NCBI GenBank assembly: GCA_024704765.1
Contig: JAKMXF010000011.1
Location: 479,557-543,556, forward strand
DNA from: Oopsacas minuta
Taxonomy: Eukaryota > Animalia > Porifera
Direction of reading: 5' to 3'
Length of the DNA: 64,000 bases
Part shown: positions 1 through 64,000 of the stretch, one piece after another
How the letters are laid out: every line of letters starts with the position of its first letter
How positions within the stretch are numbered: position 1 is the stretch's first letter
Program-made: the position numbers and the translations under genes
The notes under the pieces: model-generated
The model's input: only the letters and a program-made list of their open reading frames with translations
Told to the model about the DNA's origin: nothing
The model's database searches: none

Positions 1-346
1 TAATTTTCCTTTCTAAGGTACACATTGCGAAATTCTTCTTTCAATAACTATCGTTGAACTTGTATTTATCTTATAGTGAAGACCAATGATCTATAAGAAA
101 TTCAAATTCAACGTTCTCCATGAAAATAAACGTAAATAATAAAGAAATTAATTAAAAGTAACCAATGATAAAAGGAAATTTATATTACCTTGAAGCCTAG
201 AATTCTGCATTACGAGTACAAGTAACCTTGATTAGAAACGCCAATCGTTTTCTAATGCAACCAAAATATACCAACTTTACGAAATATATAAGTATACTTA
301 TTATCTTCGCAACTATAATTAGAATTTGAAAACGCATATAGCAAAA

Positions 347-1576
347 ATGGCATTTCGTTACCCAATTCCACCACAAGTTGTAGATTCAATAGAGACACAC
401 ATTAATTACACGATTGACCGTCTCATAGGTGTACTGAATTTCCGCAGAATTGAGCTGCTTGAAAAAGTTCGAAACGCACGTGAGGATAAGAAAGCTAATG
501 AGTTGGAGCGACAACAAATGATCAACCAACTAACTGAGGCTAAGGCTAACATGAACGAAATTCTAAGACAAAACCCACTCCAGTCTATGCAAGAGAGAAT
601 AGTCATTGAAATGGAAGAGAGATTGCGAAATCTTAGAAAGAACAATCCAGCAGAAACCCAATTTGTCTGGCGGTGCGACACACGTGACTTTGAAACTAGC
701 ATTTCCCGTCTAGGAGAGATTGTAGAGATATTCGTAGATATACCAGACTATGCTGCATTCCGAATGCCCACTGTAGCTGTTGGGAAGAAAGGTTCATCTC
801 CTGGCGAGTTGTATAACCCATTCGGCGTAGCAATAGCTGAAGCTACAAACCAAATATTCGTAGCAAATTTTGACAATAACAGAGTTGAGATATTCTCTGA
901 CACAGGAGAATACCTCAATCAATTGGGTGCAGGACAGCTGTATAAGCCGTACGGCATAGCAATTCATAAGGAGAATGTGTACATTAGCAGTTCTTCAGAA
1001 CACACTGTCAGCAAATTCGACCTAACTGACATGAGCCTTGATTGGAGGATAGGAGGTTATGGATCAGACAACGGACAGCTCAACAGTCCTAGACAATTAT
1101 CAACAGACCCCATTGGTCGTGTATTTATAGCAGACTGTAATAACAACAGAATCAGCGTACACGACAGTCAACTAATACATATACGGAACATTAAGCATCA
1201 ATCAATGTCTCTACCATTTGATGTTAAAGTATCCCATAACCGTGTTTTTGTGCTGTGTCCAGATAACAACCCGTGCATGCATGTGATTACCCTAGAGGGA
1301 GACAAGCTGCAATCTCTCATTACCAGTGCACAAGGAATAGATACGCTACGCCCTTGGTTCTTCTGTATAGATCGACTAAATAACTTTGTTCTTAGTGAAC
1401 TTAATAGTCATTCAATTCGAATTTTCTCTCCAGAGGGACATCTCCTACACACGATAGGGAGTGAGGGACATCAGCAAGGAATGTTCTGTAGGCCACGAGG
1501 AATTGGTATAACTCCAAACAAGAGATTAGTTTGTGTATCAGATAATCAAGACTATGGTATACAATTTTTTTACTAG
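347..1576 (+). CDS. Coiled-coil + NHL-repeat beta-propeller protein (TRIM71/brat-like C-terminal half, no RING/B-box in this ORF)
   Basis: Repeated NHL motifs: GSSPGELYNPFGVAI, GQLYKPYGIAI, GQLNSPRQLS, GMFCRPRGIGI, IFVANFDNNRVEIF, VFIADCNNNRISV. They follow a helical E/K/R/Q-rich region. First ATG is at 347; the ORF track starts at TTG 326. An upstream exon cannot be excluded. Confidence 0.9.
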   Translation: MAFRYPIPPQVVDSIETHINYTIDRLIGVLNFRRIELLEKVRNAREDKKANELERQQMINQLTEAKANMNEILRQNPLQSMQERIVIEMEERLRNLRKNNPAETQFVWRCDTRDFETSISRLGEIVEIFVDIPDYAAFRMPTVAVGKKGSSPGELYNPFGVAIAEATNQIFVANFDNNRVEIFSDTGEYLNQLGAGQLYKPYGIAIHKENVYISSSSEHTVSKFDLTDMSLDWRIGGYGSDNGQLNSPRQLSTDPIGRVFIADCNNNRISVHDSQLIHIRNIKHQSMSLPFDVKVSHNRVFVLCPDNNPCMHVITLEGDKLQSLITSAQGIDTLRPWFFCIDRLNNFVLSELNSHSIRIFSPEGHLLHTIGSEGHQQGMFCRPRGIGITPNKRLVCVSDNQDYGIQFFY

Positions 1577-1699
1577 TATGGTTATTGTTTTTGATATTTT
1601 TCTATGAATGGACACTATACCACTATAATATTATTAAATTTGAATTCATCCGCAAGATTAAGTTTAAACTCATTAAGTTCTCCCTCCATTTACTTGATA

Positions 1700-1959
1700 C
1701 ACTCCCTGGTCAAAAGTATTGGAACACCATAGCATTAATAACACATGTGGCATGTGGCACATTGTGAGAATATACGTATTGAATAGTCTGAAAATATATC
1801 AGAAAAGGCGATTGTACTACGTAGTAATGATAAAAGTAATGATTGAATAAGTTCACAGATGTTCGAAATTATCTTCAGCCTATGCAACTAAAGTAAACTA
1901 CATATTTATGCCATGTGTCAATTGTGACAGAGTGTTCCAATACTATTGGCCAGGGAGTG
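1700..1959. mobile_element. Tc1/mariner-type MITE
   Basis: About 28-bp imperfect TIR: CACTCCCTGGTCAAAAGTATTGGAACAC at 1700 and its reverse complement ending at 1959. TA lies on the left flank and TG on the right. No ORF. Confidence 0.7.
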
Positions 1960-1986
1960 TGTAGTTTAGTGCAGCTTCTATAGGGA

Positions 1987-2230
1987 CAGTGTCTCCAACG
2001 CTTGGATTTTTCTCTCACGTATAGGGAAATAGTCCTAAGACTTAGATTTTATTCTCAATGTTTTTGAAATATTGGAGTTCGTTCTAAGACAATTCTTGGA
2101 CACATTTTGAAAATTAACTGCCTCAACATTCTTGTACATACATTTTGTAGTTTGTTTGGGACAAATATTTGCCTACATAACACATTCTTAGGATAGCTTG
2201 GGATTTTTGAAATTTACGTCGGAAACACTG
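1987..2230. mobile_element. hAT-type MITE with 8-bp TSD
   Basis: TIRs CAGTGTCTCCAACG / CGTCGGAAACACTG. Identical 8-bp flanks TATAGGGA at 1979-1986 and 2231-2238. Confidence 0.85.
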
Positions 2231-2700
2231 TATAGGGAGATGCCCTAATGTCATGGGTGATGTGCAACGTCAGTCAGATGGTCCGCGCGGCAGCTAGAAA
2301 TCTAACAGTCCTATTTACATGAATATTGGTGTACATATACATTTTGGGTCGGAGATTAGCACCTAGGGTATGAATTTTCTAAAGTGAATACTTCACAACT
2401 TTCTGGTGATTAATCATATTTTCACGCCTACCTATGTAAAATTCAAAAGCATGCTAGTCAGCTGGAGATTAGGCTTCAACATGTTGTTAGCGGTTATTGG
2501 GTGTGCAACTGTGGATAGTTCGAATTAGAGCTGATTAGAGCTGAAAGTTACAAATTTACAGATTTATCATATGATTAATCATATTTTCACACCTTTTTGC
2601 AAATTTGCAAAATGAGGTTAGAACTTTGTTTCAACGGCTAGTTACGGGTAATTGAGTTTGGCGATTCCAAATTAGATATTTTCGAATAAGATTTTTTTGT
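2231..2700 (+). repeat. Dispersed non-coding repeat family (copies at about 21420-21630, and reversed at about 7810-8150)
   Basis: Shared blocks such as CATATACATTTTGGGT.GGAGATT.GCACCT.GGGTATGAAT and CTTTCTGGTGATTAATCA occur at 2330-2420 and 21520-21600. ATCATATGATTAATCATATTTTCACACCTTTTTG at about 2570 matches the reverse complement of 7835-7875. Confidence 0.7.
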
Positions 2701-2732
2701 GATTAATAATATTATCACACCTTTTTTGCATA

Positions 2733-2896
2733 CTGTGAAACCTGCATAAACCGACACCTGTACAACCGGAAGACCTCTAGCTCTATAATCCGGCAGTGTT
2801 TCTGATCTAAAATAGCATCCAACCGCGACAATACATATTCACCTGCATAATCCGACACTATATCCATGTGACAACGAGTGTCGGTTTATGCAGGTT
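2733..2896. mobile_element. pogo/Tigger-like MITE; empty-site homolog of the MITE at 32209-34565
   Basis: Ends AACCTGCATAAACCGACAC / GTGTCGGTTTATGCAGGTT. The internal sequence aligns with the two halves of 32209-32281 and 34505-34565. Confidence 0.7.
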
Positions 2897-3936
2897 AAGT
2901 TGAGAACCCGGCCCTTGGCCAGCCGGAGTGTTTAATGAAATTTATGATAAGAGTTATTTCTAAAGCAAAACATCATAGATTTGGAACAAAGAAATTTAAA
3001 TGCGAGATACTAAATCCCCAATATTGCGTATCTCTATAATCTATCTAAATCTTGCTTATATCAAATATTCACTATCATCAACAATTTCCTCGACGTGTTG
3101 ATTAGGAAGAACTACGTCCTTTCATCTTGGAAATTCTCTCAACGACATGTAATTGACTAAAGTATAATAGGAATTAGCCGCGCATAGCACATGTCCACCT
3201 TTTCCTACATAAGAGTATGCACCCCGAAAAGCTCAGTTATGAATTTGTATTACATTTTAATGATAAAATTACATCAAATAATTATTGCATTCTCCAAGAG
3301 TTCATGATTGTAGAATTATACTAATCAATGTTGGTGATATATTCTTATATTACGATTTTAGATCAATTGGGTCGGAAACCTTAAGGCCTTCGGGCACAAA
3401 ATTTCCTAGATAAACCATTGATGAAGTTGGAAGGCGAATCTCTATTATCTATTGTAATGAAATATCGATACCTGATAAAGCCAGGTAATAAATACTTCAT
3501 CAGAATTTCCATTTGATTAATCTCTACTATGCCATATCACAACTGAGACGGGTTGCCTGAATAAGCTCGAATTTGAAAATAGGAATAAGACCTGCAAGCT
3601 CAATTTCCGAATGACAGTCGAAATAGTGAACTTAAATCCGCATACCCCCTAGAAATGTAATGTAATTATTACATCCATAAAAAATGCCAATAACACGTTT
3701 CAAGCGATTCAAAAAAGCTCTAATCCACTTGGTGGGGGCAGGACAACTCAGGGCCAAGATGGACACCAATACAAGTTAAAAATACGAGTGACATTTGAAC
3801 TATATTAGTATTCCGCATCCTCACTGAGGCCAATGAAATACAACTAATTTCAAAATGACATGAATTGTAATAGGAAAGGAGAAAGCATAAATACATCGTT
3901 AATTAATACATGGCAAACTACTCAGAAAAATCAAAA

Positions 3937-6312
3937 CTAATCGTCCTCATCTATGGTATCTGAAATCAAATTGTTTAGCGTTAGGTTCTTCAGGTTTCTA
4001 CAGTTTTGTAATACTATTTCCTCTGTTTTTTCATTTGCGTTTGTACCATTCAGGAACAAAGAGCTTAGATATGGAATGGACAAGCAAGAAAGTCCCAAAT
4101 TGTTCACTTTAGTATAGTTAAGATTGAGTATTGCCAGGTTTTCACACTTGTTCAACAGTTGAGACTGAAGTAACAGATTAGATATCTGAGTACCTGACAA
4201 ATTCAGATATACCAGCTGCGATAAAAACGGGAATATGTATATAGCAGTATTATCTTCAAGCTTAGTATGCTCCAAGTCTAGTATTCGCAGCTGGGAAAGT
4301 GAAACTATAGATTTCAATGCTATCGATTCTATACATCTACAATTCTTTAAACTAAGCTCTGTAAGAGTATGTATCATCCCAATGCATTTCATGTCTATTA
4401 GGTCTAATGATAGACAGTTTGTGAGGTTGAGTTGTGTGAACTTATGATGCTGTAGGGAATTAAATGGAGAAGATCCATCTATATTCTGAATTACACGAGG
4501 AAAGGATATAGATTCTAAAGGGAGATACTTCAAGAAAGAGAAATCGGAAATAGATGCATCGTATACCTTGAGTACTTTCAAGTTCAAACATTTGAAAAAT
4601 TCTGAAAAATTAGTATCATCTCTGAAATCACAATTTGAAAAATCTAATTCTCTCAATTTTTCAAGACTAAACTCTGTACTCTCAGTAATAATGGGTAACG
4701 AAGTTACTTTTGTAGAATCTAAGTTCAGTACTTTAAGGTTATGACAGTGCTTCCCTAGAGATAGTAGAATATTCTGTGTAATTGAAGTTTTACTGAGATT
4801 CAATTCTTCTATAATAACCAATCCTTCATTGTTAATGAGGTGTAGCACTCCTTTGTCTGACACTTTAGTAGCTCGTAAATTGAGGATTTTTAGTTTTTTT
4901 AGTTTTGAAATTAAACTACAAGATGTGTTAGTTAGATTAGAGCAGTTTTCTAGTATTAAGTTATTCAGATGAGGCATTTCTGCGATAAATGATACAGCCT
5001 TGTCTGTTAGGAGAGAACTGCCTTTAATAACGAGCTTGGAAATTGACTTTATTCTCGTAATTCTATGTAGCAGTTCATTAGTTATGAGATTACAGCTCGT
5101 TAGATCTATCGTGTGCATTTTACAGCCAATAAACATATCAATTAATTTAGGAGATAAGATATTTTCTCGTATAAGCCTAGCTAAAATCATCTGTCCTTCA
5201 CCAGGGCTGAGATTGTTGAGATGAGGAAGATCTCCAACTTTTGCCCTTCGTATGAGAATACGGAATGATAGTTCTCTCAATGATACAATCTCTACGAAAG
5301 GACCTAGCTGCTTTATAATGTATTTCTTAGTTTCTATGTTTTTTAAGAATACAGATTTTGTGATAAAATCTCCACCCAAAATACTTCCTGGATCTCCCCA
5401 GTCATGAGCGGCCTGTAAGTTTGCTAGTAATGGCATAGCAGGCTGTGCATTGACTGGAGGCAATATTGGAACAGCAACATTTGATTTAGCATCGCTAGAT
5501 CGTCCGAATACGTCTGTAACTGCTCCTTGCTTCTTTACAACCAAAGATCCTCCCTTTTTAAACCCTAACGTGATTAGACTCTTAGTCATATCAGCAGCAG
5601 AATATTCTATCTTAGGGAATGACTGTGTTAATGTTATTTGAGTTAGATCGTATTCATTCTGAATCCAATCCAGAACAAATTCTAGTGTGTCCGTAGGATC
5701 GAAAAATTTAGTTATTATTATTCCGTTAAGTAGACGGATTGATACTCGTGACATTTCCTTCGCTTCTTGCATTTGTATCAGCTCTGATTCATCATCTAAT
5801 GACGTGTCAGGTTGTGTGACATGATTGACAGGTGGGTAGTATGCACGTCTCTCATTTCTATCGTTACGTATCAATTCTTTTATCTTTTCTTTGTGTTTCA
5901 AATTATTCTCTTTTTCTTGTCGCAATTTCTTATAGAATCCCTCCTTTTCTTCTTTATCTTGGCTAGAGTGAGATGGAGATGGTAAATATTTAATCGGTGT
6001 TTCAGCTTGGGAAGAAGATACAGGATATGTGATACTCTTGTTATGCCCGATAACTGTAGGTATACCAGCCTCTATCATGGAATAAGTATTAGATTCAGCG
6101 GTAGGTAATGTTGATACATTCGTGATGGGATCTGTTATGTCAGTAGATTGATTGATGAGGGAGTCTACAGCATCTTGTAGTGTTGGTTCAATATTCTCGC
6201 GTTTACATGACTGTAAATATTGTTGTATCTGTTCTGACTGAAAACCAATAGAAATTAAAGCGGACATGAAGGAATCATGGTCACTAAATGTTGGTTGAGA
6301 ATCAGAAGACAT
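3937..6312 (-). CDS. UBA-like + coiled-coil + UBX + leucine-rich-repeat protein (791 aa, intronless)
   Basis: N-terminal UBA-like helix bundle (SALISIGFQSEQIQQYL...LQDAVDSLI). UBX domain (SRVSIRLLNG...FDPTDTLEFVLDWI...LTQSFPKIEY...SLITLGFKKGGSLVVKK). About 14 LxxLxL LRRs (e.g. LKKLKILNLRATKVSD, LRILDLEHTKLED). Confidence 0.85.
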   Translation of the reverse strand: MSSDSQPTFSDHDSFMSALISIGFQSEQIQQYLQSCKRENIEPTLQDAVDSLINQSTDITDPITNVSTLPTAESNTYSMIEAGIPTVIGHNKSITYPVSSSQAETPIKYLPSPSHSSQDKEEKEGFYKKLRQEKENNLKHKEKIKELIRNDRNERRAYYPPVNHVTQPDTSLDDESELIQMQEAKEMSRVSIRLLNGIIITKFFDPTDTLEFVLDWIQNEYDLTQITLTQSFPKIEYSAADMTKSLITLGFKKGGSLVVKKQGAVTDVFGRSSDAKSNVAVPILPPVNAQPAMPLLANLQAAHDWGDPGSILGGDFITKSVFLKNIETKKYIIKQLGPFVEIVSLRELSFRILIRRAKVGDLPHLNNLSPGEGQMILARLIRENILSPKLIDMFIGCKMHTIDLTSCNLITNELLHRITRIKSISKLVIKGSSLLTDKAVSFIAEMPHLNNLILENCSNLTNTSCSLISKLKKLKILNLRATKVSDKGVLHLINNEGLVIIEELNLSKTSITQNILLSLGKHCHNLKVLNLDSTKVTSLPIITESTEFSLEKLRELDFSNCDFRDDTNFSEFFKCLNLKVLKVYDASISDFSFLKYLPLESISFPRVIQNIDGSSPFNSLQHHKFTQLNLTNCLSLDLIDMKCIGMIHTLTELSLKNCRCIESIALKSIVSLSQLRILDLEHTKLEDNTAIYIFPFLSQLVYLNLSGTQISNLLLQSQLLNKCENLAILNLNYTKVNNLGLSCLSIPYLSSLFLNGTNANEKTEEIVLQNCRNLKNLTLNNLISDTIDEDD

Positions 6313-6601
6313 CTATTTTGAATGATTTTAAGAAATTGTCAAAATTAAGGATACAGATACAGGAAAATATGAAGTTAATAATTATACGGATACCATAGAA
6401 TATTAAAATAAAGGATTAGACTGTAGGCTACCATCTCCGGTCCTGGAACTTGGTTCCGTATGTGTTTTCTTGATATGTCCTGTCTATGGCCAATGGCATA
6501 ACATATTTACATTTGTTCCTATAAAAAAGGAGACAATTAGATTTTGACGTCTCGGTGGGTGGTATCATTTGGTGATATGACATTCATAGCAGTCAAAAGA
6601 C

Positions 6602-7061
6602 TTAGCAATTAATCGGTTTAATGTATAATTCAATAAAATTAATTGGATTAAGCTTATGCTTTGCTCGAATGAAAATAATAATAAAATATAATATATCACC
6701 AATGGTGTTCATCATCACATTGATCACTATGTTCCATAACAACATTCCATAACATCGCCGATCTAACTTTATCCCCCTTACCCTCTCCCAATTCTTCCTA
6801 GCCTCCTCCCAATTTACAATATCTCTCAACTCCTCACTTAATTCCAAAGTTTCTTCAGCTAATACATCTGTCCGTTCTTGCCTTGCTAACCCTATCTTCC
6901 AATCTAACAACCTCATCCATAATTTCGTGATTATTCTCCAGCAATTGGTCAGTATTCTTCTGAAAATTGTCACTCATCTCCTTAATCGTATCTACTTTAT
7001 CCCTAGCTTCATTCATTATATCCATTATCACTTCTGATTTCTCTGATTTCGTTTGATTCAT
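6602..7061 (-). pseudogene. Frameshifted small coiled-coil + hydrophobic-tail ORF, member of a dispersed family
   Basis: ORFs 6855-7061 and 6602-6973 join across one frameshift (...RVSKARTD/VLAEETLELSEELRDIVNWEEARKNWERVRGIKLDRRCYGMLLWNIVINVMMNTIGDILYFIIIFI). A homologous copy lies at about 34850-35250. Confidence 0.55.
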
Positions 7062-8171
7062 TAATCTTTAAAAAAGCTATCATTAGAAGAAGATATACTT
7101 TAGAAGTAATTTAATGTAGAAACAGTTAATAGACGGATACCAGGGTTCAATTATTCCATACAGATGTATTTGTGCTAGGCCTGACTCAGACAAGTTCAAG
7201 CCTTGGGACGAGTCGTACATTTGACAGATTATGACATAATACTTAGTCACTTTTTGAGGAATAAATATGAATTACTCGTAGAAACCTTGCTAATAGACGA
7301 ACTTCACTGGTAATTAGATGATATTTGACTATGTATCACCTCGTAATAAACCATCACATCTTAGAATTTAAAACTAACGATGAGTAAATAGAAATAAACC
7401 ACTGACAGTATTAAGTAGAGGAAATGATCAAATTGAATTTACATACAGTACGAGTGGCCTATATATTTTGATAATATAATTGAACTGTGACCCAAGAAAG
7501 GTCATGTATGTCCTTGGAACATGTTGAGTCGCTAAAATCAACATAAAAGGTCCAGCCGACAGACTGGTAGTGCTGCTCAGTGTTATGTGTTTTGTTCTTC
7601 TCAGGGGGGCACGCACCCCTGCACCTGACCACCCTGTGTAGATACCGCAATGCACCAAGACTGATTTTGGACTCCTGGATCTGAGAAATATTCCAGGATA
7701 TTCAATATTATTCGTCCCTGCTGAATTTAATGTTCTATTCTCAAATCCTATGGATAAAATTCTAAAGAATTATCCCACAATTATCCCCTGTCTAACTTTT
7801 GAAACTAATCTCTAGCATCAATTTGAAGTATATACAAAAAGGTGTGAAAATATGATCAATCATATGATTAATCACTCAGTGAGAGATTTGCAAATGTCAA
7901 ACTTCGTATTTTAGTTGCACTAAAATTACGAAGTGGCTATTGACACATACCTGTCAGTATCAATGGCCAATCTGTCGCTCTTATTAATACCGACCAGTGC
8001 TAATTTCTGGCCTTAGTACCAAACAGGCTGAGAGGTGTTGTCCAGATTCACTGGCACCGCCAAATTGTGCAATTGGGTATTTTGAAGCGAGCTACAGCTG
8101 TTAGATTTGATATTTTCGAATTACTGAGTACTTTGTTACCGGTTGGTGTCAAAAATGTAAATTGTCTCAAC

Positions 8172-8736
8172 CATAGCATTCTATACACTAAGGCAATGGT
8201 GCTGATTAATGGACTTGGACCAGGGATTGGGTAAGTCAGTTCTAAGGAAATAATTGAGATATATTAGTTGCGATAAAATTTAAACGGTACATTTTGGCCC
8301 GAATATATATATTATTGATGTTTGACATTACTCACAGTCTACATCTACAAACTATTTTCAGGCCAAAATGACGTCATCTGTTTGCTTAGTTAGCAAATAT
8401 GTCACAAAAATTCTCCTATTTTGAAACTACTTAAAGAGGAATTTAATACATTTACGGTTTCAAAATTTTACCATAGAATATACGGATGTGGCTGTACAAA
8501 ATATCAAATTTTTGTCATTATAAAGTTCCCGCGTTCCAGAGTTATAGTAGTGACCGTGGGTGGCATATTTGAGCCAATATTCATCCATAACTTGACATCC
8601 TTCAATGTTACGGCCAGACAAACCTACACACATATAGTATATACTCGACTTCCCATACCCTAATAATACATTATGGTGTGATATCTCTAAAGAATAATGC
8701 GCAGTCATCATTAATACCATATATAGTCATTTTCAA
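8172..8736 (+). repeat. Left terminal inverted repeat (L)
   Basis: Reverse complement of 8755-9275 (about 99% by eye) and of 30440-31339 minus the MITE (about 95% by eye). Confidence 0.95.
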
Positions 8737-8754
8737 GATTGCTTCATAATCATC

Positions 8755-9275
8755 AGAGATATCATATCAAAATGTATTATTAGGGTATGGGAAGTCGAGT
8801 ATATACTATATGTGTGTAGGTTTGTCTGGCCGTAACATTGAAGGATGTCAAGTTATGGATGAATATTGGCTCAAATATGCCACCCACGGTCACTACTATA
8901 ACTCTGGAACGCGGGAACTTTATAATGACAAAAATTTGATATTTTGTACAGCCACATCCGTATATTCTATGGTAAAATTTTGAAACCGTAAATGTACTAA
9001 ATTCCTCTTTAAGTAGTTTCAAAATAGGAGAATTTTTGTGACATATTTGCTAACTAAGCAAACAGATGACGTCATTTTGGCCTGAAAATAGTTTGTAGAT
9101 GTAGACTGTGAGTAATGTCAAATATCAATAATATATATATATATTCGGGCCAAAATGTACCGTTTAAATTTTATCGCAACTAATATATCTCAATTATTTC
9201 CTTAGAACTGACCTACCCAATCCCTGGTCCAAGTCCATTAATCAGCACCATTGCCTTAGTGTATAGAATGCTATG
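8755..9275 (-). repeat. Internal inverted copy of the TIR (R'), forming a 1.1-kb palindrome with L
   Basis: Ends in CTATG at 9275, followed by GGGGAAAC rather than the TSD. The shadow ORFs 8421-8663(+) and 8780-9022(-) differ by only one residue (N/S). Confidence 0.95.
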
Positions 9276-9628
9276 GGGGAAACGTATATTTCTAACATAC
9301 AAAAGTATGAAAATATTGTTGCACTTATTGTAATATATTTGATAGATTTTGTTCCGACAACTTTCAATGATTCACATTTTATCTTAGTTTAGTGATTTTA
9401 TACGTCTAATATGCCCCAAATTGACAAGTTTTACGTATTATACTTAATTAATTAAAACTGTATACGGTCAAAGCCTTTTGGGAGATTTTAGAGTCCGAAA
9501 AGGGCTGAAATTTGGTTGAATTTCGGGTTAAAAAGGTCGTTTTCTGATTGAGACAAGGTACCTCAGTCCTACCATCTACGGATAATATCTATTATATTTG
9601 TGCGAATTAAACAATGTAGCTATTTATC

Positions 9629-10000
9629 ATGGCTGAACCAAGCGATCAATCCCATGAATATTTTGCTGCTATAGCTTCACAAAATTATTTCCTCGATTTT
9701 AATTCATGCTCTCTGACTGGATACAATGAAATCGAACATCCAACTGAAATGATTCCATTCTGCTCAACTTTTTTACTTGTATTATATAACAAGAGAATTC
9801 AATGGGCATCACGATGGACCTGGCAACACCTCACGTTGGGTGCTCATTCCACACAACGTTCAGAATCCATTTACTCAACGATCAAACAGTTTATAAAAGG
9901 ACATTCTCTTCTTACACTTCTCTCAAAAAATCTCAAATTTACCAAATGTAATTTTAGTGGATTATTGAAATTATGCTATTCTATGAAATATGCATTTTAG
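9629..10000 (+). pseudogene. MULE/FAR1-like transposase remnant
   Basis: The motif WASRWTWQHLTLGAHSTQRSESIYSTIKQ resembles the conserved W...G..(S/T)TQRSES.NS..K segment downstream of the MULE DDE domain. No full transposase is present. Confidence 0.55.
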
Positions 10001-11105
10001 CAAAGAAAGAGAAAATTGAATTTTAATAATCTTGTTAAACATTTAAAATGTTAAGACCTTCAAGGCAGTCGGCGTAGACCTTTCGCCAGTCTGCTTCACA
10101 CATGGAATGTTTTACTCCGCAGTATCCCAGCTAGGTAGCTCTGCGAAGCTTAGCATCTTAGCTACCGATAACCGTACCAGAAACGTTGTCTACCCTGAAG
10201 CTTTACTCTTAGAATGTGTACTTAGAGTAGAGCTGTAAGATATAATATACACTATATCATATAATCAGTGCATAAATTAATGGAAGCCCTGAAATATATT
10301 TACCGTGTTTATATGTATAGATTTATAGTTAGAAAACAAATTTACTACAAATCTGTTAGCGCGTTATTACGCATGTACGTTTATACTCCTGGTGCTTCTA
10401 CTTCTGCATCTGACATCAGAAATTTATATTTATATATTTTCTCAACTTTTGGACAATAATTCTAAATAGTTCTAGAGATTAGCTTCCATCAGCTAACAAG
10501 AAGTAAAGAGACATAGAATTCTATTCTTACAACTAATATCTTCCCGCACAGGCGGGGATGAGAAACAAGCACATAGCACTGTTTGAATCTAACTCTTATA
10601 ATACACGTATAACGTATAATACGGTATACGTGATCTATTTGAACGTATTATACGTCTAGGTTAATCTCGAAATTAGAGATTTTTACAATTTTAGACTTGT
10701 TATCAAGTATTATATAATTTGGTTAACTTTGCTGAGATTTATCATTAACATTTTGAGAACTTCTGTTTTCATACAAATAAATATTGCAGAAATCAGTCCA
10801 GTAGAAGTTACGTCACCAAAAATTGTAGATTCAACGTATAATCCATATTATACGTAATACGTCTTTATTAAAAGAAGTATTAAACAACTCATTAACTTTA
10901 ATAGCACAATAATACTAAACAATTGCTTGTGAATAACGAACTTTAATCAACAAATATCAGAATTCCATAAAATTTAGCACGAATAACATCTACAATAATA
11001 ATAATGATCAAATAAATACTCCAAACATCGTAGTTTGTCATCATTAAAATAGAAAGACATAATCTAGTATGATTTAAGTGATATGTCAATAAGCCACAAA
11101 GCTAA

Positions 11106-12137
11106 TTAAAGAGGTTCTGATGGTAATTTTGTATGTAACACATGACTATCAGCTGCCTGTACAAAAGGCAATGGATTAGCACACAGCATTTCAGGTAAAT
11201 ATTGAAAAGCGGAGAAAGAATTTCGCTGTGGAGTAACACTATCAAATGAGAAATCAAGTGAACGCAATAGTTCCGCATCTTGAACTATAGTGAAAGGACC
11301 ATCAAATGTATATTGTGCTGTCATATGATTTCTACTAAGTCTGCACTCAATATTATTACTGTTTGAAATACGAATTAATAATAGAGGCAATGTGAGGAGA
11401 GATTTAGCACGATATAATGAATGCTTATTCCTAGAAGCAAGTTTATTATACATAAAAATTCTCTGCCTCATTTCACGTAGACTTTCAGTTTTCTCATGAA
11501 GCACCAACTCTTTATCCTCTATTGTAGATTTTATTAATTGCTTTAGCCCAGGACCGGAATTAGGTGTACGAACTTTGAATCCATCCCCTGCCCATGTAAG
11601 ATTACGTCCGTCTTTATTTATCAGTCCGATTGAAGTGAGAACATTAATACAATCATAGAGTCTACGTCTTACACTAGACTGTAGCATGGTCAGATTATGA
11701 TCTTTATTGCAGTATATTTCATTAAGAAGGCTCTCAGCTAAAGCACAATTGGTTAGAGTGTGTGCCATTTCAAGTTTGGAGCAGATGAGAGGAGTGAGAT
11801 CTTGTAGCCGAGCCTTGAAAATTGGAGTATTATTCATCTCATTAGGACAGCTACACAATATATTATGCTGTAGGTTATCTCTCTGATCGAAGAATCCCAT
11901 TAGAGTACTTGAAGGTTGTTGATATTGGATACCAGTTGGGGTCAATGGAATGGGAATAACTTGCTCTATTGTATTATCTTTCACAGAAGCTTGGTCAATG
12001 GTACAACCGAAATAAGGCAAAACTTCGTTCTTACAACTGCCCTCGTTTGGTTTAGAACGTTTGCTTATAGATTCATTATAGATATACTCATCTTCTTTGG
12101 AGAAGAAAGTCTCTTGCTTTGTACCGAGATTCTGCAT
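11106..12137 (-). CDS. Divergent transcription factor DP (TFDP)-like protein, intronless, 343 aa
   Basis: Winged-helix DNA-binding domain with DEF box VRRRLYDCINVLTSIGLINKDGRNLTWAG. It is followed by a coiled coil and a DP-type domain (LTLPLLLIRISNSNNIECRLSRNHMTAQYTFDGPFTIVQDAELLRSLDF, compare DP1 [49 protein letters not shown]). Confidence 0.85.
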   Translation of the reverse strand: MQNLGTKQETFFSKEDEYIYNESISKRSKPNEGSCKNEVLPYFGCTIDQASVKDNTIEQVIPIPLTPTGIQYQQPSSTLMGFFDQRDNLQHNILCSCPNEMNNTPIFKARLQDLTPLICSKLEMAHTLTNCALAESLLNEIYCNKDHNLTMLQSSVRRRLYDCINVLTSIGLINKDGRNLTWAGDGFKVRTPNSGPGLKQLIKSTIEDKELVLHEKTESLREMRQRIFMYNKLASRNKHSLYRAKSLLTLPLLLIRISNSNNIECRLSRNHMTAQYTFDGPFTIVQDAELLRSLDFSFDSVTPQRNSFSAFQYLPEMLCANPLPFVQAADSHVLHTKLPSEPL

Positions 12138-13094
12138 TGATTATATGTTAGCGGCTAATAATTAATAGAATATTAATTATGGAAAATGCCGGTTATATCG
12201 AAACTCAAGGACAGCGATAATTATTTCGGTAGAAGCGGAGTTTCAATAAAACAGATAAAATTATGTTACTTCGACGGTTTGGAACAATATTTGTATAATT
12301 TACTACTTCGATATACGCGGGTATTTCTATATATCCATGTCCGGTATAATGGGAGTTGAGTGTAGGAATAGTGGAAATAAGGTTTTATAGGATTAGTGTA
12401 AAGTGAAAGTTTAATCACATGCATAGTATTAACGTAGTTTATGGTTACAATTAACCAATTGCTCAAAAGTTAAATCTGCGGAAATTTCACTTGAGAATTA
12501 CGACCCGAAAGAAACCATGTAATATTCCCCCTAAAACTTACCAGCGCTCCATTTTTGCATTTTTGCAGGACAGCACCCCACTGGACAAATTACATATTTC
12601 ATAAGATTCAGTATTTTTGTTTTGAAAAGTGGATGCTGGGGCACTTTTCATAATTCAATTTTTGCATATAATATTTTTAATGGTTGTACTTAGCACATTT
12701 AGCAATTTCCTCAATGTACAATGGTTAATTCAATCCTAATTACTCAACATACAAATCTAATGGAAATCTGAAAGAATGAAAAGGAGCGGGAGGGGAGTGC
12801 GCTCCTTTTCTGTGTAAGGAGTGGAAGTTGGACTCCACTCCATTTGGGGCTAGGAGCGGGGAGCGGGGACGCTTCATGCTCTGCATTTACGTAGATACAT
12901 ACAATCAAAATTCTCAAAACATCAATATTACAGAAGTAAAATAATACATACACTATATATATATATATATATTTATCAAAGATTTACAGAAAGGGAGAAT
13001 AAATATACACAAAGTTAGAATGGGGGAAAACTTAAAAGATCCAATCAATAGGATAGCTAAATTTATGTAAATGGGTACTCATTCTTGTTACTTG

Positions 13095-16000
13095 TCACAT
13101 ATTGCTTTTCTGTATATGTCTCCTTATAAAGAATGCCGCGATTATTGCAACGATTAAGATTACAACAATAATAAGCAGCAAGAATACGATTACTACAATC
13201 AAAACACTTTCTTGAGCAGCAAAGTCAAATGATGCACTTTGGAAGAATGTGGTGGGCACAGTGATTACCGGAAGTATTAGATAGTGGGAGACAACCTCAG
13301 AAAATGATTCTGGAGAATATGCGAACTGCATGTCCACACGAATTGTATAGTTGAAGTTGAGAGTTAATCCTTTAATGTTGAAGAATAGCTTCTCAGTGGT
13401 ACCAGCGAAATATTCAACATCTTCGTATCCATAGTATATTAAGAATTTCTCATCAGAGAGGGGCGTCTGCTCTGCTAACAAACCCCAGGTAACCAGGATG
13501 GAAGTGTCACTAGATGTCACAGCTGTTAGATCAGTTATTGCTTGTGAGTAGGTTGCTAGAGAGAATAGAAAAGAATTTAAGTTTTCCTGATTAAATAATT
13601 ATTTTAAAGATACTCACGAGAAAGAGAGAGTTGGATTTGAATAGCTAGCCTCTGTTCATTGTACCAATCTGTCACATAGAACATGTATACTCCTACATCT
13701 GACTCATCAAAGGATAAGAAAGTAATTGAATTGTCAGATACATGAGTGTCATCAGGTCTCTGCCACTTCCCAACAAGATCAACTGTCATAACTACATTCT
13801 TTGTCTGAACGATAATATAAGCTGTGTTGCCATCAGAAGTGAGTGACTCGAATGTTTGTACTGTCCCTGTATCCACGCTTATGACAGGTACTCCTGCGAA
13901 GTGTAAGGATATGGAATATCATTGCATGAATTGAATGAAAAGTGACTATTGTTTAATAATTGTACAGAACAAACCTTGCATAGATATTCCAGCACTCAGA
14001 ATGCTTTCGCTAGAAGTTTGATCTAGACATTCCATTAGATAGGTGTCTGTGTATTTGAACAGATTTCCTACTTCAAATACATTTAGTGGATTCTTAAAAA
14101 TGGAAAATGAGTCATTCTTCATCCAAACGAGTTCAGAAGATGAGATGGAGTTGTCAGGTGTGTGACAGAATAGAAATATATCATTATCTACTCCGAGGGT
14201 GTATTGGTATGATTCAGATGTCTCGATTACTAAAATGAAAATATTTAAATTTGGCAGAAACGGAATATCTTACATAAACTTTGTAAGAAAATTATCCGGT
14301 TTCTACTGTAGAAATACACAAAGCAATGAATCCAGAAATATGTAACCTTGTATGAGAGTTGTATCCAGAACAGTTACAGTGTATGTATTGCTGATACCGT
14401 CTGGTTGTTGTGTCACTTCACAGCTGTAGTAACCTGGATAGTTTATGTCCACTGACAAAACACTAGCTCCGTCAGCATCAATTGCACCAGTTCTACCAGC
14501 ACAAATACCAGCTAGATCTCTGTAACTCCAGGCAACTACTCCATTCAAACAGTAGAGATCTGTGTTTGCATTCAAAATAGAATTTGTTGATAATGGTCCA
14601 TATGTTGTTGGATCAATCTTCCCTCCAAATTGATTCACTAAATATGATAGTGAAGATTAGAATACTTGTTTGTCAATGTATTTCAATTAGAAGTTTAGAG
14701 GCAATACCTGTAAGATCTATCTGAATAGCAAGTGTATCCACATTATCCAAATTAGTGACATAGAACTTGTATACCCCCTGATCAAATAGTTGAAATGTGG
14801 AGAATGTCATTGAGCTTGTTGTGACCCAAGAGTAATCTGGTAGACGCCATCTCCCGGCTAGATTAACAGATAGAGCTACATTCCGTGAGAGTAGGTCAAG
14901 ATAAGCTTTATTGGTGTCTTCAGGGAGTAGAGGGTAGGATACCACAGATCCTGTGTTCAGTGTTATGACAGGTGGACCTGTTGATAGGATTAGAATAATT
15001 TCAATACTGATACATATAATGATATACTTAAATCTAATACACAAACCTTGAATGAGGATTTGTACATTGAATATTGGAGTATCATCCAAGGCATCTAGAC
15101 ATTCCATTGTATGGGTGTTTCCGTCGTCAGGAATGTCTGCAATGTTTAGAGGGTTCTGTTTCCTCTCACTGGTATCCATCTCTCTCCAACCGATCTCTCC
15201 AAAGGGAGCAGAGTTGTCAGGTTTGTGACAGAATAGGAAAGCAATATCTCTGTCTATCTTGACAGTGTAAGTTAATGAATGTGCAGCCTCAACGACTGAA
15301 GAATAGAAAATATGAGAATTGCAAATATGAAAGCTTTGCTATTTGAATTTGACTATACAACTATAGTGTAACCTCGTTAATAGTTAGCCCAAAAATGGTC
15401 AAAATTTGTTCGCATTATCCGGAGTTCGTATTAACCAAAGTAATACCAATTGACTAACTATTGTAGAGACCTGATTTGTGTAATTAATTGTTTGTCTTGT
15501 CCGGAAATTCGCATTCCACTGTATGTCTAAACATAACACATTAATGTTGCATACCTTTGTACACTTCTGTATCCATGACTGCAATTGAATACGTCTTACT
15601 GACACCATTTTCAGATACATAACAGCTGTAGTAGCCTACTTTGTCTGTAGTCACGAGTAACGAACTAAACCCAGTGAAGAAATCAGTTTCAGCTGATTGG
15701 GATGTGTTCACACCTTCTAGATCTTCATACTTCCAGATTACCTCAGGAATATCTATCACATCTGTTATGCAATATAGAGTAGTATTGGTAGTCAGCACTG
15801 AGAGATCTTCCAAATAGTTGTATTCTCTTAGAGCAATCTCTTCTCCAAATGGATACACTAGAATATCATAGCTACAAATCAAATGATTGAATGACATTAG
15901 TCCCCTATATAATATTCGATAGTTAACTATGGATAATAGATTTGATTTCGTATCTGATAAGAAATCTCCCCCTCCAACCCAGCTATGAGTGTCTCAAAAT

Positions 16001-19000
16001 GACCTTAAACAATATCCAAGCAGATAAACAAAATATATTACCCATGGCTAAATACTATCTAGTATATATGTGGACCATTTTCTTCAAAATAATCCCGTTA
16101 TACCTGTAAGCTGGATCTGAATAGCTAGTGTTTCTATGCTCTCCCAATTAATAACATAGAATTTGTATATTCCCTGATCTGATATCTCAAAAGCTGAGAA
16201 TGTTATGGAGTTATCTTCAACAAATGTTCCATTTGGTCTCTGCCATCTACCAGCTAGAACGGTAGCTAGAATTACATTCTTTGTAAGAAGATTAATACTA
16301 GCTGTGTTGTCACCAGGAGTTAGAGAAGAATAACTCTGAACCGTTCCTGTGTCCAGGGTGATTTCGGGAGGACCTTGTTTGAAAAGAAAAAATGAGCATA
16401 AGCATAGTGTATCTATTTAATCCCTAACGACAGAATAACCCAGATATATACTTCTACTCAGTATTCTAATGTTATTCTAATCAACAAACCTTGGAACAAT
16501 ATGTCAACAACGAGAATAGTATAAAGCGCGTCATTATTAAAGCATTCCAAAGTTTGCTTTCCATCAACAGTTGCACTTAATCCACCAACGTCAAAAAGAT
16601 CTCTAGTACCTACCTGGGTATTAAAGCTGTACCAATAATAGGAAAAGCGTAGAACACTGTTATCAGGTTTGTTACAAAGCAGAGATGTATCTATTCTGTC
16701 AATACCCTTTGTATAAGTGAAAGAATTCGTATCTTCAATTACTAAAGTATAATTCTCGTTAAAATGAAGTGCTCGGGACCACAATTTCATGTCGTTATAA
16801 GCGAGTAATTCAATAACTTTCAAGATATAGAGGGGAAAGAATCACTTCGTTATAACGAGAGTTACTATAGAGATATTAAAAATGGAATTCGCGATTCAAG
16901 TCACAATAAGCTCACCAGTAACAAGTGATGGATCCTGCAGACTGAATATATAGCTTCTGGTTGTCGCCATAAGCGTAACCTGACATTCATAGTATCCTGG
17001 TTCATTTGTTTGTACTGATAGTATACTAATTCCTGTGTCAGGATCAGTTGTAGGAGATTTGGTAATTATAGGTTGATTACTAGGGTAGTAGAACCAATAT
17101 ACCGGGTCTAAAGCTTGGTACTCTGTTATGCAGTAAATCATTGTAGTAGCAAGTAAGAGAGAGTTGTCTTCTAAGGCGATGTATGTATTTGAATCAATCT
17201 TCTCTCCAAATGGATAAACTAAATATTTATAGAAAATATCAACTTTTCCAAAATAATACAAACAAGTAGGTGAGGATCGGTGAAATCATAACATTTGTAT
17301 ATTGTCTATTTTGAAGAGGCACAATTCGCAATCTAAACCACGCGAATTGGCTTGTGACTCTAATTGCTAATGAAAATATACGTAGTATTGCAATCACATA
17401 CCTGTTAGTATTATCTGCATAGCTAGCGTTTCTTCATTATCCCAGTTCATTATATAGAACTTGTATAAACCTTGATGGGTTGTATCAAAAGTTTGGAATA
17501 TTATTGAATTGTCTCCCACAAATGTATCATCTGGTCTCTGCCATCTACCAGGAGTATCTACATGCATACCTACATTTTCTACCATTAGGTTAACAAATGC
17601 TCTGTTGATATCAGGAGATAGTAGCTCGTAATAGGACGTGGTTCTTTCATCCAGTATTATGACAGGTGGTCCTGTAGACAATAGTACATTTTAGCTAATT
17701 CAGTTAACATAAAGTCATTAGCATTCCATGAATATTTACAATATACTCTATTCATATTTTATGGGTAAATATATTTAGTGTTCGCTTATTTACGAATTGA
17801 AATTGGCATGAACCTCCTTAACTTGTGATCATAGGAAGTACAATAACACCAGCTAAAACCGCTCCGTTTTGCTCCACTGACGACAGGAGGGGTGTATTAC
17901 AGCCTATGGGAGGGTCCACAGGATGTGTTATAATAGGTATACGGGGGTTCACGGGTGAAAAGGTTGGGAACCATTGTATAAAAGCAATTGAATGGAACAA
18001 ACCTCTAATAAGGAGATCAAAATAGTGTAACGATTGTCCACCAGTGATAGAAGTACACTCAAATTGACGATTCATTCCAATATTGGGTAAATTGCTTATT
18101 TCTAATGGGTTAGTTACTTCTTCACTTGTGGTAAGATCTGTCATACCAGTCTCAGAAAAAGCTACCATACTATTGTAACAGAATAGGAAAATATTGTCTG
18201 CATCTACTCCAATGGTGTATGTATATATTTCTCCACCCGTTTCAGCTAGATAATTGTAATTCATAATTTATGTATTTAAGTTCGGAAATGTTGGACAGTT
18301 GGAAAGTATGAAAAACATAAACATAAACAAACTACACAGAATAAATTATGCAAACTATAATATCTACCTGTATATATTGATGTGTTAAGAATTGCTACAG
18401 TATAAGTATATCCGCCATCTTCATTCACTTCACAGTTGTAGTATCCAGGTTCATCTATGCCTACTGTTAACAAACTAATCCCAGTCTCCAGCTCAGTATC
18501 AGCTTCTAGATTACTAATTGTGCCATCTAGACTCACGTATCTCCATGTTACAAATGGATTGCTAGATCCATCTATGCAATATAGAGTTGTACTAGCTGTA
18601 ATGATAGAATTGTGTTCGATGCTTTCATAAATATTTGCAGATAATTGCTGTCCAAATCGATACACTAAAAATTCGTTGATCATTTATAGCATATTTAGAT
18701 TGCATTAGTTTACATATATTGATCATAAATAATACATACCTTTTAAGGTCAGGGAAGCAGCAAGGCGTTCAGTGTTCTCCACATCAGTGACCAGAAAAGA
18801 ATATACATATCCATCAGAAAGTTCAAATGTTGGGAATATAATAGAGCTACCATCTCCAACAAGTTCATCATCTTGGTTTGTCCATCTACCAACTAAATTA
18901 GAACTTAGGACTACATCTGTGGCTCTATAGTTAATGCTATATTCATTTTCTATTATAACATTAGTCTGAGTATCTCCAACATCAAGGGTTACTTCAGCTG

Positions 19001-22000
19001 GACCTGAAATTTGGTATTTTACTCAAAATAACAAATAAAGTATATCAAGATAGAAAATAATTATCCAGCGATTATCGTTAGAAATTTGATAGGAATTTGA
19101 ATATAAACCAATTCGATGACCAAACAAGTAACAAATCTATATTTGTAAATCACAATTGTTGTTTGTTTGTCCGTTGTCAAGGAAAGGATTTACGGTATGC
19201 AATTTTGAAATTGTCGCATAACTATGTATTTGCTTCCTTGATGTTTATCAAGGAAGTAAATAGAATTCAAATAAAACTTCACTAAATATATCGAACATGC
19301 TGAATCCGATTTTCACACTTTTGGATTAATCATATGTAAATTTATTGTTGTTGTTTTATGAATAGCAAACCAAATAACAAATTAGCAAAATCTCAAATAT
19401 GAGTACAGGCTTGCTACAAAGGGAGTTGATCTTACAAAATAATTCAATAAGGTATATGCCATGTACGTATATTTGTGAATTACATTGTTCTCAATATATC
19501 TATATTATAATACTCAAAGGAGGCGTCAATTTGGAGAATAATGGATATCTTGAGGCGTAATGAGCAGAGTTCATCGCAAAGCGATGAGCGAAAGGCTCGT
19601 AAAATATAAAATTTGTAGACATGCTGAGCACTTTGGCAAGTTCTTTCATGTAATTATATTTAACAAACGTTGAAGTATGAGATCTATATTCAATATTGTC
19701 ACATTGGCACGTGAATCCAAACATTCCATTATTCTTCTTTCCCCATCTATCTGTAGATTTGATATTTGTAGAGGATTAGAATAGATATTATTTGTACCTA
19801 ATTCTCTCCAAAAGATCTTCTCAAAAGGCACTGAATTGTCAGCTTGGTGACAGAATACATATCTAGGTTCAGTATCTATACCTTTTGTGAATGTGTAAGA
19901 TTGTGAAGCCGAAATAACTGCAAGAAATACAAAAAAGTTTCAAGAAATATTAGATAAGTTGATAAATTGTATATTTGATATACAAATATAATTACAGTAG
20001 ACTCTCCATTTTCACAAATCTGCTTAACAGAGGGGTCATTTCGTGACGGAAGGGATCGCGGGACCAGGCCATATTCTCCGATAAACTGGAAAAAAGATGT
20101 TGGCTCTATTAACCGTTAAAAGCAATTTAACACTAGCTATTTGGGACTGTTTCTGGCCAAGAGTGACCCGATTAACGGGTGGATAATAAGTGGAATCCAT
20201 CGTAATTACATCAAATTTATATATTTAGAAAACCTGAAATTTCATTCGAGGTTTCATCAAACGCAGCTGCAGTGTATGTGTTGATAATATCACCGTTTTT
20301 GGTCACAGAACATTCAAAGAAACCCTCATCGTAACTTGTCAAGGAAATTGTAGTGATTGTTGTTGTGATTACAAGTCGTCTCATTCTCAGCGACTCAATC
20401 ATCCCTGCAAAGTTAATTCTTACCCAGCTTGCAGTTGTATCAAGTTCACCCCAGCAGTATAGATCGTCATTTAAGGATACTATTGAATTGTCATCCAGAG
20501 GTATATAATTGGAACCACTTTGTATTCCGAATGGATACACTAAATGAATATAGAGGTCAGGTATCAGACTGGGGGAAAACATAGATACAAGACCTTTCAC
20601 ATCCAAAAGGAAAAGTGAAATCCTGTATCAAATCTTGCATATACAGTAACTCTGTCTAATCAGATTATCCGAACCTAATTAATCTCAATACGAACAGGGT
20701 TATACAACCTTTGGAAAATGTTCTAAAATGTTCTAAAATGTTCAAAAAGTGCTAATTCCATCCAATTCTACTGTGGCACATACATAATATTATATTACAC
20801 ATGTTGGAAGCCTTTTCATCGATGGTACAACTTATGAAAATTTTACACCTATATCCTAAGTATTATTTCAATCATAGCCATGCTATGCTTCAATGTATTC
20901 ACTAATCTGAACGAATTATTTAGCTCTTGGGACAGTGCTGTTCGGATTAGCTGTATTATACAATAGATTTGAGTTAAAAAGAGTATTTCTTCATAAAAGG
21001 AACAAACCTAATATTTCGATCAGATATGCTAATTGTTGTTCTTTATTCCAATTAATCACATAATATGAGAACAATCCCGCAATATTTTCATCAATTAGAT
21101 TTAATGCTAGTGGATTTGAATTTCCTGCACGGCCAGCAGGAGTGATCCAATCCAGCAATGAATTTTGTAGATTGATGGCAAGAAGTAAGTCATCCTGGTA
21201 TCTAACATATACTGTATTGACTTTAGGAGGAAGGAGAGGGTAGCTTTCTCCATAAATTGTAACTACAGGTCTACCTGTGAATACACAAAAATATAATTCA
21301 TATGGATATCATGTGTCAAATGTTGTATTATGGAAAACAGGGAACAACTGTGCCGACCATACATTAGTATAGTGGTTTTGTATTAGCTTGGAGGATGGTC
21401 ATTTTTAGTGAAGCTCTTATAGGGAGATACCGCATGGAAGATATGCGACGTCCATACGTCCGGCCATCAGCGCGGTTGTGCTAAATCTAGCAGCACATTA
21501 TCAAGAAAATTGATACCCATATACATTTTGGGTTGGAGATTTGCACCTCGGGTATGAATGTTTGATAAATGAAACTTCACACCTTTCTGGTGATTAATCA
21601 ATCGTGTTTTCACAACTTTCTAAGTAAAATAACACAAAAACCAATACACTCATTGGAGAAGGTGAGTTTCAATCACTTTCCATGAATCCGAAATAACCTT
21701 CCTACAAATTAACAAAAAACTGTACTATACTACAGCTATATAAAGAAATCTCTATGAGAAATACTGTCGAGTTATTCAAGTAACATTACCCTGTATAGTC
21801 AGATCTACAGCAAATAGTGTTATATTAGTGCTAGTATCAACACACTCTATCTGGTAGCTGTTTATAGGAAGGCTAGTAACATCCAGAGGATTTGGCAGGT
21901 AAACAGATGCACTTTGTCTCCAGCCAATATTTTCAAAAGCTATTGAGTGGTCAAAACTGTGGCAGAATAATGAGATATCTTCTCTGTCTATCCCGTGTGT

Positions 22001-25000
22001 GTACGTATAAGTATCTTCAGCAGAAATTACTATAGAAAACATAAGAAATGTTTTAGTGTTAGATAATCAGAATGTGGAGATTAGTAGAGTGCCAGAAATC
22101 TCAAGTGACGGTGATCAATTGAGAAGCACAGCCATGGCCTCAGACTGGATAGGAGAGGCTCAGGCCATTTGGCTATCTTCCCGAAAATGAGTACATATTA
22201 TCAAATATTTGTGATGATTATTCGATGAAATTTCAATTTTTGGAGGCCCCCTTAGAGCGTGAGGCCCAGGCCTAATGGCCCTACTGGACACCTCTCAGAG
22301 GACCTAAGTACAGGCATAAATACAACAACATACTTGTAGTGATAGATGGCTCCAGAAGTGCTGCAGTATACTTCTTCCGTTCTCCTCTGAACTGTGTAAT
22401 TTCACAGCTGTAGTATCCTGGATTATTTATATCGATATACAATGAACTAGCCCCAGTGGTAGCATTTGTTGGAACATCATAAGTACTCATTGTCCCATCT
22501 AGACCGACATAGCTCCAGATAACTCGTGGAGTACCTAACGGCTCTGTAATACAGTGTAGAGTACTTGAAGCTGTCAGAATTGCATTGTCATACAAAGCTG
22601 TGTATCTGTTAGCTTCGATAAGTTTACCAAATTGACTCACTAAAGAAAATATTATAATTATAAAATATACAAATCAGATAAGACGTATTATCCGAGTTCC
22701 GCTGAATTTATACAACATTACCTTCATTTGTGCAGAAGTAACAATTGTTTTGAATACTACAATCGATAGAAAACCAACCAAGGTCAAGTAAAGCAAAACA
22801 GTGATCCTGACTCCTACGAGATCTAACGCGTTCGTTGGTTTCAACACTTCTACGGCGAGCCCCTGGAAAGAAGTTAATATATGTAACGCGACTATCATCA
22901 ATCCAAGTAAATTGGTTTGCCTGATCCAAACCTATCCAACAAGAATTCACATCATTAGTAAATAGACTTAACAACAAGTTATTCTCTTTACTAGAAGATA
23001 TTGAAGCTAGATCTCCCCTATTTGCTTCACAACTTGATTGAGCATCATACCAATCTATTCCATCACCATTGTATGTATATGTGAAACAATCTCCGTCATC
23101 AGATATTACGTCACATCCAAGTAGCGGATCTACAAAATTATTTATTCAATAATCTACGAAATTTGCAAACTACAGAATTGCCCTGAATAAGCGCCGGAGT
23201 ATTCTACTGCACGATAAATCTAGAATTACAATCTCTGCCTACAGCATACAGGGCCGATAATACCCTGAGTGTCCTGTGTGTTTGGACACTTACTGCTACG
23301 AAAGACTTTCACATTACCTTCTATGACAATGGTTGTTTAGATACCCACTCTACATCCTCATGGACACCCATTGGCTCTAATAGGCAGCGCCGGCCATAGG
23401 ACATAGCACGTACCACTATTGAATTTATATTTTTAGTCGCACTAAAATTGGAGGTACTATAAGACAAAGATTTTACTCCAATAATCATAGTGCTTCCAAT
23501 TAATAGCGTCACTGTGAATACATTCAAACCCCATTTTCAAAATTTCATCCTCGTCTCTACATTAGAATTTTGTTAGAGTCCTTCTTCCCTTCGCATGATT
23601 ATTATTCAAAATAACTTTGTCATTACCTGCATATGTGATTGGAGCAAGTATTACAGAAAATGATTTGGGTCCATCGTTAGGATTCACATTACAAATGTAT
23701 GATCCTGGATTCGTTATGCTTAAAGTCAAAGCACTTACTCCCTTGCTGGAACCTGTTCTACCTGGTATTGTTGTAGCAATACCGTCCACATCAATATACA
23801 CCCATTCAAACAAATTTACGTCCTTAGTACTTGATACACAGTGAATGGTTTGACTCTGTGTCAGTATAGCGTTGTATGGTAATGCTTCAATATGAATTGT
23901 ACCGACATCATGTCCAAATGGATCCTCTAAACAATTACAATAAGTTAAAGAGAAGTTTACCGTATTTACTATAATCTCTAATGAGTTTACAGTAATTGAA
24001 TGCATCATAGAAAATTTTGTGGATTTGGAACTACAATAACGTAATAGAGATTTGATTAACTACAAAAAATAGCTTTGTATAGGCTAAACTGGGTGGGTAT
24101 TAAAATGGTATTTCAATATTTTGTGATTTTTCTCAACTTTATATGTCTTCTAGATTTTCGTAAGTAAAATAACAAATTTAGCTAAAACAGAGCTCTTTAC
24201 AATTTCCTGATTTTGTTAGATCTAATTACATCATAGATCAACAATTCTTACATGTGTTCATGACTACTAGCTATTTCAGATAGAAACTTTAGCAATTTTC
24301 CAATTTTGAGAGTTGAATAATATAAAATTGTGACCTGATAGAGCATAATAGAATTCAGATTCGGAATCAGCATAATGGAGGGTACATAATGCAATTTATA
24401 GTTTCAAAGAAGCAAAATTTTGTATATTGACAATGAAATTTAGTAAAAATTACCTAAATATATTCCTGTCTCCAATAATGCTACCGTATATGTCCTAAGG
24501 ATCCCATAATCTTGAGTAACATCACAGCTGTAGAACCCTGGTGCATCCAACTCAATATCCAACTTGCTAATACCAACATTATCAGTCGTGGTTGAAGCGA
24601 TAGATCCCTTAGAACCAAACAGGTTATCCAAATCCAAATAATACCAGCTGACTTGTTGCCCTAGCTCTGTAACACAAAATAGTTCTGAATCTGAGGTTAG
24701 GATTGAATTATCTTCCAAACTTTCGTACGAGTTTCTTGAACGCCCAAAAGGAGTTACTAAAATTAGCAAGCAAAATGTATTGTAAATGTTTTACTTAAAA
24801 CATTAAACAATCCCTATAACAAATATACTGTAGAAGAGCCTATGAGGCTATGACTGTGCTTATATTTTGAAATTTTGTTATCAAACTTTACCTGGAGAAC
24901 TGCAGAAGAAACATTGCCTATAATCACAACAATCTACATCATACCAATAAGAGTCTGGAGTTATTTGTGCACAGTCCTCATCTCCAGTGGCTTCATCTGG

Positions 25001-27663
25001 TTGACCGTAACCCCAATTTGTGTACGTTACTGCACTTCCCTTGTCCCATTCATATTCATTTTCATTTTCTATGTCATTAAATCCTATCCAGCAATTTGTG
25101 TGTGTTTGATCATCTGCAATGCTGTACATAACAGCATTCTCAAGGCTGGAATATATTGAGGCTATTGTCTGGTCATCTGCATAGCATAAACGTTTAGCAT
25201 TTTCCCAATCGACCGCCGTACTTACTTGCACATAGTTAAAACACTTTCCAGTGCTAGATATTGCATCACATCCTTTCAAATCAGGAATTAGAGTGTTTGG
25301 AGCTACAAAGAATAATCAAATAATATCTGTATTGAAATATCAAATGTTCTATGACGTAATAATTACCTATGTAAATGCATATAAAATGTAAAATCCGTGG
25401 CTATGGGAATTCACATGGGAATGGAAATCATTTCTGGCTATGGGAATTTCCATGTATTCTCTGTACTAAGCCAAGTGCATTCTATTTGAGATGAATAAAT
25501 TCATTTATCAGGGTTACCATCGGGATGGGAATTAAAATTCCGTACCCACGGCAGCCCTGCGTATATTTCATAGTTTATCTGCTCACAAGAATTTTTGTAT
25601 TATAAACTTTTTACCCAAAATATTATTCTTTCTAAATATTAATGTAATATATACCTTTTTGTATGCAGAAGAAGCAAACATACTCCCAAGTGCAAAGACG
25701 ATCATACCAAAATCCGTTATTTCTAATTGTCGTACAGTCATGATTTGTATTGCTGGGCTCAGTACTATGCCAATTGGTATATTCACTAGGATTTCCATCT
25801 ACCCAGGTATAAGCGGTAGCACCGATATTGTTATATCCTATCCAACATCTATAAACAGCAGAACTGACGAAGTCAGTAAACTTTGTATTCTCTGCAACTG
25901 AAGATATGGAGGCTAGATCTCCCCCATTTGCTTCACAAATTGATTGAGCATTCGCCCAATTTATTCCCTGATCTTCAAACACATAGGTTACACATCTTCC
26001 ATCATCAGAGATTATGTCACAGTCACTTCCTGATACTACAAAATAAAACAAAATTTAATTAGTAATAATTGTGCTGAACTCATATTTATTCAAACTGTAC
26101 ATGTAACTTTATCCATATTACCCAATTCCCGAGCATTCGTTGATTCATTCTGGTTTAAGTAGACAAATTTAAGGACTTTTCTTACCAGCAACCTAGGTTA
26201 CTACATAGAAATATTACAGCTACCTAGGTGCTAGATGCCCTTCAGCAAATATCTAGTGACGTGAATCATGGGTTGCTGGTTAGATAAATCCTTAATGAAG
26301 TAATCAGAATTATTCGAATAATTCAAATTATACTAAAATATTCAGTTTTTAGGGAATTAAGAATTTTGGAAAATATTTTGTACAAAGAATCTAAATAGGT
26401 TTTCATTTTCATAAAATTTGATTAATAGGATGAGAAAATTGGTAATTTTAGAAAGCAGGGGCCAATGGTAAGCTTTTAAACTGGTGTGTCTGCACCTGTT
26501 TGCGCGTAGTAGTAACTGCTATTTGGTTGGCACCGACCTCAGAATACGAATAATATTTGTGAATATAATTATATTTATTTCCTAATTCCCATTTTTCAAT
26601 GAATAAGTCAACTTAGGTCAGTGGTTCCAACCTTTTCTGTTAGTGGACCCCATATGCCAATATAAACGCATCCTGTTGACCCATCCATAGACTGCAATAG
26701 ATCCTGAGGTCCCCCTCTTTGTCGTTCGTGGACCCCTGGTTAGGAACCGATGAGTTAGGTAGTATAACTATTGTGTTTCTAAGATCCACATACGATTTGG
26801 ATATTCTGAAAACGTGTTATAGATACTTTGCAATAATATTGATCTTATCTGATCAATTTCAAATTCACAATAGAAATTTTCATCCAATTATTCAGATCAG
26901 GCGACTATTCGAGCAAATACTTATGCATTGTAATCAACTTACATAGTGTATCACATTCAATATAGACATGTTCATCATCACCACAGTGACCTGTATCAAA
27001 GCTAGAGTAGGCTCTGTATGAACATTCAAGTATATTGGTCTCACTACCAGGACACCCTAAGTTAACAATTCTGTAATTTGTATCCGAGTCATACCGAGCT
27101 AATTCAACAAATACTGCCCAGCGATATCCTAATATACGACATATCACATCTCCATTATACTCACTCCAGCTATCGTCACAGATAGGTCCCCAGGCTCCTT
27201 CAAAATAGGCTTCTACGATACCATAGAATCCACTTGTCAGTCTTATGTCTCCTTCATCTGTAGTATAATTTGAAATAATTTTAAATTTTACAATGTGACA
27301 TGTAAATAGTGTCGGATTATTCAGGCGAATTTGCATTATAGGAAGATGATATAATACACTGTACAGTTAACTCCCTTTATATCGAAGCTCAAGAGACCGC
27401 GATAATTGCTTCAATATCCACGGAGTTCGATCTAACTGATGAAATATGTTACTTTGACGCTTTGGGACAATATTGGTACAATTTCATACTTCGATTTAAC
27501 GGGAGATAACTGTTTGTAATAATTTTATTAGAATAACAAAACAATCTATATATGCGAAGCCAGTTAATTATTTATTAAAACATATACCTGCCTCACAAGA
27601 AGATCCAGAGATTCGCTGAATAACCAAAATTAGAAACAAAAATATCAAAATACACACTTTCAT
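13095..27663 (-). CDS. 26-exon single-pass receptor: signal peptide-SRCR-CTLD-CTLD-IgA-IgA-CTLD-(IgA-B-C)x6-FN3-TM-short tail, about 2,521 aa
   Basis: Exons read by hand, all bounded by AG/GT and all phase 1: 27663-27588 (signal peptide MKVCILIFLFLILVIQRISG), 27257-26943 (SRCR, AWGPICDDSW), 26035-25655, 25302-24892 (CTLD), 24756-24454, 23926-23627, 23129-22722 (CTLD), 22639-22334, 22029-21790, 21274-21008, 20539-20234, 19917-19669, 19003-18740, 18664-18368, 18245-18003, 17671-17402, 17218-16916, 16741-16490, 16373-16104, 15857-15555, 15295-15047, 14977-14708, 14637-14347, 14229-13975, 13893-13618, 13555-13095 (FN3 + TM). Internal exon lengths are all multiples of 3 and I found no stops. The total of 7,566 nt is divisible by 3. 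Confidence 0.85.
19150..19430 (+). repeat. Intronic relative of the Helitron-like repeat at 29680-30114
   Basis: Shared TTTGTCCGTTG..AAGGAA and ATGCTGAATCCGA.T..CAC blocks. Confidence 0.5.
26619..26752. mobile_element. hAT (Charlie-like) MITE in a receptor intron
   Basis: TIRs CAGTGGTTCCAACC / GGTTAGGAACCGATG. Flanks ACTTAGGT / AGTTAGGT match at 7 of 8 bases. Confidence 0.7.
27364..27512. mobile_element. pogo/Tigger-like MITE in a receptor intron
   Basis: TA|CAGTTAACTCCCTTTATATCGAAG ... CTTCGATTTAACGGGAGATAACTG. Confidence 0.65.
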
Positions 27664-29224
27664 TTTAAAACAATAATATTACATTTATGAATATGAATGT
27701 AGAGTTATGAATTTGTGTAAATAAGAATTTGATTTATTATATATCTACAGATGTGTCAGGTTACACTGACTCATGAAATACTTTTCAAATATGATGAATT
27801 CTGGATCATCATTGCCATACACGACACATTTGCATTTATTCATTATCACAACTGATAGAGAGTAAGTGTGTCTACATATACAGATGTTTAAGAATTGGAT
27901 GAATAAGTTCAGCTATATTAAGTTCAATTATAATACATTGCTAAATGCATCAATCAGACAATTAAGGTATCTTTGGATAAATATTGCTGTTTGCCACATT
28001 TGTAATTCCAGACGTCAGGAGGCAAATTTAGTCATTGTAGAAGGAATATTTTATGATTGTTTTATGATCTGTAGCATATTCTGAGCCAGAATACATCGAG
28101 AGGGCCAAATGGGCAAAAATGAGGTTTTGGGTGGAGCTGCATTAGTGCGAATTTGGAGTGTTGGCATTAGTTTTACTCAATTTTTGGAGAATAGACTTTA
28201 AAATATAATCCACTACAATATAGAGAAGTTATTCTCGGAGCCTAAGGTCTTGATAGCAAAATCCTAAGACTCTAGTGGTCCAACATTTTTCTGAGGCCCC
28301 TGGCGTCCCAGCTCCAAATTTTGTCCCAGGATCCGATAGTTACAAATGCAAATTGAATTGTATATTTCTACAAAAAATCACCGTGAATAAGGGCAGACAG
28401 TTGAAAGTGAATAATTAATCCAATAAAGAGTCCTATCACGTTCCCGTTTCTAAAATCCCTTATTCTATCATTATCTCCTTTATTCCCATAAATATCTCCT
28501 TTTTAATGCCATTTCATATTTTTCTAACACTGAATACTTCCTTAAATTTCTAAAAAACCTACACAATCATTTTAAACCCAAAAATCCAACCATCATCTAT
28601 ATAGGTGTGAAATAGTACAAAATAGTACAGTAAATGTAAGTCTAAATGTAGGGTCCTAAAGCGAAATTACACTCTAGGACCCTATGGTCTTAAGAATGAT
28701 GCAGGACACTAGGGTCCTATATATAATTTCCCTACTATATATATGTCCAATCTATTAGAGAAAACAAGAATAAGTAAATATTTAGGCCAGAGTCACTATT
28801 TGGATAGCAGTGATGGATTTTATAGCATTATCGTTGGATCTGGCCCTGAAAATTCGCTGGAAGTTTTTGGCATACCTATGTGTTACCAATCTTTAGAGTT
28901 ATCTTTCTCTAAGTATTGCCCTTCCAATGCGGATACCATTTTAAGACAACATTTTTGACGATCTTCTCTCTCTATTATTTTTGTATAGTGTAGATATATA
29001 TTGGGGAATTATTATATATGTTTTTCATTCTCAAGGGTACCAAAAGTAAGAAATTTCTATTTTAGTTATGTCGATCTTTTAATTAACTACATGGTCGAAA
29101 ATATTTCTAAATTCAATTCTACACATCACCCTTATCCAATTTATTGGCTTTATTGCTTACATGATCTAAATTGCCTCTAATAGTAGTTATAATCTGTTTG
29201 ATTCCACTCGACATTTAGTTTATT

Positions 29225-29670
29225 TTGTTCATTTTATTGTTTTTGGCTTCTCTAGTTTGTAAAAATTCTCCTGAAAAGTTTTGTTATATTTGTGGGAGGT
29301 ATACTACAGCTGACCAACGACAAAATATCACAAAGGCTGTAGAACGCTGTTATTTCGCTTATTTTGGATGCCATCTTGGGGATCAAGATAAGCCGTGGGC
29401 TCCACACAATGCCTGAAAGACGCTTGTGGTATGCTGGGAAGAGAAATATAATCCCGTTTGCGGTTCCAATGATATGGAGAGAATCAATGTGTCTTCTTTC
29501 GGATTGTTATTTCTGTATGACGAAAATTGATGGTATCACAAAAAAGAATAAATCCACTATTGCGTATCCAGACGTACCGTCCGCCATTAGGCCAGTTCCA
29601 CATTCAGAGGACCTATCTGTACCAGTTCCATTGGAAATATTGGACATTTGCAGTGACAATGATAGTAGTG
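29225..29670 (+). pseudogene. N-terminal remnant of a Chapaev3-like transposase
   Basis: CKNSPEKFCYICG...YFGCHLGDQDKPWAPH, then a frameshift into PFAVPMIWRE...DCYFC...YPDVPSAIRPVPHS. Homologous to the 32556-33000 transposase. Truncated by a downstream repeat. Confidence 0.75.
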
Positions 29671-29679
29671 GAGATACTA

Positions 29680-30114
29680 TCATTGTCGCTGCTATCTGTT
29701 TGTCTGTTTGTCTGTCTGTCCGTTTGTCCGTTGCTAAGGAAGCTGAAATGGAATGTGGAATTCGTATTTGCAAAAATGTTTGTATCTATATATCTATGGT
29801 GTTAATCAGGAAAATATACAAATTTCATAAATTTGACTAAAGGTTAGCGAATATGCTGAATCCGAATCACACTTATGGATTTGTCATATACAAATTAAAG
29901 TTGTTTATATGAATATAAAGTAAACAAAAAGTAAACAAAAAGTAAACAAATTTCAAAATTATCCTAGAAACGTGGTTTCAACGGTTATTGTGGGGTAATC
30001 GGGTACGCTGATTCCGAATATCACACAAACGAATAGTCCTAAGCGAGGGCCGAAGGTCGAGTACGGACACGAAGTGTTAGAATCCGCGTAGCGCAAGGAA
30101 GTATAGTGCACTAG
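29680..30114 (+). mobile_element. Non-autonomous Helitron-like element
   Basis: A|TC start, a (TCTG/TTTG)n microsatellite near the 5' end, and a GC-rich 3' region ending CTAG|T at 30111-30115. Confidence 0.5.
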
Positions 30115-30439
30115 TGATAGTTAATATTAGTATGATTTAGTGGGTAATAAACATAAATGTATGTTTAATTTCATATATTAAATCGCATATTGGTGCAATC
30201 TTCCAACCAGAAAATTACAAATTCTAGACCTGTTGTGAATACATACTTAACTCATTCATAAACAATCCCTTCAAATTCTTCAATTTCAGGTATTTTTATG
30301 TAATCATCAAAAACTTTTTACAATTTTGTATATCAGTGTAATCAAACATATTGTCTTAAGTCATTAATAATCTTCTTTGTAAATAATTGCACATTTATTA
30401 TAATTTTATAGAGAAGTAGAATAAATTATAAGTTAAGTG

Positions 30440-31339
30440 TTGAAAATGACCATATATGGTATTAATGATGACTGCGCATTATTCTTTAGAGATATCACAC
30501 TATAATGTATTATTAGGGTATGGGAAGTCGAGTATATACTATATGTGTGTAAGTAGGTTTGGCCGTAACATTGAAGGATGTCAAGTTATGAATGAATATT
30601 GGCTCAAATATGCCACCCACGGTCACTACTATAACTCTGGAACGCGGGAACTTTATATTGACAAAAATTTGATATTTTGTACAGCAATATCCGTATATTC
30701 CATGGTAAAATTTTGAAACACCGTAAATATATTAACTTCCTCTCTACGTAGTTTCAAAAGAGGAGCATTTTTGTGACATATTTGCTAACTAAGCAAACAG
30801 ATGACGTCATTTTGGCCTCAAAATAGTTTGTAGATGTAGACTGTGAGTAATGTCAAATATCAATAATATATATATTCGGGCCAAAGTGTACCGTTTAAAT
30901 TTTATCGCAACTAATATATCTCAATTATTTCCTTAGAACTGACTTACCCAATCCCTGGTCCAAGTCCATTAATCAGCACCATTGCCTTAGTGCAGGGTTT
31001 CTTAACCGGGGGTCCATACCGTCGAGCAGAAAAGGAGTTTCATGTACTTTGCAAACTTTGCATTCTTTTATATAAGAAATATTTTTTCTCGCAATTATCA
31101 TAACATACTAATTCTGAATCATACAAATTTTACTAATATACTAAATATCTAGTAATTCATAAGACCATAGTTTTCTTCAGATTTATCATGCGAGCGAATA
31201 AGAAAATTGTGCCAACTTAACGCATTATTTAGTTTGTACAGTTTCTGGACAGGGGTCCATAGCTTTCACTAGATCTTCATAGGGGGTCCTTCACTTCAAA
31301 AAGGTTAAGAACCCCTGCCTTAGTGTATAGAATGCTATG
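30440..31339 (-). repeat. Right terminal inverted repeat (R) interrupted by a hAT MITE
   Basis: Reverse complement of 8172-8736 once 30993-31325 is removed (567 bp versus 565 bp). Confidence 0.95.
30993..31317. mobile_element. hAT MITE (325 bp) with perfect 8-bp TSD
   Basis: TIRs CAGGGTTTCTTAACC / GGTTAAGAACCCCTG. TSD CCTTAGTG at 30985-30992 and 31318-31325. The empty site is visible in R' at 9254-9261. Confidence 0.95.
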
Positions 31340-31489
31340 TCTCAACTAATAATTTAAGCTATATAAATGAAGGAATCATGATCTTAGTGTATAAGTGTAG
31401 GTTGTGAATCAGATGCTATCAATTTTGAATCACTGTAGGATTTCAGTTAAAGTTATACGAGTATCATACCACATGATTATTCTAACAGC

Positions 31490-31491
<2 letters not shown>

Positions 31492-31548
<57 letters not shown>
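31492..31548. repeat. (ATT)n microsatellite, about 19 units
   Basis: Direct reading. A shorter (ATT)n tract lies at about 31992-32018. Confidence 0.95.
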
Positions 31549-31551
<3 letters not shown>

Positions 31552-32208
31552 AAAGAGTATATGTAGATTTAATAGTAGTAGACAATAACATAATTTGTTT
31601 CGCTGGCTATTTATCCAGCTCATCAGTACAAACACAACTATAGTACTAAATATAACTGATTGCTGCTATTCTAAGGTTTGAAGGAACATTCTAGATTTCT
31701 GAGTAACATAGGATGATAAAGCGTATATGAGCTTACTAATATTATTTATGGGAGTTACTATATAAAGTGGATTTGAGCAATGGCGGTTTGTGAAAAAGCT
31801 GATTGCTGACAGGCTACGTAATCATGTTTGGTTTAGAGATGATCATTTGAATTTTCTGAACTAGTATATTCTAAATCTGTTGTAATTGTGGTATTGATTG
31901 TGACATCTGGAGTATTATCGGGTTCTTCGTTAGGTGGTTGACTAATAGTTTCGTAGAAAGGTTCTTGAATCGTAAAGATTTGTTGTATACTACTATTATT
32001 ATTATTATTATTATTATTAACAATACTACGGTAGTACAGTGACCAAACTCTGCTGAATAAGTACAACAGTGTACTTTAGAAATTTTAAAATCCATTCCGG
32101 AGTTACATCACCATGCTCAGTATGTATTTTACACTACGTATTAAGTAAACACGCGAATCTAGGTTAATAAATTATCTCGATATATAGATATATATAGATA
32201 TATATACA

Positions 32209-34565
32209 CAGTGGAACCGGCATAATCCGACAGTGTTTCTGACCTGGAATAGCTTATGACAATACAAATTCGCCTGTATAACACAGGTCAACAAGGTTTT
32301 TTCATCACAGAGCATATATGATTTTTCTAACGTGATTTTTTGTCCTGATTTCAAATCTGCTCTCCGTTATCTATCACGTGTAGCTTTTTCATAAAATCCA
32401 ACCATATTATTCCATTATTTTCAATAATATAATTCTAAATATTTTAAAATTTTACAATAGCAAAGTAACACAATTAGTATATTCATGGAATATATCCCAA
32501 TTTACTAGCTCTATATATTTTCTCTTTTTTGAATCAATCAATCTGGTTTCTCATAATGCATCGCAGATGTATCAATACACCAGACAGTTTTTGCTATGTT
32601 TGTGGCTCCTTTTGTTTAAAATCACAACGACGTACCATAACCAATGACCTCAAGAGAATATATAGCCAGTATTTTGATTGTCCTTTAGGTGATCAAGATA
32701 AGATGTGGGCGCCTCATGTGATTTGTTCTGCTTGTTCTAGTGGCTTACGTGATTGGGTGAACAAAAGAAAACTTCAATGCCTTTTGCAATACCAATGGTT
32801 TGGAGGGAACCAAAGAATCACTACGATGATTGCTATTTTGTATCGTAAATACCACTGGGTTTTCGATGAAAAATAAACATAAAATAATTTACCCAGATTT
32901 GGAATCTGCTCGCAGACCAGTTTCTCACAATGTCTCCTTGCCTATCCCCACTCCTACGTTATATGAATTTGATTCTCTTTCTGATGATGTAGATACTTTG
33001 TCATATTCAATGGACGACTCTTCTATTGGTTCAGAATACGTCACGGAAGATAGTAATTTAGCGCCCCAAACCTTCACACAAGGTGAATTGAATGACCTTG
33101 TCAGGGATCTTGATCTGTCGAAGGAAAAAGCAGAACTTCTTGCATCAAGGCTTCAACAAAAGAATTTACTCAACAAGAATGTTATAGTGTCCCACTACCG
33201 TAAAAGAAATTTTTGATTTGGCTCAATATTTTACAGTTGATGGTCCTCTCTATTATTCTAATGATATTGACGGGCTGTTTTCTAGTTTGACACAGGAACA
33301 TTCATCTTCTGATTGGAGCCTAAATATTGATCCATCGAAACGTAGCTTGAAAGCCGTTTTATTGCATAACGGAAATATAAATTCTGAAATTCAATTGCTC
33401 ACTCTGTACATCTTAAAGAGTCCTATATAAACCTGGAAGAGGTTTTGGTTGCGTTCAAATATAGAACACACAGGTGGAATATGTGTAGGGATCTTAAGGT
33501 CATTGGTCTGTTAATGGGATTGCAACAAAGATTTACCAAATATTATTGCTTTCTTTGTTTATGAGACAGTCGTGCAACAATAGATCATTACAAAAAGCGT
33601 GATTGATCAAGAGAACAAATTATGAAGTAGGAACATCCAACATTGAATATACATCATGGGTAGATCCTATTAATATCTTTTTGCCACCACTTCATATAAA
33701 ACTCGGATTGATGAAAACTTTCGTCAAAACAATGAGTAAAACAAATTCTACAGGGTTTCGCTATATTATTGAGAAATTTCTCAAACTAAGTGTGGTAAGC
33801 TTAAAGGGGTGCATTCATTGGACCACAAATTAGGGAAGTTCTTAAGGATGGAGAGTTTGACAATATACTTTCCGCTAAGGAATTCACAGCTTGGAAATCT
33901 TTCAAATGGATTTGTGAAAACTTTTTAGGTAATATGTAGTCAACAGAGTATATAGAGGGAGTAAAAAACTTAATTCAATCATATGAAAACATGGGATGCC
34001 GTATGTCACTGAAATTACACTTTTTGTACTCCCATCCTGATTTTTTCCAGAAAACCTTGGTGCTGTAAGCGATGGACAGGGCGAACGATTTCATCAAGAC
34101 ATTCTCAGAATGGAAAATCGATATCAAGGTTTCTGGAATGACAGTATGATGGCGGACTATTGCTGGATGTTATACAGGGATGAACCCGATAGAGTTCACC
34201 AAAGAAATTCTTACTCTCAACGTTTTTGACGTCTTAAATATTTTCTTTTTGTTTATTCAACTTATATATCTCACAAATGTGAAAATTTTCAATTTCCTAT
34301 TGCAAGATAGTTAGATTCTAATTTGATACTCAATTAATTATTGAATTATTCACATTGAGTTCGAAAAATTCAAGCTAGAATATAAAACATGTATACGTGT
34401 TAGAGAGGAATGAATGGCAGATTTGAAATCAGCACAAAAAGGTAGTCAAGAAAAATACCCATTTTTGCTTGATGAGAATAAGAAGTGAAATTTGTTGACC
34501 TGTGTAATCTGACAATTTTTGAACTGTCATGTCTCAACGAGTGTCGGTTTATGCAGGTTCCACTG
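32209..34565. mobile_element. pogo-like MITE split by the Chapaev3-like insertion
   Basis: Left end CAGTGGAACCGGCATAATCCGACA at 32209; right end TGTCGGTTTATGCAGGTTCCACTG|TA at 34565. Confidence 0.75.
32282..34504 (+). mobile_element. Chapaev3-like (CMC) DNA transposon, 2,223 bp, with inactivated transposase (about 32556-34229)
   Basis: 13-bp TIR CACAGGTCAACAA / TTGTTGACCTGTG and a 3-bp TSD TAA on both sides. Transposase fragments CINTPDSFCYVCG, GDQDKMWAPHVIC, SKRSLKAVLLHNGN, LPPLHIKLGLMKTFVK and GERFHQDI carry several frameshifts and stops. The family assignment rests on recalled motifs and the TWA TSD. Confidence 0.8.
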
Positions 34566-34576
34566 TAGTAGTACTA

Positions 34577-34577
34577 G

Positions 34578-34633
<56 letters not shown>
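34577..34633. repeat. (TTG)n microsatellite, about 19 units
   Basis: Direct reading. It produces the spurious poly-Cys ORF 34519-34734. Confidence 0.95.
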
Positions 34634-34634
<1 letters not shown>

Positions 34635-34849
34635 TTGTATGCCAGGAGATTGTATATTGATATTAGTTCATCCTATAAGAAAGCTGGACAATTCATCTTT
34701 TTTGGCATTTCTAAACAGGACAATATATATATGAGATAGAAAAGTGAGTTTCTAAGAATGAACTCACAAGGCACTCTGTTACAAATCAACCGGTGATACT
34801 CGTAGCAATTGAAACCGCGAAATACTCTTATTGATAAAATATTATTCAA

Positions 34850-35250
34850 TAATATTAATAAAAATAATTATGTCCATTGCCTAAGTCTGGACATAGATAA
34901 TATAAATAGAATAATAATAAAATATAATATATCACCAATGTTCTTTATCATCACATTGATCACTATATTCCGTAACAACATTCCATAACATTGCCTTTCT
35001 AACTTTATCCCCCCTTACCCTCTCCCAATTCTTCCTAGCCTCCTCCCATTTCCTCTTCGCCCGTCTGATCTAGGCCTCTCTCTTACCTCCCTAGTTATCT
35101 CTTTAATTAACTCTTCCCGTTCTTCTCTAAACCTCTGGCGCTTCTCCCTGATTTCGTGATTCACTTCTAGCAATTGGTCACTGCTCACCTTAACTTTCTC
35201 CTCCATATTATCAATTTCATCTTTCGTTTAGTTTAAACTTCCGTTAGCAA
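34850..35250 (-). pseudogene. Second frameshifted copy of the small coiled-coil + hydrophobic-tail ORF
   Basis: 34910-35190 aligns with 6675-6960 (DQLLE.NHEI; WEEARKNWERVRG; GDILYFIII). An extra G in the G-run at about 35010 shifts the frame. Confidence 0.55.
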
Positions 35251-35399
35251 TCATAGGAAATGGAAGATAAATCGGATATACTGTCGTGATATTTTACCCC
35301 CAAAACTGTACGGGAAAAGAGGTAACATAACCAGGGATATCAATACAATTCAATACAATGGGACTTCAAATATTGAGCACTCGATATTAGATTTCTTCA

Positions 35400-35900
35400 T
35401 TCGATACTTGTTATATGTTCAGAATTGATCGAAGAAACTGGTAGACCACCAGGGCTGATTGTTGGCATACAGGGGTATTTTGGGTCTGGGGCGGACTAGT
35501 TGAGTCTTGGACGAAAATTCACACCTGACGAAATTATGACGTCATTGTCACTGTTCTGGATTTTCAAAAGACCAGATTATTAGCCACTGCTCAGCCAATA
35601 TACATGTTAGAAATTTGGAAATTAAATAATATGTGCCACTACACATGTCAAATGTCATGACGTCACGATTTTGAAAATGCCCCCTCATCACGAATGAATT
35701 CTTCATTATCACTATAAAAATATCAAATTTTCCAAATTTCGTGTATATTTAGGTTTCATAATACTCAGGGCGCCCAAATTACTAACCAAAAGCCACGTAT
35801 CAGCTACAATACTACTACAGTAACTATATGTAATTTGGATGGACCATGAATAATTAAAAATACAAATTTTCAACTTGAGGCACATAGTGCTGAGTATATT
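35400..35900 (+). repeat. Partial copy of the Helitron-like family (also 48570-48740, 61267-61926, and a fragment at about 7180-7240)
   Basis: Shared GAATTGAT.GAAGAAACTGG...CCAGGGCT...GGCATACAG.GGTA...GAGTCTTGGACGA.AATT and GAGGCACATAGTGCTGAGTAT blocks. Confidence 0.75.
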
Positions 35901-36077
35901 ATAAAATATAAACAATCCATAAAATAAACTTAGATCACATCCAAAATAATTACATAATTATGAAAAATAACATGAAGATACAAACAACCCCGGTTAATCC
36001 TATCAGAACAAATAAAATTAATACTGATAAATTCAATTACTAAATCAGCAATAGTGTTTGCATAGAGATAGTAATAT

Positions 36078-38150
36078 CTAGCTGAATATACGTATCCACT
36101 TTATGATCGGCCGTCTACACTTATGACACTCCTTCAGCTGTTCAGCACAAACCTTACAAGACACGTGACCACAAGGGTCAAAGGCTACCCGGAACCTTTC
36201 TTTATAGCTCTCACAACAAATATCGCATTCATCTTCTTCCTTCGGTTGGAGAGATTCTGTAGGTGAAATGTGAGGAGGAGGAGCAGGCGGGAGAGAATGG
36301 GTTAGATTGGGGGGCAATGGAACTGGGATATCATCTATAGCTGGAGGATAGGATATTCTTGGATTAACTGGTATATGAGTTTGGTCAATCAAATTGTGAT
36401 TTCCTTGTACCCTCAGGCGTCTCTCGAGAGCGAATGGAGCAAGAGGATTAAAATTTGTAACTTCTCCATTACAGGTGTAGCATCGAGAGCCGTCTATAGA
36501 ATGCACTATACAGTAGGTAACATGACCACATGGCGTATTCATAAACTCAGCCATCAAATTACAAAGTGTACAGTCAGGAAGTTGAGGGGGAGCTTTGTCC
36601 TCACAGTAACGTCTGACGTCAGGACTTAGCTCAGAGAGAGCTGATACTCCGCTAATATTCTTCTTCAGGTAACGCACACGTTTCTGAAGGAGATAGCAAC
36701 ACAGGGCAATTCTGATATGAGAGCCATATTGCTGTTCTACCTCCTTGAATACAGCCTGTAGTGTAGTAGCATGTCGGAGTAGAGAAAGGTCGTAGTTATC
36801 ACAGTTAGAATTAAATAAAATATGTAAAGCATTATTACCAAAGCTGTCAGTAGAGTATGCGTCACAACCTTTCTCAGATATTGCATCTAGCATATGGAAT
36901 TTCTTCTCGTAGACAGCAAATAGGAAAGGTGTTAGCTTAATGTTACTGTCTCTCTGTTCCAGATTAACGATAGGACATCCTAGTATCAGTACTAGACAGT
37001 CGAAATGATCTCTGAGTATAGCTAGATGCAGTGGTGTCAGTCCGTCATATTGCCCTCGCTTAACTTTGATATTAACCAGGTTCGGTCTCTTTTGGAGGAG
37101 ATAACCAACTACTTTACTACTATTCTGGAGGATACCGACATGCAGTGGAAGTAACCCAGTACCGTCACATAGCTCTGGATCAGCTCCGGCATCCAACAGA
37201 TTCATAACAGTATTTAGGTTAGAGACACGAGCAGCTATGTGTAAGGCAGTTTCCTGTGTGTAACTGTCTCTAATCTTAACATTACACTTCTGAGACTGAA
37301 TCAGCTCAGTAGTAATCTCATTAAGGTTACGTTCTATTGCTAACAATAGCGGATATTTGTTGTTAAGTTTCCCAGGGTCATTAGGCTTAGCTCCTGCCTC
37401 AATCAAATGGCGTACACACATTGGGTTAGGAAACACTTCACAGCAATACATGAGGGGAGTCTTGCCCTGTAAGTCAGGTTGATTAGGGTCCACACCTTGA
37501 CCCAAGAGGTAAGACACAATCTCGTCATTACCAGCATTGCAGGCTATGTGTAATGCATTCATTCCATTCACACACTCTGTCAGGAGTTGAGGGCTTGCTT
37601 GGCTGATAGCTTTAACACGATCTAGGTCTCCGTTAGCTACAGCAGTGGATAATGATTCTGGTCCGTATTGGACGGGTGCAGGGGCAGGAACTGGTCCCTC
37701 TCGTGAATTTGGTGGGCCAATTGGTATCAGAGCGTTAGGATTAAACGTCCAACTGCTTCCGGCTACTTCAACTCGTAAATCTCCATCCGCGAATACTCGC
37801 TTCACCTCTCCGTCTTGTCCGATGGTATTAGACATTGCATCCACCCAACCTCCGTGATCTCTCTGTAACTCTTTCGTTCTCCTCTCGTCATCCAGAACCT
37901 TGACCCTATCTCCGACTTGAAATGGCATAACTCGAGTTAGGATTATCGGATTGAATGCCCAGCATTCTCCCGGTTCATATTCTACATCTACTGTGTGATA
38001 ACCTACTGACGTGATCTTACCGATTCTACCCATACACCGCGCCATTTCGGGACGCCATCCGCCATAACTCTCTTGCAGCTGTTGAACAGTGTCCACATCT
38101 AGTAGAATAGACACTCGCTCATTTACTTGCCAACCATGTAACTCTGTCAT
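36078..38150 (-). CDS. Mind bomb-like E3 ubiquitin ligase: 2 MIB REP (SH3-like) repeats, ankyrin repeats, 2 RING fingers; lacks the MZM region
   Basis: FQVGDRVKVLDDERRTKELQRDHGGWVDAM...GDLRVEVAGSSWTFNP is the MIB repeat. About 8 ankyrin repeats (NALHIAC, TALHIAA, TPLHLAI). C-terminal CDICCESYKERFRVAFDPCGHVSCKVCAEQLKECHKCRRPI. Confidence 0.9.
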   Translation of the reverse strand: MTELHGWQVNERVSILLDVDTVQQLQESYGGWRPEMARCMGRIGKITSVGYHTVDVEYEPGECWAFNPIILTRVMPFQVGDRVKVLDDERRTKELQRDHGGWVDAMSNTIGQDGEVKRVFADGDLRVEVAGSSWTFNPNALIPIGPPNSREGPVPAPAPVQYGPESLSTAVANGDLDRVKAISQASPQLLTECVNGMNALHIACNAGNDEIVSYLLGQGVDPNQPDLQGKTPLMYCCEVFPNPMCVRHLIEAGAKPNDPGKLNNKYPLLLAIERNLNEITTELIQSQKCNVKIRDSYTQETALHIAARVSNLNTVMNLLDAGADPELCDGTGLLPLHVGILQNSSKVVGYLLQKRPNLVNIKVKRGQYDGLTPLHLAILRDHFDCLVLILGCPIVNLEQRDSNIKLTPFLFAVYEKKFHMLDAISEKGCDAYSTDSFGNNALHILFNSNCDNYDLSLLRHATTLQAVFKEVEQQYGSHIRIALCCYLLQKRVRYLKKNISGVSALSELSPDVRRYCEDKAPPQLPDCTLCNLMAEFMNTPCGHVTYCIVHSIDGSRCYTCNGEVTNFNPLAPFALERRLRVQGNHNLIDQTHIPVNPRISYPPAIDDIPVPLPPNLTHSLPPAPPPHISPTESLQPKEEDECDICCESYKERFRVAFDPCGHVSCKVCAEQLKECHKCRRPIIKWIRIFS

Positions 38151-39485
38151 TGGTTGAATACCAACAAGTGTTTATAACTGGATTGCGAAAAATACAACTG
38201 ATAACTCGAATAAGTAAATCTGTTTTGAATCAGTTGTACAAAACTAATAGAAAATAGTCATATGTAAAGTTTGAATAAGATCTAAATGATATCAATCAAT
38301 TAGAAATTATGTTCTGCATTTATCCTATTCATAACTTATTTGGATTTTCTATTTGATGCCATTAATAACTATAGGTAATAGTCTTCCTGTATGTATCCAA
38401 TATGATTGGCTCAGTAAATATTTTCCAGTAAAGACTAAAGAATTAGTTTGGAATAGCCAGGATAGTGAATTATTACATCAGCTAGTGGAAAATATTTACC
38501 ACTGGAGAGCATTGTGCCTCTCAGATATGGACCACCATTGGGAGAGGATCAGCCTCTACAAATTTGTACACGTAAGGTAAATTTGAATGTATAATTGTAT
38601 ATACATACTAGTTAAGACAATTCCAACCCTCCAAATGGAATAGCGTGTGAGGATACAGTCCAGATAATAAATAAATTAAGCGCTTGTTAATTGTTAGAGC
38701 ATTTTTGAAATTATTGAAAATGTTTTTTCTAGATTCCACATAAGGAATGATATGACAGACTTGAACATTTTCTGAAATATTTTATTGGACTGTATACAAA
38801 ATGGTTCAATGTTTAGAGGCATACCTGACGTTTAGGAGTCACCATTTAAGAATTCCTGATCTACCCCCAATAATTATATCTCGTTCCTACGTACCATGCC
38901 AGTCGTGTGCTACCCGGAATATTTCGGCCGAGAGCACTGCTATTAACATTGAATGCTTTTACTGTGGTCATAGGCGCCGAACCCGGGGCTCCTCGTTTGG
39001 TTTCAGACCCATAGAGCTAATACAAAAATTATGAGTGCGCCCCTTGGATCGTTCAAATTGTTGCAAAGTTCGGCGCCCCTGCTGTGAGCAGGGTGTTGTT
39101 ATGCAGGTGTATGCCCCTAAGAACCTGGATGAAACCCTGGCTGTGGGCAATAAAATATCTAAACATACGTCCGATCCCAATTGACCTATTTCAGTAATTT
39201 ATCCTATTATACGTATAGACATATAACTAATATTAGTATTCATGTTAATTAGTGGTTAGAATTGCTTCATAATATTAATCCAGATAAGATAAGTGACAAA
39301 TATAATTGCTTGGTATAAAGTTTATTTAATGATATTACCATAAACAGAACCACACAAATATTGTTATTTACTCAGGTTAATCGGGCCAACACCTTTATTC
39401 CGCCTAATCGGTTCATAATGGCCTGGTCCAAATGTGACCCTATTAAGCGGAGTCTACTCTATATATATACGTGTGTAACATATAG

Positions 39486-39660
39486 CGAATTGTCCGGTAA
39501 TGAGGTGCCCATATAGTGAAGTGTCCATATAGTGAAGTGTCCATATAGTGAAGTGTCCATATAGTGAAGTATCCATTTAGTGTATCGTCAGTGCAGTGAA
39601 GTGTCTGTGCAATGAAGTGTCCATTTAGTTAAGTGTCTGCAGCGAAGTGTCCCTGTGTCC
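39486..39660. repeat. 16-bp minisatellite (GAAGTGTCCATATAGT) degenerating toward both ends
   Basis: At least 4 near-perfect head-to-tail units at about 39508-39575, plus degenerate GAAGTGTC motifs. Confidence 0.85.
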
Positions 39661-42600
39661 GTGTGGAACAGGTGTTGATATTATACAATAATAATTTCGT
39701 ACATATTTCGAGCCAATTATTCAAAATTGATTCCTATTTTGCGACATCTACAGCGGTAGATCTCAACATGTTCCTTAGAATACATTATGCATATAATATG
39801 GAATATCTTGAATTGAATACTAAACTCAGAGAAATTAGTAAACAATTCAATTTGTCTGCTCTATGGCTTAAAACTCAAATAATTCAGGTGATTTGCTTTG
39901 TTGGAAATTAACCACTCAACCTATTAATAGCCAAATCATAGCAAACCAGTAAACACCACAGAAACACTTTGGTAAACCATTGATCAACATTCACTACCAA
40001 AGGAATGTGAGAGATCTGATAACGGGTGCAACTCTATAGCTACCAGTTACTGGTTAATACATCCACAGAGAAAATGAATGTAATACTGTTCCGATGAGAA
40101 TACGGTGGTATAAAAGTATTAATGTGGTTTAAACATCAAGAACCTGGTTTGATCGACTATATTTGTTATTACGAACAGTTCATCATCATGTATGTATCCG
40201 TACCTCCTTCATTACTAGATGATTGCCCGTATATATTGCAATATAGCGTACAGCAAATACGAGCAATCATCTTGTATAGTATTTCAATTCATCGAACAAA
40301 TGATAAATCACCAAGTTATGAAATTAATGGAACAGATTTTATTGTATCCGTTTTGAAATTATGACCAAGTGTATCGAGTGAGTGATAAATATTTTCAGAG
40401 TTATCTATAAACGATAATTACAGCGAGCACATGTTAGCAGGTATGTTCATTCAGTAGAAATCTTAACATTAAGGTATATACAATATATACGTAAATTAGA
40501 TTTCATAGAGATCAATTAATAATTATTTAATCAAAGGAATTCTTAAGCTAAGCTAAATAGAGAATTCTCATCACATATAAATGAATAAATCAGAAAATTG
40601 GAAAAGTGCTAGAGGTACTGCCGTACTGGACATCCTTTGTAATAGCACTCTAGGGGCGACGGAAGCTCCTCTAGGCGCATGATTTTGACGATATTATAGT
40701 TAGGAGCGTGAAATCGAGGATCTTCCCCTATATCGTAACGCTAATTTATTGATTAAGAGTATGAAAATTTGAGAGGAAGGGCGATAGGAGCGTGCTCTGA
40801 AATCCCTCTATAACCCCTTAACAGCATTATAATGAATTCTATAGATAGAAGAGTAGAAATCATTCTTCACCTCGACTTTGTCTCACTTTATTATTTGTCA
40901 AATTTTACGAAAAAAACCAATTTGTTTTACTCGATATTCTCTTATAAAATATTAGTCAGATATTTTACTCTTCGGGCCTTTTATCTTATCAATTATATTT
41001 TTTATCTGAGAAAATAGTATTGATAATATGTTGTCTTTTATGACGCACGTATTGGCGATATATAATTCAATAATTTCACTTTCCTATGATTAGTCTATTT
41101 TTGTTGCACACTTTGTGGTTGTTTGGGTTGTGAATTATGCTCTCACAGAATCAAAGACACAAACAATAGAACTATACGAAGAAATACCGCTATAATTATA
41201 TATCTTGCCAGGTGGTGTAGAGATAATATATTGCTTATAGATTCATATTTGCTCTAAGAATCAGCTTTTTTTATTCTGAATCTGACTGTTAATAAGAAAT
41301 GTATACAGGAACAGTGGAAGCAAAATTATATTAGGACTGAAATATGGTCAAAACGACAACCCACAGAATATTTTCTTGCTGTTCCATGATAGGATTCACA
41401 ATAAAACATTGCTAAACTAAATTATGAGAGTCAGTAGATAACATATACATGTACTAGTGAGGACAAGTTGATTTATGTATATTTGGCTATATGATAAGTA
41501 TATATCTATATCTATAGTGGGTGACGAAAATTCGTCGAATAATAAAGTATCAGGAATTGTATTTTCAAGGTACTTTTCTCGTTCTTAACTTGTTTATTTT
41601 TTAGACTTTGCTGGGATTTGTTATCGCCCTGACCTTCAAATTATGAGATTCTATGAAGAATATATTACACCTTTGACATAGCGATCGAGAGGTAAAGGTG
41701 AATATTATATCCAGTTCGACGATTCTTCTGTTCGACCAAATTCCTTTGACGATGTTTCCTTTCGACGAAACTCGTGAATCATCTATAGTAAATGTAAACT
41801 GAAATTCGAATTTAGATGCAACGCATTTAACAAGTAATTCGAACTAATGGCTATGAAAATATAGATCACTTGTCACATGAATAATGCGTGTAGTTGACTT
41901 AAAGTTGAGATAGAAATGATTATAGGCTAAATTTAGCAATCTTGGGTGATAAATATAGTACTACGCATTAAACTGTGGTTTTCCAAATAATAACAAACGA
42001 ATATCGTTTGATAATTCGAATGAAGATTGAATATTGGCATATTCGGTTAGCCCTAACTAACTAAATGCACAGTGACAGGAATTCAGTAATCAGTATGCTG
42101 ACACGAATTAAGTATCGCTATGAACTTATCCAGGAGAAATGTATAGTGGTACTTAAATGCACACTTGTTTGCAAAATTATATCAATAATAGCGGTCTGTA
42201 ATCCAAGTTCGTTAATTACAGAGTTTTTGTAATAAAATATCTATTTGAGCGGGATTAGTTCAACTGGAGTTGTTATGAGCAGACTTCGTTATAACGGGCT
42301 GAAATTCAATAGCTTTTGGCCTAAAGGTGGATAAGTAACTTTGTTATAAGCGGAGATTCGTTGTATCCGACTTGGTTATAACGAGAGTTTACTGTAGTTG
42401 TCAATTGGAAAAGCTCGCACGTATGTCGTATTTTATATTTAAGCTACACGAAGTTGTTCTTAATTAATGCCATATGGTGGTATACAGTGTAAAGCTTCTA
42501 TTATAATTACGAATGTATTATACTTCGAATAAAATCTAGCAAAGCCAATCAATCACCGCTAGATTCCATTATACACTCAGTTATTCTGGTTCAATAACAA

Positions 42601-43141
42601 TCAACTGATAGTTAAGTAGTTAGGGTTTGTTCATATTAAGTAATTAAGCAAATTAAATTGGAGACTGATTATTTTGATAAGAAATTATGTATTTATGAGA
42701 AAACGCTGTGACTAATAGTAGGGGACAGTTCAGCTAATTCAGGGAAAATCTGTCTCAAAAAGTTCCAAAACGGTCAGAGACTCCATGGAAATTCATGATA
42801 GCTCATTTCTGGTAAAATTTCTACCCACATTGATATTTTTATCAAATAAAGTGTAATAGAATAGAAGTTCAAAAGAGAGAGAGAATAGGGTATTTGAATC
42901 ATTTATTGACATGTAATCGGGTGAAACAGAAAGATAGAGAGGAAATCGAGATATAAAACTCAACATATACACCAACTAAACTTCTATTCTAAAATTTCTA
43001 TGTAGATTGTGTACATGTGAAAATAAACCCAAGAATAACGAATATATACAAATGAACAAAATATGAAAAGTGAATAGCTCTAAATATCTACAGTAAGGAG
43101 TGAAGAGAGTAGATTTAGGCTTCCACTAATTCGGATATAAT

Positions 43142-44644
43142 TTAGTTAAGACCAACCAACTTAACAATAAATATCATATCAGTTTCAGGAGGGATTTCTG
43201 GGTGACAACTTTTGCTGCCGTATATATTACTTGATGGAATTACAATTTTTCGCGTTCCTCCAACTCGCATGTCTTCCAAGCCAGCGTCCCAGCCATGTAT
43301 AACCTCGCCCATACCGAGACGGAAAGAGAAAGGCATTTTAGCAGTCAAATTTGAATCTATAACTTTCTTGAGTTGTACTACTACCCCAATGTATCGCACA
43401 AACACTCTCTGTCCTTTCTGTGCGCGTTTGCCTTGTCCGAAATTGATATCCTCAACAAGAGTTTTGTTGTCTGTTCTCTTCTCGCTGGTTCTGCTACAGT
43501 GCTCGAGTGCTAACGTAAGGAACGGGTGGTTGTCAGATATACCTGAATGGGGTGCGATCGTGCATGGAGCAGGGGAGGTGTGAGTTTTCGCGTTTTGATA
43601 TGGATTCTCAGCGATAGAATTGCCAACACCAGGGAGCGACTTGACTGAGATATTACTCTTGCCTATAGCTGTAGATATAACCGCGTGGAAAGGAGAAGCT
43701 GTAATGAATACAGCTTGTGGGAATGTAGCTTGTGGAGCTTCTAGTTGTATTTTCCGTGCATGTAGATCTTCACTGTTATTATGTAATGATACTCTAGCTA
43801 GCATAGGATTATGTGCAGGATTAGGAGAGGAAGGAAGGGATTGTGAATTGTTACGTGAGATAGAAGTACAGAGAATATCCTCCAATTCAGAAGAGGTACT
43901 GTTCTTAGTTGTATGACTCCTGATTTCAGGAGATGAAGTAGGGTCGAGAAATACGTTTCCTGGCTCAGATCCTTCGCTGATAGAATTAGAGTTAGAATCT
44001 ATGGAGTTGTGTAGTTTTGCTGGAGTATCTGTCATGGACTCGTTCACTTCAGGAGTACAACTATTCACAAGTCTCTCCTCTTCTCTCTCGATCATTATCT
44101 TTCCAAACTTAGCTTCTAGGGCTGTGTCAGAGACGCTCGTTCTCTTCCGACTTTTCGAAACGGAATAGGTAGATTTTTCCCTAAGAATAGCAGTGTCTGG
44201 TGGATCGATTAATGGGGCAATCATTCCAGAGCCTGGAATGCTGGATATTTCATCTGATTCTGAATGGATTCTACATTTGATGAGTTGATCGAATCCAGAC
44301 AATCTTCTCGGTTCAAAATCTTCAGAAACTGATGGTGTTCTCCGATAGAGAGTCTCTTTAGTGAATCCACTCAAATGAACTTCATAAGGACCATCAACAC
44401 AGAATTTGATGTCACTTCCAGCTGAAAATTCTAAGTTAAGAGCTACCTGTGGTGATTTGGAGGGATGTAGTCGACAGATGCAATAGGTCTGTTTGCTATA
44501 GTCTAAATTAACTCGAGAAATTTCTGGTTTACTGTCTTCTTCCAATTGTTGTTCGTCTGCTAGAACAGCCATCGTTATTTTGAACGGTTTAGACACGACC
44601 TGAGGATATTCTTGACCTGGCTTTAAAATCATTCCCCAAAACAT
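43142..44644 (-). CDS. Nucleoplasmin-like (NPL) domain + FKBP-type PPIase (FKBP39/Fpr3-4/FKBP53 type), intronless, 500 aa
   Basis: N-terminus MFWGMILKPGQEY...FKITMAVL...LNLEFSAGSDIKFCVDGPYEVHLSGF is an NPL domain. C-terminus GQRVFVRYIG...PFSFRLGMGEVIHGWDAGLEDMRVGGTRKIVIP...YG...IPPETDMIFIVKL is an FKBP domain. Confidence 0.9.
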   Translation of the reverse strand: MFWGMILKPGQEYPQVVSKPFKITMAVLADEQQLEEDSKPEISRVNLDYSKQTYCICRLHPSKSPQVALNLEFSAGSDIKFCVDGPYEVHLSGFTKETLYRRTPSVSEDFEPRRLSGFDQLIKCRIHSESDEISSIPGSGMIAPLIDPPDTAILREKSTYSVSKSRKRTSVSDTALEAKFGKIMIEREEERLVNSCTPEVNESMTDTPAKLHNSIDSNSNSISEGSEPGNVFLDPTSSPEIRSHTTKNSTSSELEDILCTSISRNNSQSLPSSPNPAHNPMLARVSLHNNSEDLHARKIQLEAPQATFPQAVFITASPFHAVISTAIGKSNISVKSLPGVGNSIAENPYQNAKTHTSPAPCTIAPHSGISDNHPFLTLALEHCSRTSEKRTDNKTLVEDINFGQGKRAQKGQRVFVRYIGVVVQLKKVIDSNLTAKMPFSFRLGMGEVIHGWDAGLEDMRVGGTRKIVIPSSNIYGSKSCHPEIPPETDMIFIVKLVGLN

Positions 44645-46334
44645 TTTTCAATTTGTAAATAATGTGATATAAATAAGTGAGGTTGATTACCTTGTGTGTT
44701 GATTAGAAAATGCAATTGTAGATTCTTGATTTACATTAGCTTGTTTTGCTAGAACATAACTGAGAAAGGACAAACTCGAATAAATAACAAAGATTCTTAT
44801 ATCTATTTGTATATATAGCATAATATAATTCCTACATTAATCATTTGTTCCTGTAAGTAAGCAACCACTTGATAACCTCAGTTACATAACACAAAAGCCA
44901 CAAGATGAAGTAATAATTAATTATATTTCAATTGTGTAGATAATAACTTTGATGTGTGGAGTGATTCCCACCTGGAAATTTGAATATGTATGACTGAATT
45001 AGAATTCGATATTTTGGAAGATAAGCAGCATTTGCTAGTATTGCAATAATAAAATTATTAATTAATTTACCATATATCATCTGCTCCAAGGTTTACGCCA
45101 AGGAAGTACAGTCTAGATTAAAATGTGTTAAAGAAATGGATAACCTAGTGGTTAGTATTGTGTTTGATAGTGTCGGAGATCTGCAATAGAATATAAAGCT
45201 TCTTAATGAGCCTAACTTACTGAGGTTAGATTGCCTTCAAAATGTCGAGCACATTAAGCCAGCTATATTAATCAATATTTGTGTGTTGTATTTGATAAAA
45301 TCAACAGAAAACGCAATTGAGCTGGGTGTAACTAATTGTAATAATAATATGCGAAGAAACCCGAAAATCATATTATCCGTCTGTATGGCAACCATTTCGT
45401 GGGAAAGAAGCGAAATAAAGTAATATAATTTGAATATCAATCAACATTCCTCTACCTATGTAACTTGGATTATGTGAATTGCAACCATAATAGATATTCA
45501 CTACTCGTATTACTCAATTCATTAAAATATATTAACCAAATACAAACATGGTTTTCACCAGCACGTGAAAAACCTTAATTATTACTAATTTTCTAATTTA
45601 TTAAATATACCCAGAAAATACTAAGTGGATACATCCAGTAAAAACAAGGTAAGATCAAATGTTAAGACTACACAATCTTAGTAATGATACTAGCCTTTTA
45701 CTAGGATAATTAATGGTTTGGACAATCCATTTGGAATGCATTTGGTCATCGAGTAGTGGCGTGGTGCTGCAGGATAATATGGTAGATTTTCTATTAAATC
45801 ATATACCAATAATACCATCTGTGAGAAATAATTTGATAAATTGCAAATTATTCAATCATTAACATATCAAAATAATATGATATTATCTCAGGAAGGAATT
45901 CACCATATGCATAGTGTAATCTCATTTTGATTAGATGGATAAGCACGGATTTTGAGTATTACTCAAATTAATATTTACTACTTTACTCCCAAAATGCAGG
46001 TTATTAACCTACAAATTGTTTACTCTAAAATGTAGCCATGTAACTAGCGATAATAGTTTTAAAGAAGATATACAGAGCAGAGTATCGATATTTTACACAA
46101 GCAGTTAAGCACGATTTAGTAGAAATATGAAAATATCGTAATAATACAACTTTTTGCTGCAAATGCTGGTCACTTAGGGTGTGTGCCATATTAACAACAT
46201 ATTTTAAAAATTTATTAAAAGTATAGCATTAGCGATACAATTTAGCATATGGTATGTGTATATATACAATCTAATTATACCCTGAACTACTTTTAATCAA
46301 ATACAAATCAGAATACAGAACAAATAAGAGTATA

Positions 46335-46493
46335 CAGTAGAACCGCGTTAATACGAATTTCGGGATAAGATGAACCAATATTTTCACAAAATCAGGTCCC
46401 TACAATTGTTATTTAATTGGTATTAATACGAACTCCGGATAAGACGAACAGATTTGACCGTCCGTTGATGTTCGTATTAACGAGGTTCCACAA
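46335..46493. mobile_element. pogo/Tigger-like MITE
   Basis: TA|CAGTAGAACCGCGTTAATACG ... CGTATTAACGAGGTTCCA. Related ends occur at about 20015, 39450, 42395, 53845 and 54120. Confidence 0.6.
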
Positions 46494-48189
46494 TACTATC
46501 TTTATCCAACGTATACAAATCTAGAGATATTTCAATTGATACGAGATCTTAGAAATTAATATTTTATTCGATAGTGGCAGAATGATCTGAATTAAAGAAT
46601 GAGCCAAATACGTACAATATGTACTTCCACATATAGCAACGATTAAAGCCACAATTATAAGAAAGTTTAATCCCTCTAAGAATCGCGAGGTTGAGTCTGG
46701 TTAAAAGCAAGAATTTATTCAGAGAGAAATATGAAAATAATCAAGGAAGTTACCAATAGAATATAATTATAAACCATAGAGCAAACATATCAGATGTATT
46801 TTGATAATATATTATTGCTAATTAAATAAACAAAGAAATGGTGCAATCTAGTGCTTATAACGACTACAAGAAGTGGTTGAATGGAATCTCTATTGAGCCT
46901 ATACCAATCCGCGCTGTTGACTGTGGTCTCAGTGGCTTGTAAGAATTGTCTTGAGGTAAAAACTGATTGGTTTTAGGCTTCTCAACATTCTTAAGTCTAC
47001 CGATAGGAAAGAAATAGAATTAGAGTTAGCGAAAGGCCTGGTAAACTGAAGCCAATATGTATTGACTAAGAACTTCAACAATATGGACCTTCAACGAGCA
47101 TATTGTTTTATCTGGGCTTCCTAGAATGTCTATAATGGTTCAAATCTAGCTTTCGAAACCGTACTGAGCATTCTCTATATTTAATTATTCATTAGTTCTA
47201 ACAAAGTTGTGTCATTTTCACTTATCAATTACACTTAACAACAATGATATGAATGTGTGAAGACTCAAGACTGAAACCTAAAAGTATTAAAGTAGTGTAT
47301 GTGAATGGAATTTGAGATAAAGGATCTAAAAACGGGAAAATTTACAGACTGCTCTCCAAATATGTAAAAACACGTATTCAGTTAGATTACGCAGCAGCCA
47401 TACAGTATTCTGTCATAAGGAAGCTCCTGATTTAAGCTATTACATGTTATTCCACACATAGCCATACTTCTAATCATGCTAGATGGATCTGGATGATGAG
47501 GGTGTGTATCATTAGTTCGAAAATAGATTTTGGGATTAGTTCAAATTGGTCAAGTTTGCATTATATCCAATGTGTTCTAAATTAAGGTAGTGCCCTGAGT
47601 AAGCGCTGATTTTTCTATGTTTATATTTTGGCATAAATATTTTGGGGATATTAAGGACAACAAGCTTATGAGCATTGAGTGCGTCTATTGAAAGCTGTAT
47701 TACCAGAATCCCATATACATTCGTAATAAAGAATACTTTTCCCATAAGAGCACATGTGCCAAGGAGAGCCGATGGAATTTCACTAATTATCCCAAAATTC
47801 TTGGATATTCTATATCCGTCAATTCTTACTCAAATTAGGACTTAAGTTAATTCAATAATTGAAAAATAAAAGTAAAATAATCAATCATATAAACTTGTCA
47901 ATAATATTGAATATATGTACACTCCATAAACAGACACATTTCCAAATGTGTCTTGAGTTTCCCAAAGTATTTATCTTGGAAACTGGGGGACACGAAACAC
48001 AAATCTGAACACTTCCAAATGATCCTGGGCTGTCCAGGCAAAACTGGACATCTGGTCACCCTAATATCGGAAGGGAGATAATTTTCGTAAAATGGAAAAT
48101 ACTTTCTGCCCAAAAACTGTACAAATACACGATAGTACAGATTACAGAATGGCGGTATAATGAATATATCTGTCCAGAAAAATGGAGTT

Positions 48190-48380
48190 CATACTTGCCA
48201 ACCTGAGTGAAGAAAAAAGCGGGACGGAAGGCACTAATTTAACTTTCTAGGAGGTGGCATATTTGTATTAGACTAAAGTACAAAAAAGCGAGACCATTTA
48301 AGTTTTTGGTTTTTGTGGGATATTAGCCTCATTGACCATCAACAAAATCGGGACGTCAAACGGGAAAATTGGCAAGTATG
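48190..48380. mobile_element. hAT (Blackjack-like) MITE
   Basis: CATACTTGCCAAC ... TTGGCAAGTATG, with a degenerate flanking repeat (GGAGTT core). Confidence 0.5.
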
Positions 48381-48951
48381 GGAGTTTTCAAGGTAATAAT
48401 ATTGGCTATACCCAGCTAGGATTTTCGACAGTTAGTTTCTCTAGTGCAGAGTAGGAATCAGGTTCTAGTTTTTCGGGACGTTCGGGTTCGATATTGATCA
48501 ATTCGAACATTGCAGTTGCACATTGTGAATTACAGTCAAATAATTCTGTTTGTTATGCAATTAATCTGTATATGTATGTGTATATATTTATACAAATGTT
48601 TGTATGAGAATTGATTGAAGAAACTGGAAGACCCCCAGGGCTTGGCATACAGTGGTACCTTTGGGTCTGGCTCGGACAATTTCGAGTCTTGGACGAAAAT
48701 TCTCACCTATAACGAAATTATGACGCTATTTTCGCCAAATAGGGGAGATGTAGAGTGGTTCACATCGAATTAAGATATCACACGCTATATCTGGACGAAA
48801 AAATGGTACTTTCTTAAAAAAAAATGAACAATTCACCTAATATTAGTGTCTTAACACCTGGACTAACAGTAATATCACGGGTACAGAGCGAAACATAAAA
48901 AATATATTATTCTTGTTACAAACTAGACACATGAAAATAAGTTCATTCAAA

Positions 48952-51120
48952 TTATAAAATACCAGGATTGAATTTTACACTACAAGAATATTCCCCACAA
49001 TCTGTATCTCCTTCTTTCACACTAAAAGCAGTGAAAGATACTACTTTATCGCTAGGACTAGCTTGTTTGTCTGTGGTAACTTTTGGCTTGAATTTCCGAT
49101 GTGATTTAATTGGATGTGATTTAACTTGATTTGATTTAACTTGATACTTACCCTTATTATTAACGGTCAATTCAATTACCTCATAAGCAGATTTTGGTTG
49201 TTGGTGTAAAGATATGAAATGCAATATATTGTGTGGCGGATTCATTGACTTGATTATTTCATTAGGTAATTTGGATAGAATATATCCTGATAAAGTACGT
49301 AGCGAATATGGCTTTGATGTATACTGGCGGAATTGGTTGATATTCTTCAAAACTTGAGTATCCTTTTCCTCTCCAGTTTTAGAACCATTCATACCTTCGT
49401 AAATATCTAGAAAAGTAATTCCTTGAGAATTTAATGCAAACGGGTACGCACCTAGATAATCTAAAAGATACTCCATGCAATTCACTCGACCTAATTTAGC
49501 CAAAATATGCAGGCAGGTGTTTTTCTCAGTCTCATCGCGATTGTTAACTTGGAAAGATAAAGATCCAAGTATTCTCATGAAAATGTGATGTTCTGCATTT
49601 CGATTGACATTCTGTTTCTCCATCTCATCTCCTTTCTCCCAGACTGAACCTATCTCACCACGTTGCACTGGGTATGATGTTTTGATATGGATTATATCGA
49701 ATAGATTGAAATTCTGAAGGAAATAATGTGCTAGAGTATTAAAGGTAAATATTTGGGATCGAATTAAGTCTTCTTTTAAATGATACACTTTTGATTCGTC
49801 AAATGGACGATGTAGTACCCACAATTCCAACAGGATTAGTAAGCGAACTAGCAAATATTTTATCCCAGAAGCAAGCTCAGAGTTTGATTCTATTCGGGAA
49901 ATAAGATCAATAAAAAATGGACCAATTTGGGAAACATCGAACTCTGGTTTAGAAATAAGGTACTGGAATAAGGAAAATACTCCTTCAATCTTAGAAAGAC
50001 TTCCATCAATCTTGTACGGCAAAATCCAGTTAAGTATATTAGCATTGTCTAGGTAAAGCAAAAAGCAATCAACTGAAAATATCTCTAATCTCCAGATCTG
50101 AGGGGAAGTAAATACGAAATTAAGCGAACTCTTAAGAGGAGATTTCCCCAGACAATTCAATTCACCCTTAATTCTGAAATATGAAAGGAAATTGGCTAAA
50201 TCAAAGTATTGCATAACAAACAAGAGAGATTTGAGTTCCTCATTCACCTCTAAACTCTTCTCTTCACTAATAAAGAACTGATGCGACATTTCATATATGG
50301 AATTGTATCTCAGTTTAATATTAGATTGATTTAGCTTTGATACTAAATTGTGTGTTCTATAAATAATGTCTAAACCGTGTTTGACAGAAATTAACTGCAA
50401 ACGAGAACAATATTGAAGATTGACTTCAATAATATTTCGAATTGTTAACGAGAAGTGCGACAGAAGAAGCTCGGATATTTCTTCATAACATTCAATTTCT
50501 GATTGTTTTTTAGGTAATGATTTCATTCTAGCTGCCAAATTAACTGCTATCATGACTGGGTTGAATCCATATGAATCGCTAATATTCAAACTTCCTCGAT
50601 CAAGTAACAGCTTTATTATTCCTATTTTACGTTTCAGAGTTAAAATTGGGTTTCTCTCGGGTTCTTTCACTTTATTCCTTGCCTCAAATGACTGAATTTC
50701 CCTTAGCTTTTCAAAATCATTATATTCCGACCCGACTAATACAGGGTTAAGGACATATAGCAATGCACTTGAACGACCTCTGTGCGTTTTCTGAAGATTT
50801 ACATTACATCCATGGTCCAAAAGATATACTAACATATCGTAGAACATTCCATCATGTTTTGGAAAAGTGTTGGGTCGAGGCAAATGATACTGTATACACC
50901 GATTTATGAGAGAATAACCACAACTATCAAAAACGTTGGGATCTCCAGTTTTGAAGTATTCATCTAATTCTTTGTACTTTAAGTCACATAGCAATTCAAA
51001 TACTGAGACTTTACTCTCTGACTTACTTGGATCGAATTGAAATTCTGAAGGGAGAGTTAGGTCTTGAGAAAATTGATAAGATGGAGAGTCTTTAGATGGA
51101 AATACAACTATTCTCTTCAT
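48952..51120 (-). CDS. Divergent ankyrin-repeat protein with C-terminal BC-box/SOCS-like motif (FEM1-like), intronless
   Basis: Ankyrin-like motifs YLLDHGCNVN, IIKLLLDRG, FNPVMIAV, and NTCLHILAKLGRVNCMEYLLDYLGAYPFALNSQGITFLD. Then PYSLRTLSGYIL. First ATG is at 51120; the ORF track starts at TTG 51138. Confidence 0.6.
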   Translation of the reverse strand: MKRIVVFPSKDSPSYQFSQDLTLPSEFQFDPSKSESKVSVFELLCDLKYKELDEYFKTGDPNVFDSCGYSLINRCIQYHLPRPNTFPKHDGMFYDMLVYLLDHGCNVNLQKTHRGRSSALLYVLNPVLVGSEYNDFEKLREIQSFEARNKVKEPERNPILTLKRKIGIIKLLLDRGSLNISDSYGFNPVMIAVNLAARMKSLPKKQSEIECYEEISELLLSHFSLTIRNIIEVNLQYCSRLQLISVKHGLDIIYRTHNLVSKLNQSNIKLRYNSIYEMSHQFFISEEKSLEVNEELKSLLFVMQYFDLANFLSYFRIKGELNCLGKSPLKSSLNFVFTSPQIWRLEIFSVDCFLLYLDNANILNWILPYKIDGSLSKIEGVFSLFQYLISKPEFDVSQIGPFFIDLISRIESNSELASGIKYLLVRLLILLELWVLHRPFDESKVYHLKEDLIRSQIFTFNTLAHYFLQNFNLFDIIHIKTSYPVQRGEIGSVWEKGDEMEKQNVNRNAEHHIFMRILGSLSFQVNNRDETEKNTCLHILAKLGRVNCMEYLLDYLGAYPFALNSQGITFLDIYEGMNGSKTGEEKDTQVLKNINQFRQYTSKPYSLRTLSGYILSKLPNEIIKSMNPPHNILHFISLHQQPKSAYEVIELTVNNKGKYQVKSNQVKSHPIKSHRKFKPKVTTDKQASPSDKVVSFTAFSVKEGDTDCGEYSCSVKFNPGIL

Positions 51121-51474
51121 TCGAGTATTTGTTATCAAATTATATGATAGAGGTTCTAAGAATACAAATCAAGAATGCATGAATTACAGTAGTCTCATTG
51201 AATACCAAAAATAGCATTTAACAGGTAGAATTGGAATTGATCGAAAATCTTCTAATTCTATTGTTAAGTTGGCAATTTTATATAAAGTTTAAAATTTAGA
51301 ACCACTAAAGTGGAAGGTCATTTTGAGACTAGCAAACTCCTTCCAAGAAACTTCCAAGAAGCTTCCATTTGATTTAGCATTAATAACCCCTAAAGGTTGG
51401 AATAAGAACATACGTATCCAATTAATACCAATTAATGAAATTAGCTATTTGTCGATATGCACATATGCATAATA

Positions 51475-52781
51475 CGAAGGGCACTCGAAAAGTTTTGACG
51501 TTGACCGACATATCAGATAGTAATAATAAAATTGACTATTACATTTTTCAATTACTCTCCCTGACAATCTATACATTTTTTCATTCTGGTAACCAATTAT
51601 CAAACACATTTTTTCCAGTCTTCTTTGGGTATGTCTCCGATCGCTTGGAAAAGTGCCCCTCTTAACTCCTCATTAGTCGAAAATCTCCTCCCACGTAATT
51701 GATCCTTGAGTCTAGGGAACAACCAGAAGTCGCAAGGGGCTAAATCAGGACTGTAGGGTGGGTGAGGTAATGTTTTGAGTCCAGAATTTTCCAAAAACTC
51801 ACGAGTTCTGATTGCCGTATGCGATGATGCATTACCATGATGAAGAAGAATTCCTCTAATGCCTGTCTTCTCTCGCTGTGACTCAATTGCTGTGATGACT
51901 TTGGGTAGGCACACTGTAGTGTACCAGTCGGCAGTAACAGTCTTTCTATCCTCGAGAGCAACAGCTTCGACAAACCAACTAGATCTGAAAAAAATTGCCC
52001 ACATTTGTTTCCCAACAGGTCTAGCCCTCTGCACTTTGGTTAGAGGTGGGGCATCTTCTTCAACCCACTCCTTTGACATCCGCTTTGTTTCTGTATCATA
52101 ATGGTATATCCATGTCTCATCACCTGTAAGGATCTCAGAAACAGCTCTTGAACTTCCATTAGCAAACCTTTTGAGCATAATTTTGCAAAAGTCTATGCGG
52201 GATATTTTTTGCTGTAAGTTCAAAGAATGGGGGATCCATCGGGCACACAACTTCCTGACACAAAGCTCTTTGTGCAAAATGATATTAATTGTCCCCGATG
52301 ATAACTCGGTTTTATACTCTAACTGAGCGTACGTAATATGAGGATCTTTAGTAGTTAGATCTAGCATTTCGTTAACATTTTCTCCATTATGTGAATATTC
52401 GGTCTTCCTGAAAGAGGGGCATCTTCAAGAACAAAGTTTCCGTGAATAAATTCCCTGTACCATCGTTCAACTGTGCTTAGAGAAGGAGCTAGATCCGGGT
52501 AATGTTCCTGTAAAGATTCATAGATTTCTACTCTTGTCTTCTGTAGTTTGAATAAGATCAAAATCATTGCTCGAAAATCACGTTTTGTGAGATCTGATTT
52601 AGATTGAGATATTTTAGAAGGCATGTATACTAAAATTATCTAATTTATGAAAGTAGAAGAGATAAATGAATGAAAGTTTCAAAGTAGAGTAATAAAATAT
52701 GTCTGAAAAGATGGATGCGGAAAAATATCCGACAGATTAATGGTTTCATATCAAACGGCAAAACTTTTCGAGTGCCCCTCG
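51475..52781 (-). mobile_element. Full-length (1,307 bp) mariner DD34D element, inactivated
   Basis: TA TSDs at 51473-51474 and 52782-52783. TIR CGA(A/G)GGGCACTCGAAAAGTTTTG. Transposase ILTGDETW, HHGNASSH (catalytic D changed to G), and HPPYSPDLAPCDFWLFP. Frameshifts near 52365 and 51600. Confidence 0.95.
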
Positions 52782-53138
52782 TAGTAGTGAGCAACTGCAA
52801 ACTGTTTTGCTTCAATAGTAAATACGTTGTTAAATGCGCCATACTGAATACAAATCATTTAAACTGTGATATTCAAGTGGTTAACTTCGCTTCTGGCCCA
52901 CTGGCCTGGATATGAACGCCAAAACCCAAAAGCAAAGAAGAACTATTCCCTAATAAAAAACTTAAAAGTATTCCTGGAATTTTGGCGCCGCTGTTAAAAA
53001 CTTAAGATGATAATTAGTTGTATAATTAGAACACATAAACCTGTGGTAATCATTGAGAAAGATAAACACAGGACTACTTAATCTAACAAACAAATGCAAT
53101 GAATTATTATTACTTACAACAAGAAAGAATTGATAAAA

Positions 53139-55872
53139 CTAGATTTGTCTTTTTTCAGTCCTAGAAGCTATAAATCTGGTCAAGGACTCATGTGCGACTG
53201 AAAATCGAGGAAAAGATTGAGCTTTCTCTCTTGCCCATTTCGACAAAGAATTATAGTAAGATTGATTGCTAAATCGAGCATCCACCAATAAAATAGCTCC
53301 CCAATCATTTTTATGTCTAATACAGCGACCTAGAGCTTGGTTTAAAGCTCTGAAAGCTTCTACTTCATACCACTGAGATCCAGAAAGGAGGCTGGTGCAA
53401 CCGTCTCGCCTCCTACGGTCATTATACCCCCTCTTCTGCTGTACTTGATGATCTTTAAAGTTAGGGAATGGAATGCCTATACAGACTACAGCTCTTGCTT
53501 GAGCATCTGCAAAATCTATTCCTTCAGAAATCTTTCCTCTACACACACCGATCAACAAGCTCCCTCTACCTTTAGTTATTGACTCGAAATAGCTGTTCAT
53601 ATCCTCTTTGAATGCGTCAGCTTTACCGGACCCGCGCGGCTCCCAAACTACGTGTTTTAACTACAAAAATATATAATTGGTAAATATACCAAATCTAGGC
53701 ATTTTGTTGGTGTTCTTCTTGGCAGTGCAAATTAATGATTTGTCTACGACCACTATTGTAGGGACCTGATTTTGTGTAAATAGTTGTTCTTATTATCCGG
53801 AAATTAGTATCAACCGTGTTCGTATTAACGAAGTTCTATTGTACGTATATTACTTTACGTTGGCAACGTGGTCTAATAGATAAATTCAGAATAATTCATC
53901 ACTTAATTGTGCTGGATAGGGGTTAGGGGTAATTGGTAAGGTTATTAAGAATTCAACTACAGTTGATACCGGTCTATAGAACATCGTCGGGAATTGAATC
54001 GTACTTATAACCTGTCTATAGGGGTATATACCAACAGTTTTGGAGAACAATACTCGTAAAATTGGTGGTAATTCCATGGAGTATAATCCTTAATATATCG
54101 AGTTCTTATATCCGGCTCTACTGTAGCATAAGGAAGAAAAGACAGTTCCCCCTCGCTCTTTCGATCGTTGTCTCATCTTCCTACTATAATCGCTGTCATA
54201 TTTAGACAAATTTTCATCCCTACCTCTTCGCTTTGGGATTTCTAGTTACTCGCCAGAAATAATATATGAAATAATTCGTGTTTCTAAGATGTATTAAATA
54301 ATTATTCTAGAATAATGAAACTCACCTCGCATAACCTTTTAACAACTCCAATACTCTTCCATCTCTCTCTAAGCTTATCCATAACAGAGTAGCTAGGTAG
54401 GAAACACAAAACTCCATCTGGTACACTTTCACACACACTCTCAATCACATGACCTATTTCATCTTGTGTGGAGAACTGCTCCAGTCCCCTATAAGTAGCC
54501 TCTATTCTAACTTCCTGTGGTCCTGTACTAAGCATACCTATCCACACCTGTTCTGGCTTTATTATATGATTAGCTGAGAATTTCTGTGTAAACTCACAAT
54601 TAAGTTCAGATACGAATGACGTCATCGGTGTAAGAGTACCAGATGTTAATATTATACTGTGTGTCGTGGATAGAGCTTCAAAAGCAACAGCTGGGTTAAG
54701 ACAGCAGAAATTAAGTGTTCTCTCCCAACTGGGCGCCTTGGTTGTTGAAATCCATCCTTTATTCTTCTCTACGTATCCGTGCTTACTGATTGGCTTTTTG
54801 GTAATAGAAACAATATAGTCCTCTGTATATTTGTTATCAGGTCGTAGGATATTGCTAAGAACAACAAACAACCATTCTAACATTGTTACTGTACTATTGG
54901 AGAGAATCTTAAATCGACTCGTCTCCTCGTTATTTTCATCAAATATCTTGTCTTCATCTTCATCTTTCTTCTGAAATAGAACTTCAAACAAGCACTCAAT
55001 ATGTTTCTACAGAGGATGGGTTTAGTGACAGTAGACTCTCGTTAATACGCACACCAGGGACTGCCAAAATTCGTACTCACTATCTGGAATACTTATTATC
55101 CGAACTAATTTACATTGAAAAGGCATCGAAGGGGACTGATAAAGTGTACAAAATTGTACTCCTTATCCGGAGTTACCCCTTAACCACGTTCGTATTAACG
55201 AGACTCTACTGTATTTGTTTGTTTAGGACACTCAAGAAAATGTACCAGACATTAGGTGATGTGGCATCATTATATGATACGGAAAATCTTATAAGATCTA
55301 CGATTGAAATTTACTGGAAGTATTACAAGTGATTCTCCTTACAATACCTGTAACGGAATCATCTCCATCAAAGTTAATACTAACATTATTCGGTTAATTG
55401 GGATAAACTCCGCTAATCGAGTGGAAATTAGCAACTCTATCAAGACGAAATTCCTCTGATGTGAGTAAATTCTAATAAGCTTATTAATGAAATAAACTTC
55501 GTTAAATAGGCACAAAATATGTACATAGCTGAGTAAATGAAAACTCACATTTTGTAACTGCATTATATTGTGTGTAAGTCCGAATGACTCGAACTCCTTC
55601 ACAGCATCAAGACCTAACCAGGAATGAGAATAATTCTCAAAAGATTCCTGCTCTAGGAATTGGTCTTGTCCACATAACCATGACATTAGGCTCAGTGACA
55701 TAGCACTGAGATGTTTCAGAGCGGATTTTACATCTTCGCCGGCGTTAGGCATTTTGTGTGGAGCAGATTCAAACTCATTCCTAGCCAAGTCTAGTTGTGA
55801 CTGAGTGATTTGTGTAGAAGCAGAGTCTCTAGAGATATTCTCTATGTTGTGAGCTTCATCCAGTACAACAAC
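53139..55872 (-). CDS. BRIP1: FANCJ/BRIP1 DEAH helicase, 3' three exons only (55872-55549, 55006-54326, 53660-53139)
   Basis: VVVLDEAHNIE (motif II), CLNPAVAF, IILTSGTLTPM, GVLCFLPSY, VCRGKISEGIDF, QWYEVEAFRALNQALGRCIRHKNDWGAILLVDARF. Phase-0 GT-AG junctions. No motif I or Fe-S exons were found in the window. Confidence 0.85.
55029..55211. mobile_element. pogo/Tigger-like MITE in a FANCJ intron
   Basis: 21-bp TIR CAGTAGA(C/G)TCTCGTTAATACG; TA on the right flank. Confidence 0.8.
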
Positions 55873-56530
55873 CTGAAGATATTGTTAAAGAATAACAACT
55901 TACATTTACGGAAGAATTAGCGGTAAATAAATGTTAGTATTTTCATCAGATACAATTAAGATCTAAGCTGGATTTATGTCTATCACTGAAATCGATAAGT
56001 TTCATTCCAAAAGTCAGTCAACAGACTGGGAGTGCTACAGGACAGGAGGACATAGACAATCCAATACTTTAATTTATGAACAAAATTGTTAGAATAACAC
56101 TAATGATTCTAGGATAGAGGAGTTAAAGACCGGATGTGGATAAGGACTGAATCCACTCGAACCATATGGTTCCGGTTGTATCGTTGTATAATAATATAAC
56201 TTATTAATGAATAATTATTGTGAATGTAAGCATTCTCCAAAGAGGCCTCTGGTCTTACAGCTATGCAGTCAAATCATGATTAGTGTCATATAAAATAAAT
56301 ACGTACTTGCTTCTCACTCAGAATTTCTTATGAAACTAGGACAAACGGACGAAAATACAAATAAAATCATCCGGATGCGGGACAAAATTTAGGAAGGGAG
56401 GGAGAAACAAGAATATTACTGTGCATGGTCTTAGATGAATCCAGTGAGTAAATATAGATTACATTAATTTATAATAACTAGAGGAATAAAATTTCAAATC
56501 TCAAAGAATAACAAAACACGTATAGTTAAA

Positions 56531-58927
56531 CTATAAAACAAGTAAAAAAAAGTTAAGATATAGGACAAGAAAGCACGCTATTACTAAGAGAGAGAAGAAT
56601 GGTAGAAGAGAATGGCCACTGCTATTGAGTAGAGTATGACATTCTTCAAGGTCATCCACTACATTAATCTTCCATCCCAATAGACGATGTGTAGCACATT
56701 GGTAATACACTAGATCACTTGTATTTGAATCAGGTGTCCATTCAAAACTACCTGATGTAACACTACTACCACAAGAGTAAACAAGTGTGTTCTTGTATTC
56801 TTCAAAGGTGTTAAAGTTATCACCATTTCCCTGTGTTTCTGTCCATTCACAGTACGGACCTACACTCAGATCTGAAACTGTTTCAGATACTTCATTGTAG
56901 CCTAAACCTGCCAAAACAGTCTCAGTGATGGTTAGTTCAGCGAGTGCAAGTGCACTAATGCCTCCTTCGTTAGAGTTCGTGATGTAGAGAGGATGGTACC
57001 GAGCTGAGTCGGCAGGATCGTTACCTCCATTAACATGGAAAGTAACTGTTGTTCCACGCAATACATATACCTCAGGGATAAGTATGTCATTCAGATACCA
57101 AGCTATACCCCACCCATCTTTACCAGTAATTGCTTTGTAGCCTTGACTCCCACCTGTATTACCAATGGAGGCTTGTATTTCACTATTCATAGAGTTGATA
57201 CAGAGTGGAGGAATTTCCCAAGGTGTGGCTGGAGCAGGTGTAGACATGGGACACTCTAAAGGTTGAGGACAAGTAGAGGTACTATCATAATCAATCTGTA
57301 TAGGGGAAGAAACAGAGATACGCTCGCTAGTTGCATGACGTAATACCCATCTCTCACTAGTGGGAGAGGAGAATGTTCCTCCACGCGCCCAAATAATGTA
57401 CTGAGGTGTGCCCGGTGTGAAATCTCTATCATGACTATCTGTAGTTGTGACAGCTCGAGTTGTAGTGAAGGTTGTCAAGGCATTTATACTTTCAACTTGT
57501 GTATTGATGTAATTATTCGCACCACCCGTGAGAACTGTATCAGGACAAGCTCCATTATAACTCCCACCAGATAATGCACACTGTGATCTAATCGTCAGGT
57601 CATAATCTGAACAATCCACCACACCTGTTGTAGAGTATTGACACACTACAACATCACCGTTTGGAGCCATGGCTACTCCACTGCTACTAGCACTCAATCC
57701 AAATGCAAAGTACTGATTAGCTTCCAAGTTGCAAGTATGGAATCTAAACGTGACCATGCTATTCGTGGGGTCATAGCGGTATTCCAATTGATCAGTACTA
57801 CTGAGATCTTGACATTGGAAACTAGGCGCAGTTGTTTGCGTTACTGTTTTACAAATGGGAGGACAATTCGTGCATCCATATTCAGTGCTGAAATAGACCT
57901 GACCGAATGAGGTTGAAGCCTGTACACAGTATAAACCAAGGAAATTCGTATTACACACATCAAAGTCGGTTGGAAGTGTTAAAACAATGTTAGCATTGTT
58001 ACGAGTGCCTAGTGCAGCTAAGCTGCCTTTTTCACTAGCAACTATGAAGCCGTCATGCACATTACTAGTGGATCCAGCCCAATACCATGTAGCAGGGGCA
58101 CTCCCATCGAAATACAAGTTTTTTAGCCCTATCGTATTCGGTCCTAGCACATAGACCTTTGCAGAAACACCATGAGTAGGAGGAGAATTACCCAGCATTA
58201 CAAATCCGTATGTTGTACTGCATTCAAATGAATCAGAGGATTGAGGTATGCTTATATGTCCAAATGATTGCGAGACGGCTTCACACCAAACCGAGAGAGA
58301 TCTGTAGCCTGTGTGTACACCTCCTATTGGGAGTGTAACATTTGTGTCCTGGTTATTCACATCATCTACTCTCGCATATCTACCATTATATCCTGCTCTA
58401 ACACCAGATCCTGTGGGTATTGCATTTGTATCCAACCACATGTATGCTGCTGGAGCATTTCCGTCTAGATAGAGACCTGCTACGAACAGTCGTCTATTCA
58501 AAGCATCGTAAAACACATCACCAGCTAAAGAATGATATGTACTCGCGCCGTTTCTAGAAAATTTTCCCAGATACTCAGCACTACAAGGAATTTGGATATT
58601 TCCTGGTACATCAAATGATGTTATCAGCTGATCCCCACTGGCTGTACGAACCTCAATGGGTGATACATTCAACCAGTCATCATCCCCATCTAGCATCATG
58701 TTTACATTGGAGAGAGCACTATTGGTTGTAGCAGTAACTTGATTACCTCCTGAACCTCCTCTGAATACTACAGCCTCATTCGCTGAGAAACCCTTCAGGA
58801 ATAATGTGTTAGCATCTATCAAGTAGATTGTACCACTAGTTGTACCTACACCCACTGTTCCTAGTCTATAGAATGCATGTCCTTCATATATTATCTGTAG
58901 CAACAGTACCAACGATAATACCTTCAT
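56531..58927 (-). CDS. Knickkopf/Skeletor-like secreted or GPI-anchored protein: DM13 x3 (first divergent), DOMON, C-terminal Skeletor-type domain; intronless
   Basis: Signal peptide MKVLSLVLLLQIIYEGHA. DM13 motifs LYLDGNAPAAYMW...SLSVWCEAVSQSFGHI and LYFDGSAPATWYW...LGLYCVQASTSFGQV. DOMON with Met (AMAPNGDVVV) and His (VLRH). GISGWGIAWY-like GKDGWGIAWYLND...PE...YHPLYIT...VYYQCATHRLLGWKINVVD. Hydrophobic C-terminus. Confidence 0.9.
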   Translation of the reverse strand: MKVLSLVLLLQIIYEGHAFYRLGTVGVGTTSGTIYLIDANTLFLKGFSANEAVVFRGGSGGNQVTATTNSALSNVNMMLDGDDDWLNVSPIEVRTASGDQLITSFDVPGNIQIPCSAEYLGKFSRNGASTYHSLAGDVFYDALNRRLFVAGLYLDGNAPAAYMWLDTNAIPTGSGVRAGYNGRYARVDDVNNQDTNVTLPIGGVHTGYRSLSVWCEAVSQSFGHISIPQSSDSFECSTTYGFVMLGNSPPTHGVSAKVYVLGPNTIGLKNLYFDGSAPATWYWAGSTSNVHDGFIVASEKGSLAALGTRNNANIVLTLPTDFDVCNTNFLGLYCVQASTSFGQVYFSTEYGCTNCPPICKTVTQTTAPSFQCQDLSSTDQLEYRYDPTNSMVTFRFHTCNLEANQYFAFGLSASSSGVAMAPNGDVVVCQYSTTGVVDCSDYDLTIRSQCALSGGSYNGACPDTVLTGGANNYINTQVESINALTTFTTTRAVTTTDSHDRDFTPGTPQYIIWARGGTFSSPTSERWVLRHATSERISVSSPIQIDYDSTSTCPQPLECPMSTPAPATPWEIPPLCINSMNSEIQASIGNTGGSQGYKAITGKDGWGIAWYLNDILIPEVYVLRGTTVTFHVNGGNDPADSARYHPLYITNSNEGGISALALAELTITETVLAGLGYNEVSETVSDLSVGPYCEWTETQGNGDNFNTFEEYKNTLVYSCGSSVTSGSFEWTPDSNTSDLVYYQCATHRLLGWKINVVDDLEECHTLLNSSGHSLLPFFSLLVIACFLVLYLNFFLLVL

Positions 58928-59106
58928 TTTCGGATCTGATATTATGGAAGCTAATTGTATTGGTACACACAATTTATGCAAATCAGCTAAATTCTTACAG
59001 AATATATACTAACATCATTAAAGCAACTAGACGCATGTTTTAGTACGGGTAGATGACGTCATGCCCACCCACCCTATACACTTTGTATTACGGTGAAGCA
59101 AATCTA

Positions 59107-60458
59107 CAGTCTGTCCAAGAATTATTGCAACACCAAGCCATTTATAGTCAAACCACAATTTACTGAATACGCAACTAGCTATATACTTGAAACATTCGAA
59201 TTACAAAAACTTATACGTTACCTCTCTATTCCGTTTAAATTTCTTTGAATTACATTATTATTGTTCTCAGTCACTTAATACATAATTATGACGTCACTGT
59301 TTTAATGGAATTCATTCGTAATCAGCGTTTTTCCCTTAACTATTTAGCATAGATTATTTCAATGGCTCAAGAGTCGTCCAGAATAAAGATTGAGACTCTG
59401 TTGAATGGAGGTAAACATACGCCGACTGAGATTTCACGACTTTTGAAAGTGAATCGGAACTGTCTATAGGGTGAAAAAACGACTTGATGCCGGTGTTTCC
59501 ATTAAACACAAACAACGAGGTGGGAGACCTGGCAAAATATGCAAGAGCATCAAGTATTCTGCTGCACAGATAATTAAATCAGATCCAGAGATAAGTTTAC
59601 ACAAACTGGCCAATAAATTAACAGAGAAAAAGAAGAAGAAAGTTTGTAAGAGTATTGTTCATTGGACACTGAGTGGTCTAAAGCATTCTAAGCCTTTCCC
59701 GCACAAATTCCGTTGTTATCTGAAAAAAATCGGTTGTTTAGGGTTGAGTGGGCGCGTAAAAACATGAATAATTATGGTGCTGGGCTGTTTTTGCGGATGA
59801 AGCATCTTTTTGGTTGAATAGGGGGAGAGTCAGAATGTGGACAAAATCGGAAGAAAAAACGGTTCCAAAAAACAACGAAGCATTCGTCAAAATTACACAT
59901 TTGGGCGGCATTTTCGTCTTTTGGGACGTTTCCTATCTGTATTTTTCGACAGAACCTAGACGCGAAGCTGTTTGTTAATATTTTAAAATGGCATCTAATC
60001 GACCAAGCAGAGGTATTTCATAGAAACCGCTGGTTTCTTGTTCAAGACAATGATCCTAAGCACAAATCAAAGTTAGTCAAAGGATGGGTGTCTGAGAATA
60101 TGCCAAAAGTGTGTTTGAATGGCCAAATCAATCACCAGATCTTAACCCTATCGAAAATGTGTTTGCAGTCTTGAAGGGTCATGTAAGCAAACAACATCCT
60201 AAGAACTTAGCAGAGCTGGAAACTTCTATTTTGGGAGTTTGGGATTCACTGTCACCGGAATTCCTAAGATCTTATTGGAAACCAATGAAGCGTAGGTGTC
60301 AGATGGTGATTGACAATAACGGAAATAAGATTAACTACTAATTTGAGCATACTGTAAACAAATTGATATCACCTTAAACAATATATTACATAAAATTCAG
60401 ATGTTTTTATAGAATAACATTTACTTTAACAGTGTTGCAATAATTCTTGGACAGACTG
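59107..60458 (+). mobile_element. Tc1-family element (1,352 bp) with frameshifted DDE transposase (59362-60341)
   Basis: Perfect 27-bp TIR CAGTCTGTCCAAGAATTATTGCAACAC with TA on both sides. Motifs FADEASF, VQDNDPKH and WPNQSPDLNPIENVF are spread over several frames. Confidence 0.95.
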
Positions 60459-61266
60459 TATGTGGGCACGTGCCTACCCAAAATGGCTCTAGTTGCGAAT
60501 ATGACTGACAGTAATTACAAAATTTGAGAACTGGTAAATTAATCTCTTATAATTAAGCTTAATTTTATTTATATACTACTGAGTATCCCATGGTCTAGGG
60601 TAAAGTATCCATGCATTTATCACAAATAGAATTATAAATAATATTAACCTTATTTGGAAGGATAGATCATGTTGTAAGTACATAATTGCATAAATTATGT
60701 AACCTATAGTGTATAGATATACCTGTAGATTAGGAGAAATAGCACTAGCCTGAAATACGTGAGCACATGCTTTCTCAAAAGAGTCTAAAGAATATCAGTA
60801 ATATACTTGAGAAACCTTACAGTAGAACTATAGCAAACTTCCCAACCTAATCAATTGCAATTCCTGAATATTAATCATGATCAAAGCTGGCCACTAACCA
60901 GTTAATCCATTAATCGTTAATTAACGAAGCCAAATTTTTCATTAACTGACCAACTAACTTCCGTTACAAATCCGTTAAAGTAAATTTGAACTTTTGGAAG
61001 TTTCAAATATTTGCAGATTTCAATACAGGCACTGATTTGAGTTTATACAATCAGTAGAGATTATCTGTAATTTTGAGTATAACTTTGGCTCTGAAACGCA
61101 TATGGTGTGGTCAGGGGAGTGTACACATATAAAAATTAAAAAAGCAGAACCGCTCATTTCAGAACTGGGCACTATACTATAGTTATAGTCGGCCCAGTAA
61201 AAACTGATTTTGTTGTAGTTTGTATAATATATTAACCTTAACGGTTTATAGTCAACTTCTGTTACA

Positions 61267-61926
61267 TCTATCTATCGTATTAATACGCAATCAATCTGTA
61301 ATTGTGTATAGATTTATATGTTTGTATGTCCAGAATTGATTGAAGAAACTGGAGGATCCCCAGGGCTGATTTTGGGCATACAGGGGTATTTTTGAGCCTG
61401 GCTCGGACAAGTTCGAGTCTTGGACGATAATTCCCACCTATGATGAAATTATTACATCATTGTCACCTTTTTAGAATTTCGAAAATCACATTATTAACCA
61501 CTGCTCACCAATATACATGATTGAAGTTTGAAATTTGAATCACAGGTACCCCTCAATGTGACAATTGTCCTGATGTCATGGTTTTGACCAAAAGCCAACT
61601 CATCATGGGATTATTATGTCACCCTTATTGTAAAAATATCAAAAATTTCATAATTTAATAATACCAGAGGTACGAAGTGCCGAGATTACTAACCAGAAGT
61701 GACATAGCATCTCCAGTGTCACAACAGAAGGTCCTTCAATTTAGTTTGGATGGACCATGAATAATAAAATATTTTAACAATCCTGTGAATTCGAGGCACA
61801 TAGTGCTGAGTATCTTCTGTCGCGTAGAGACCAATAACACTATAGAATTTAGCTGTTTAATTAATACTTAAGCTAACCTGGAGCACTAAGCTGTCGCACA
61901 GCGGCCTAGAAAGCGAAGCGGGCTAG
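61267..61926 (+). mobile_element. Non-autonomous Helitron (660 bp)
   Basis: A|TCTATC start, a GC-rich imperfect hairpin (GCTGTCGCACAGC...GCGAAGCGGG), a CTAG|T end, and no TSD. Partial copies occur at 35.4 and 48.6 kb. Confidence 0.7.
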
Positions 61927-63142
61927 TTTTTAATGAAATAACTGATCAGCTGTAAACGAGGTTAACTTTTTGATTAACTGTGCCCACCTTTGATCAGAAT
62001 TTATGTAATGTTTATATTCATAAGGAAATTCGATGGTGTTTATGAAGAAAAAGTAAATAAATACATGCTGTATTCCCTTGAATAGTAGCCCCTCGAATAC
62101 GCCCCCCTTGAACTACACTTGTACCATGTAGAGTTAGCTGAGATTAAGAAATTCTAACACACTTTACGCTCTGCTACTAGTACATGAAATACTAGAAAGC
62201 TGTAGCTATTACAACAGCTTTGTCATTGTTGTTCAACTCACTCGTGTCTCGAAAAGCTAATTATTACTTGATTGTAATTGGTGAAGGGTTAGTCATAAGG
62301 GTAGGCCGGAATTTGACCAACGTCGAAGTAGGAATGTGACCAACAAGGCACAAGTATGCTGTTAGGAATTTCACCCCAAAACATCAAGTAGGAATTTAAA
62401 TTACACTAATACTAAAATTTAGAAATACATATAACTCAAATTAAGTGACAGAGAGCGTTTAGTATGTTACCTCTTGATGTAGTGTTGGAATACAAGGAAC
62501 CATGGGTCACGATCATGGGCGGAGAACGATTTTGGACCAACAAATATTTTGGGAATATCCACATGTAGTTTGAAAATGTTTGGTAGCCTTAATAGCCATA
62601 ATTAAAATTTGGGGCTGATAAACATTTTGGGGAGCCAGGCCGCCCTAGGCCTCTCGAAACAACTCTCATGGTCACTATATTAACAACTGATTAAACATAA
62701 TTTGCAGGATAACAGCATATTACTCTATAATTCACATCTACTATCTATACGGTACCGACCATACTTGAACATTAGATTATGTGTACATCATGAAATATTT
62801 AGAGAATATTCTCAGCATAGATAATCATGATTGTTCTGTCATTATCTCGTATTAGTTTCATTATTGAAACTGAAGCGGGTGTCTCCGTAGCTTAGGTTAA
62901 AATTCCTTATTACCTAATACTGTAGCCGCTTTCTGAAATATCAATGTCGATATTTCATGCTTTTAGCTACTTTAAGCCACATAGCCATAGTGAAAGCACT
63001 TAGTGGCAATACCGAGACTAAATATTATGAATAAATAATGATAAAAGGTCACAAGGTATATATGTATGTATAAGCACCTATATGGCCCATAAGTATATGT
63101 TTTGGAGAAAAACAATTAGCTTCCATAATATCAGATCCGAAA

Positions 63143-64000
63143 ATGAAGGTATTATCGTTGGTACTGTTGCTACAGATAATATATGAAGGACATGCATTCT
63201 ATAGACTAGGAACAGTGGGTGTAGGTACAACTAGTGGTACAATCTACTTGATAGATGCTAACACATTATTCCTGAAGGGTTTCTCAGCGAATGAGGCTGT
63301 AGTATTCAGAGGAGGTTCAGGAGGTAATCAAGTTACTGCTACAACCAATAGTGCTCTCTCCAATGTAAACATGATGCTAGATGGGGATGATGACTGGTTG
63401 AATGTATCACCCATTGAGGTTCGTACAGCCAGTGGGGATCAGCTGATAACATCATTTGATGTACCAGGAAATATCCAAATTCCTTGTAGTGCTGAGTATC
63501 TGGGAAAATTTTCTAGAAACGGCGCGAGTACATATCATTCTTTAGCTGGTGATGTGTTTTACGATGCTTTGAATAGACGACTGTTCGTAGCAGGTCTCTA
63601 TCTAGACGGAAATGCTCCAGCAGCATACATGTGGTTGGATACAAATGCAATACCCACAGGATCTGGTGTTAGAGCAGGATATAATGGTAGATATGCGAGA
63701 GTAGATGATGTGAATAACCAGGACACAAATGTTACACTCCCAATAGGAGGTGTACACACAGGCTACAGATCTCTCTCGGTTTGGTGTGAAGCCGTCTCGC
63801 AATCATTTGGCCATATAAGCATACCTCAATCCTCTGATTCATTTGAATGCAGTACAACATACGGATTTGTAATGCTGGGTAATTCTCCTCCTACTCATGG
63901 TGTTTCTGCAAAGGTCTATGTGCTAGGACCGAATACGATAGGGCTAAAAAACTTGTATTTCGATGGGAGTGCCCCTGCTACATGGTATTGGGCTGGATCC
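63143..64000 (+). CDS. Second, inverted copy of the Knickkopf/Skeletor-like gene (5' part; runs off the window end)
   Basis: 63112-64000 is the reverse complement of 58958-58070, with no indels and no mismatch noticed. ATG at 63143. Confidence 0.9.
   Translation, partial: MKVLSLVLLLQIIYEGHAFYRLGTVGVGTTSGTIYLIDANTLFLKGFSANEAVVFRGGSGGNQVTATTNSALSNVNMMLDGDDDWLNVSPIEVRTASGDQLITSFDVPGNIQIPCSAEYLGKFSRNGASTYHSLAGDVFYDALNRRLFVAGLYLDGNAPAAYMWLDTNAIPTGSGVRAGYNGRYARVDDVNNQDTNVTLPIGGVHTGYRSLSVWCEAVSQSFGHISIPQSSDSFECSTTYGFVMLGNSPPTHGVSAKVYVLGPNTIGLKNLYFDGSAPATWYWAGS

What the first reader, a model, noticed from the sequence alone, without database searches (positions are those of the whole stretch)
8165..31346. 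23-kb P-like giant transposon or composite carrying an intact receptor gene and a cell-cycle transcription factor
Seen in sequence: TCTCAAC|CATAG at 8165-8176 and CTATG|TCTCAAC at 31335-31346, joined to about 565-bp inverted repeats. The exact 7-bp match at both outer junctions is unlikely by chance. Established knowledge: P-superfamily elements have CANRG termini and 7-8 bp TSDs. Inference: the whole 23,168-bp block was inserted as one unit, or is now a mobilisable unit. Its cargo is a complete 26-exon SRCR/CTLD/Ig receptor plus a DP-like gene, with no P transposase of its own. That would be a Pack-type, gene-carrying giant P element in an animal, able to move multi-exon surface-receptor genes.
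Basis: partly seen in the sequence, partly recalled or inferred. Interest (0 to 1): 0.9.

Follow-up and report, generated by a model that had tools for sequence, protein, structure and literature searches.

The report
Gene block moved by foldback transposons
In the glass sponge Oopsacas minuta, a 23-kb stretch carrying two intact genes sits between two copies of a small P/Galileo-like "foldback" transposon with a matching 7-bp duplication outside them, at a spot where three related sponges have nothing, so the block was probably moved as one piece by the transposon copies.

Summary
TCTCAAC|CATAG lies at 8165-8176 and CTATG|TCTCAAC at 31335-31346, next to inverted arms of about 550 bp that are 96% alike.

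- **Left "TIR":** it is a complete 1,104-bp foldback element (8172-9275). Its arms are 99.4% alike and it has no target-site duplication (TSD) of its own.
- **Right "TIR":** it is a fractured copy (30440-31339), one arm plus 17 bp of the centre, with a nested 325-bp MITE.
- **Family:** a related sponge carries a THAP-ORF element with the same CATAGC terminus, a shared TGGACCAGGGAT motif and a clean 7-bp TSD. This fits a P/Galileo-like family.
- **Synteny:** in three other hexactinellid assemblies the Mind-bomb-like and UBX-LRR orthologues are direct neighbours, 1.3-4.4 kb apart. Their DP-like orthologue lies elsewhere, next to ODAD3.

The block is therefore most likely a lineage-specific insertion bounded by the transposon ends. 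It resembles a composite or macrotransposon, as with maize Ac/fAc or Drosophila foldback-flanked TEs, rather than a single Pack-type giant element.

I could not exclude recombinational insertion into a resident copy, or a mis-join through the repeat; no contig spans either copy. The scan's other notes on this genome describe the same transposon type, but none I found describes this block.

The parts
8165..8171 (.). Left copy of the 7-bp direct repeat TCTCAAC (putative target-site duplication)
   Evidence: Read directly. The junction with the element is covered by unique-depth contigs spanning 7839-8196 in four runs, which carry both alleles of a SNP at 8059.
8172..9275 (+). Copy 1: a complete 1,104-bp foldback (Galileo-like, non-autonomous) element. 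It has CATAG...CTATG termini, arms of about 500 bp that are 99.4% alike, and an asymmetric centre of about 100 bp. Its own flanks do not match (TCTCAAC / GGGGAAA).
   Evidence: Contig depth shows it is multi-copy in the genome.
9276..11105 (.). [quoted passage not shown] It is largely repetitive DNA.
   Evidence: Contig depth is 10-100 times the unique level over 9311-10100. The 123-aa ORF there has no Pfam hit.
11106..12137 (-). DP-like transcription-factor gene: a single exon of 343 aa with E2F_TDP and DP domains.
   Evidence: Pfam hits and the annotated gene. Orthologues of 63-70% identity in other hexactinellids lie next to ODAD3, not here.
13095..27663 (-). Multi-exon SRCR / C-type-lectin receptor-like gene with an annotated product of 2,521 aa.
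   Evidence: Gene calls. SRCR and Lectin_C hits on exon ORFs.
27664..30439 (.). Region upstream of the receptor gene, up to the truncated edge of copy 2. It contains an annotated 143-aa low-complexity ORF (29409-29840, plus strand) with no known domain.
30440..31339 (-). Copy 2: a fractured copy of the same element. It is one arm plus 17 bp of the centre, inverted relative to copy 1 and 96.4% like copy 1's left arm. Its terminus CTATG is at 31335-31339.
30993..31317 (.). Nested 325-bp MITE with CAGGG...CCCTG termini and an 8-bp TSD (CCTTAGTG), inserted 14 bp inside the terminus of copy 2.
31340..31346 (.). Right copy of the 7-bp direct repeat TCTCAAC.
   Evidence: Read directly.
3937..7061 (-). 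Flanking gene: UBX-LRR (848 aa). Its start lies 1.1 kb from the left junction.
36078..38150 (-). Flanking gene: Mind-bomb-like (690 aa). Its stop lies 4.7 kb from the right junction. It is the direct upstream neighbour of UBX-LRR in three related assemblies.

Best explanation
The 23,168-bp stretch 8172-31339 is a composite, macrotransposon-like unit in Oopsacas minuta. Two separate copies of a non-autonomous P/Galileo-like foldback element lay on either side of about 21 kb of host DNA holding the receptor gene and the DP-like gene. One copy is complete (8172-9275). The other is now only a terminal fragment (30440-31339). A transposase supplied in trans used the two outward-facing CATAG termini as if they were the ends of one element. 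It cut the whole unit out and pasted it into the spacer between the Mind-bomb-like and UBX-LRR genes, producing the 7-bp duplication TCTCAAC.

Shown here: the termini, the 7-bp repeat, the lack of a TSD around copy 1, the 7-bp TSD of a related THAP element, the adjacency of the flanking genes in relatives, and the different home of DP in relatives.

Inferred: that a transposase did the moving, that both genes moved in one step, and when copy 2 was truncated and hit by the MITE.
For: 1. A 7/7 direct repeat abuts the outward-facing termini of two inverted copies. The chance of such a match is about 1.3e-4.
2. Copy 1 is complete and its arms are 99.4% alike, yet its own flanks do not match (TCTCAAC vs GGGGAAA). 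This is expected if its original left flank stayed behind when the composite moved.
3. The family makes 7-bp TSDs. In a related sponge, L007 7674-9959 is a 2,286-bp element with a THAP-domain ORF, CATAGC termini and the TSD GTTTGAT. It shares CATAGC.T.C..TATA and a 12-nt TGGACCAGGGAT block at the same depth in the TIR. Galileo, in the P superfamily, has TIRs of about 600 bp, a middle segment and 7-bp TSDs (PMC2775673).
4. There is an orthologous 'empty site'. In L007, L009 and L013 the Mib-like orthologue (66-68% identity) lies 1.3-4.4 kb upstream of the UBX-LRR orthologue (61-63%) in the same orientation, with nothing from the block between them. Removing the block leaves a 5.8-kb spacer in O. 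minuta.
5. DP is out of its ancestral place. In four assemblies, including Vazella pourtalesii, the DP orthologue directly follows ODAD3/CCDC151. In the three non-Vazella ones it also precedes an Fe-ADH gene. None of these neighbours is in the window.
6. DP is single-copy in the O. minuta records (one contig), as cut-and-paste predicts.
7. The mechanism has precedent: maize Ac/fAc macrotransposons of 10-28 kb (PMC9910405), and the foldback-flanked Ising TE and a 100-kb P element in Drosophila (PMC6431247).
Against: - No contig or read seen here spans either repeat copy, so the order flank-copy-cargo rests on the published assembly alone.
- No empty allele, donor site or second copy of the unit was found. 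The O. minuta ODAD3 or Fe-ADH locus could not be retrieved.
- In relatives the receptor is not within 10 kb of DP. So at least one earlier event must have brought the two genes together.
- The three 'empty-site' assemblies form the sister clade to O. minuta plus its closer relatives. In two closer relatives, Mib is not within 10 kb of UBX. The polarity for Mib-UBX therefore rests on linkage being shared, not on a nested outgroup.
- TCTCAAC fits the GTnnnAC-like target reported for Galileo, and by unchecked scan notes, only in its last two bases.
- I did not examine an autonomous P-type transposase with these exact termini in O. minuta. Only unchecked scan notes report one.
Confidence: 0.45

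Rival explanations
1. Recombinational insertion into a resident element. A single foldback copy had inserted between Mib and UBX and made the TCTCAAC duplication. The 21-kb segment, itself flanked by copies of the same family elsewhere, then entered that resident copy by homologous recombination. This could be integration of an excised circle, or double-strand-break or gap repair templated by the ectopic copies. The result is x-[hybrid copy]-cargo-[hybrid copy]-x without any composite transposition.
For: It gives exactly the observed geometry: matching outer 7-mers, unrelated inner flanks, and copy 1 without its own TSD. The family is multi-copy, so templates exist. Galileo copies are documented to recombine ectopically (PMC2775673). 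The palindrome centre, where copy 2 ends, is a plausible breakage point. The synteny data fit equally well.
Against: It needs three family copies and more steps. Gap repair would be duplicative, yet DP is found on one contig only. No mosaic pattern is evident: the arms of copy 1 are 99.4% alike while copy 2 differs by 3.6%, with the differences spread along the arm.
Confidence: 0.2
2. Assembly artefact. The true genome has one foldback copy with a normal TSD between Mib and UBX. The assembler's path switched inside the collapsed repeat into a repeat-bounded 21-kb segment from elsewhere, and switched back.
For: Both boundaries of the block are copies of one multi-copy repeat, which is the classic place for mis-joins. 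In four runs the Logan contigs break inside the element and none spans it. The assembly is a hybrid SPAdes/SSPACE/Pilon build (PMC10280926). This reading would also explain the missing TSD of copy 1 and the 'empty site' in relatives.
Against: - Two coordinated mis-joins are needed.
- The repeats are only 0.9-1.1 kb, well below PacBio read lengths. That rests on my general knowledge; I did not see the reads.
- The window contains no N.
- The copies are distinguishable: 3.6% divergence, a MITE in copy 2 and an asymmetric centre.
- DP has lost its ancestral neighbours inside the segment in any case.
Confidence: 0.12
3. Two independent insertions and a coincidence. The receptor and DP genes reached this spacer by an unrelated rearrangement. 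The two foldback copies inserted separately, and the identical 7-mers are due to chance or to a target preference.
For: DNA transposons make up about 15% of this genome and the family has many copies, so two copies 22 kb apart is ordinary. Microsynteny in hexactinellids is loose; for example, the genes downstream of UBX differ between O. minuta and relatives. Galileo-type elements have a target consensus. One loose-end entry hints that other copies may be preceded by TCAAC (place 8167, two contigs).
Against: Chance of a 7/7 match is about 1.3e-4. TCTCAAC is not a close fit to the reported consensus. Copy 1's missing TSD would need a separate explanation. The repeat ends bracket exactly the material that relatives lack between Mib and UBX.
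Confidence: 0.08
4. One reading: one giant Pack-type P element whose own 565-bp TIRs enclose captured genes.
For: The outermost arms are inverted, end in CATAG and are flanked by the 7-bp repeat.
Against: The left 'TIR' is a self-contained element with both termini and a centre. The right one is a fragment of a different, 3.6% diverged copy in the opposite orientation. Pack-type elements carry gene fragments inside a single element, not two whole genes between two elements.
Confidence: 0.03

Closest known systems
Maize Ac/fAc macrotransposons (alternative transposition; Huang & Dooner 2008, Wang et al. 2022, as cited in PMC9910405)
   Same: A full element and a fractured terminal fragment with outward-facing termini bracket 10-28 kb of host DNA. 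The whole unit excises and reinserts with a normal-length TSD. Size and architecture match the present case.
   Different: The superfamily differs (hAT, 8-bp TSD). In maize the movement was observed genetically; here it is only inferred from one fixed structure in an animal genome.
Ising's composite TE of Drosophila melanogaster, flanked by foldback (FB) elements
   Same: Large host segments with intact genes are mobilised between two foldback-type transposons (PMC6431247).
   Different: FB elements are a different family. Those units are hundreds of kb and were seen in laboratory stocks. The mechanism there, and whether a clean TSD is produced, was not checked here.
Galileo (subfamily Newton) of Drosophila buzzatii, P superfamily
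   Same: A non-autonomous element of about 1.5 kb with TIRs of about 600 bp, an orientable middle segment and 7-bp TSDs. It has a THAP-type transposase partner and is known for restructuring chromosomes (PMC2775673; PMC3688188 listed).
   Different: Galileo's documented rearrangements are inversions by ectopic recombination, with exchanged, inverted TSDs. Here the 7-mers are direct and lie at the outer ends, which an inversion does not give. There is no sequence similarity to Drosophila Galileo, and the host is a sponge.
Bacterial composite transposons (two IS copies framing cargo)
   Same: Two copies of a small element mobilise what lies between them by use of the outer ends (PMC6431247).
   Different: Those are prokaryotic IS families with cargo of a few genes without introns. 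The comparison is an analogy only.
Pack-MULE / Pack-type elements
   Same: A non-autonomous DNA transposon that carries host sequence.
   Different: Pack elements are single elements that hold captured gene fragments between their own TIRs. Here two separate element copies enclose two complete genes.

Membership tests
P superfamily (P / 1360 / Galileo) DNA transposon - for the foldback copies | Termini of the CANRG type on both ends | tested here: met
   CATAG at 8172 and CTATG at 9271-9275 and 31335-31339. The same terminus is on the THAP element in L007.
P superfamily (P / 1360 / Galileo) DNA transposon - for the foldback copies | 7-8 bp target-site duplication on insertion | tested here: inconclusive
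   The related THAP element in L007 has a clean 7-bp TSD, GTTTGAT. In the window, copy 1 alone has no TSD, and only the outer ends of the pair share 7 bp. No other O. minuta copy could be read.
P superfamily (P / 1360 / Galileo) DNA transposon - for the foldback copies | Mobilised by a transposase with an N-terminal THAP domain and a P-type RNase-H-like catalytic core | tested here: inconclusive
   A 172-aa THAP-domain ORF (E 2e-12) lies inside the L007 element, which shares the terminal motifs. No catalytic domain was seen there, and there is no transposase in the window's block. O. minuta THAP elements are reported only in unchecked scan notes.
Galileo-like foldback structure | Very long TIRs (hundreds of bp) making up most of a short non-autonomous element, with a short middle segment | tested here: met
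   Arms of about 500 bp at 99.4% identity around an asymmetric centre of about 100 bp, in a 1,104-bp element.
Composite / macrotransposon | Two separate element copies (or a copy and a fragment) with outward-facing functional termini enclosing host DNA | tested here: met
   A complete copy at 8172-9275 and a fractured inverted copy at 30440-31339, with genes in between.
Composite / macrotransposon | TSD of the family's length flanking the outer termini only | tested here: met
   TCTCAAC at 8165-8171 and 31340-31346. The inner flanks are unrelated.
Composite / macrotransposon | Empty target site, or excision or reinsertion of the whole unit, observed | tested here: inconclusive
   Only at the level of orthologous gene order: Mib and UBX are adjacent in three related assemblies. 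Those relatives are too diverged (61-68% aa identity) for a base-level empty site. No allele, donor site or second copy was found.
Pack-type (gene-fragment-capturing) element | A single element whose own TIRs enclose captured host gene fragments | tested here: not met
   There are two distinct copies, the left one with its own internal right terminus. The cargo is two whole genes.

The most novel reading that the evidence does not exclude
Glass sponges harbour an active, or recently active, P/Galileo-like foldback system that relocates whole multi-exon host genes as composite units. This locus would be a fixed natural macrotransposition in a non-bilaterian animal, with the target duplication still intact and the ancestral gene adjacency preserved in related species. 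If it recurs, it would be a concrete mechanism for gene-order scrambling in these compact genomes.
Probability: 0.4. Interest if true: 0.7.

Novelty: new member of a known kind. Interest (0 to 1): 0.55.

Why it matters
Macrotransposition, in which host genes move between two transposon copies, is well shown in maize crosses and Drosophila stocks. Fixed natural examples with both an intact TSD and an ancestral empty arrangement are, to my knowledge, rare in animal genomes. If long reads confirm this one, it documents relocation of a 2,521-aa surface-receptor gene and a DP-like transcription-factor gene by a P/Galileo-like element in a sponge. It would also give a testable mechanism for the poor microsynteny among hexactinellids. 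If long reads refute it, the locus is a useful warning that foldback repeats can fake nested insertions in hybrid assemblies.

Tried and rejected
**Searches that led nowhere**
- **Other copies via the element's ORF:** the 86-aa ORF found no protein at all, so other copies could not be fetched that way.
- **Reads:** Read laying on 7400-10100 confirmed the left junction and the multi-copy nature of the element. The Logan contigs break inside the repeat, so there is no spanning evidence, no usable flanks of other copies and no empty allele.
- **Donor site in O. minuta:** the neighbours of DP in relatives are a WD40 gene, ODAD3/CCDC151 and Fe-ADH. None is in the window. The 90% clusters hold no O. 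minuta member. The representative search with Vazella ODAD3 gave only exon fragments and distant orthologues of 30-37% identity. The test is left open.
- **Similar DNA elsewhere:** blastn of the foldback and of the nested MITE against all fetched relatives' loci found nothing.
- **Scan notes:** a look-up by sequence returned nothing. The operators had said a blank there means nothing.

**Models considered and rejected**
- **Inversion by ectopic recombination, or hybrid-element insertion, as for Galileo:** these predict inverted, exchanged 7-mers (x ... x'). Here the 7-mers are direct at the outer ends.
- **Fold-back replication of a single arm:** the flank after 9275 (GGGGAAAC) matches the reverse complement of the left flank in only 5 of 8 positions.
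- **A smaller TIR pair around DP alone:** none was found.
- **A compositional difference between the block and its flanks:** none was found.
- **NHL-like ORF downstream of DP in Vazella:** it is only 24% identical to the window's NHL ORF. I treated it as a paralogue, not as synteny.

Full report
**Source.** The DP-like and Mind-bomb-like proteins of the window are encoded on GenBank contig JAKMXF010000011.1 of assembly GCA_024704765.1. That accession prefix belongs to the genome paper of the glass sponge Oopsacas minuta. The paper reports 34% interspersed repeats, of which 15.4% are DNA transposons. It also describes a hybrid PacBio/Illumina assembly and an isolated cave population expected to have low heterozygosity.

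**The observation.** The strings are as reported. TCTCAAC|CATAGCATTC lies at 8165 onwards and GAATGCTATG|TCTCAAC ends at 31346. The repeat finder and blastn show 8186-8736 to be the reverse complement of 30440-30992 at 96%. The 7-mers are direct and the arms are inverted, so the geometry is that of a target-site duplication and not of a duplicated flank. Two random 7-mers of this window are identical with probability 1.3e-4.

- The left repeat is not a bare TIR. Positions 8172-9275 form a complete 1,104-bp near-palindrome: CATAG...CTATG termini, arms of about 500 bp and a centre of about 100 bp that is not palindromic, which gives the element an orientation.
- Its two arms differ by 3 substitutions and one 4-bp indel in 500 bp (99.4%). 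Either arm is only about 96.3% like the right-hand copy.
- Its own flanks, TCTCAAC and GGGGAAA, do not match.
- The right-hand copy (30440-31339) is one arm plus 17 bp of the centre. Its inner end matches the left arm and centre of copy 1, so it lies in inverted orientation, and it stops abruptly near the palindrome centre.
- A 325-bp MITE with CAGGG termini and an 8-bp TSD (CCTTAGTG) sits 14 bp inside its terminus.
- No other fragment of the family is in the window.

**Content of the block.**
- The annotated genes are the single-exon DP-like gene (11106-12137, minus strand; E2F_TDP and DP domains) and a gene with a 2,521-aa SRCR/C-type-lectin product (13095-27663, minus strand). There is also one small ORF without a domain.
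- None of the 61 ORFs of 65 aa or more in the block matches a transposase family.
- No gene crosses either boundary.
- Base composition is uniform across the boundaries.
- No alternative inverted-repeat pair brackets DP alone.

**Family of the repeat.** A related sponge assembly supplied a test. L007 7674-9959 is a 2,286-bp element carrying a 172-aa THAP-domain ORF (E 2e-12). It has TIRs of 66 nt or more, CATAGC termini and a perfect 7-bp TSD, GTTTGAT. It lies 41 bp upstream of the called ATG of the UBX-LRR orthologue. Its TIR shares the terminal CATAGC.T.C..TATA with the O. minuta foldback. It also shares a 12-nt block, TGGACCAGGGAT, at the same depth of about 45 nt. Long TIRs, a short middle segment, a 7-bp TSD and a THAP partner describe Galileo of the P superfamily, whose Newton subfamily is about 1.5 kb with TIRs of about 600 bp (PMC2775673). 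Other first-stage notes on this genome report Galileo-like elements with CATA(G)/CATRG ends and 7-bp TSDs. I used those notes only as leads. A P-type catalytic domain was not seen here, so membership is probable but not complete.

**Reads.** Logan contigs of four runs from one sample were laid on 7400-10100.
- Unique-depth contigs of 350-370 bp span the left junction (7839-8196) in all four runs. They carry both alleles of a SNP at 8059.
- Depth over the element, and over 7491-7945 and 9311-10100, is 10 to several hundred times the unique level, so these stretches are repeats.
- No contig spans the element.
- One contig joins the end of one copy to the start of another through 33 unrelated bases. 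This shows that further copies with the same termini exist elsewhere in the genome.
- Two contigs align from 8167, that is, including TCAAC before CATAG. This might hint at a target bias, but it is too thin to weigh.

Orthologues of the UBX-LRR protein (61-65% identity) were found in six ENA sponge-metagenome assemblies.
- In three assemblies (L007, L009, L013) a Mib-like orthologue (66-68% identical over its full length) lies directly upstream in the same orientation. The gaps are 4.4 kb (2.1 kb without the THAP element), 1.3 kb and 1.6 kb. No receptor exon or DP sequence lies between them.
- In O. minuta the same two genes, in the same order and orientation, are 29.0 kb apart. Removing the block and one 7-mer leaves 5.8 kb.
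- The DP-like orthologues (63-70% identity) sit elsewhere. In four assemblies the gene directly follows a five-exon coiled-coil gene identified as ODAD3/CCDC151. That identification comes from a Vazella pourtalesii transcript that is 100% identical to locus L011, and from the names given to distant orthologues.
- In the three non-Vazella assemblies the DP orthologue also precedes an Fe-ADH gene. None of these neighbours occurs in the window.
- In one relative the DP locus and the Mib-UBX locus lie 138 kb apart on the same contig.
- By DP identity, Vazella is closer to O. minuta than the other assemblies are (70% vs 63-65%; tree). ODAD3-DP adjacency is therefore shared across the deepest split sampled, and the position of DP in O. 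minuta is derived.

**Caveats on the synteny.**
- The three 'empty-site' assemblies form the sister clade of O. minuta plus P0009/P0010/P0013 in the UBX tree (support 92/97, rooted with very distant hemichordate sequences).
- In two closer relatives (L008, L010) no Mib-like gene lies within 10 kb of UBX. The Vazella contig is too short to tell.
- The receptor is not near DP in any relative. The two cargo genes must therefore have come together before, or apart from, the event inferred here.

**Explanations.** Any model must give matching direct 7-mers at the outer termini, unrelated inner flanks and a complete copy without its own TSD.
- Ectopic-recombination inversions and hybrid-element insertions, documented for Galileo, give inverted, exchanged 7-mers. 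They are excluded.
- Composite transposition (confidence 0.45) gives the structure in one step. The outer termini of a full copy and a fractured copy act together, as in maize Ac/fAc macrotransposons of 10-28 kb and the foldback-flanked Ising TE. A 100-kb P element has been shown to transpose.
- Homologous insertion of the repeat-flanked segment into a resident copy (0.20), by circle integration or by break repair, gives the same structure. It needs more copies and steps. In its duplicative form it predicts a second DP copy, which was not found.
- An in-silico equivalent (0.12), where the assembly path switches twice inside the collapsed repeat, also gives the same structure. The short contigs available cannot exclude it.
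- Pure coincidence (0.08) is disfavoured by the 1.3e-4 match probability, by copy 1's missing TSD and by the fit between the repeat ends and the lineage-specific material.

**Verdict.** It is wrong in anatomy: this is a composite of two copies, not one giant or Pack-type element. Its present mobility is doubtful. It is a new member of a known kind, and long-read confirmation is the decisive missing step.

Noticed in passing
L007:7674-9959: In a related hexactinellid assembly (ERZ25072740), a 2,286-bp element with a 172-aa THAP-domain ORF, CATAGC termini and a perfect 7-bp TSD (GTTTGAT) lies 41 bp upstream of the called ATG of the UBX-LRR orthologue. That is the same intergenic spacer that holds the block in O. 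minuta. The region upstream of this gene may be a preferred target.
   Followed up: partly
window:30993-31317: A 325-bp MITE with CAGGGTTTCTTAACC / GGTTAAGAACCCCTG termini and an 8-bp TSD (CCTTAGTG), nested in copy 2. It looks hAT- or P-like, and no other copy is in the window.
   Followed up: partly
window:7491-7945: A very high-copy repeat just upstream of the UBX-LRR gene. Contig word depth reaches about 45,000 against 50-70 for unique sequence, with many internal deletion joints among copies.
   Followed up: no
window:8755-8810: A sub-segment of about 50 bp of the foldback arm has far more copies than the rest. About 20 contigs per run enter and leave it with other flanks, so part of the arm is shared with another, more abundant repeat.
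   Followed up: no
window:58070-58976 and 63094-64000: A 907-nt inverted repeat, 99% complementary, 4.1 kb apart and running to the window's end. It overlaps the DM13-DOMON gene (56531-58981). Another note of the scan already covers it.
   Followed up: no
window:6674-6777 and 34910-35013: A 104-nt direct repeat (92%) lies on both sides of the block, outside it. One copy is in the 5' part of the UBX-LRR gene region, the other in the spacer next to Mib. It is probably a fragment of another repeat family.
   Followed up: no
window:51600-52367; 53139-54991: A Tc1/mariner-type DDE_3 transposase remnant (255-aa ORF) lies next to exons of an XPD/Rad3-like helicase (Helicase_C_2, HBB domains).
   Followed up: no
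L003-L006, L011: In other hexactinellids the DP-like gene directly follows ODAD3/CCDC151, an outer dynein arm docking subunit. No O. minuta orthologue of ODAD3 turned up in the 90% clusters or among the representatives. I could not decide whether O. minuta lacks it.
   Followed up: partly
window:39482-39657: A tandem array of a 16-bp unit (TAGTGAAGTGTCCATA), at least 8 overlapping register copies, upstream of the Mib-like gene.
   Followed up: no

Follow-up and report, generated by a model that had tools for sequence, protein, structure and literature searches.

Six tandem triplets of divergent immunoglobulin-like modules in a putative lectin-bearing receptor of the glass sponge Oopsacas minuta

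What kind of protein is encoded by a sponge gene in which three different modules, A, B and C, are repeated six times in the same order, and do these modules represent new folds or divergent members of a known one? We analyzed a stretch of 64,000 nucleotides (the window) from the genome of Oopsacas minuta (contig JAKMXF010000011.1, positions 479,557 to 543,556). A preliminary description had claimed six old and divergent A-B-C triplets at positions 13618-22639, preceded by an SRCR domain and three C-type lectin domains (CTLDs), in an extracellular protein of approximately 2,500 residues, and had regarded the modules as unassignable to any named family.

Structure of the gene and its product

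The gene lies on the minus strand and consists of 26 exons encoding a protein of 2,521 residues, which is already present in GenBank as an O. minuta "hypothetical protein" (KAI6661496.1, P0153 in Table 1). All of the 26 exon translations were identical to stretches of this protein, separated by one split-codon residue, and the exon junctions were the same as those of the public gene model. From the N terminus, the domain order is signal peptide, SRCR, CTLD, CTLD, A, A, CTLD, six A-B-C triplets and, in the last exon, an FN3-like domain, a transmembrane (TM) helix and a tail of 9 residues. The claimed size, the extracellular character (signal peptide and TM helix) and the upstream SRCR and CTLD domains were thus all recovered, while the two extra A exons (A0 and A0b), the signal peptide exon, the last exon and the large gene family described below had been absent from the preliminary description.

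Table 1. Exons of the Oopsacas minuta gene, with positions in the window and matching residues of P0153 (KAI6661496.1)
Feature	Position	Strand	Evidence and remarks	P0153 residues
Exon 1: ATG and signal peptide, 25 codons + 1 base	27588..27663	-	Phase-1 donor CAG/GTATAT; hydrophobic N terminus, Kyte-Doolittle 3.85	1-25, exact
SRCR	26943..27257	-	Pfam SRCR E 2.8e-16, over cut-off	27-130
CTLD1	25655..26035	-	Pfam Lectin_C 3.4e-14	132-257
CTLD2	24892..25302	-	Pfam Lectin_C 3.9e-16; QPD at EPN/QPD position, WYD at WND position	259-394
A0, extra A-type Ig exon ahead of the triplets	24454..24756	-	Aligns with A1-A6; module HMM 8e-35	396-495
A0b, second extra A-type Ig exon	23627..23926	-	Module HMM 2.8e-33	497-595
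CTLD3, without EPN/QPD motif	22722..23129	-	Pfam Lectin_C 1e-12; acceptor read	597-731
A1 (triplet 1, Ig with Cys-Trp-Cys)	22334..22639	-	Alignment, splice sites, module HMM	733-833
B1	21790..22029	-	Alignment, splice sites, module HMM	835-913
C1	21008..21274	-	Alignment, splice sites, module HMM	915-1002
A2	20234..20539	-	Alignment, splice sites, module HMM	1004-1104
B2	19669..19917	-	Alignment, splice sites, module HMM	1106-1187
C2	18740..19003	-	Alignment, splice sites, module HMM	1189-1275
A3	18368..18664	-	Alignment, splice sites, module HMM	1277-1374
B3	18003..18245	-	Alignment, splice sites, module HMM	1376-1455
C3	17402..17671	-	Alignment, splice sites, module HMM	1457-1545
A4	16916..17218	-	Alignment, splice sites, module HMM	1547-1646
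B4	16490..16741	-	Alignment, splice sites, module HMM	1648-1730
C4 (used for module C fold prediction)	16104..16373	-	Alignment, module HMM, AF2	1732-1820
A5	15555..15857	-	Alignment, module HMM; best Pfam 'ig' 20.9 bits, cut-off 21.8	1822-1921
B5 (used for module B fold prediction)	15047..15295	-	Alignment, splice sites, AF2	1923-2004
C5	14708..14977	-	Alignment, splice sites, module HMM	2006-2094
A6	14347..14637	-	Alignment, splice sites, module HMM	2096-2191
B6	13975..14229	-	Alignment, splice sites, module HMM	2193-2276
C6	13618..13893	-	Alignment, splice sites, module HMM	2278-2368
Last exon: FN3-like, stalk, TM helix, 9-residue basic tail RRHIQKSNM, stop codon	13098..13555	-	Pfam fn3 E 0.011, below cut-off	2370-2520

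Stop-free segments and alignments resolved the array into 18 exons, six each of A, B and C in strict A-B-C order, with consensus motifs matching those first noted; its claimed limits proved to be splice sites, 22639 being the acceptor of A1 and 13618 the donor of C6. Each module is encoded by a single exon whose length (240-306 nt) is divisible by 3; the exon is bounded by AG and GT sites and is in phase 1 on both sides. The array accounts for approximately 65% of the protein, and identity among the copies within the gene ranges from 26 to 55% (means of 36.5 for A, 36.3 for B and 39.9 for C), in line with the claimed divergence. The B5-C5 intron (69 nt) is by chance in frame and free of stops.

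The SRCR domain scored 60.1 bits against a Pfam gathering score of 26.1, and the three Lectin_C domains scored 49-60 bits against a cut-off of 22.6. CTLD2 aligned to CTLDs of DEC-205, MRC1 and PLA2R with E values down to 1.8e-38; its QPD occupies the position of the EPN in a DEC-205 CTLD, while WYD replaces WND and EDC replaces ENC. CTLD1 has EPS...WYD, and CTLD3 has neither of the sugar-site motifs. Because the Ca2+/sugar motifs are incomplete in CTLD2 and missing from CTLD3, lectin activity is uncertain. The FN3-like domain reached 16.4 bits (cut-off 25), and the equivalent region of the paralogue P0004 scored 29.7 bits; the exon encoding this domain, the TM helix and the short tail is conserved in six paralogous loci (66-94%).

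The protein resembles the mannose receptor, CD23 and PLA2R in that its CTLDs are nearest to those of DEC-205, PLA2R and MRC1 and in being a type I membrane protein with a short tail. However, it has only three CTLDs, together with 20 Ig-like domains of which the mannose receptor family has none, and the Pfam scan of full KAI6661496.1 retrieved only SRCR, three Lectin_C domains and weak Ig matches, with no ricin-type Cys-rich or FNII domain. Membership of the mannose receptor family, with its N-terminal ricin-type Cys-rich domain, FNII domain and 8-10 CTLDs, was thereby ruled out.

Identity of the three modules

To sequence models the modules remained largely invisible: the Pfam Ig models found none of 19 B copies and none of 20 C copies, and module A fell just under the cut-off in single-sequence searches (best match 'ig', 20.9 against 21.8 bits), with 11 of 24 copies matching Ig_3 weakly. 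When a profile of 24 copies of module A was compared with PDB sequences, only Ig domains were matched, including those of FcRL5 (3e-11), titin (1e-6, one stretch at positions 4-81), NCAM2 (1.2e-6) and CEACAM1 (1.2e-6). Both cysteines, as the preliminary description had noted for this Ig-like module, are present in every one of the 24 aligned copies, 49 apart, and the second lies in a YxC motif of strand F; the tryptophan is invariant in all 8 window copies. Module A therefore shows the pattern Cys (strand B)...Trp (strand C)...Cys (strand F) and, judged by its profile, is an Ig domain of the I-set/C2-like type.

Module C had been noted to contain no cysteine, and none was found in any of the six window copies, such that the canonical B-F disulfide is absent. 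Ig domains without a disulfide are known, and this bond is not strictly defining. The AF2 model of C4 was of high quality (pLDDT 91.4, pTM 0.81, eight strands), and in VIA it matched Kit D1 (Z 9.2, rmsd 1.7 A over 70 residues) and an amphioxus IgVJ-C2 molecule (Z 8.7), all of the top 50 matches being Ig domains. Foldseek gave a probability of 1.0 to the Ig domains of LRRC4, NCAM and LINGO, with an E value of only 5e-3. At the sequence level, weak matches to Ig domains of Hoc, JAML and Kit were obtained, and the module C profile also found bacterial and other multi-Ig proteins (P0006, P0007 and P0012, with Ig_2, Ig_3 and I-set). The model confidently places module C among C2/I-type Ig domains that have lost the disulfide, with Leu/Val and Phe in place of the cysteines.

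Module B is the least clear of the three. The AF2 model of B5 was less well defined (pLDDT 79.9, pTM 0.67, only four DSSP strands), and its best structural matches were mostly Ig-like or cadherin-type sandwiches at Z values of 5.2-5.8, covering 70-78 of 82 residues; they included IL-12 p40 D1 (Z 5.8), PDGFR D2, gp130 D1, Dpr4 and NCAM2 Ig1. Foldseek returned no match for the model at E<=1e-3, the sequence profile had no match in PDB, and the ESM Atlas gave no usable match. The two cysteines claimed for this module are well conserved (of the 19 copies, every one has Cys65 and at least 90% have Cys22), and Trp36 is the consensus residue, giving the Ig-type spacing Cys-14-Trp-28-Cys. In an hhalign comparison, these three residues fell on the Cys, Trp and Cys of module A, at an E value of 0.064 that is not significant. 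Module B, as modeled, is probably a short (approximately 82 residues) C2-like Ig domain.

Could B, C or both be new folds outside the Ig superfamily, making the triplet a categorically new extracellular unit? The silence of Pfam on both modules, of the solved structures and ESM Atlas on B, and the low Z values of B speak for it; but we regard it as very improbable, as C is confidently Ig by structure and its profile also picks multi-Ig proteins, and B keeps the Ig spacing and has mostly Ig-like or cadherin-type structural matches. For module C, a fold other than Ig is refuted by the AF2 model and the VIA matches. Thus, strong Ig profile matches for all three modules, which would have overturned the preliminary description, did not appear. 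The view of the modules as unassignable holds for B and C with respect to named Pfam families but not with respect to fold, and the triplet is probably a super-repeat of three divergent Ig subtypes and not a new fold.

A comparable arrangement is seen in CEACAM5 and PSG, which carry the Ig super-repeat N-A1-B1-A2-B2-A3-B3 and a GPI anchor or a TM helix with a signaling tail. In both systems, a cell-surface stalk of the Ig superfamily (IgSF) repeats a fixed set of different C2-type subtypes, with one exon per domain and phase-1 introns, and the structural and sequence searches with the modules matched CEACAM chains, among others. However, CEACAM5 and PSG repeat two subtypes three times, compared with three subtypes six times in the sponge, lack an SRCR/CTLD head, and show no sequence kinship beyond the Ig fold.

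A large family of paralogous arrays

HMMs built from the window copies recovered independent paralogous exons elsewhere in the genome with E values of 1e-20 to 1e-42, always in A-B-C order, which excludes chance as the source of the triplet pattern. In the 61-Mb genome, A exons number at least 150, B exons at least 85 and C exons at least 105; arrays of the forms (CTLD-A-B-C)n and (CTLD-A)n also occur. The annotated paralogues P0002, P0152 and P0156 have six triplets each, and C modules 57-60% identical were found in a second species in ENA. The triplet is thus an old and widespread unit, and owing to the symmetry of its exons it is duplicated and shuffled as a whole. Between paralogues, the membrane-proximal triplets are conserved, while the distal ones have diverged to 30-50%.

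The ABC ectodomain of P0004 (C312:354439-362026), likewise in A-B-C order, belongs to a receptor tyrosine phosphatase: Y_phosphatase matched this protein in two stretches (3.5e-116). Many other arrays are followed on their 3' side by PTP exons homologous to those of P0004. Because many arrays end in FN3-TM-PTP-PTP exons, those paralogues are receptor tyrosine phosphatases (RPTPs). RPTPs with Ig/FN3 ectodomains are familiar from the LAR and PTPmu types, and P0004 and other loci share with them Ig-type repeats, FN3, a TM helix and two PTP domains. Unlike them, the sponge ectodomains combine CTLDs with the A-B-C triplet, a combination of which we found no description, and the window gene has no PTP domain, its last exon ending 9 residues past the TM helix. 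We found no paper in a literature search that describes this CTLD/Ig-triplet family, which in our reading adds a further form to the known IgSF/CTLD receptors.

This large family is arranged in clusters and includes very recent duplicates as well as pseudogenised copies. The reading frame is interrupted in the two nearest copies, by a TGA in exon C3 of the C277 copy and by a TAA in the first B of C11:601-606k, indicating that the locus is in flux and that the window copy could also be losing function, though its codons are intact. These stops, and the apparent annotation of the C277 copy as two proteins (judged from architecture and contig), would fit a decaying or mis-annotated locus, either a pseudogene or fused gene models, but such an origin is scarcely credible for a gene of 2,521 intact codons whose 26 exons all have an open frame, canonical splice sites and compatible phases, are spanned exactly by a single public model, and include B and C exons under purifying selection relative to the C277 copy (binomial p of 0.003 and 4e-7, respectively).

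Possible roles of the receptor

We consider it likely that the 26-exon gene encodes a type I membrane glycoprotein with an Ig-triplet stalk and a lectin/SRCR head that serves in adhesion or capture. Each phase-1/phase-1 exon of A, B or C would encode one small beta-sandwich domain, and the 20 Ig-like domains and FN3 would form a long stalk holding the SRCR and C-type lectin head far from the membrane. Such an extended stalk would agree with the rod-like shape first proposed. The protein may recognize a ligand, either glycan or protein, that is carried by other cells, by the matrix or by microbes. Because there is no signaling tail, it would serve in adhesion or capture, or else bind ligands as a partner or decoy of the paralogues with tandem tyrosine phosphatase domains; the latter interplay is purely conjectural. 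The signal peptide, the TM helix and the RPTP paralogues lend strength to the earlier suggestion of a pattern-recognition or adhesion receptor, which as a statement of role is plausible. Selectins, with a C-type lectin head, a stalk of EGF and sushi/CCP domains, a single TM helix and a short tail, offer a working analogy for a lectin head on repeated small domains. However, the sponge stalk is made of Ig domains, and homology is confined to the CTLD.

A narrower possibility, which we consider rather unlikely, is a microbial pattern-recognition receptor in which surface glycans of microbes are bound by the SRCR and CTLD head while the Ig stalk is a mere spacer. SRCR and CTLD are classical pattern-recognition domains of invertebrates, and CTLD2 keeps QPD at the sugar-specificity position. 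Two reports describe expanded SRCR families in sponges (PMC10855680; PMC4772301), and in two sponges microbial signals elicit a response of receptors with SRCR/Ig domains (PMC6208332). However, approximately 65% of the protein consists of conserved triplets whose B and C exons evolve under purifying selection, which is beyond the need of a passive spacer; most family members lack SRCR, and the Ca/sugar site is incomplete (WYD).

More doubtful still is a role as a self/non-self determinant, the glass sponge counterpart of Hydractinia Alr or of the aggregation factors of demosponges; variable distal domains of an expanded, clustered and fast-shuffling family would then bind homophilically or in an allele-specific manner. 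Hexactinellids are syncytial, tell self from non-self and re-aggregate without the aggregation-factor genes of demosponges, and a C-type lectin has been implicated in re-aggregation in Aphrocallistes (PMC5400394). The clustering, recent duplicates, pseudogenised copies and diverged distal triplets of the family would suit this role. Alr proteins, shown to act in allorecognition, likewise form a large clustered family of type I membrane proteins with many pseudogenes, an FN3-like fold near the membrane and Ig domains that lack diagnostic motifs and were recognized only by structure prediction (PMC9546547). However, they have 1-3 Ig domains (V-set and I-set), often with ITAM/ITIM tails, and neither CTLD/SRCR nor triplet arrays (PMC9546547), such that the resemblance is one of kind and not homology. 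In addition, the dN/dS of the A exons is near 1 owing to low dS and not high dN, and the 9-residue tail has no ITAM/ITIM. It is equally speculative, and in our view improbable, that the CTLD/Ig-triplet family as a whole is the missing adhesion and self/non-self system of glass sponges, in which paired receptors that share the same kinds of ectodomain, either tail-less as in the window gene or signaling through tandem PTP domains, would owe their reach to the triplets and their diversity to the shuffling of symmetric exons.

For annotation, the finding means that standard domain annotation misses 65% of this protein, along with hundreds of exons elsewhere in what is a very compact genome; because the modules are invisible to it, several paralogues have been automatically misnamed mannose receptor, CD23 or PLA2 receptor. 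Once B and C are treated as subtypes of Ig and the triplet is taken as one unit, three HMMs annotate an entire family of receptors, among them an expanded group of receptor tyrosine phosphatases whose ectodomains are of the lectin/Ig kind. A clustered family of surface receptors that shuffles its exons provides a concrete candidate for self/non-self recognition and re-aggregation in glass sponges and bears on the early diversification of IgSF receptor and phosphatase signaling in animals.

Exon structure and surroundings of the receptor gene

Stop-free minus-strand translation revealed three kinds of segment, A, B and C, repeated six times in this order from ~22.7 kb to 13.6 kb. A scan for AG/GT sites placed a polypyrimidine-AG acceptor and a GT donor, with introns of phase 1, at every module, and all 18 exons (A, 291-306 nt; B, 240-255 nt; C, 264-276 nt) are multiples of three in length. 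The array runs from the acceptor of the first A exon (22639) to the donor of the last C exon (13618), exactly the span given in the preliminary description, whose consensus strings for the three modules were regained by alignments trimmed to the exon ends. The strict order and high divergence it had claimed were likewise borne out: the 18 exons are so ordered, and the copies of a module within the gene are just 26-55% identical, which marks the duplications as old. Within the gene, the identity matrices of the three modules were uncorrelated (r from -0.22 to 0.23) and thus uninformative as to congruent duplication histories.

On their upstream side the triplets are preceded, from 5' to 3', by one exon for SRCR, two for CTLDs, two more of type A and one for the third CTLD, in agreement with the SRCR and three CTLDs already described there (Pfam SRCR, E=2.8e-16; Lectin_C, E=1e-12 to 4e-16). 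An ATG at 27663 starts a textbook signal peptide, with a phase-1 donor at 27588. In the last exon, which is kept at 66-94% in six paralogous loci, the Pfam fn3 match is under the cut-off (E=0.011).

The profile search returned the public protein of this gene, P0153 (KAI6661496.1, "hypothetical protein LOD99_13369 [Oopsacas minuta]"), which at 2,521 aa fits the ~2,500 aa expected and holds 26 of the 26 exon translations exactly, with one split-codon residue between neighbours. Searches were run exon by exon, and P0153 was the sole full-length sequence used. The published O. minuta assembly comprises 365 scaffolds (~61 Mb), and its gene prediction used RNA-seq hints (PMC10280926); the junctions are thus independently backed by the public annotation.

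The 69-nt intron between B5 and C5 (window 14978-15046, minus strand) keeps the reading frame and contains no stop, so that an open frame of 221 codons (14676-15338) covers the two exons. Downstream, the neighbouring gene is also on the minus strand and consists of one open frame, whose Pfam domains, DP (4.7e-14) and E2F_TDP (2.8e-8), identify it as encoding a transcription factor of the DP type, a partner of E2F. This gene and the receptor gene are flanked by a 1.1-kb palindrome and one further copy of its arm, which together suggest a foldback-type repeat.

Features of the window gene, its surroundings and its paralogues (C-numbers are O. minuta contigs, C11 being that of the window; L-numbers are hit loci)
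Feature	Position	Strand	Remarks
Last exon of window gene	window 13555-13098	-	3' of C6; FN3-like domain, stalk, one hydrophobic helix, 9-residue basic tail, stop
DP-type gene	window 11109-12140	-	single open frame
Palindrome	window 8171-9276		two ~550-bp arms, 96% identical in reverse complement
Further arm copy	window 30440-30992		92-96%
P0004 gene	C312:354439-362026	+	FN3, TM and both PTP domains in one 2.3-kb exon
PTP exons	C345:194962-196983, 208068-210158, 184383-186536, 228141-228989, 11778-12623		
PTP exons	C312:346411-348738, 338586-340346		
PTP exon	C111:391223-392077		
PTP exons	C17:43452-45521, 28515-29327		
PTP exon	C222:423397-424221		
PTP exons	C321		four
PTP exon	C33:629611-631341		
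C277 copy	C277:406972-418293		L003, L006, L010, L030, others; TGA within C3 exon
Inverted copy, window's contig	C11:600457-608041		L004, L009, L013, others; begins within A3; TAA in first B exon
CTLD-A-B-C array	C345:197-222k	-	hit coordinates only
CTLD-A-B-C array	C99:5-19.5k	+	hit coordinates only
CTLD-A-B-C array	C111:~371-403k	-	hit coordinates only
CTLD-A-B-C array	C312:326-335k	-	hit coordinates only
CTLD-A-B-C arrays	C67, C92		hit coordinates only
CTLD-A arrays	C343:557-568k, 348-354k		hit coordinates only
CTLD-A array	C14:94.5-97.3k		hit coordinates only
CTLD-A array	C44:612-615k		hit coordinates only
CTLD-A array	C188:560-566k		hit coordinates only

Nature of modules A, B and C

Module profiles were built from non-redundant paralogous exons (A8, n=24; A9, n=19; A10, n=20). 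In Pfam, none of the 24 A copies reached the Ig cut-off (best 20.9 vs. 21.8 bits), with a weak Ig_3 match in 11 of them; no Ig model matched any of the 19 B or 20 C copies, and only SRCR and Lectin_C were above the cut-off in full P0153. Among solved structures, the A profile matched Ig domains only: FcRL5 (3e-11), titin (1e-6, positions 4-81), NCAM2 and CEACAM1. Module A also carries the canonical Cys-Trp-Cys, with a Cys spacing of 49 residues that fits the I-set/C2 type, and judged by its sequence it is an Ig domain.

The C profile gave weak sequence matches to Ig domains (Hoc, 1.6e-3; JAML, 4e-3; Kit). Its AF2-predicted fold has eight strands (pLDDT 91.4, pTM 0.81), and the best 50 VIA matches of this model were all Ig domains, led by Kit D1 (Z 9.2, rmsd 1.7 A over 70 residues) and an amphioxus IgVJ-C2 molecule (Z 8.7), with MDGA1, OPCML and NCAM2 next. 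Foldseek matched Ig domains in LRRC4, NCAM and LINGO at a probability of 1.0, yet with an E of only ~5e-3. In an A-C profile alignment, which was not significant, a Phe in C stands opposite the second Cys of A. On its confidently predicted structure, module C is a C2/I-type Ig domain without a disulfide.

For B, neither the search of its profile against solved-structure sequences (nothing matched) nor the ESM Atlas (no usable match) was informative. AF2 was run on B and C separately, because in the B5-intron-C5 alignment MAFFT had set the C-terminal ends of the B sequences in the wrong place. The B model, of moderate confidence (pLDDT 79.9), resembled Ig-like sandwiches over 70-78 of 82 residues at a Z of only 5.2-5.8 (IL-12 p40 D1, PDGFR D2, gp130 D1, Dpr4, NCAM2 Ig1). 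The conserved Cys22, Trp36 and Cys65 are at Ig spacing, and a non-significant hhalign alignment sets them on the Cys, Trp and Cys of A. Module B is thus probably a short C2-like Ig domain, although it is the weakest case of the three.

In hhalign the three modules showed no significant match to each other and no detectable sequence kinship. They had been described as unassignable to a named family, with Pfam and AlphaFold as the check; this holds insofar as none reached the Pfam Ig cut-off, but not for A, which is Ig by profile, or for C, which is Ig-like by predicted fold. The Ig domains of the Hydractinia Alr family, which likewise escape sequence motifs, are a precedent (PMC9546547). The feature is real and well defined. 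It does not amount to a novel type of domain, as its parts have folds that are already known.

Paralogues, phosphatases and selection in the O. minuta genome

Module searches of the genome found exon hits to A (at least 150), B (at least 85), C (at least 105) and CTLD (at least 150). In seven further arrays read as DNA (C11:601-606k, C277, two on C111, C16, C312 and C44), the A-B-C order was without exception. Exactly six triplets also occur in the annotated paralogues P0002, P0152 and P0156. The architectures of more distant arrays (C345, C99, C111:~370-403k, C343 and others), taken from hit coordinates alone, include a four-module CTLD-A-B-C period of ~2.1-2.7 kb and CTLD-A pairs with a period of ~1 kb. 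An SRCR lies beside these modules at only four places in the genome.

One annotated paralogue, P0004 (KAI6650360.1), reads C-(ABC)3-A, then FN3, TM and a pair of tyrosine-phosphatase (PTP) domains (Y_phosphatase, 3.5e-116). Homologous PTP exons lie directly 3' of many other arrays: five on C345, two more on C312, and others on C111, C17, C222, C321 and C33. Much of the family thus consists of receptor tyrosine phosphatases with lectin/Ig-triplet ectodomains. On this evidence from gene sequences, we recognize an expanded family of receptor tyrosine phosphatases that carry (CTLD-)A-B-C arrays as ectodomains and encode FN3, TM and both PTP domains in a single large exon. Within this wider family, the window gene lacks a signalling tail and bears an SRCR head.

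The membrane-proximal triplets 5 and 6 show positional orthology with paralogues (for B and C, identity to the C16 gene is 82-89%), while the distal triplets are just 30-50% identical to paralogues. Identity is uneven within one triplet, for example 33% in A beside 89% in B and 82% in C, which suggests exon shuffling or conversion.

Two copies are ~94% identical to the window gene across exons and introns, one on C277 and an inverted partial one 100 kb off on the same contig as the window; both contain in-frame stops, and the former seems to have been split by annotation into two proteins (KAI6653444.1 and KAI6653443.1). Between the window gene and C277, dN/dS was 0.39 for B (p=0.003), 0.27 for C (p=4e-7) and 1.13 for A, showing purifying selection on the B and C exons. 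Positive selection on A was rejected, because non-synonymous divergence is equal in all three modules (~0.025) and only the synonymous divergence differs, with a four-fold spread (A, 0.022; B, 0.061; C, 0.095); it is the low synonymous value of A that makes the A exons look neutral. Gene conversion, synonymous-site constraint or chance may account for the spread.

Relatives in other species and likely function

Searching the C profile against 1.84 billion representatives gave 158 matches in three groups: O. minuta proteins; 88 short single-exon ORFs from ENA assemblies; and large multi-Ig/PKD proteins that matched weakly and in part, three of which, when scanned, carried the bacterial-type domains CHU_C, SprB and PKD, in agreement with C being Ig. 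The best identity of two ENA ORFs to the O. minuta genome was 57-60%, which places them in another species. In that species, B is followed by C in one ORF and C by A in another, which implies that the A-B-C cycle is conserved. In the ENA ORFs P0015 and P0154, also from another species, a spacer of ~23 residues joins B and C within one frame, as in the B5-C5 frame. In word-based protein searches, the B5-C5 frame matched one ENA ORF; residues 1547-2094 of P0153 retrieved O. minuta proteins only, with no full-length relative beyond this species; and CTLD2 retrieved one O. minuta protein only.

Lectins, phosphatases, SRCR and gene-family expansions all go unmentioned in the O. minuta genome paper (PMC10280926), and we found no other description of a CTLD/Ig-triplet family in the literature. 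As far as could be found, there is no earlier account of the triplet super-repeat, of the two Ig subtypes missed by annotation, or of the expanded family of CTLD/Ig-triplet receptors and phosphatases.

Hexactinellids lack aggregation-factor genes and display allorecognition, and a C-type lectin has been implicated in the re-aggregation of Aphrocallistes (PMC5400394). CTLD2 has QPD at the sugar-specificity position but WYD in place of WND, which makes its lectin activity uncertain. From its topology and domains, the window protein is best read as a probable cell-surface recognition or adhesion receptor.
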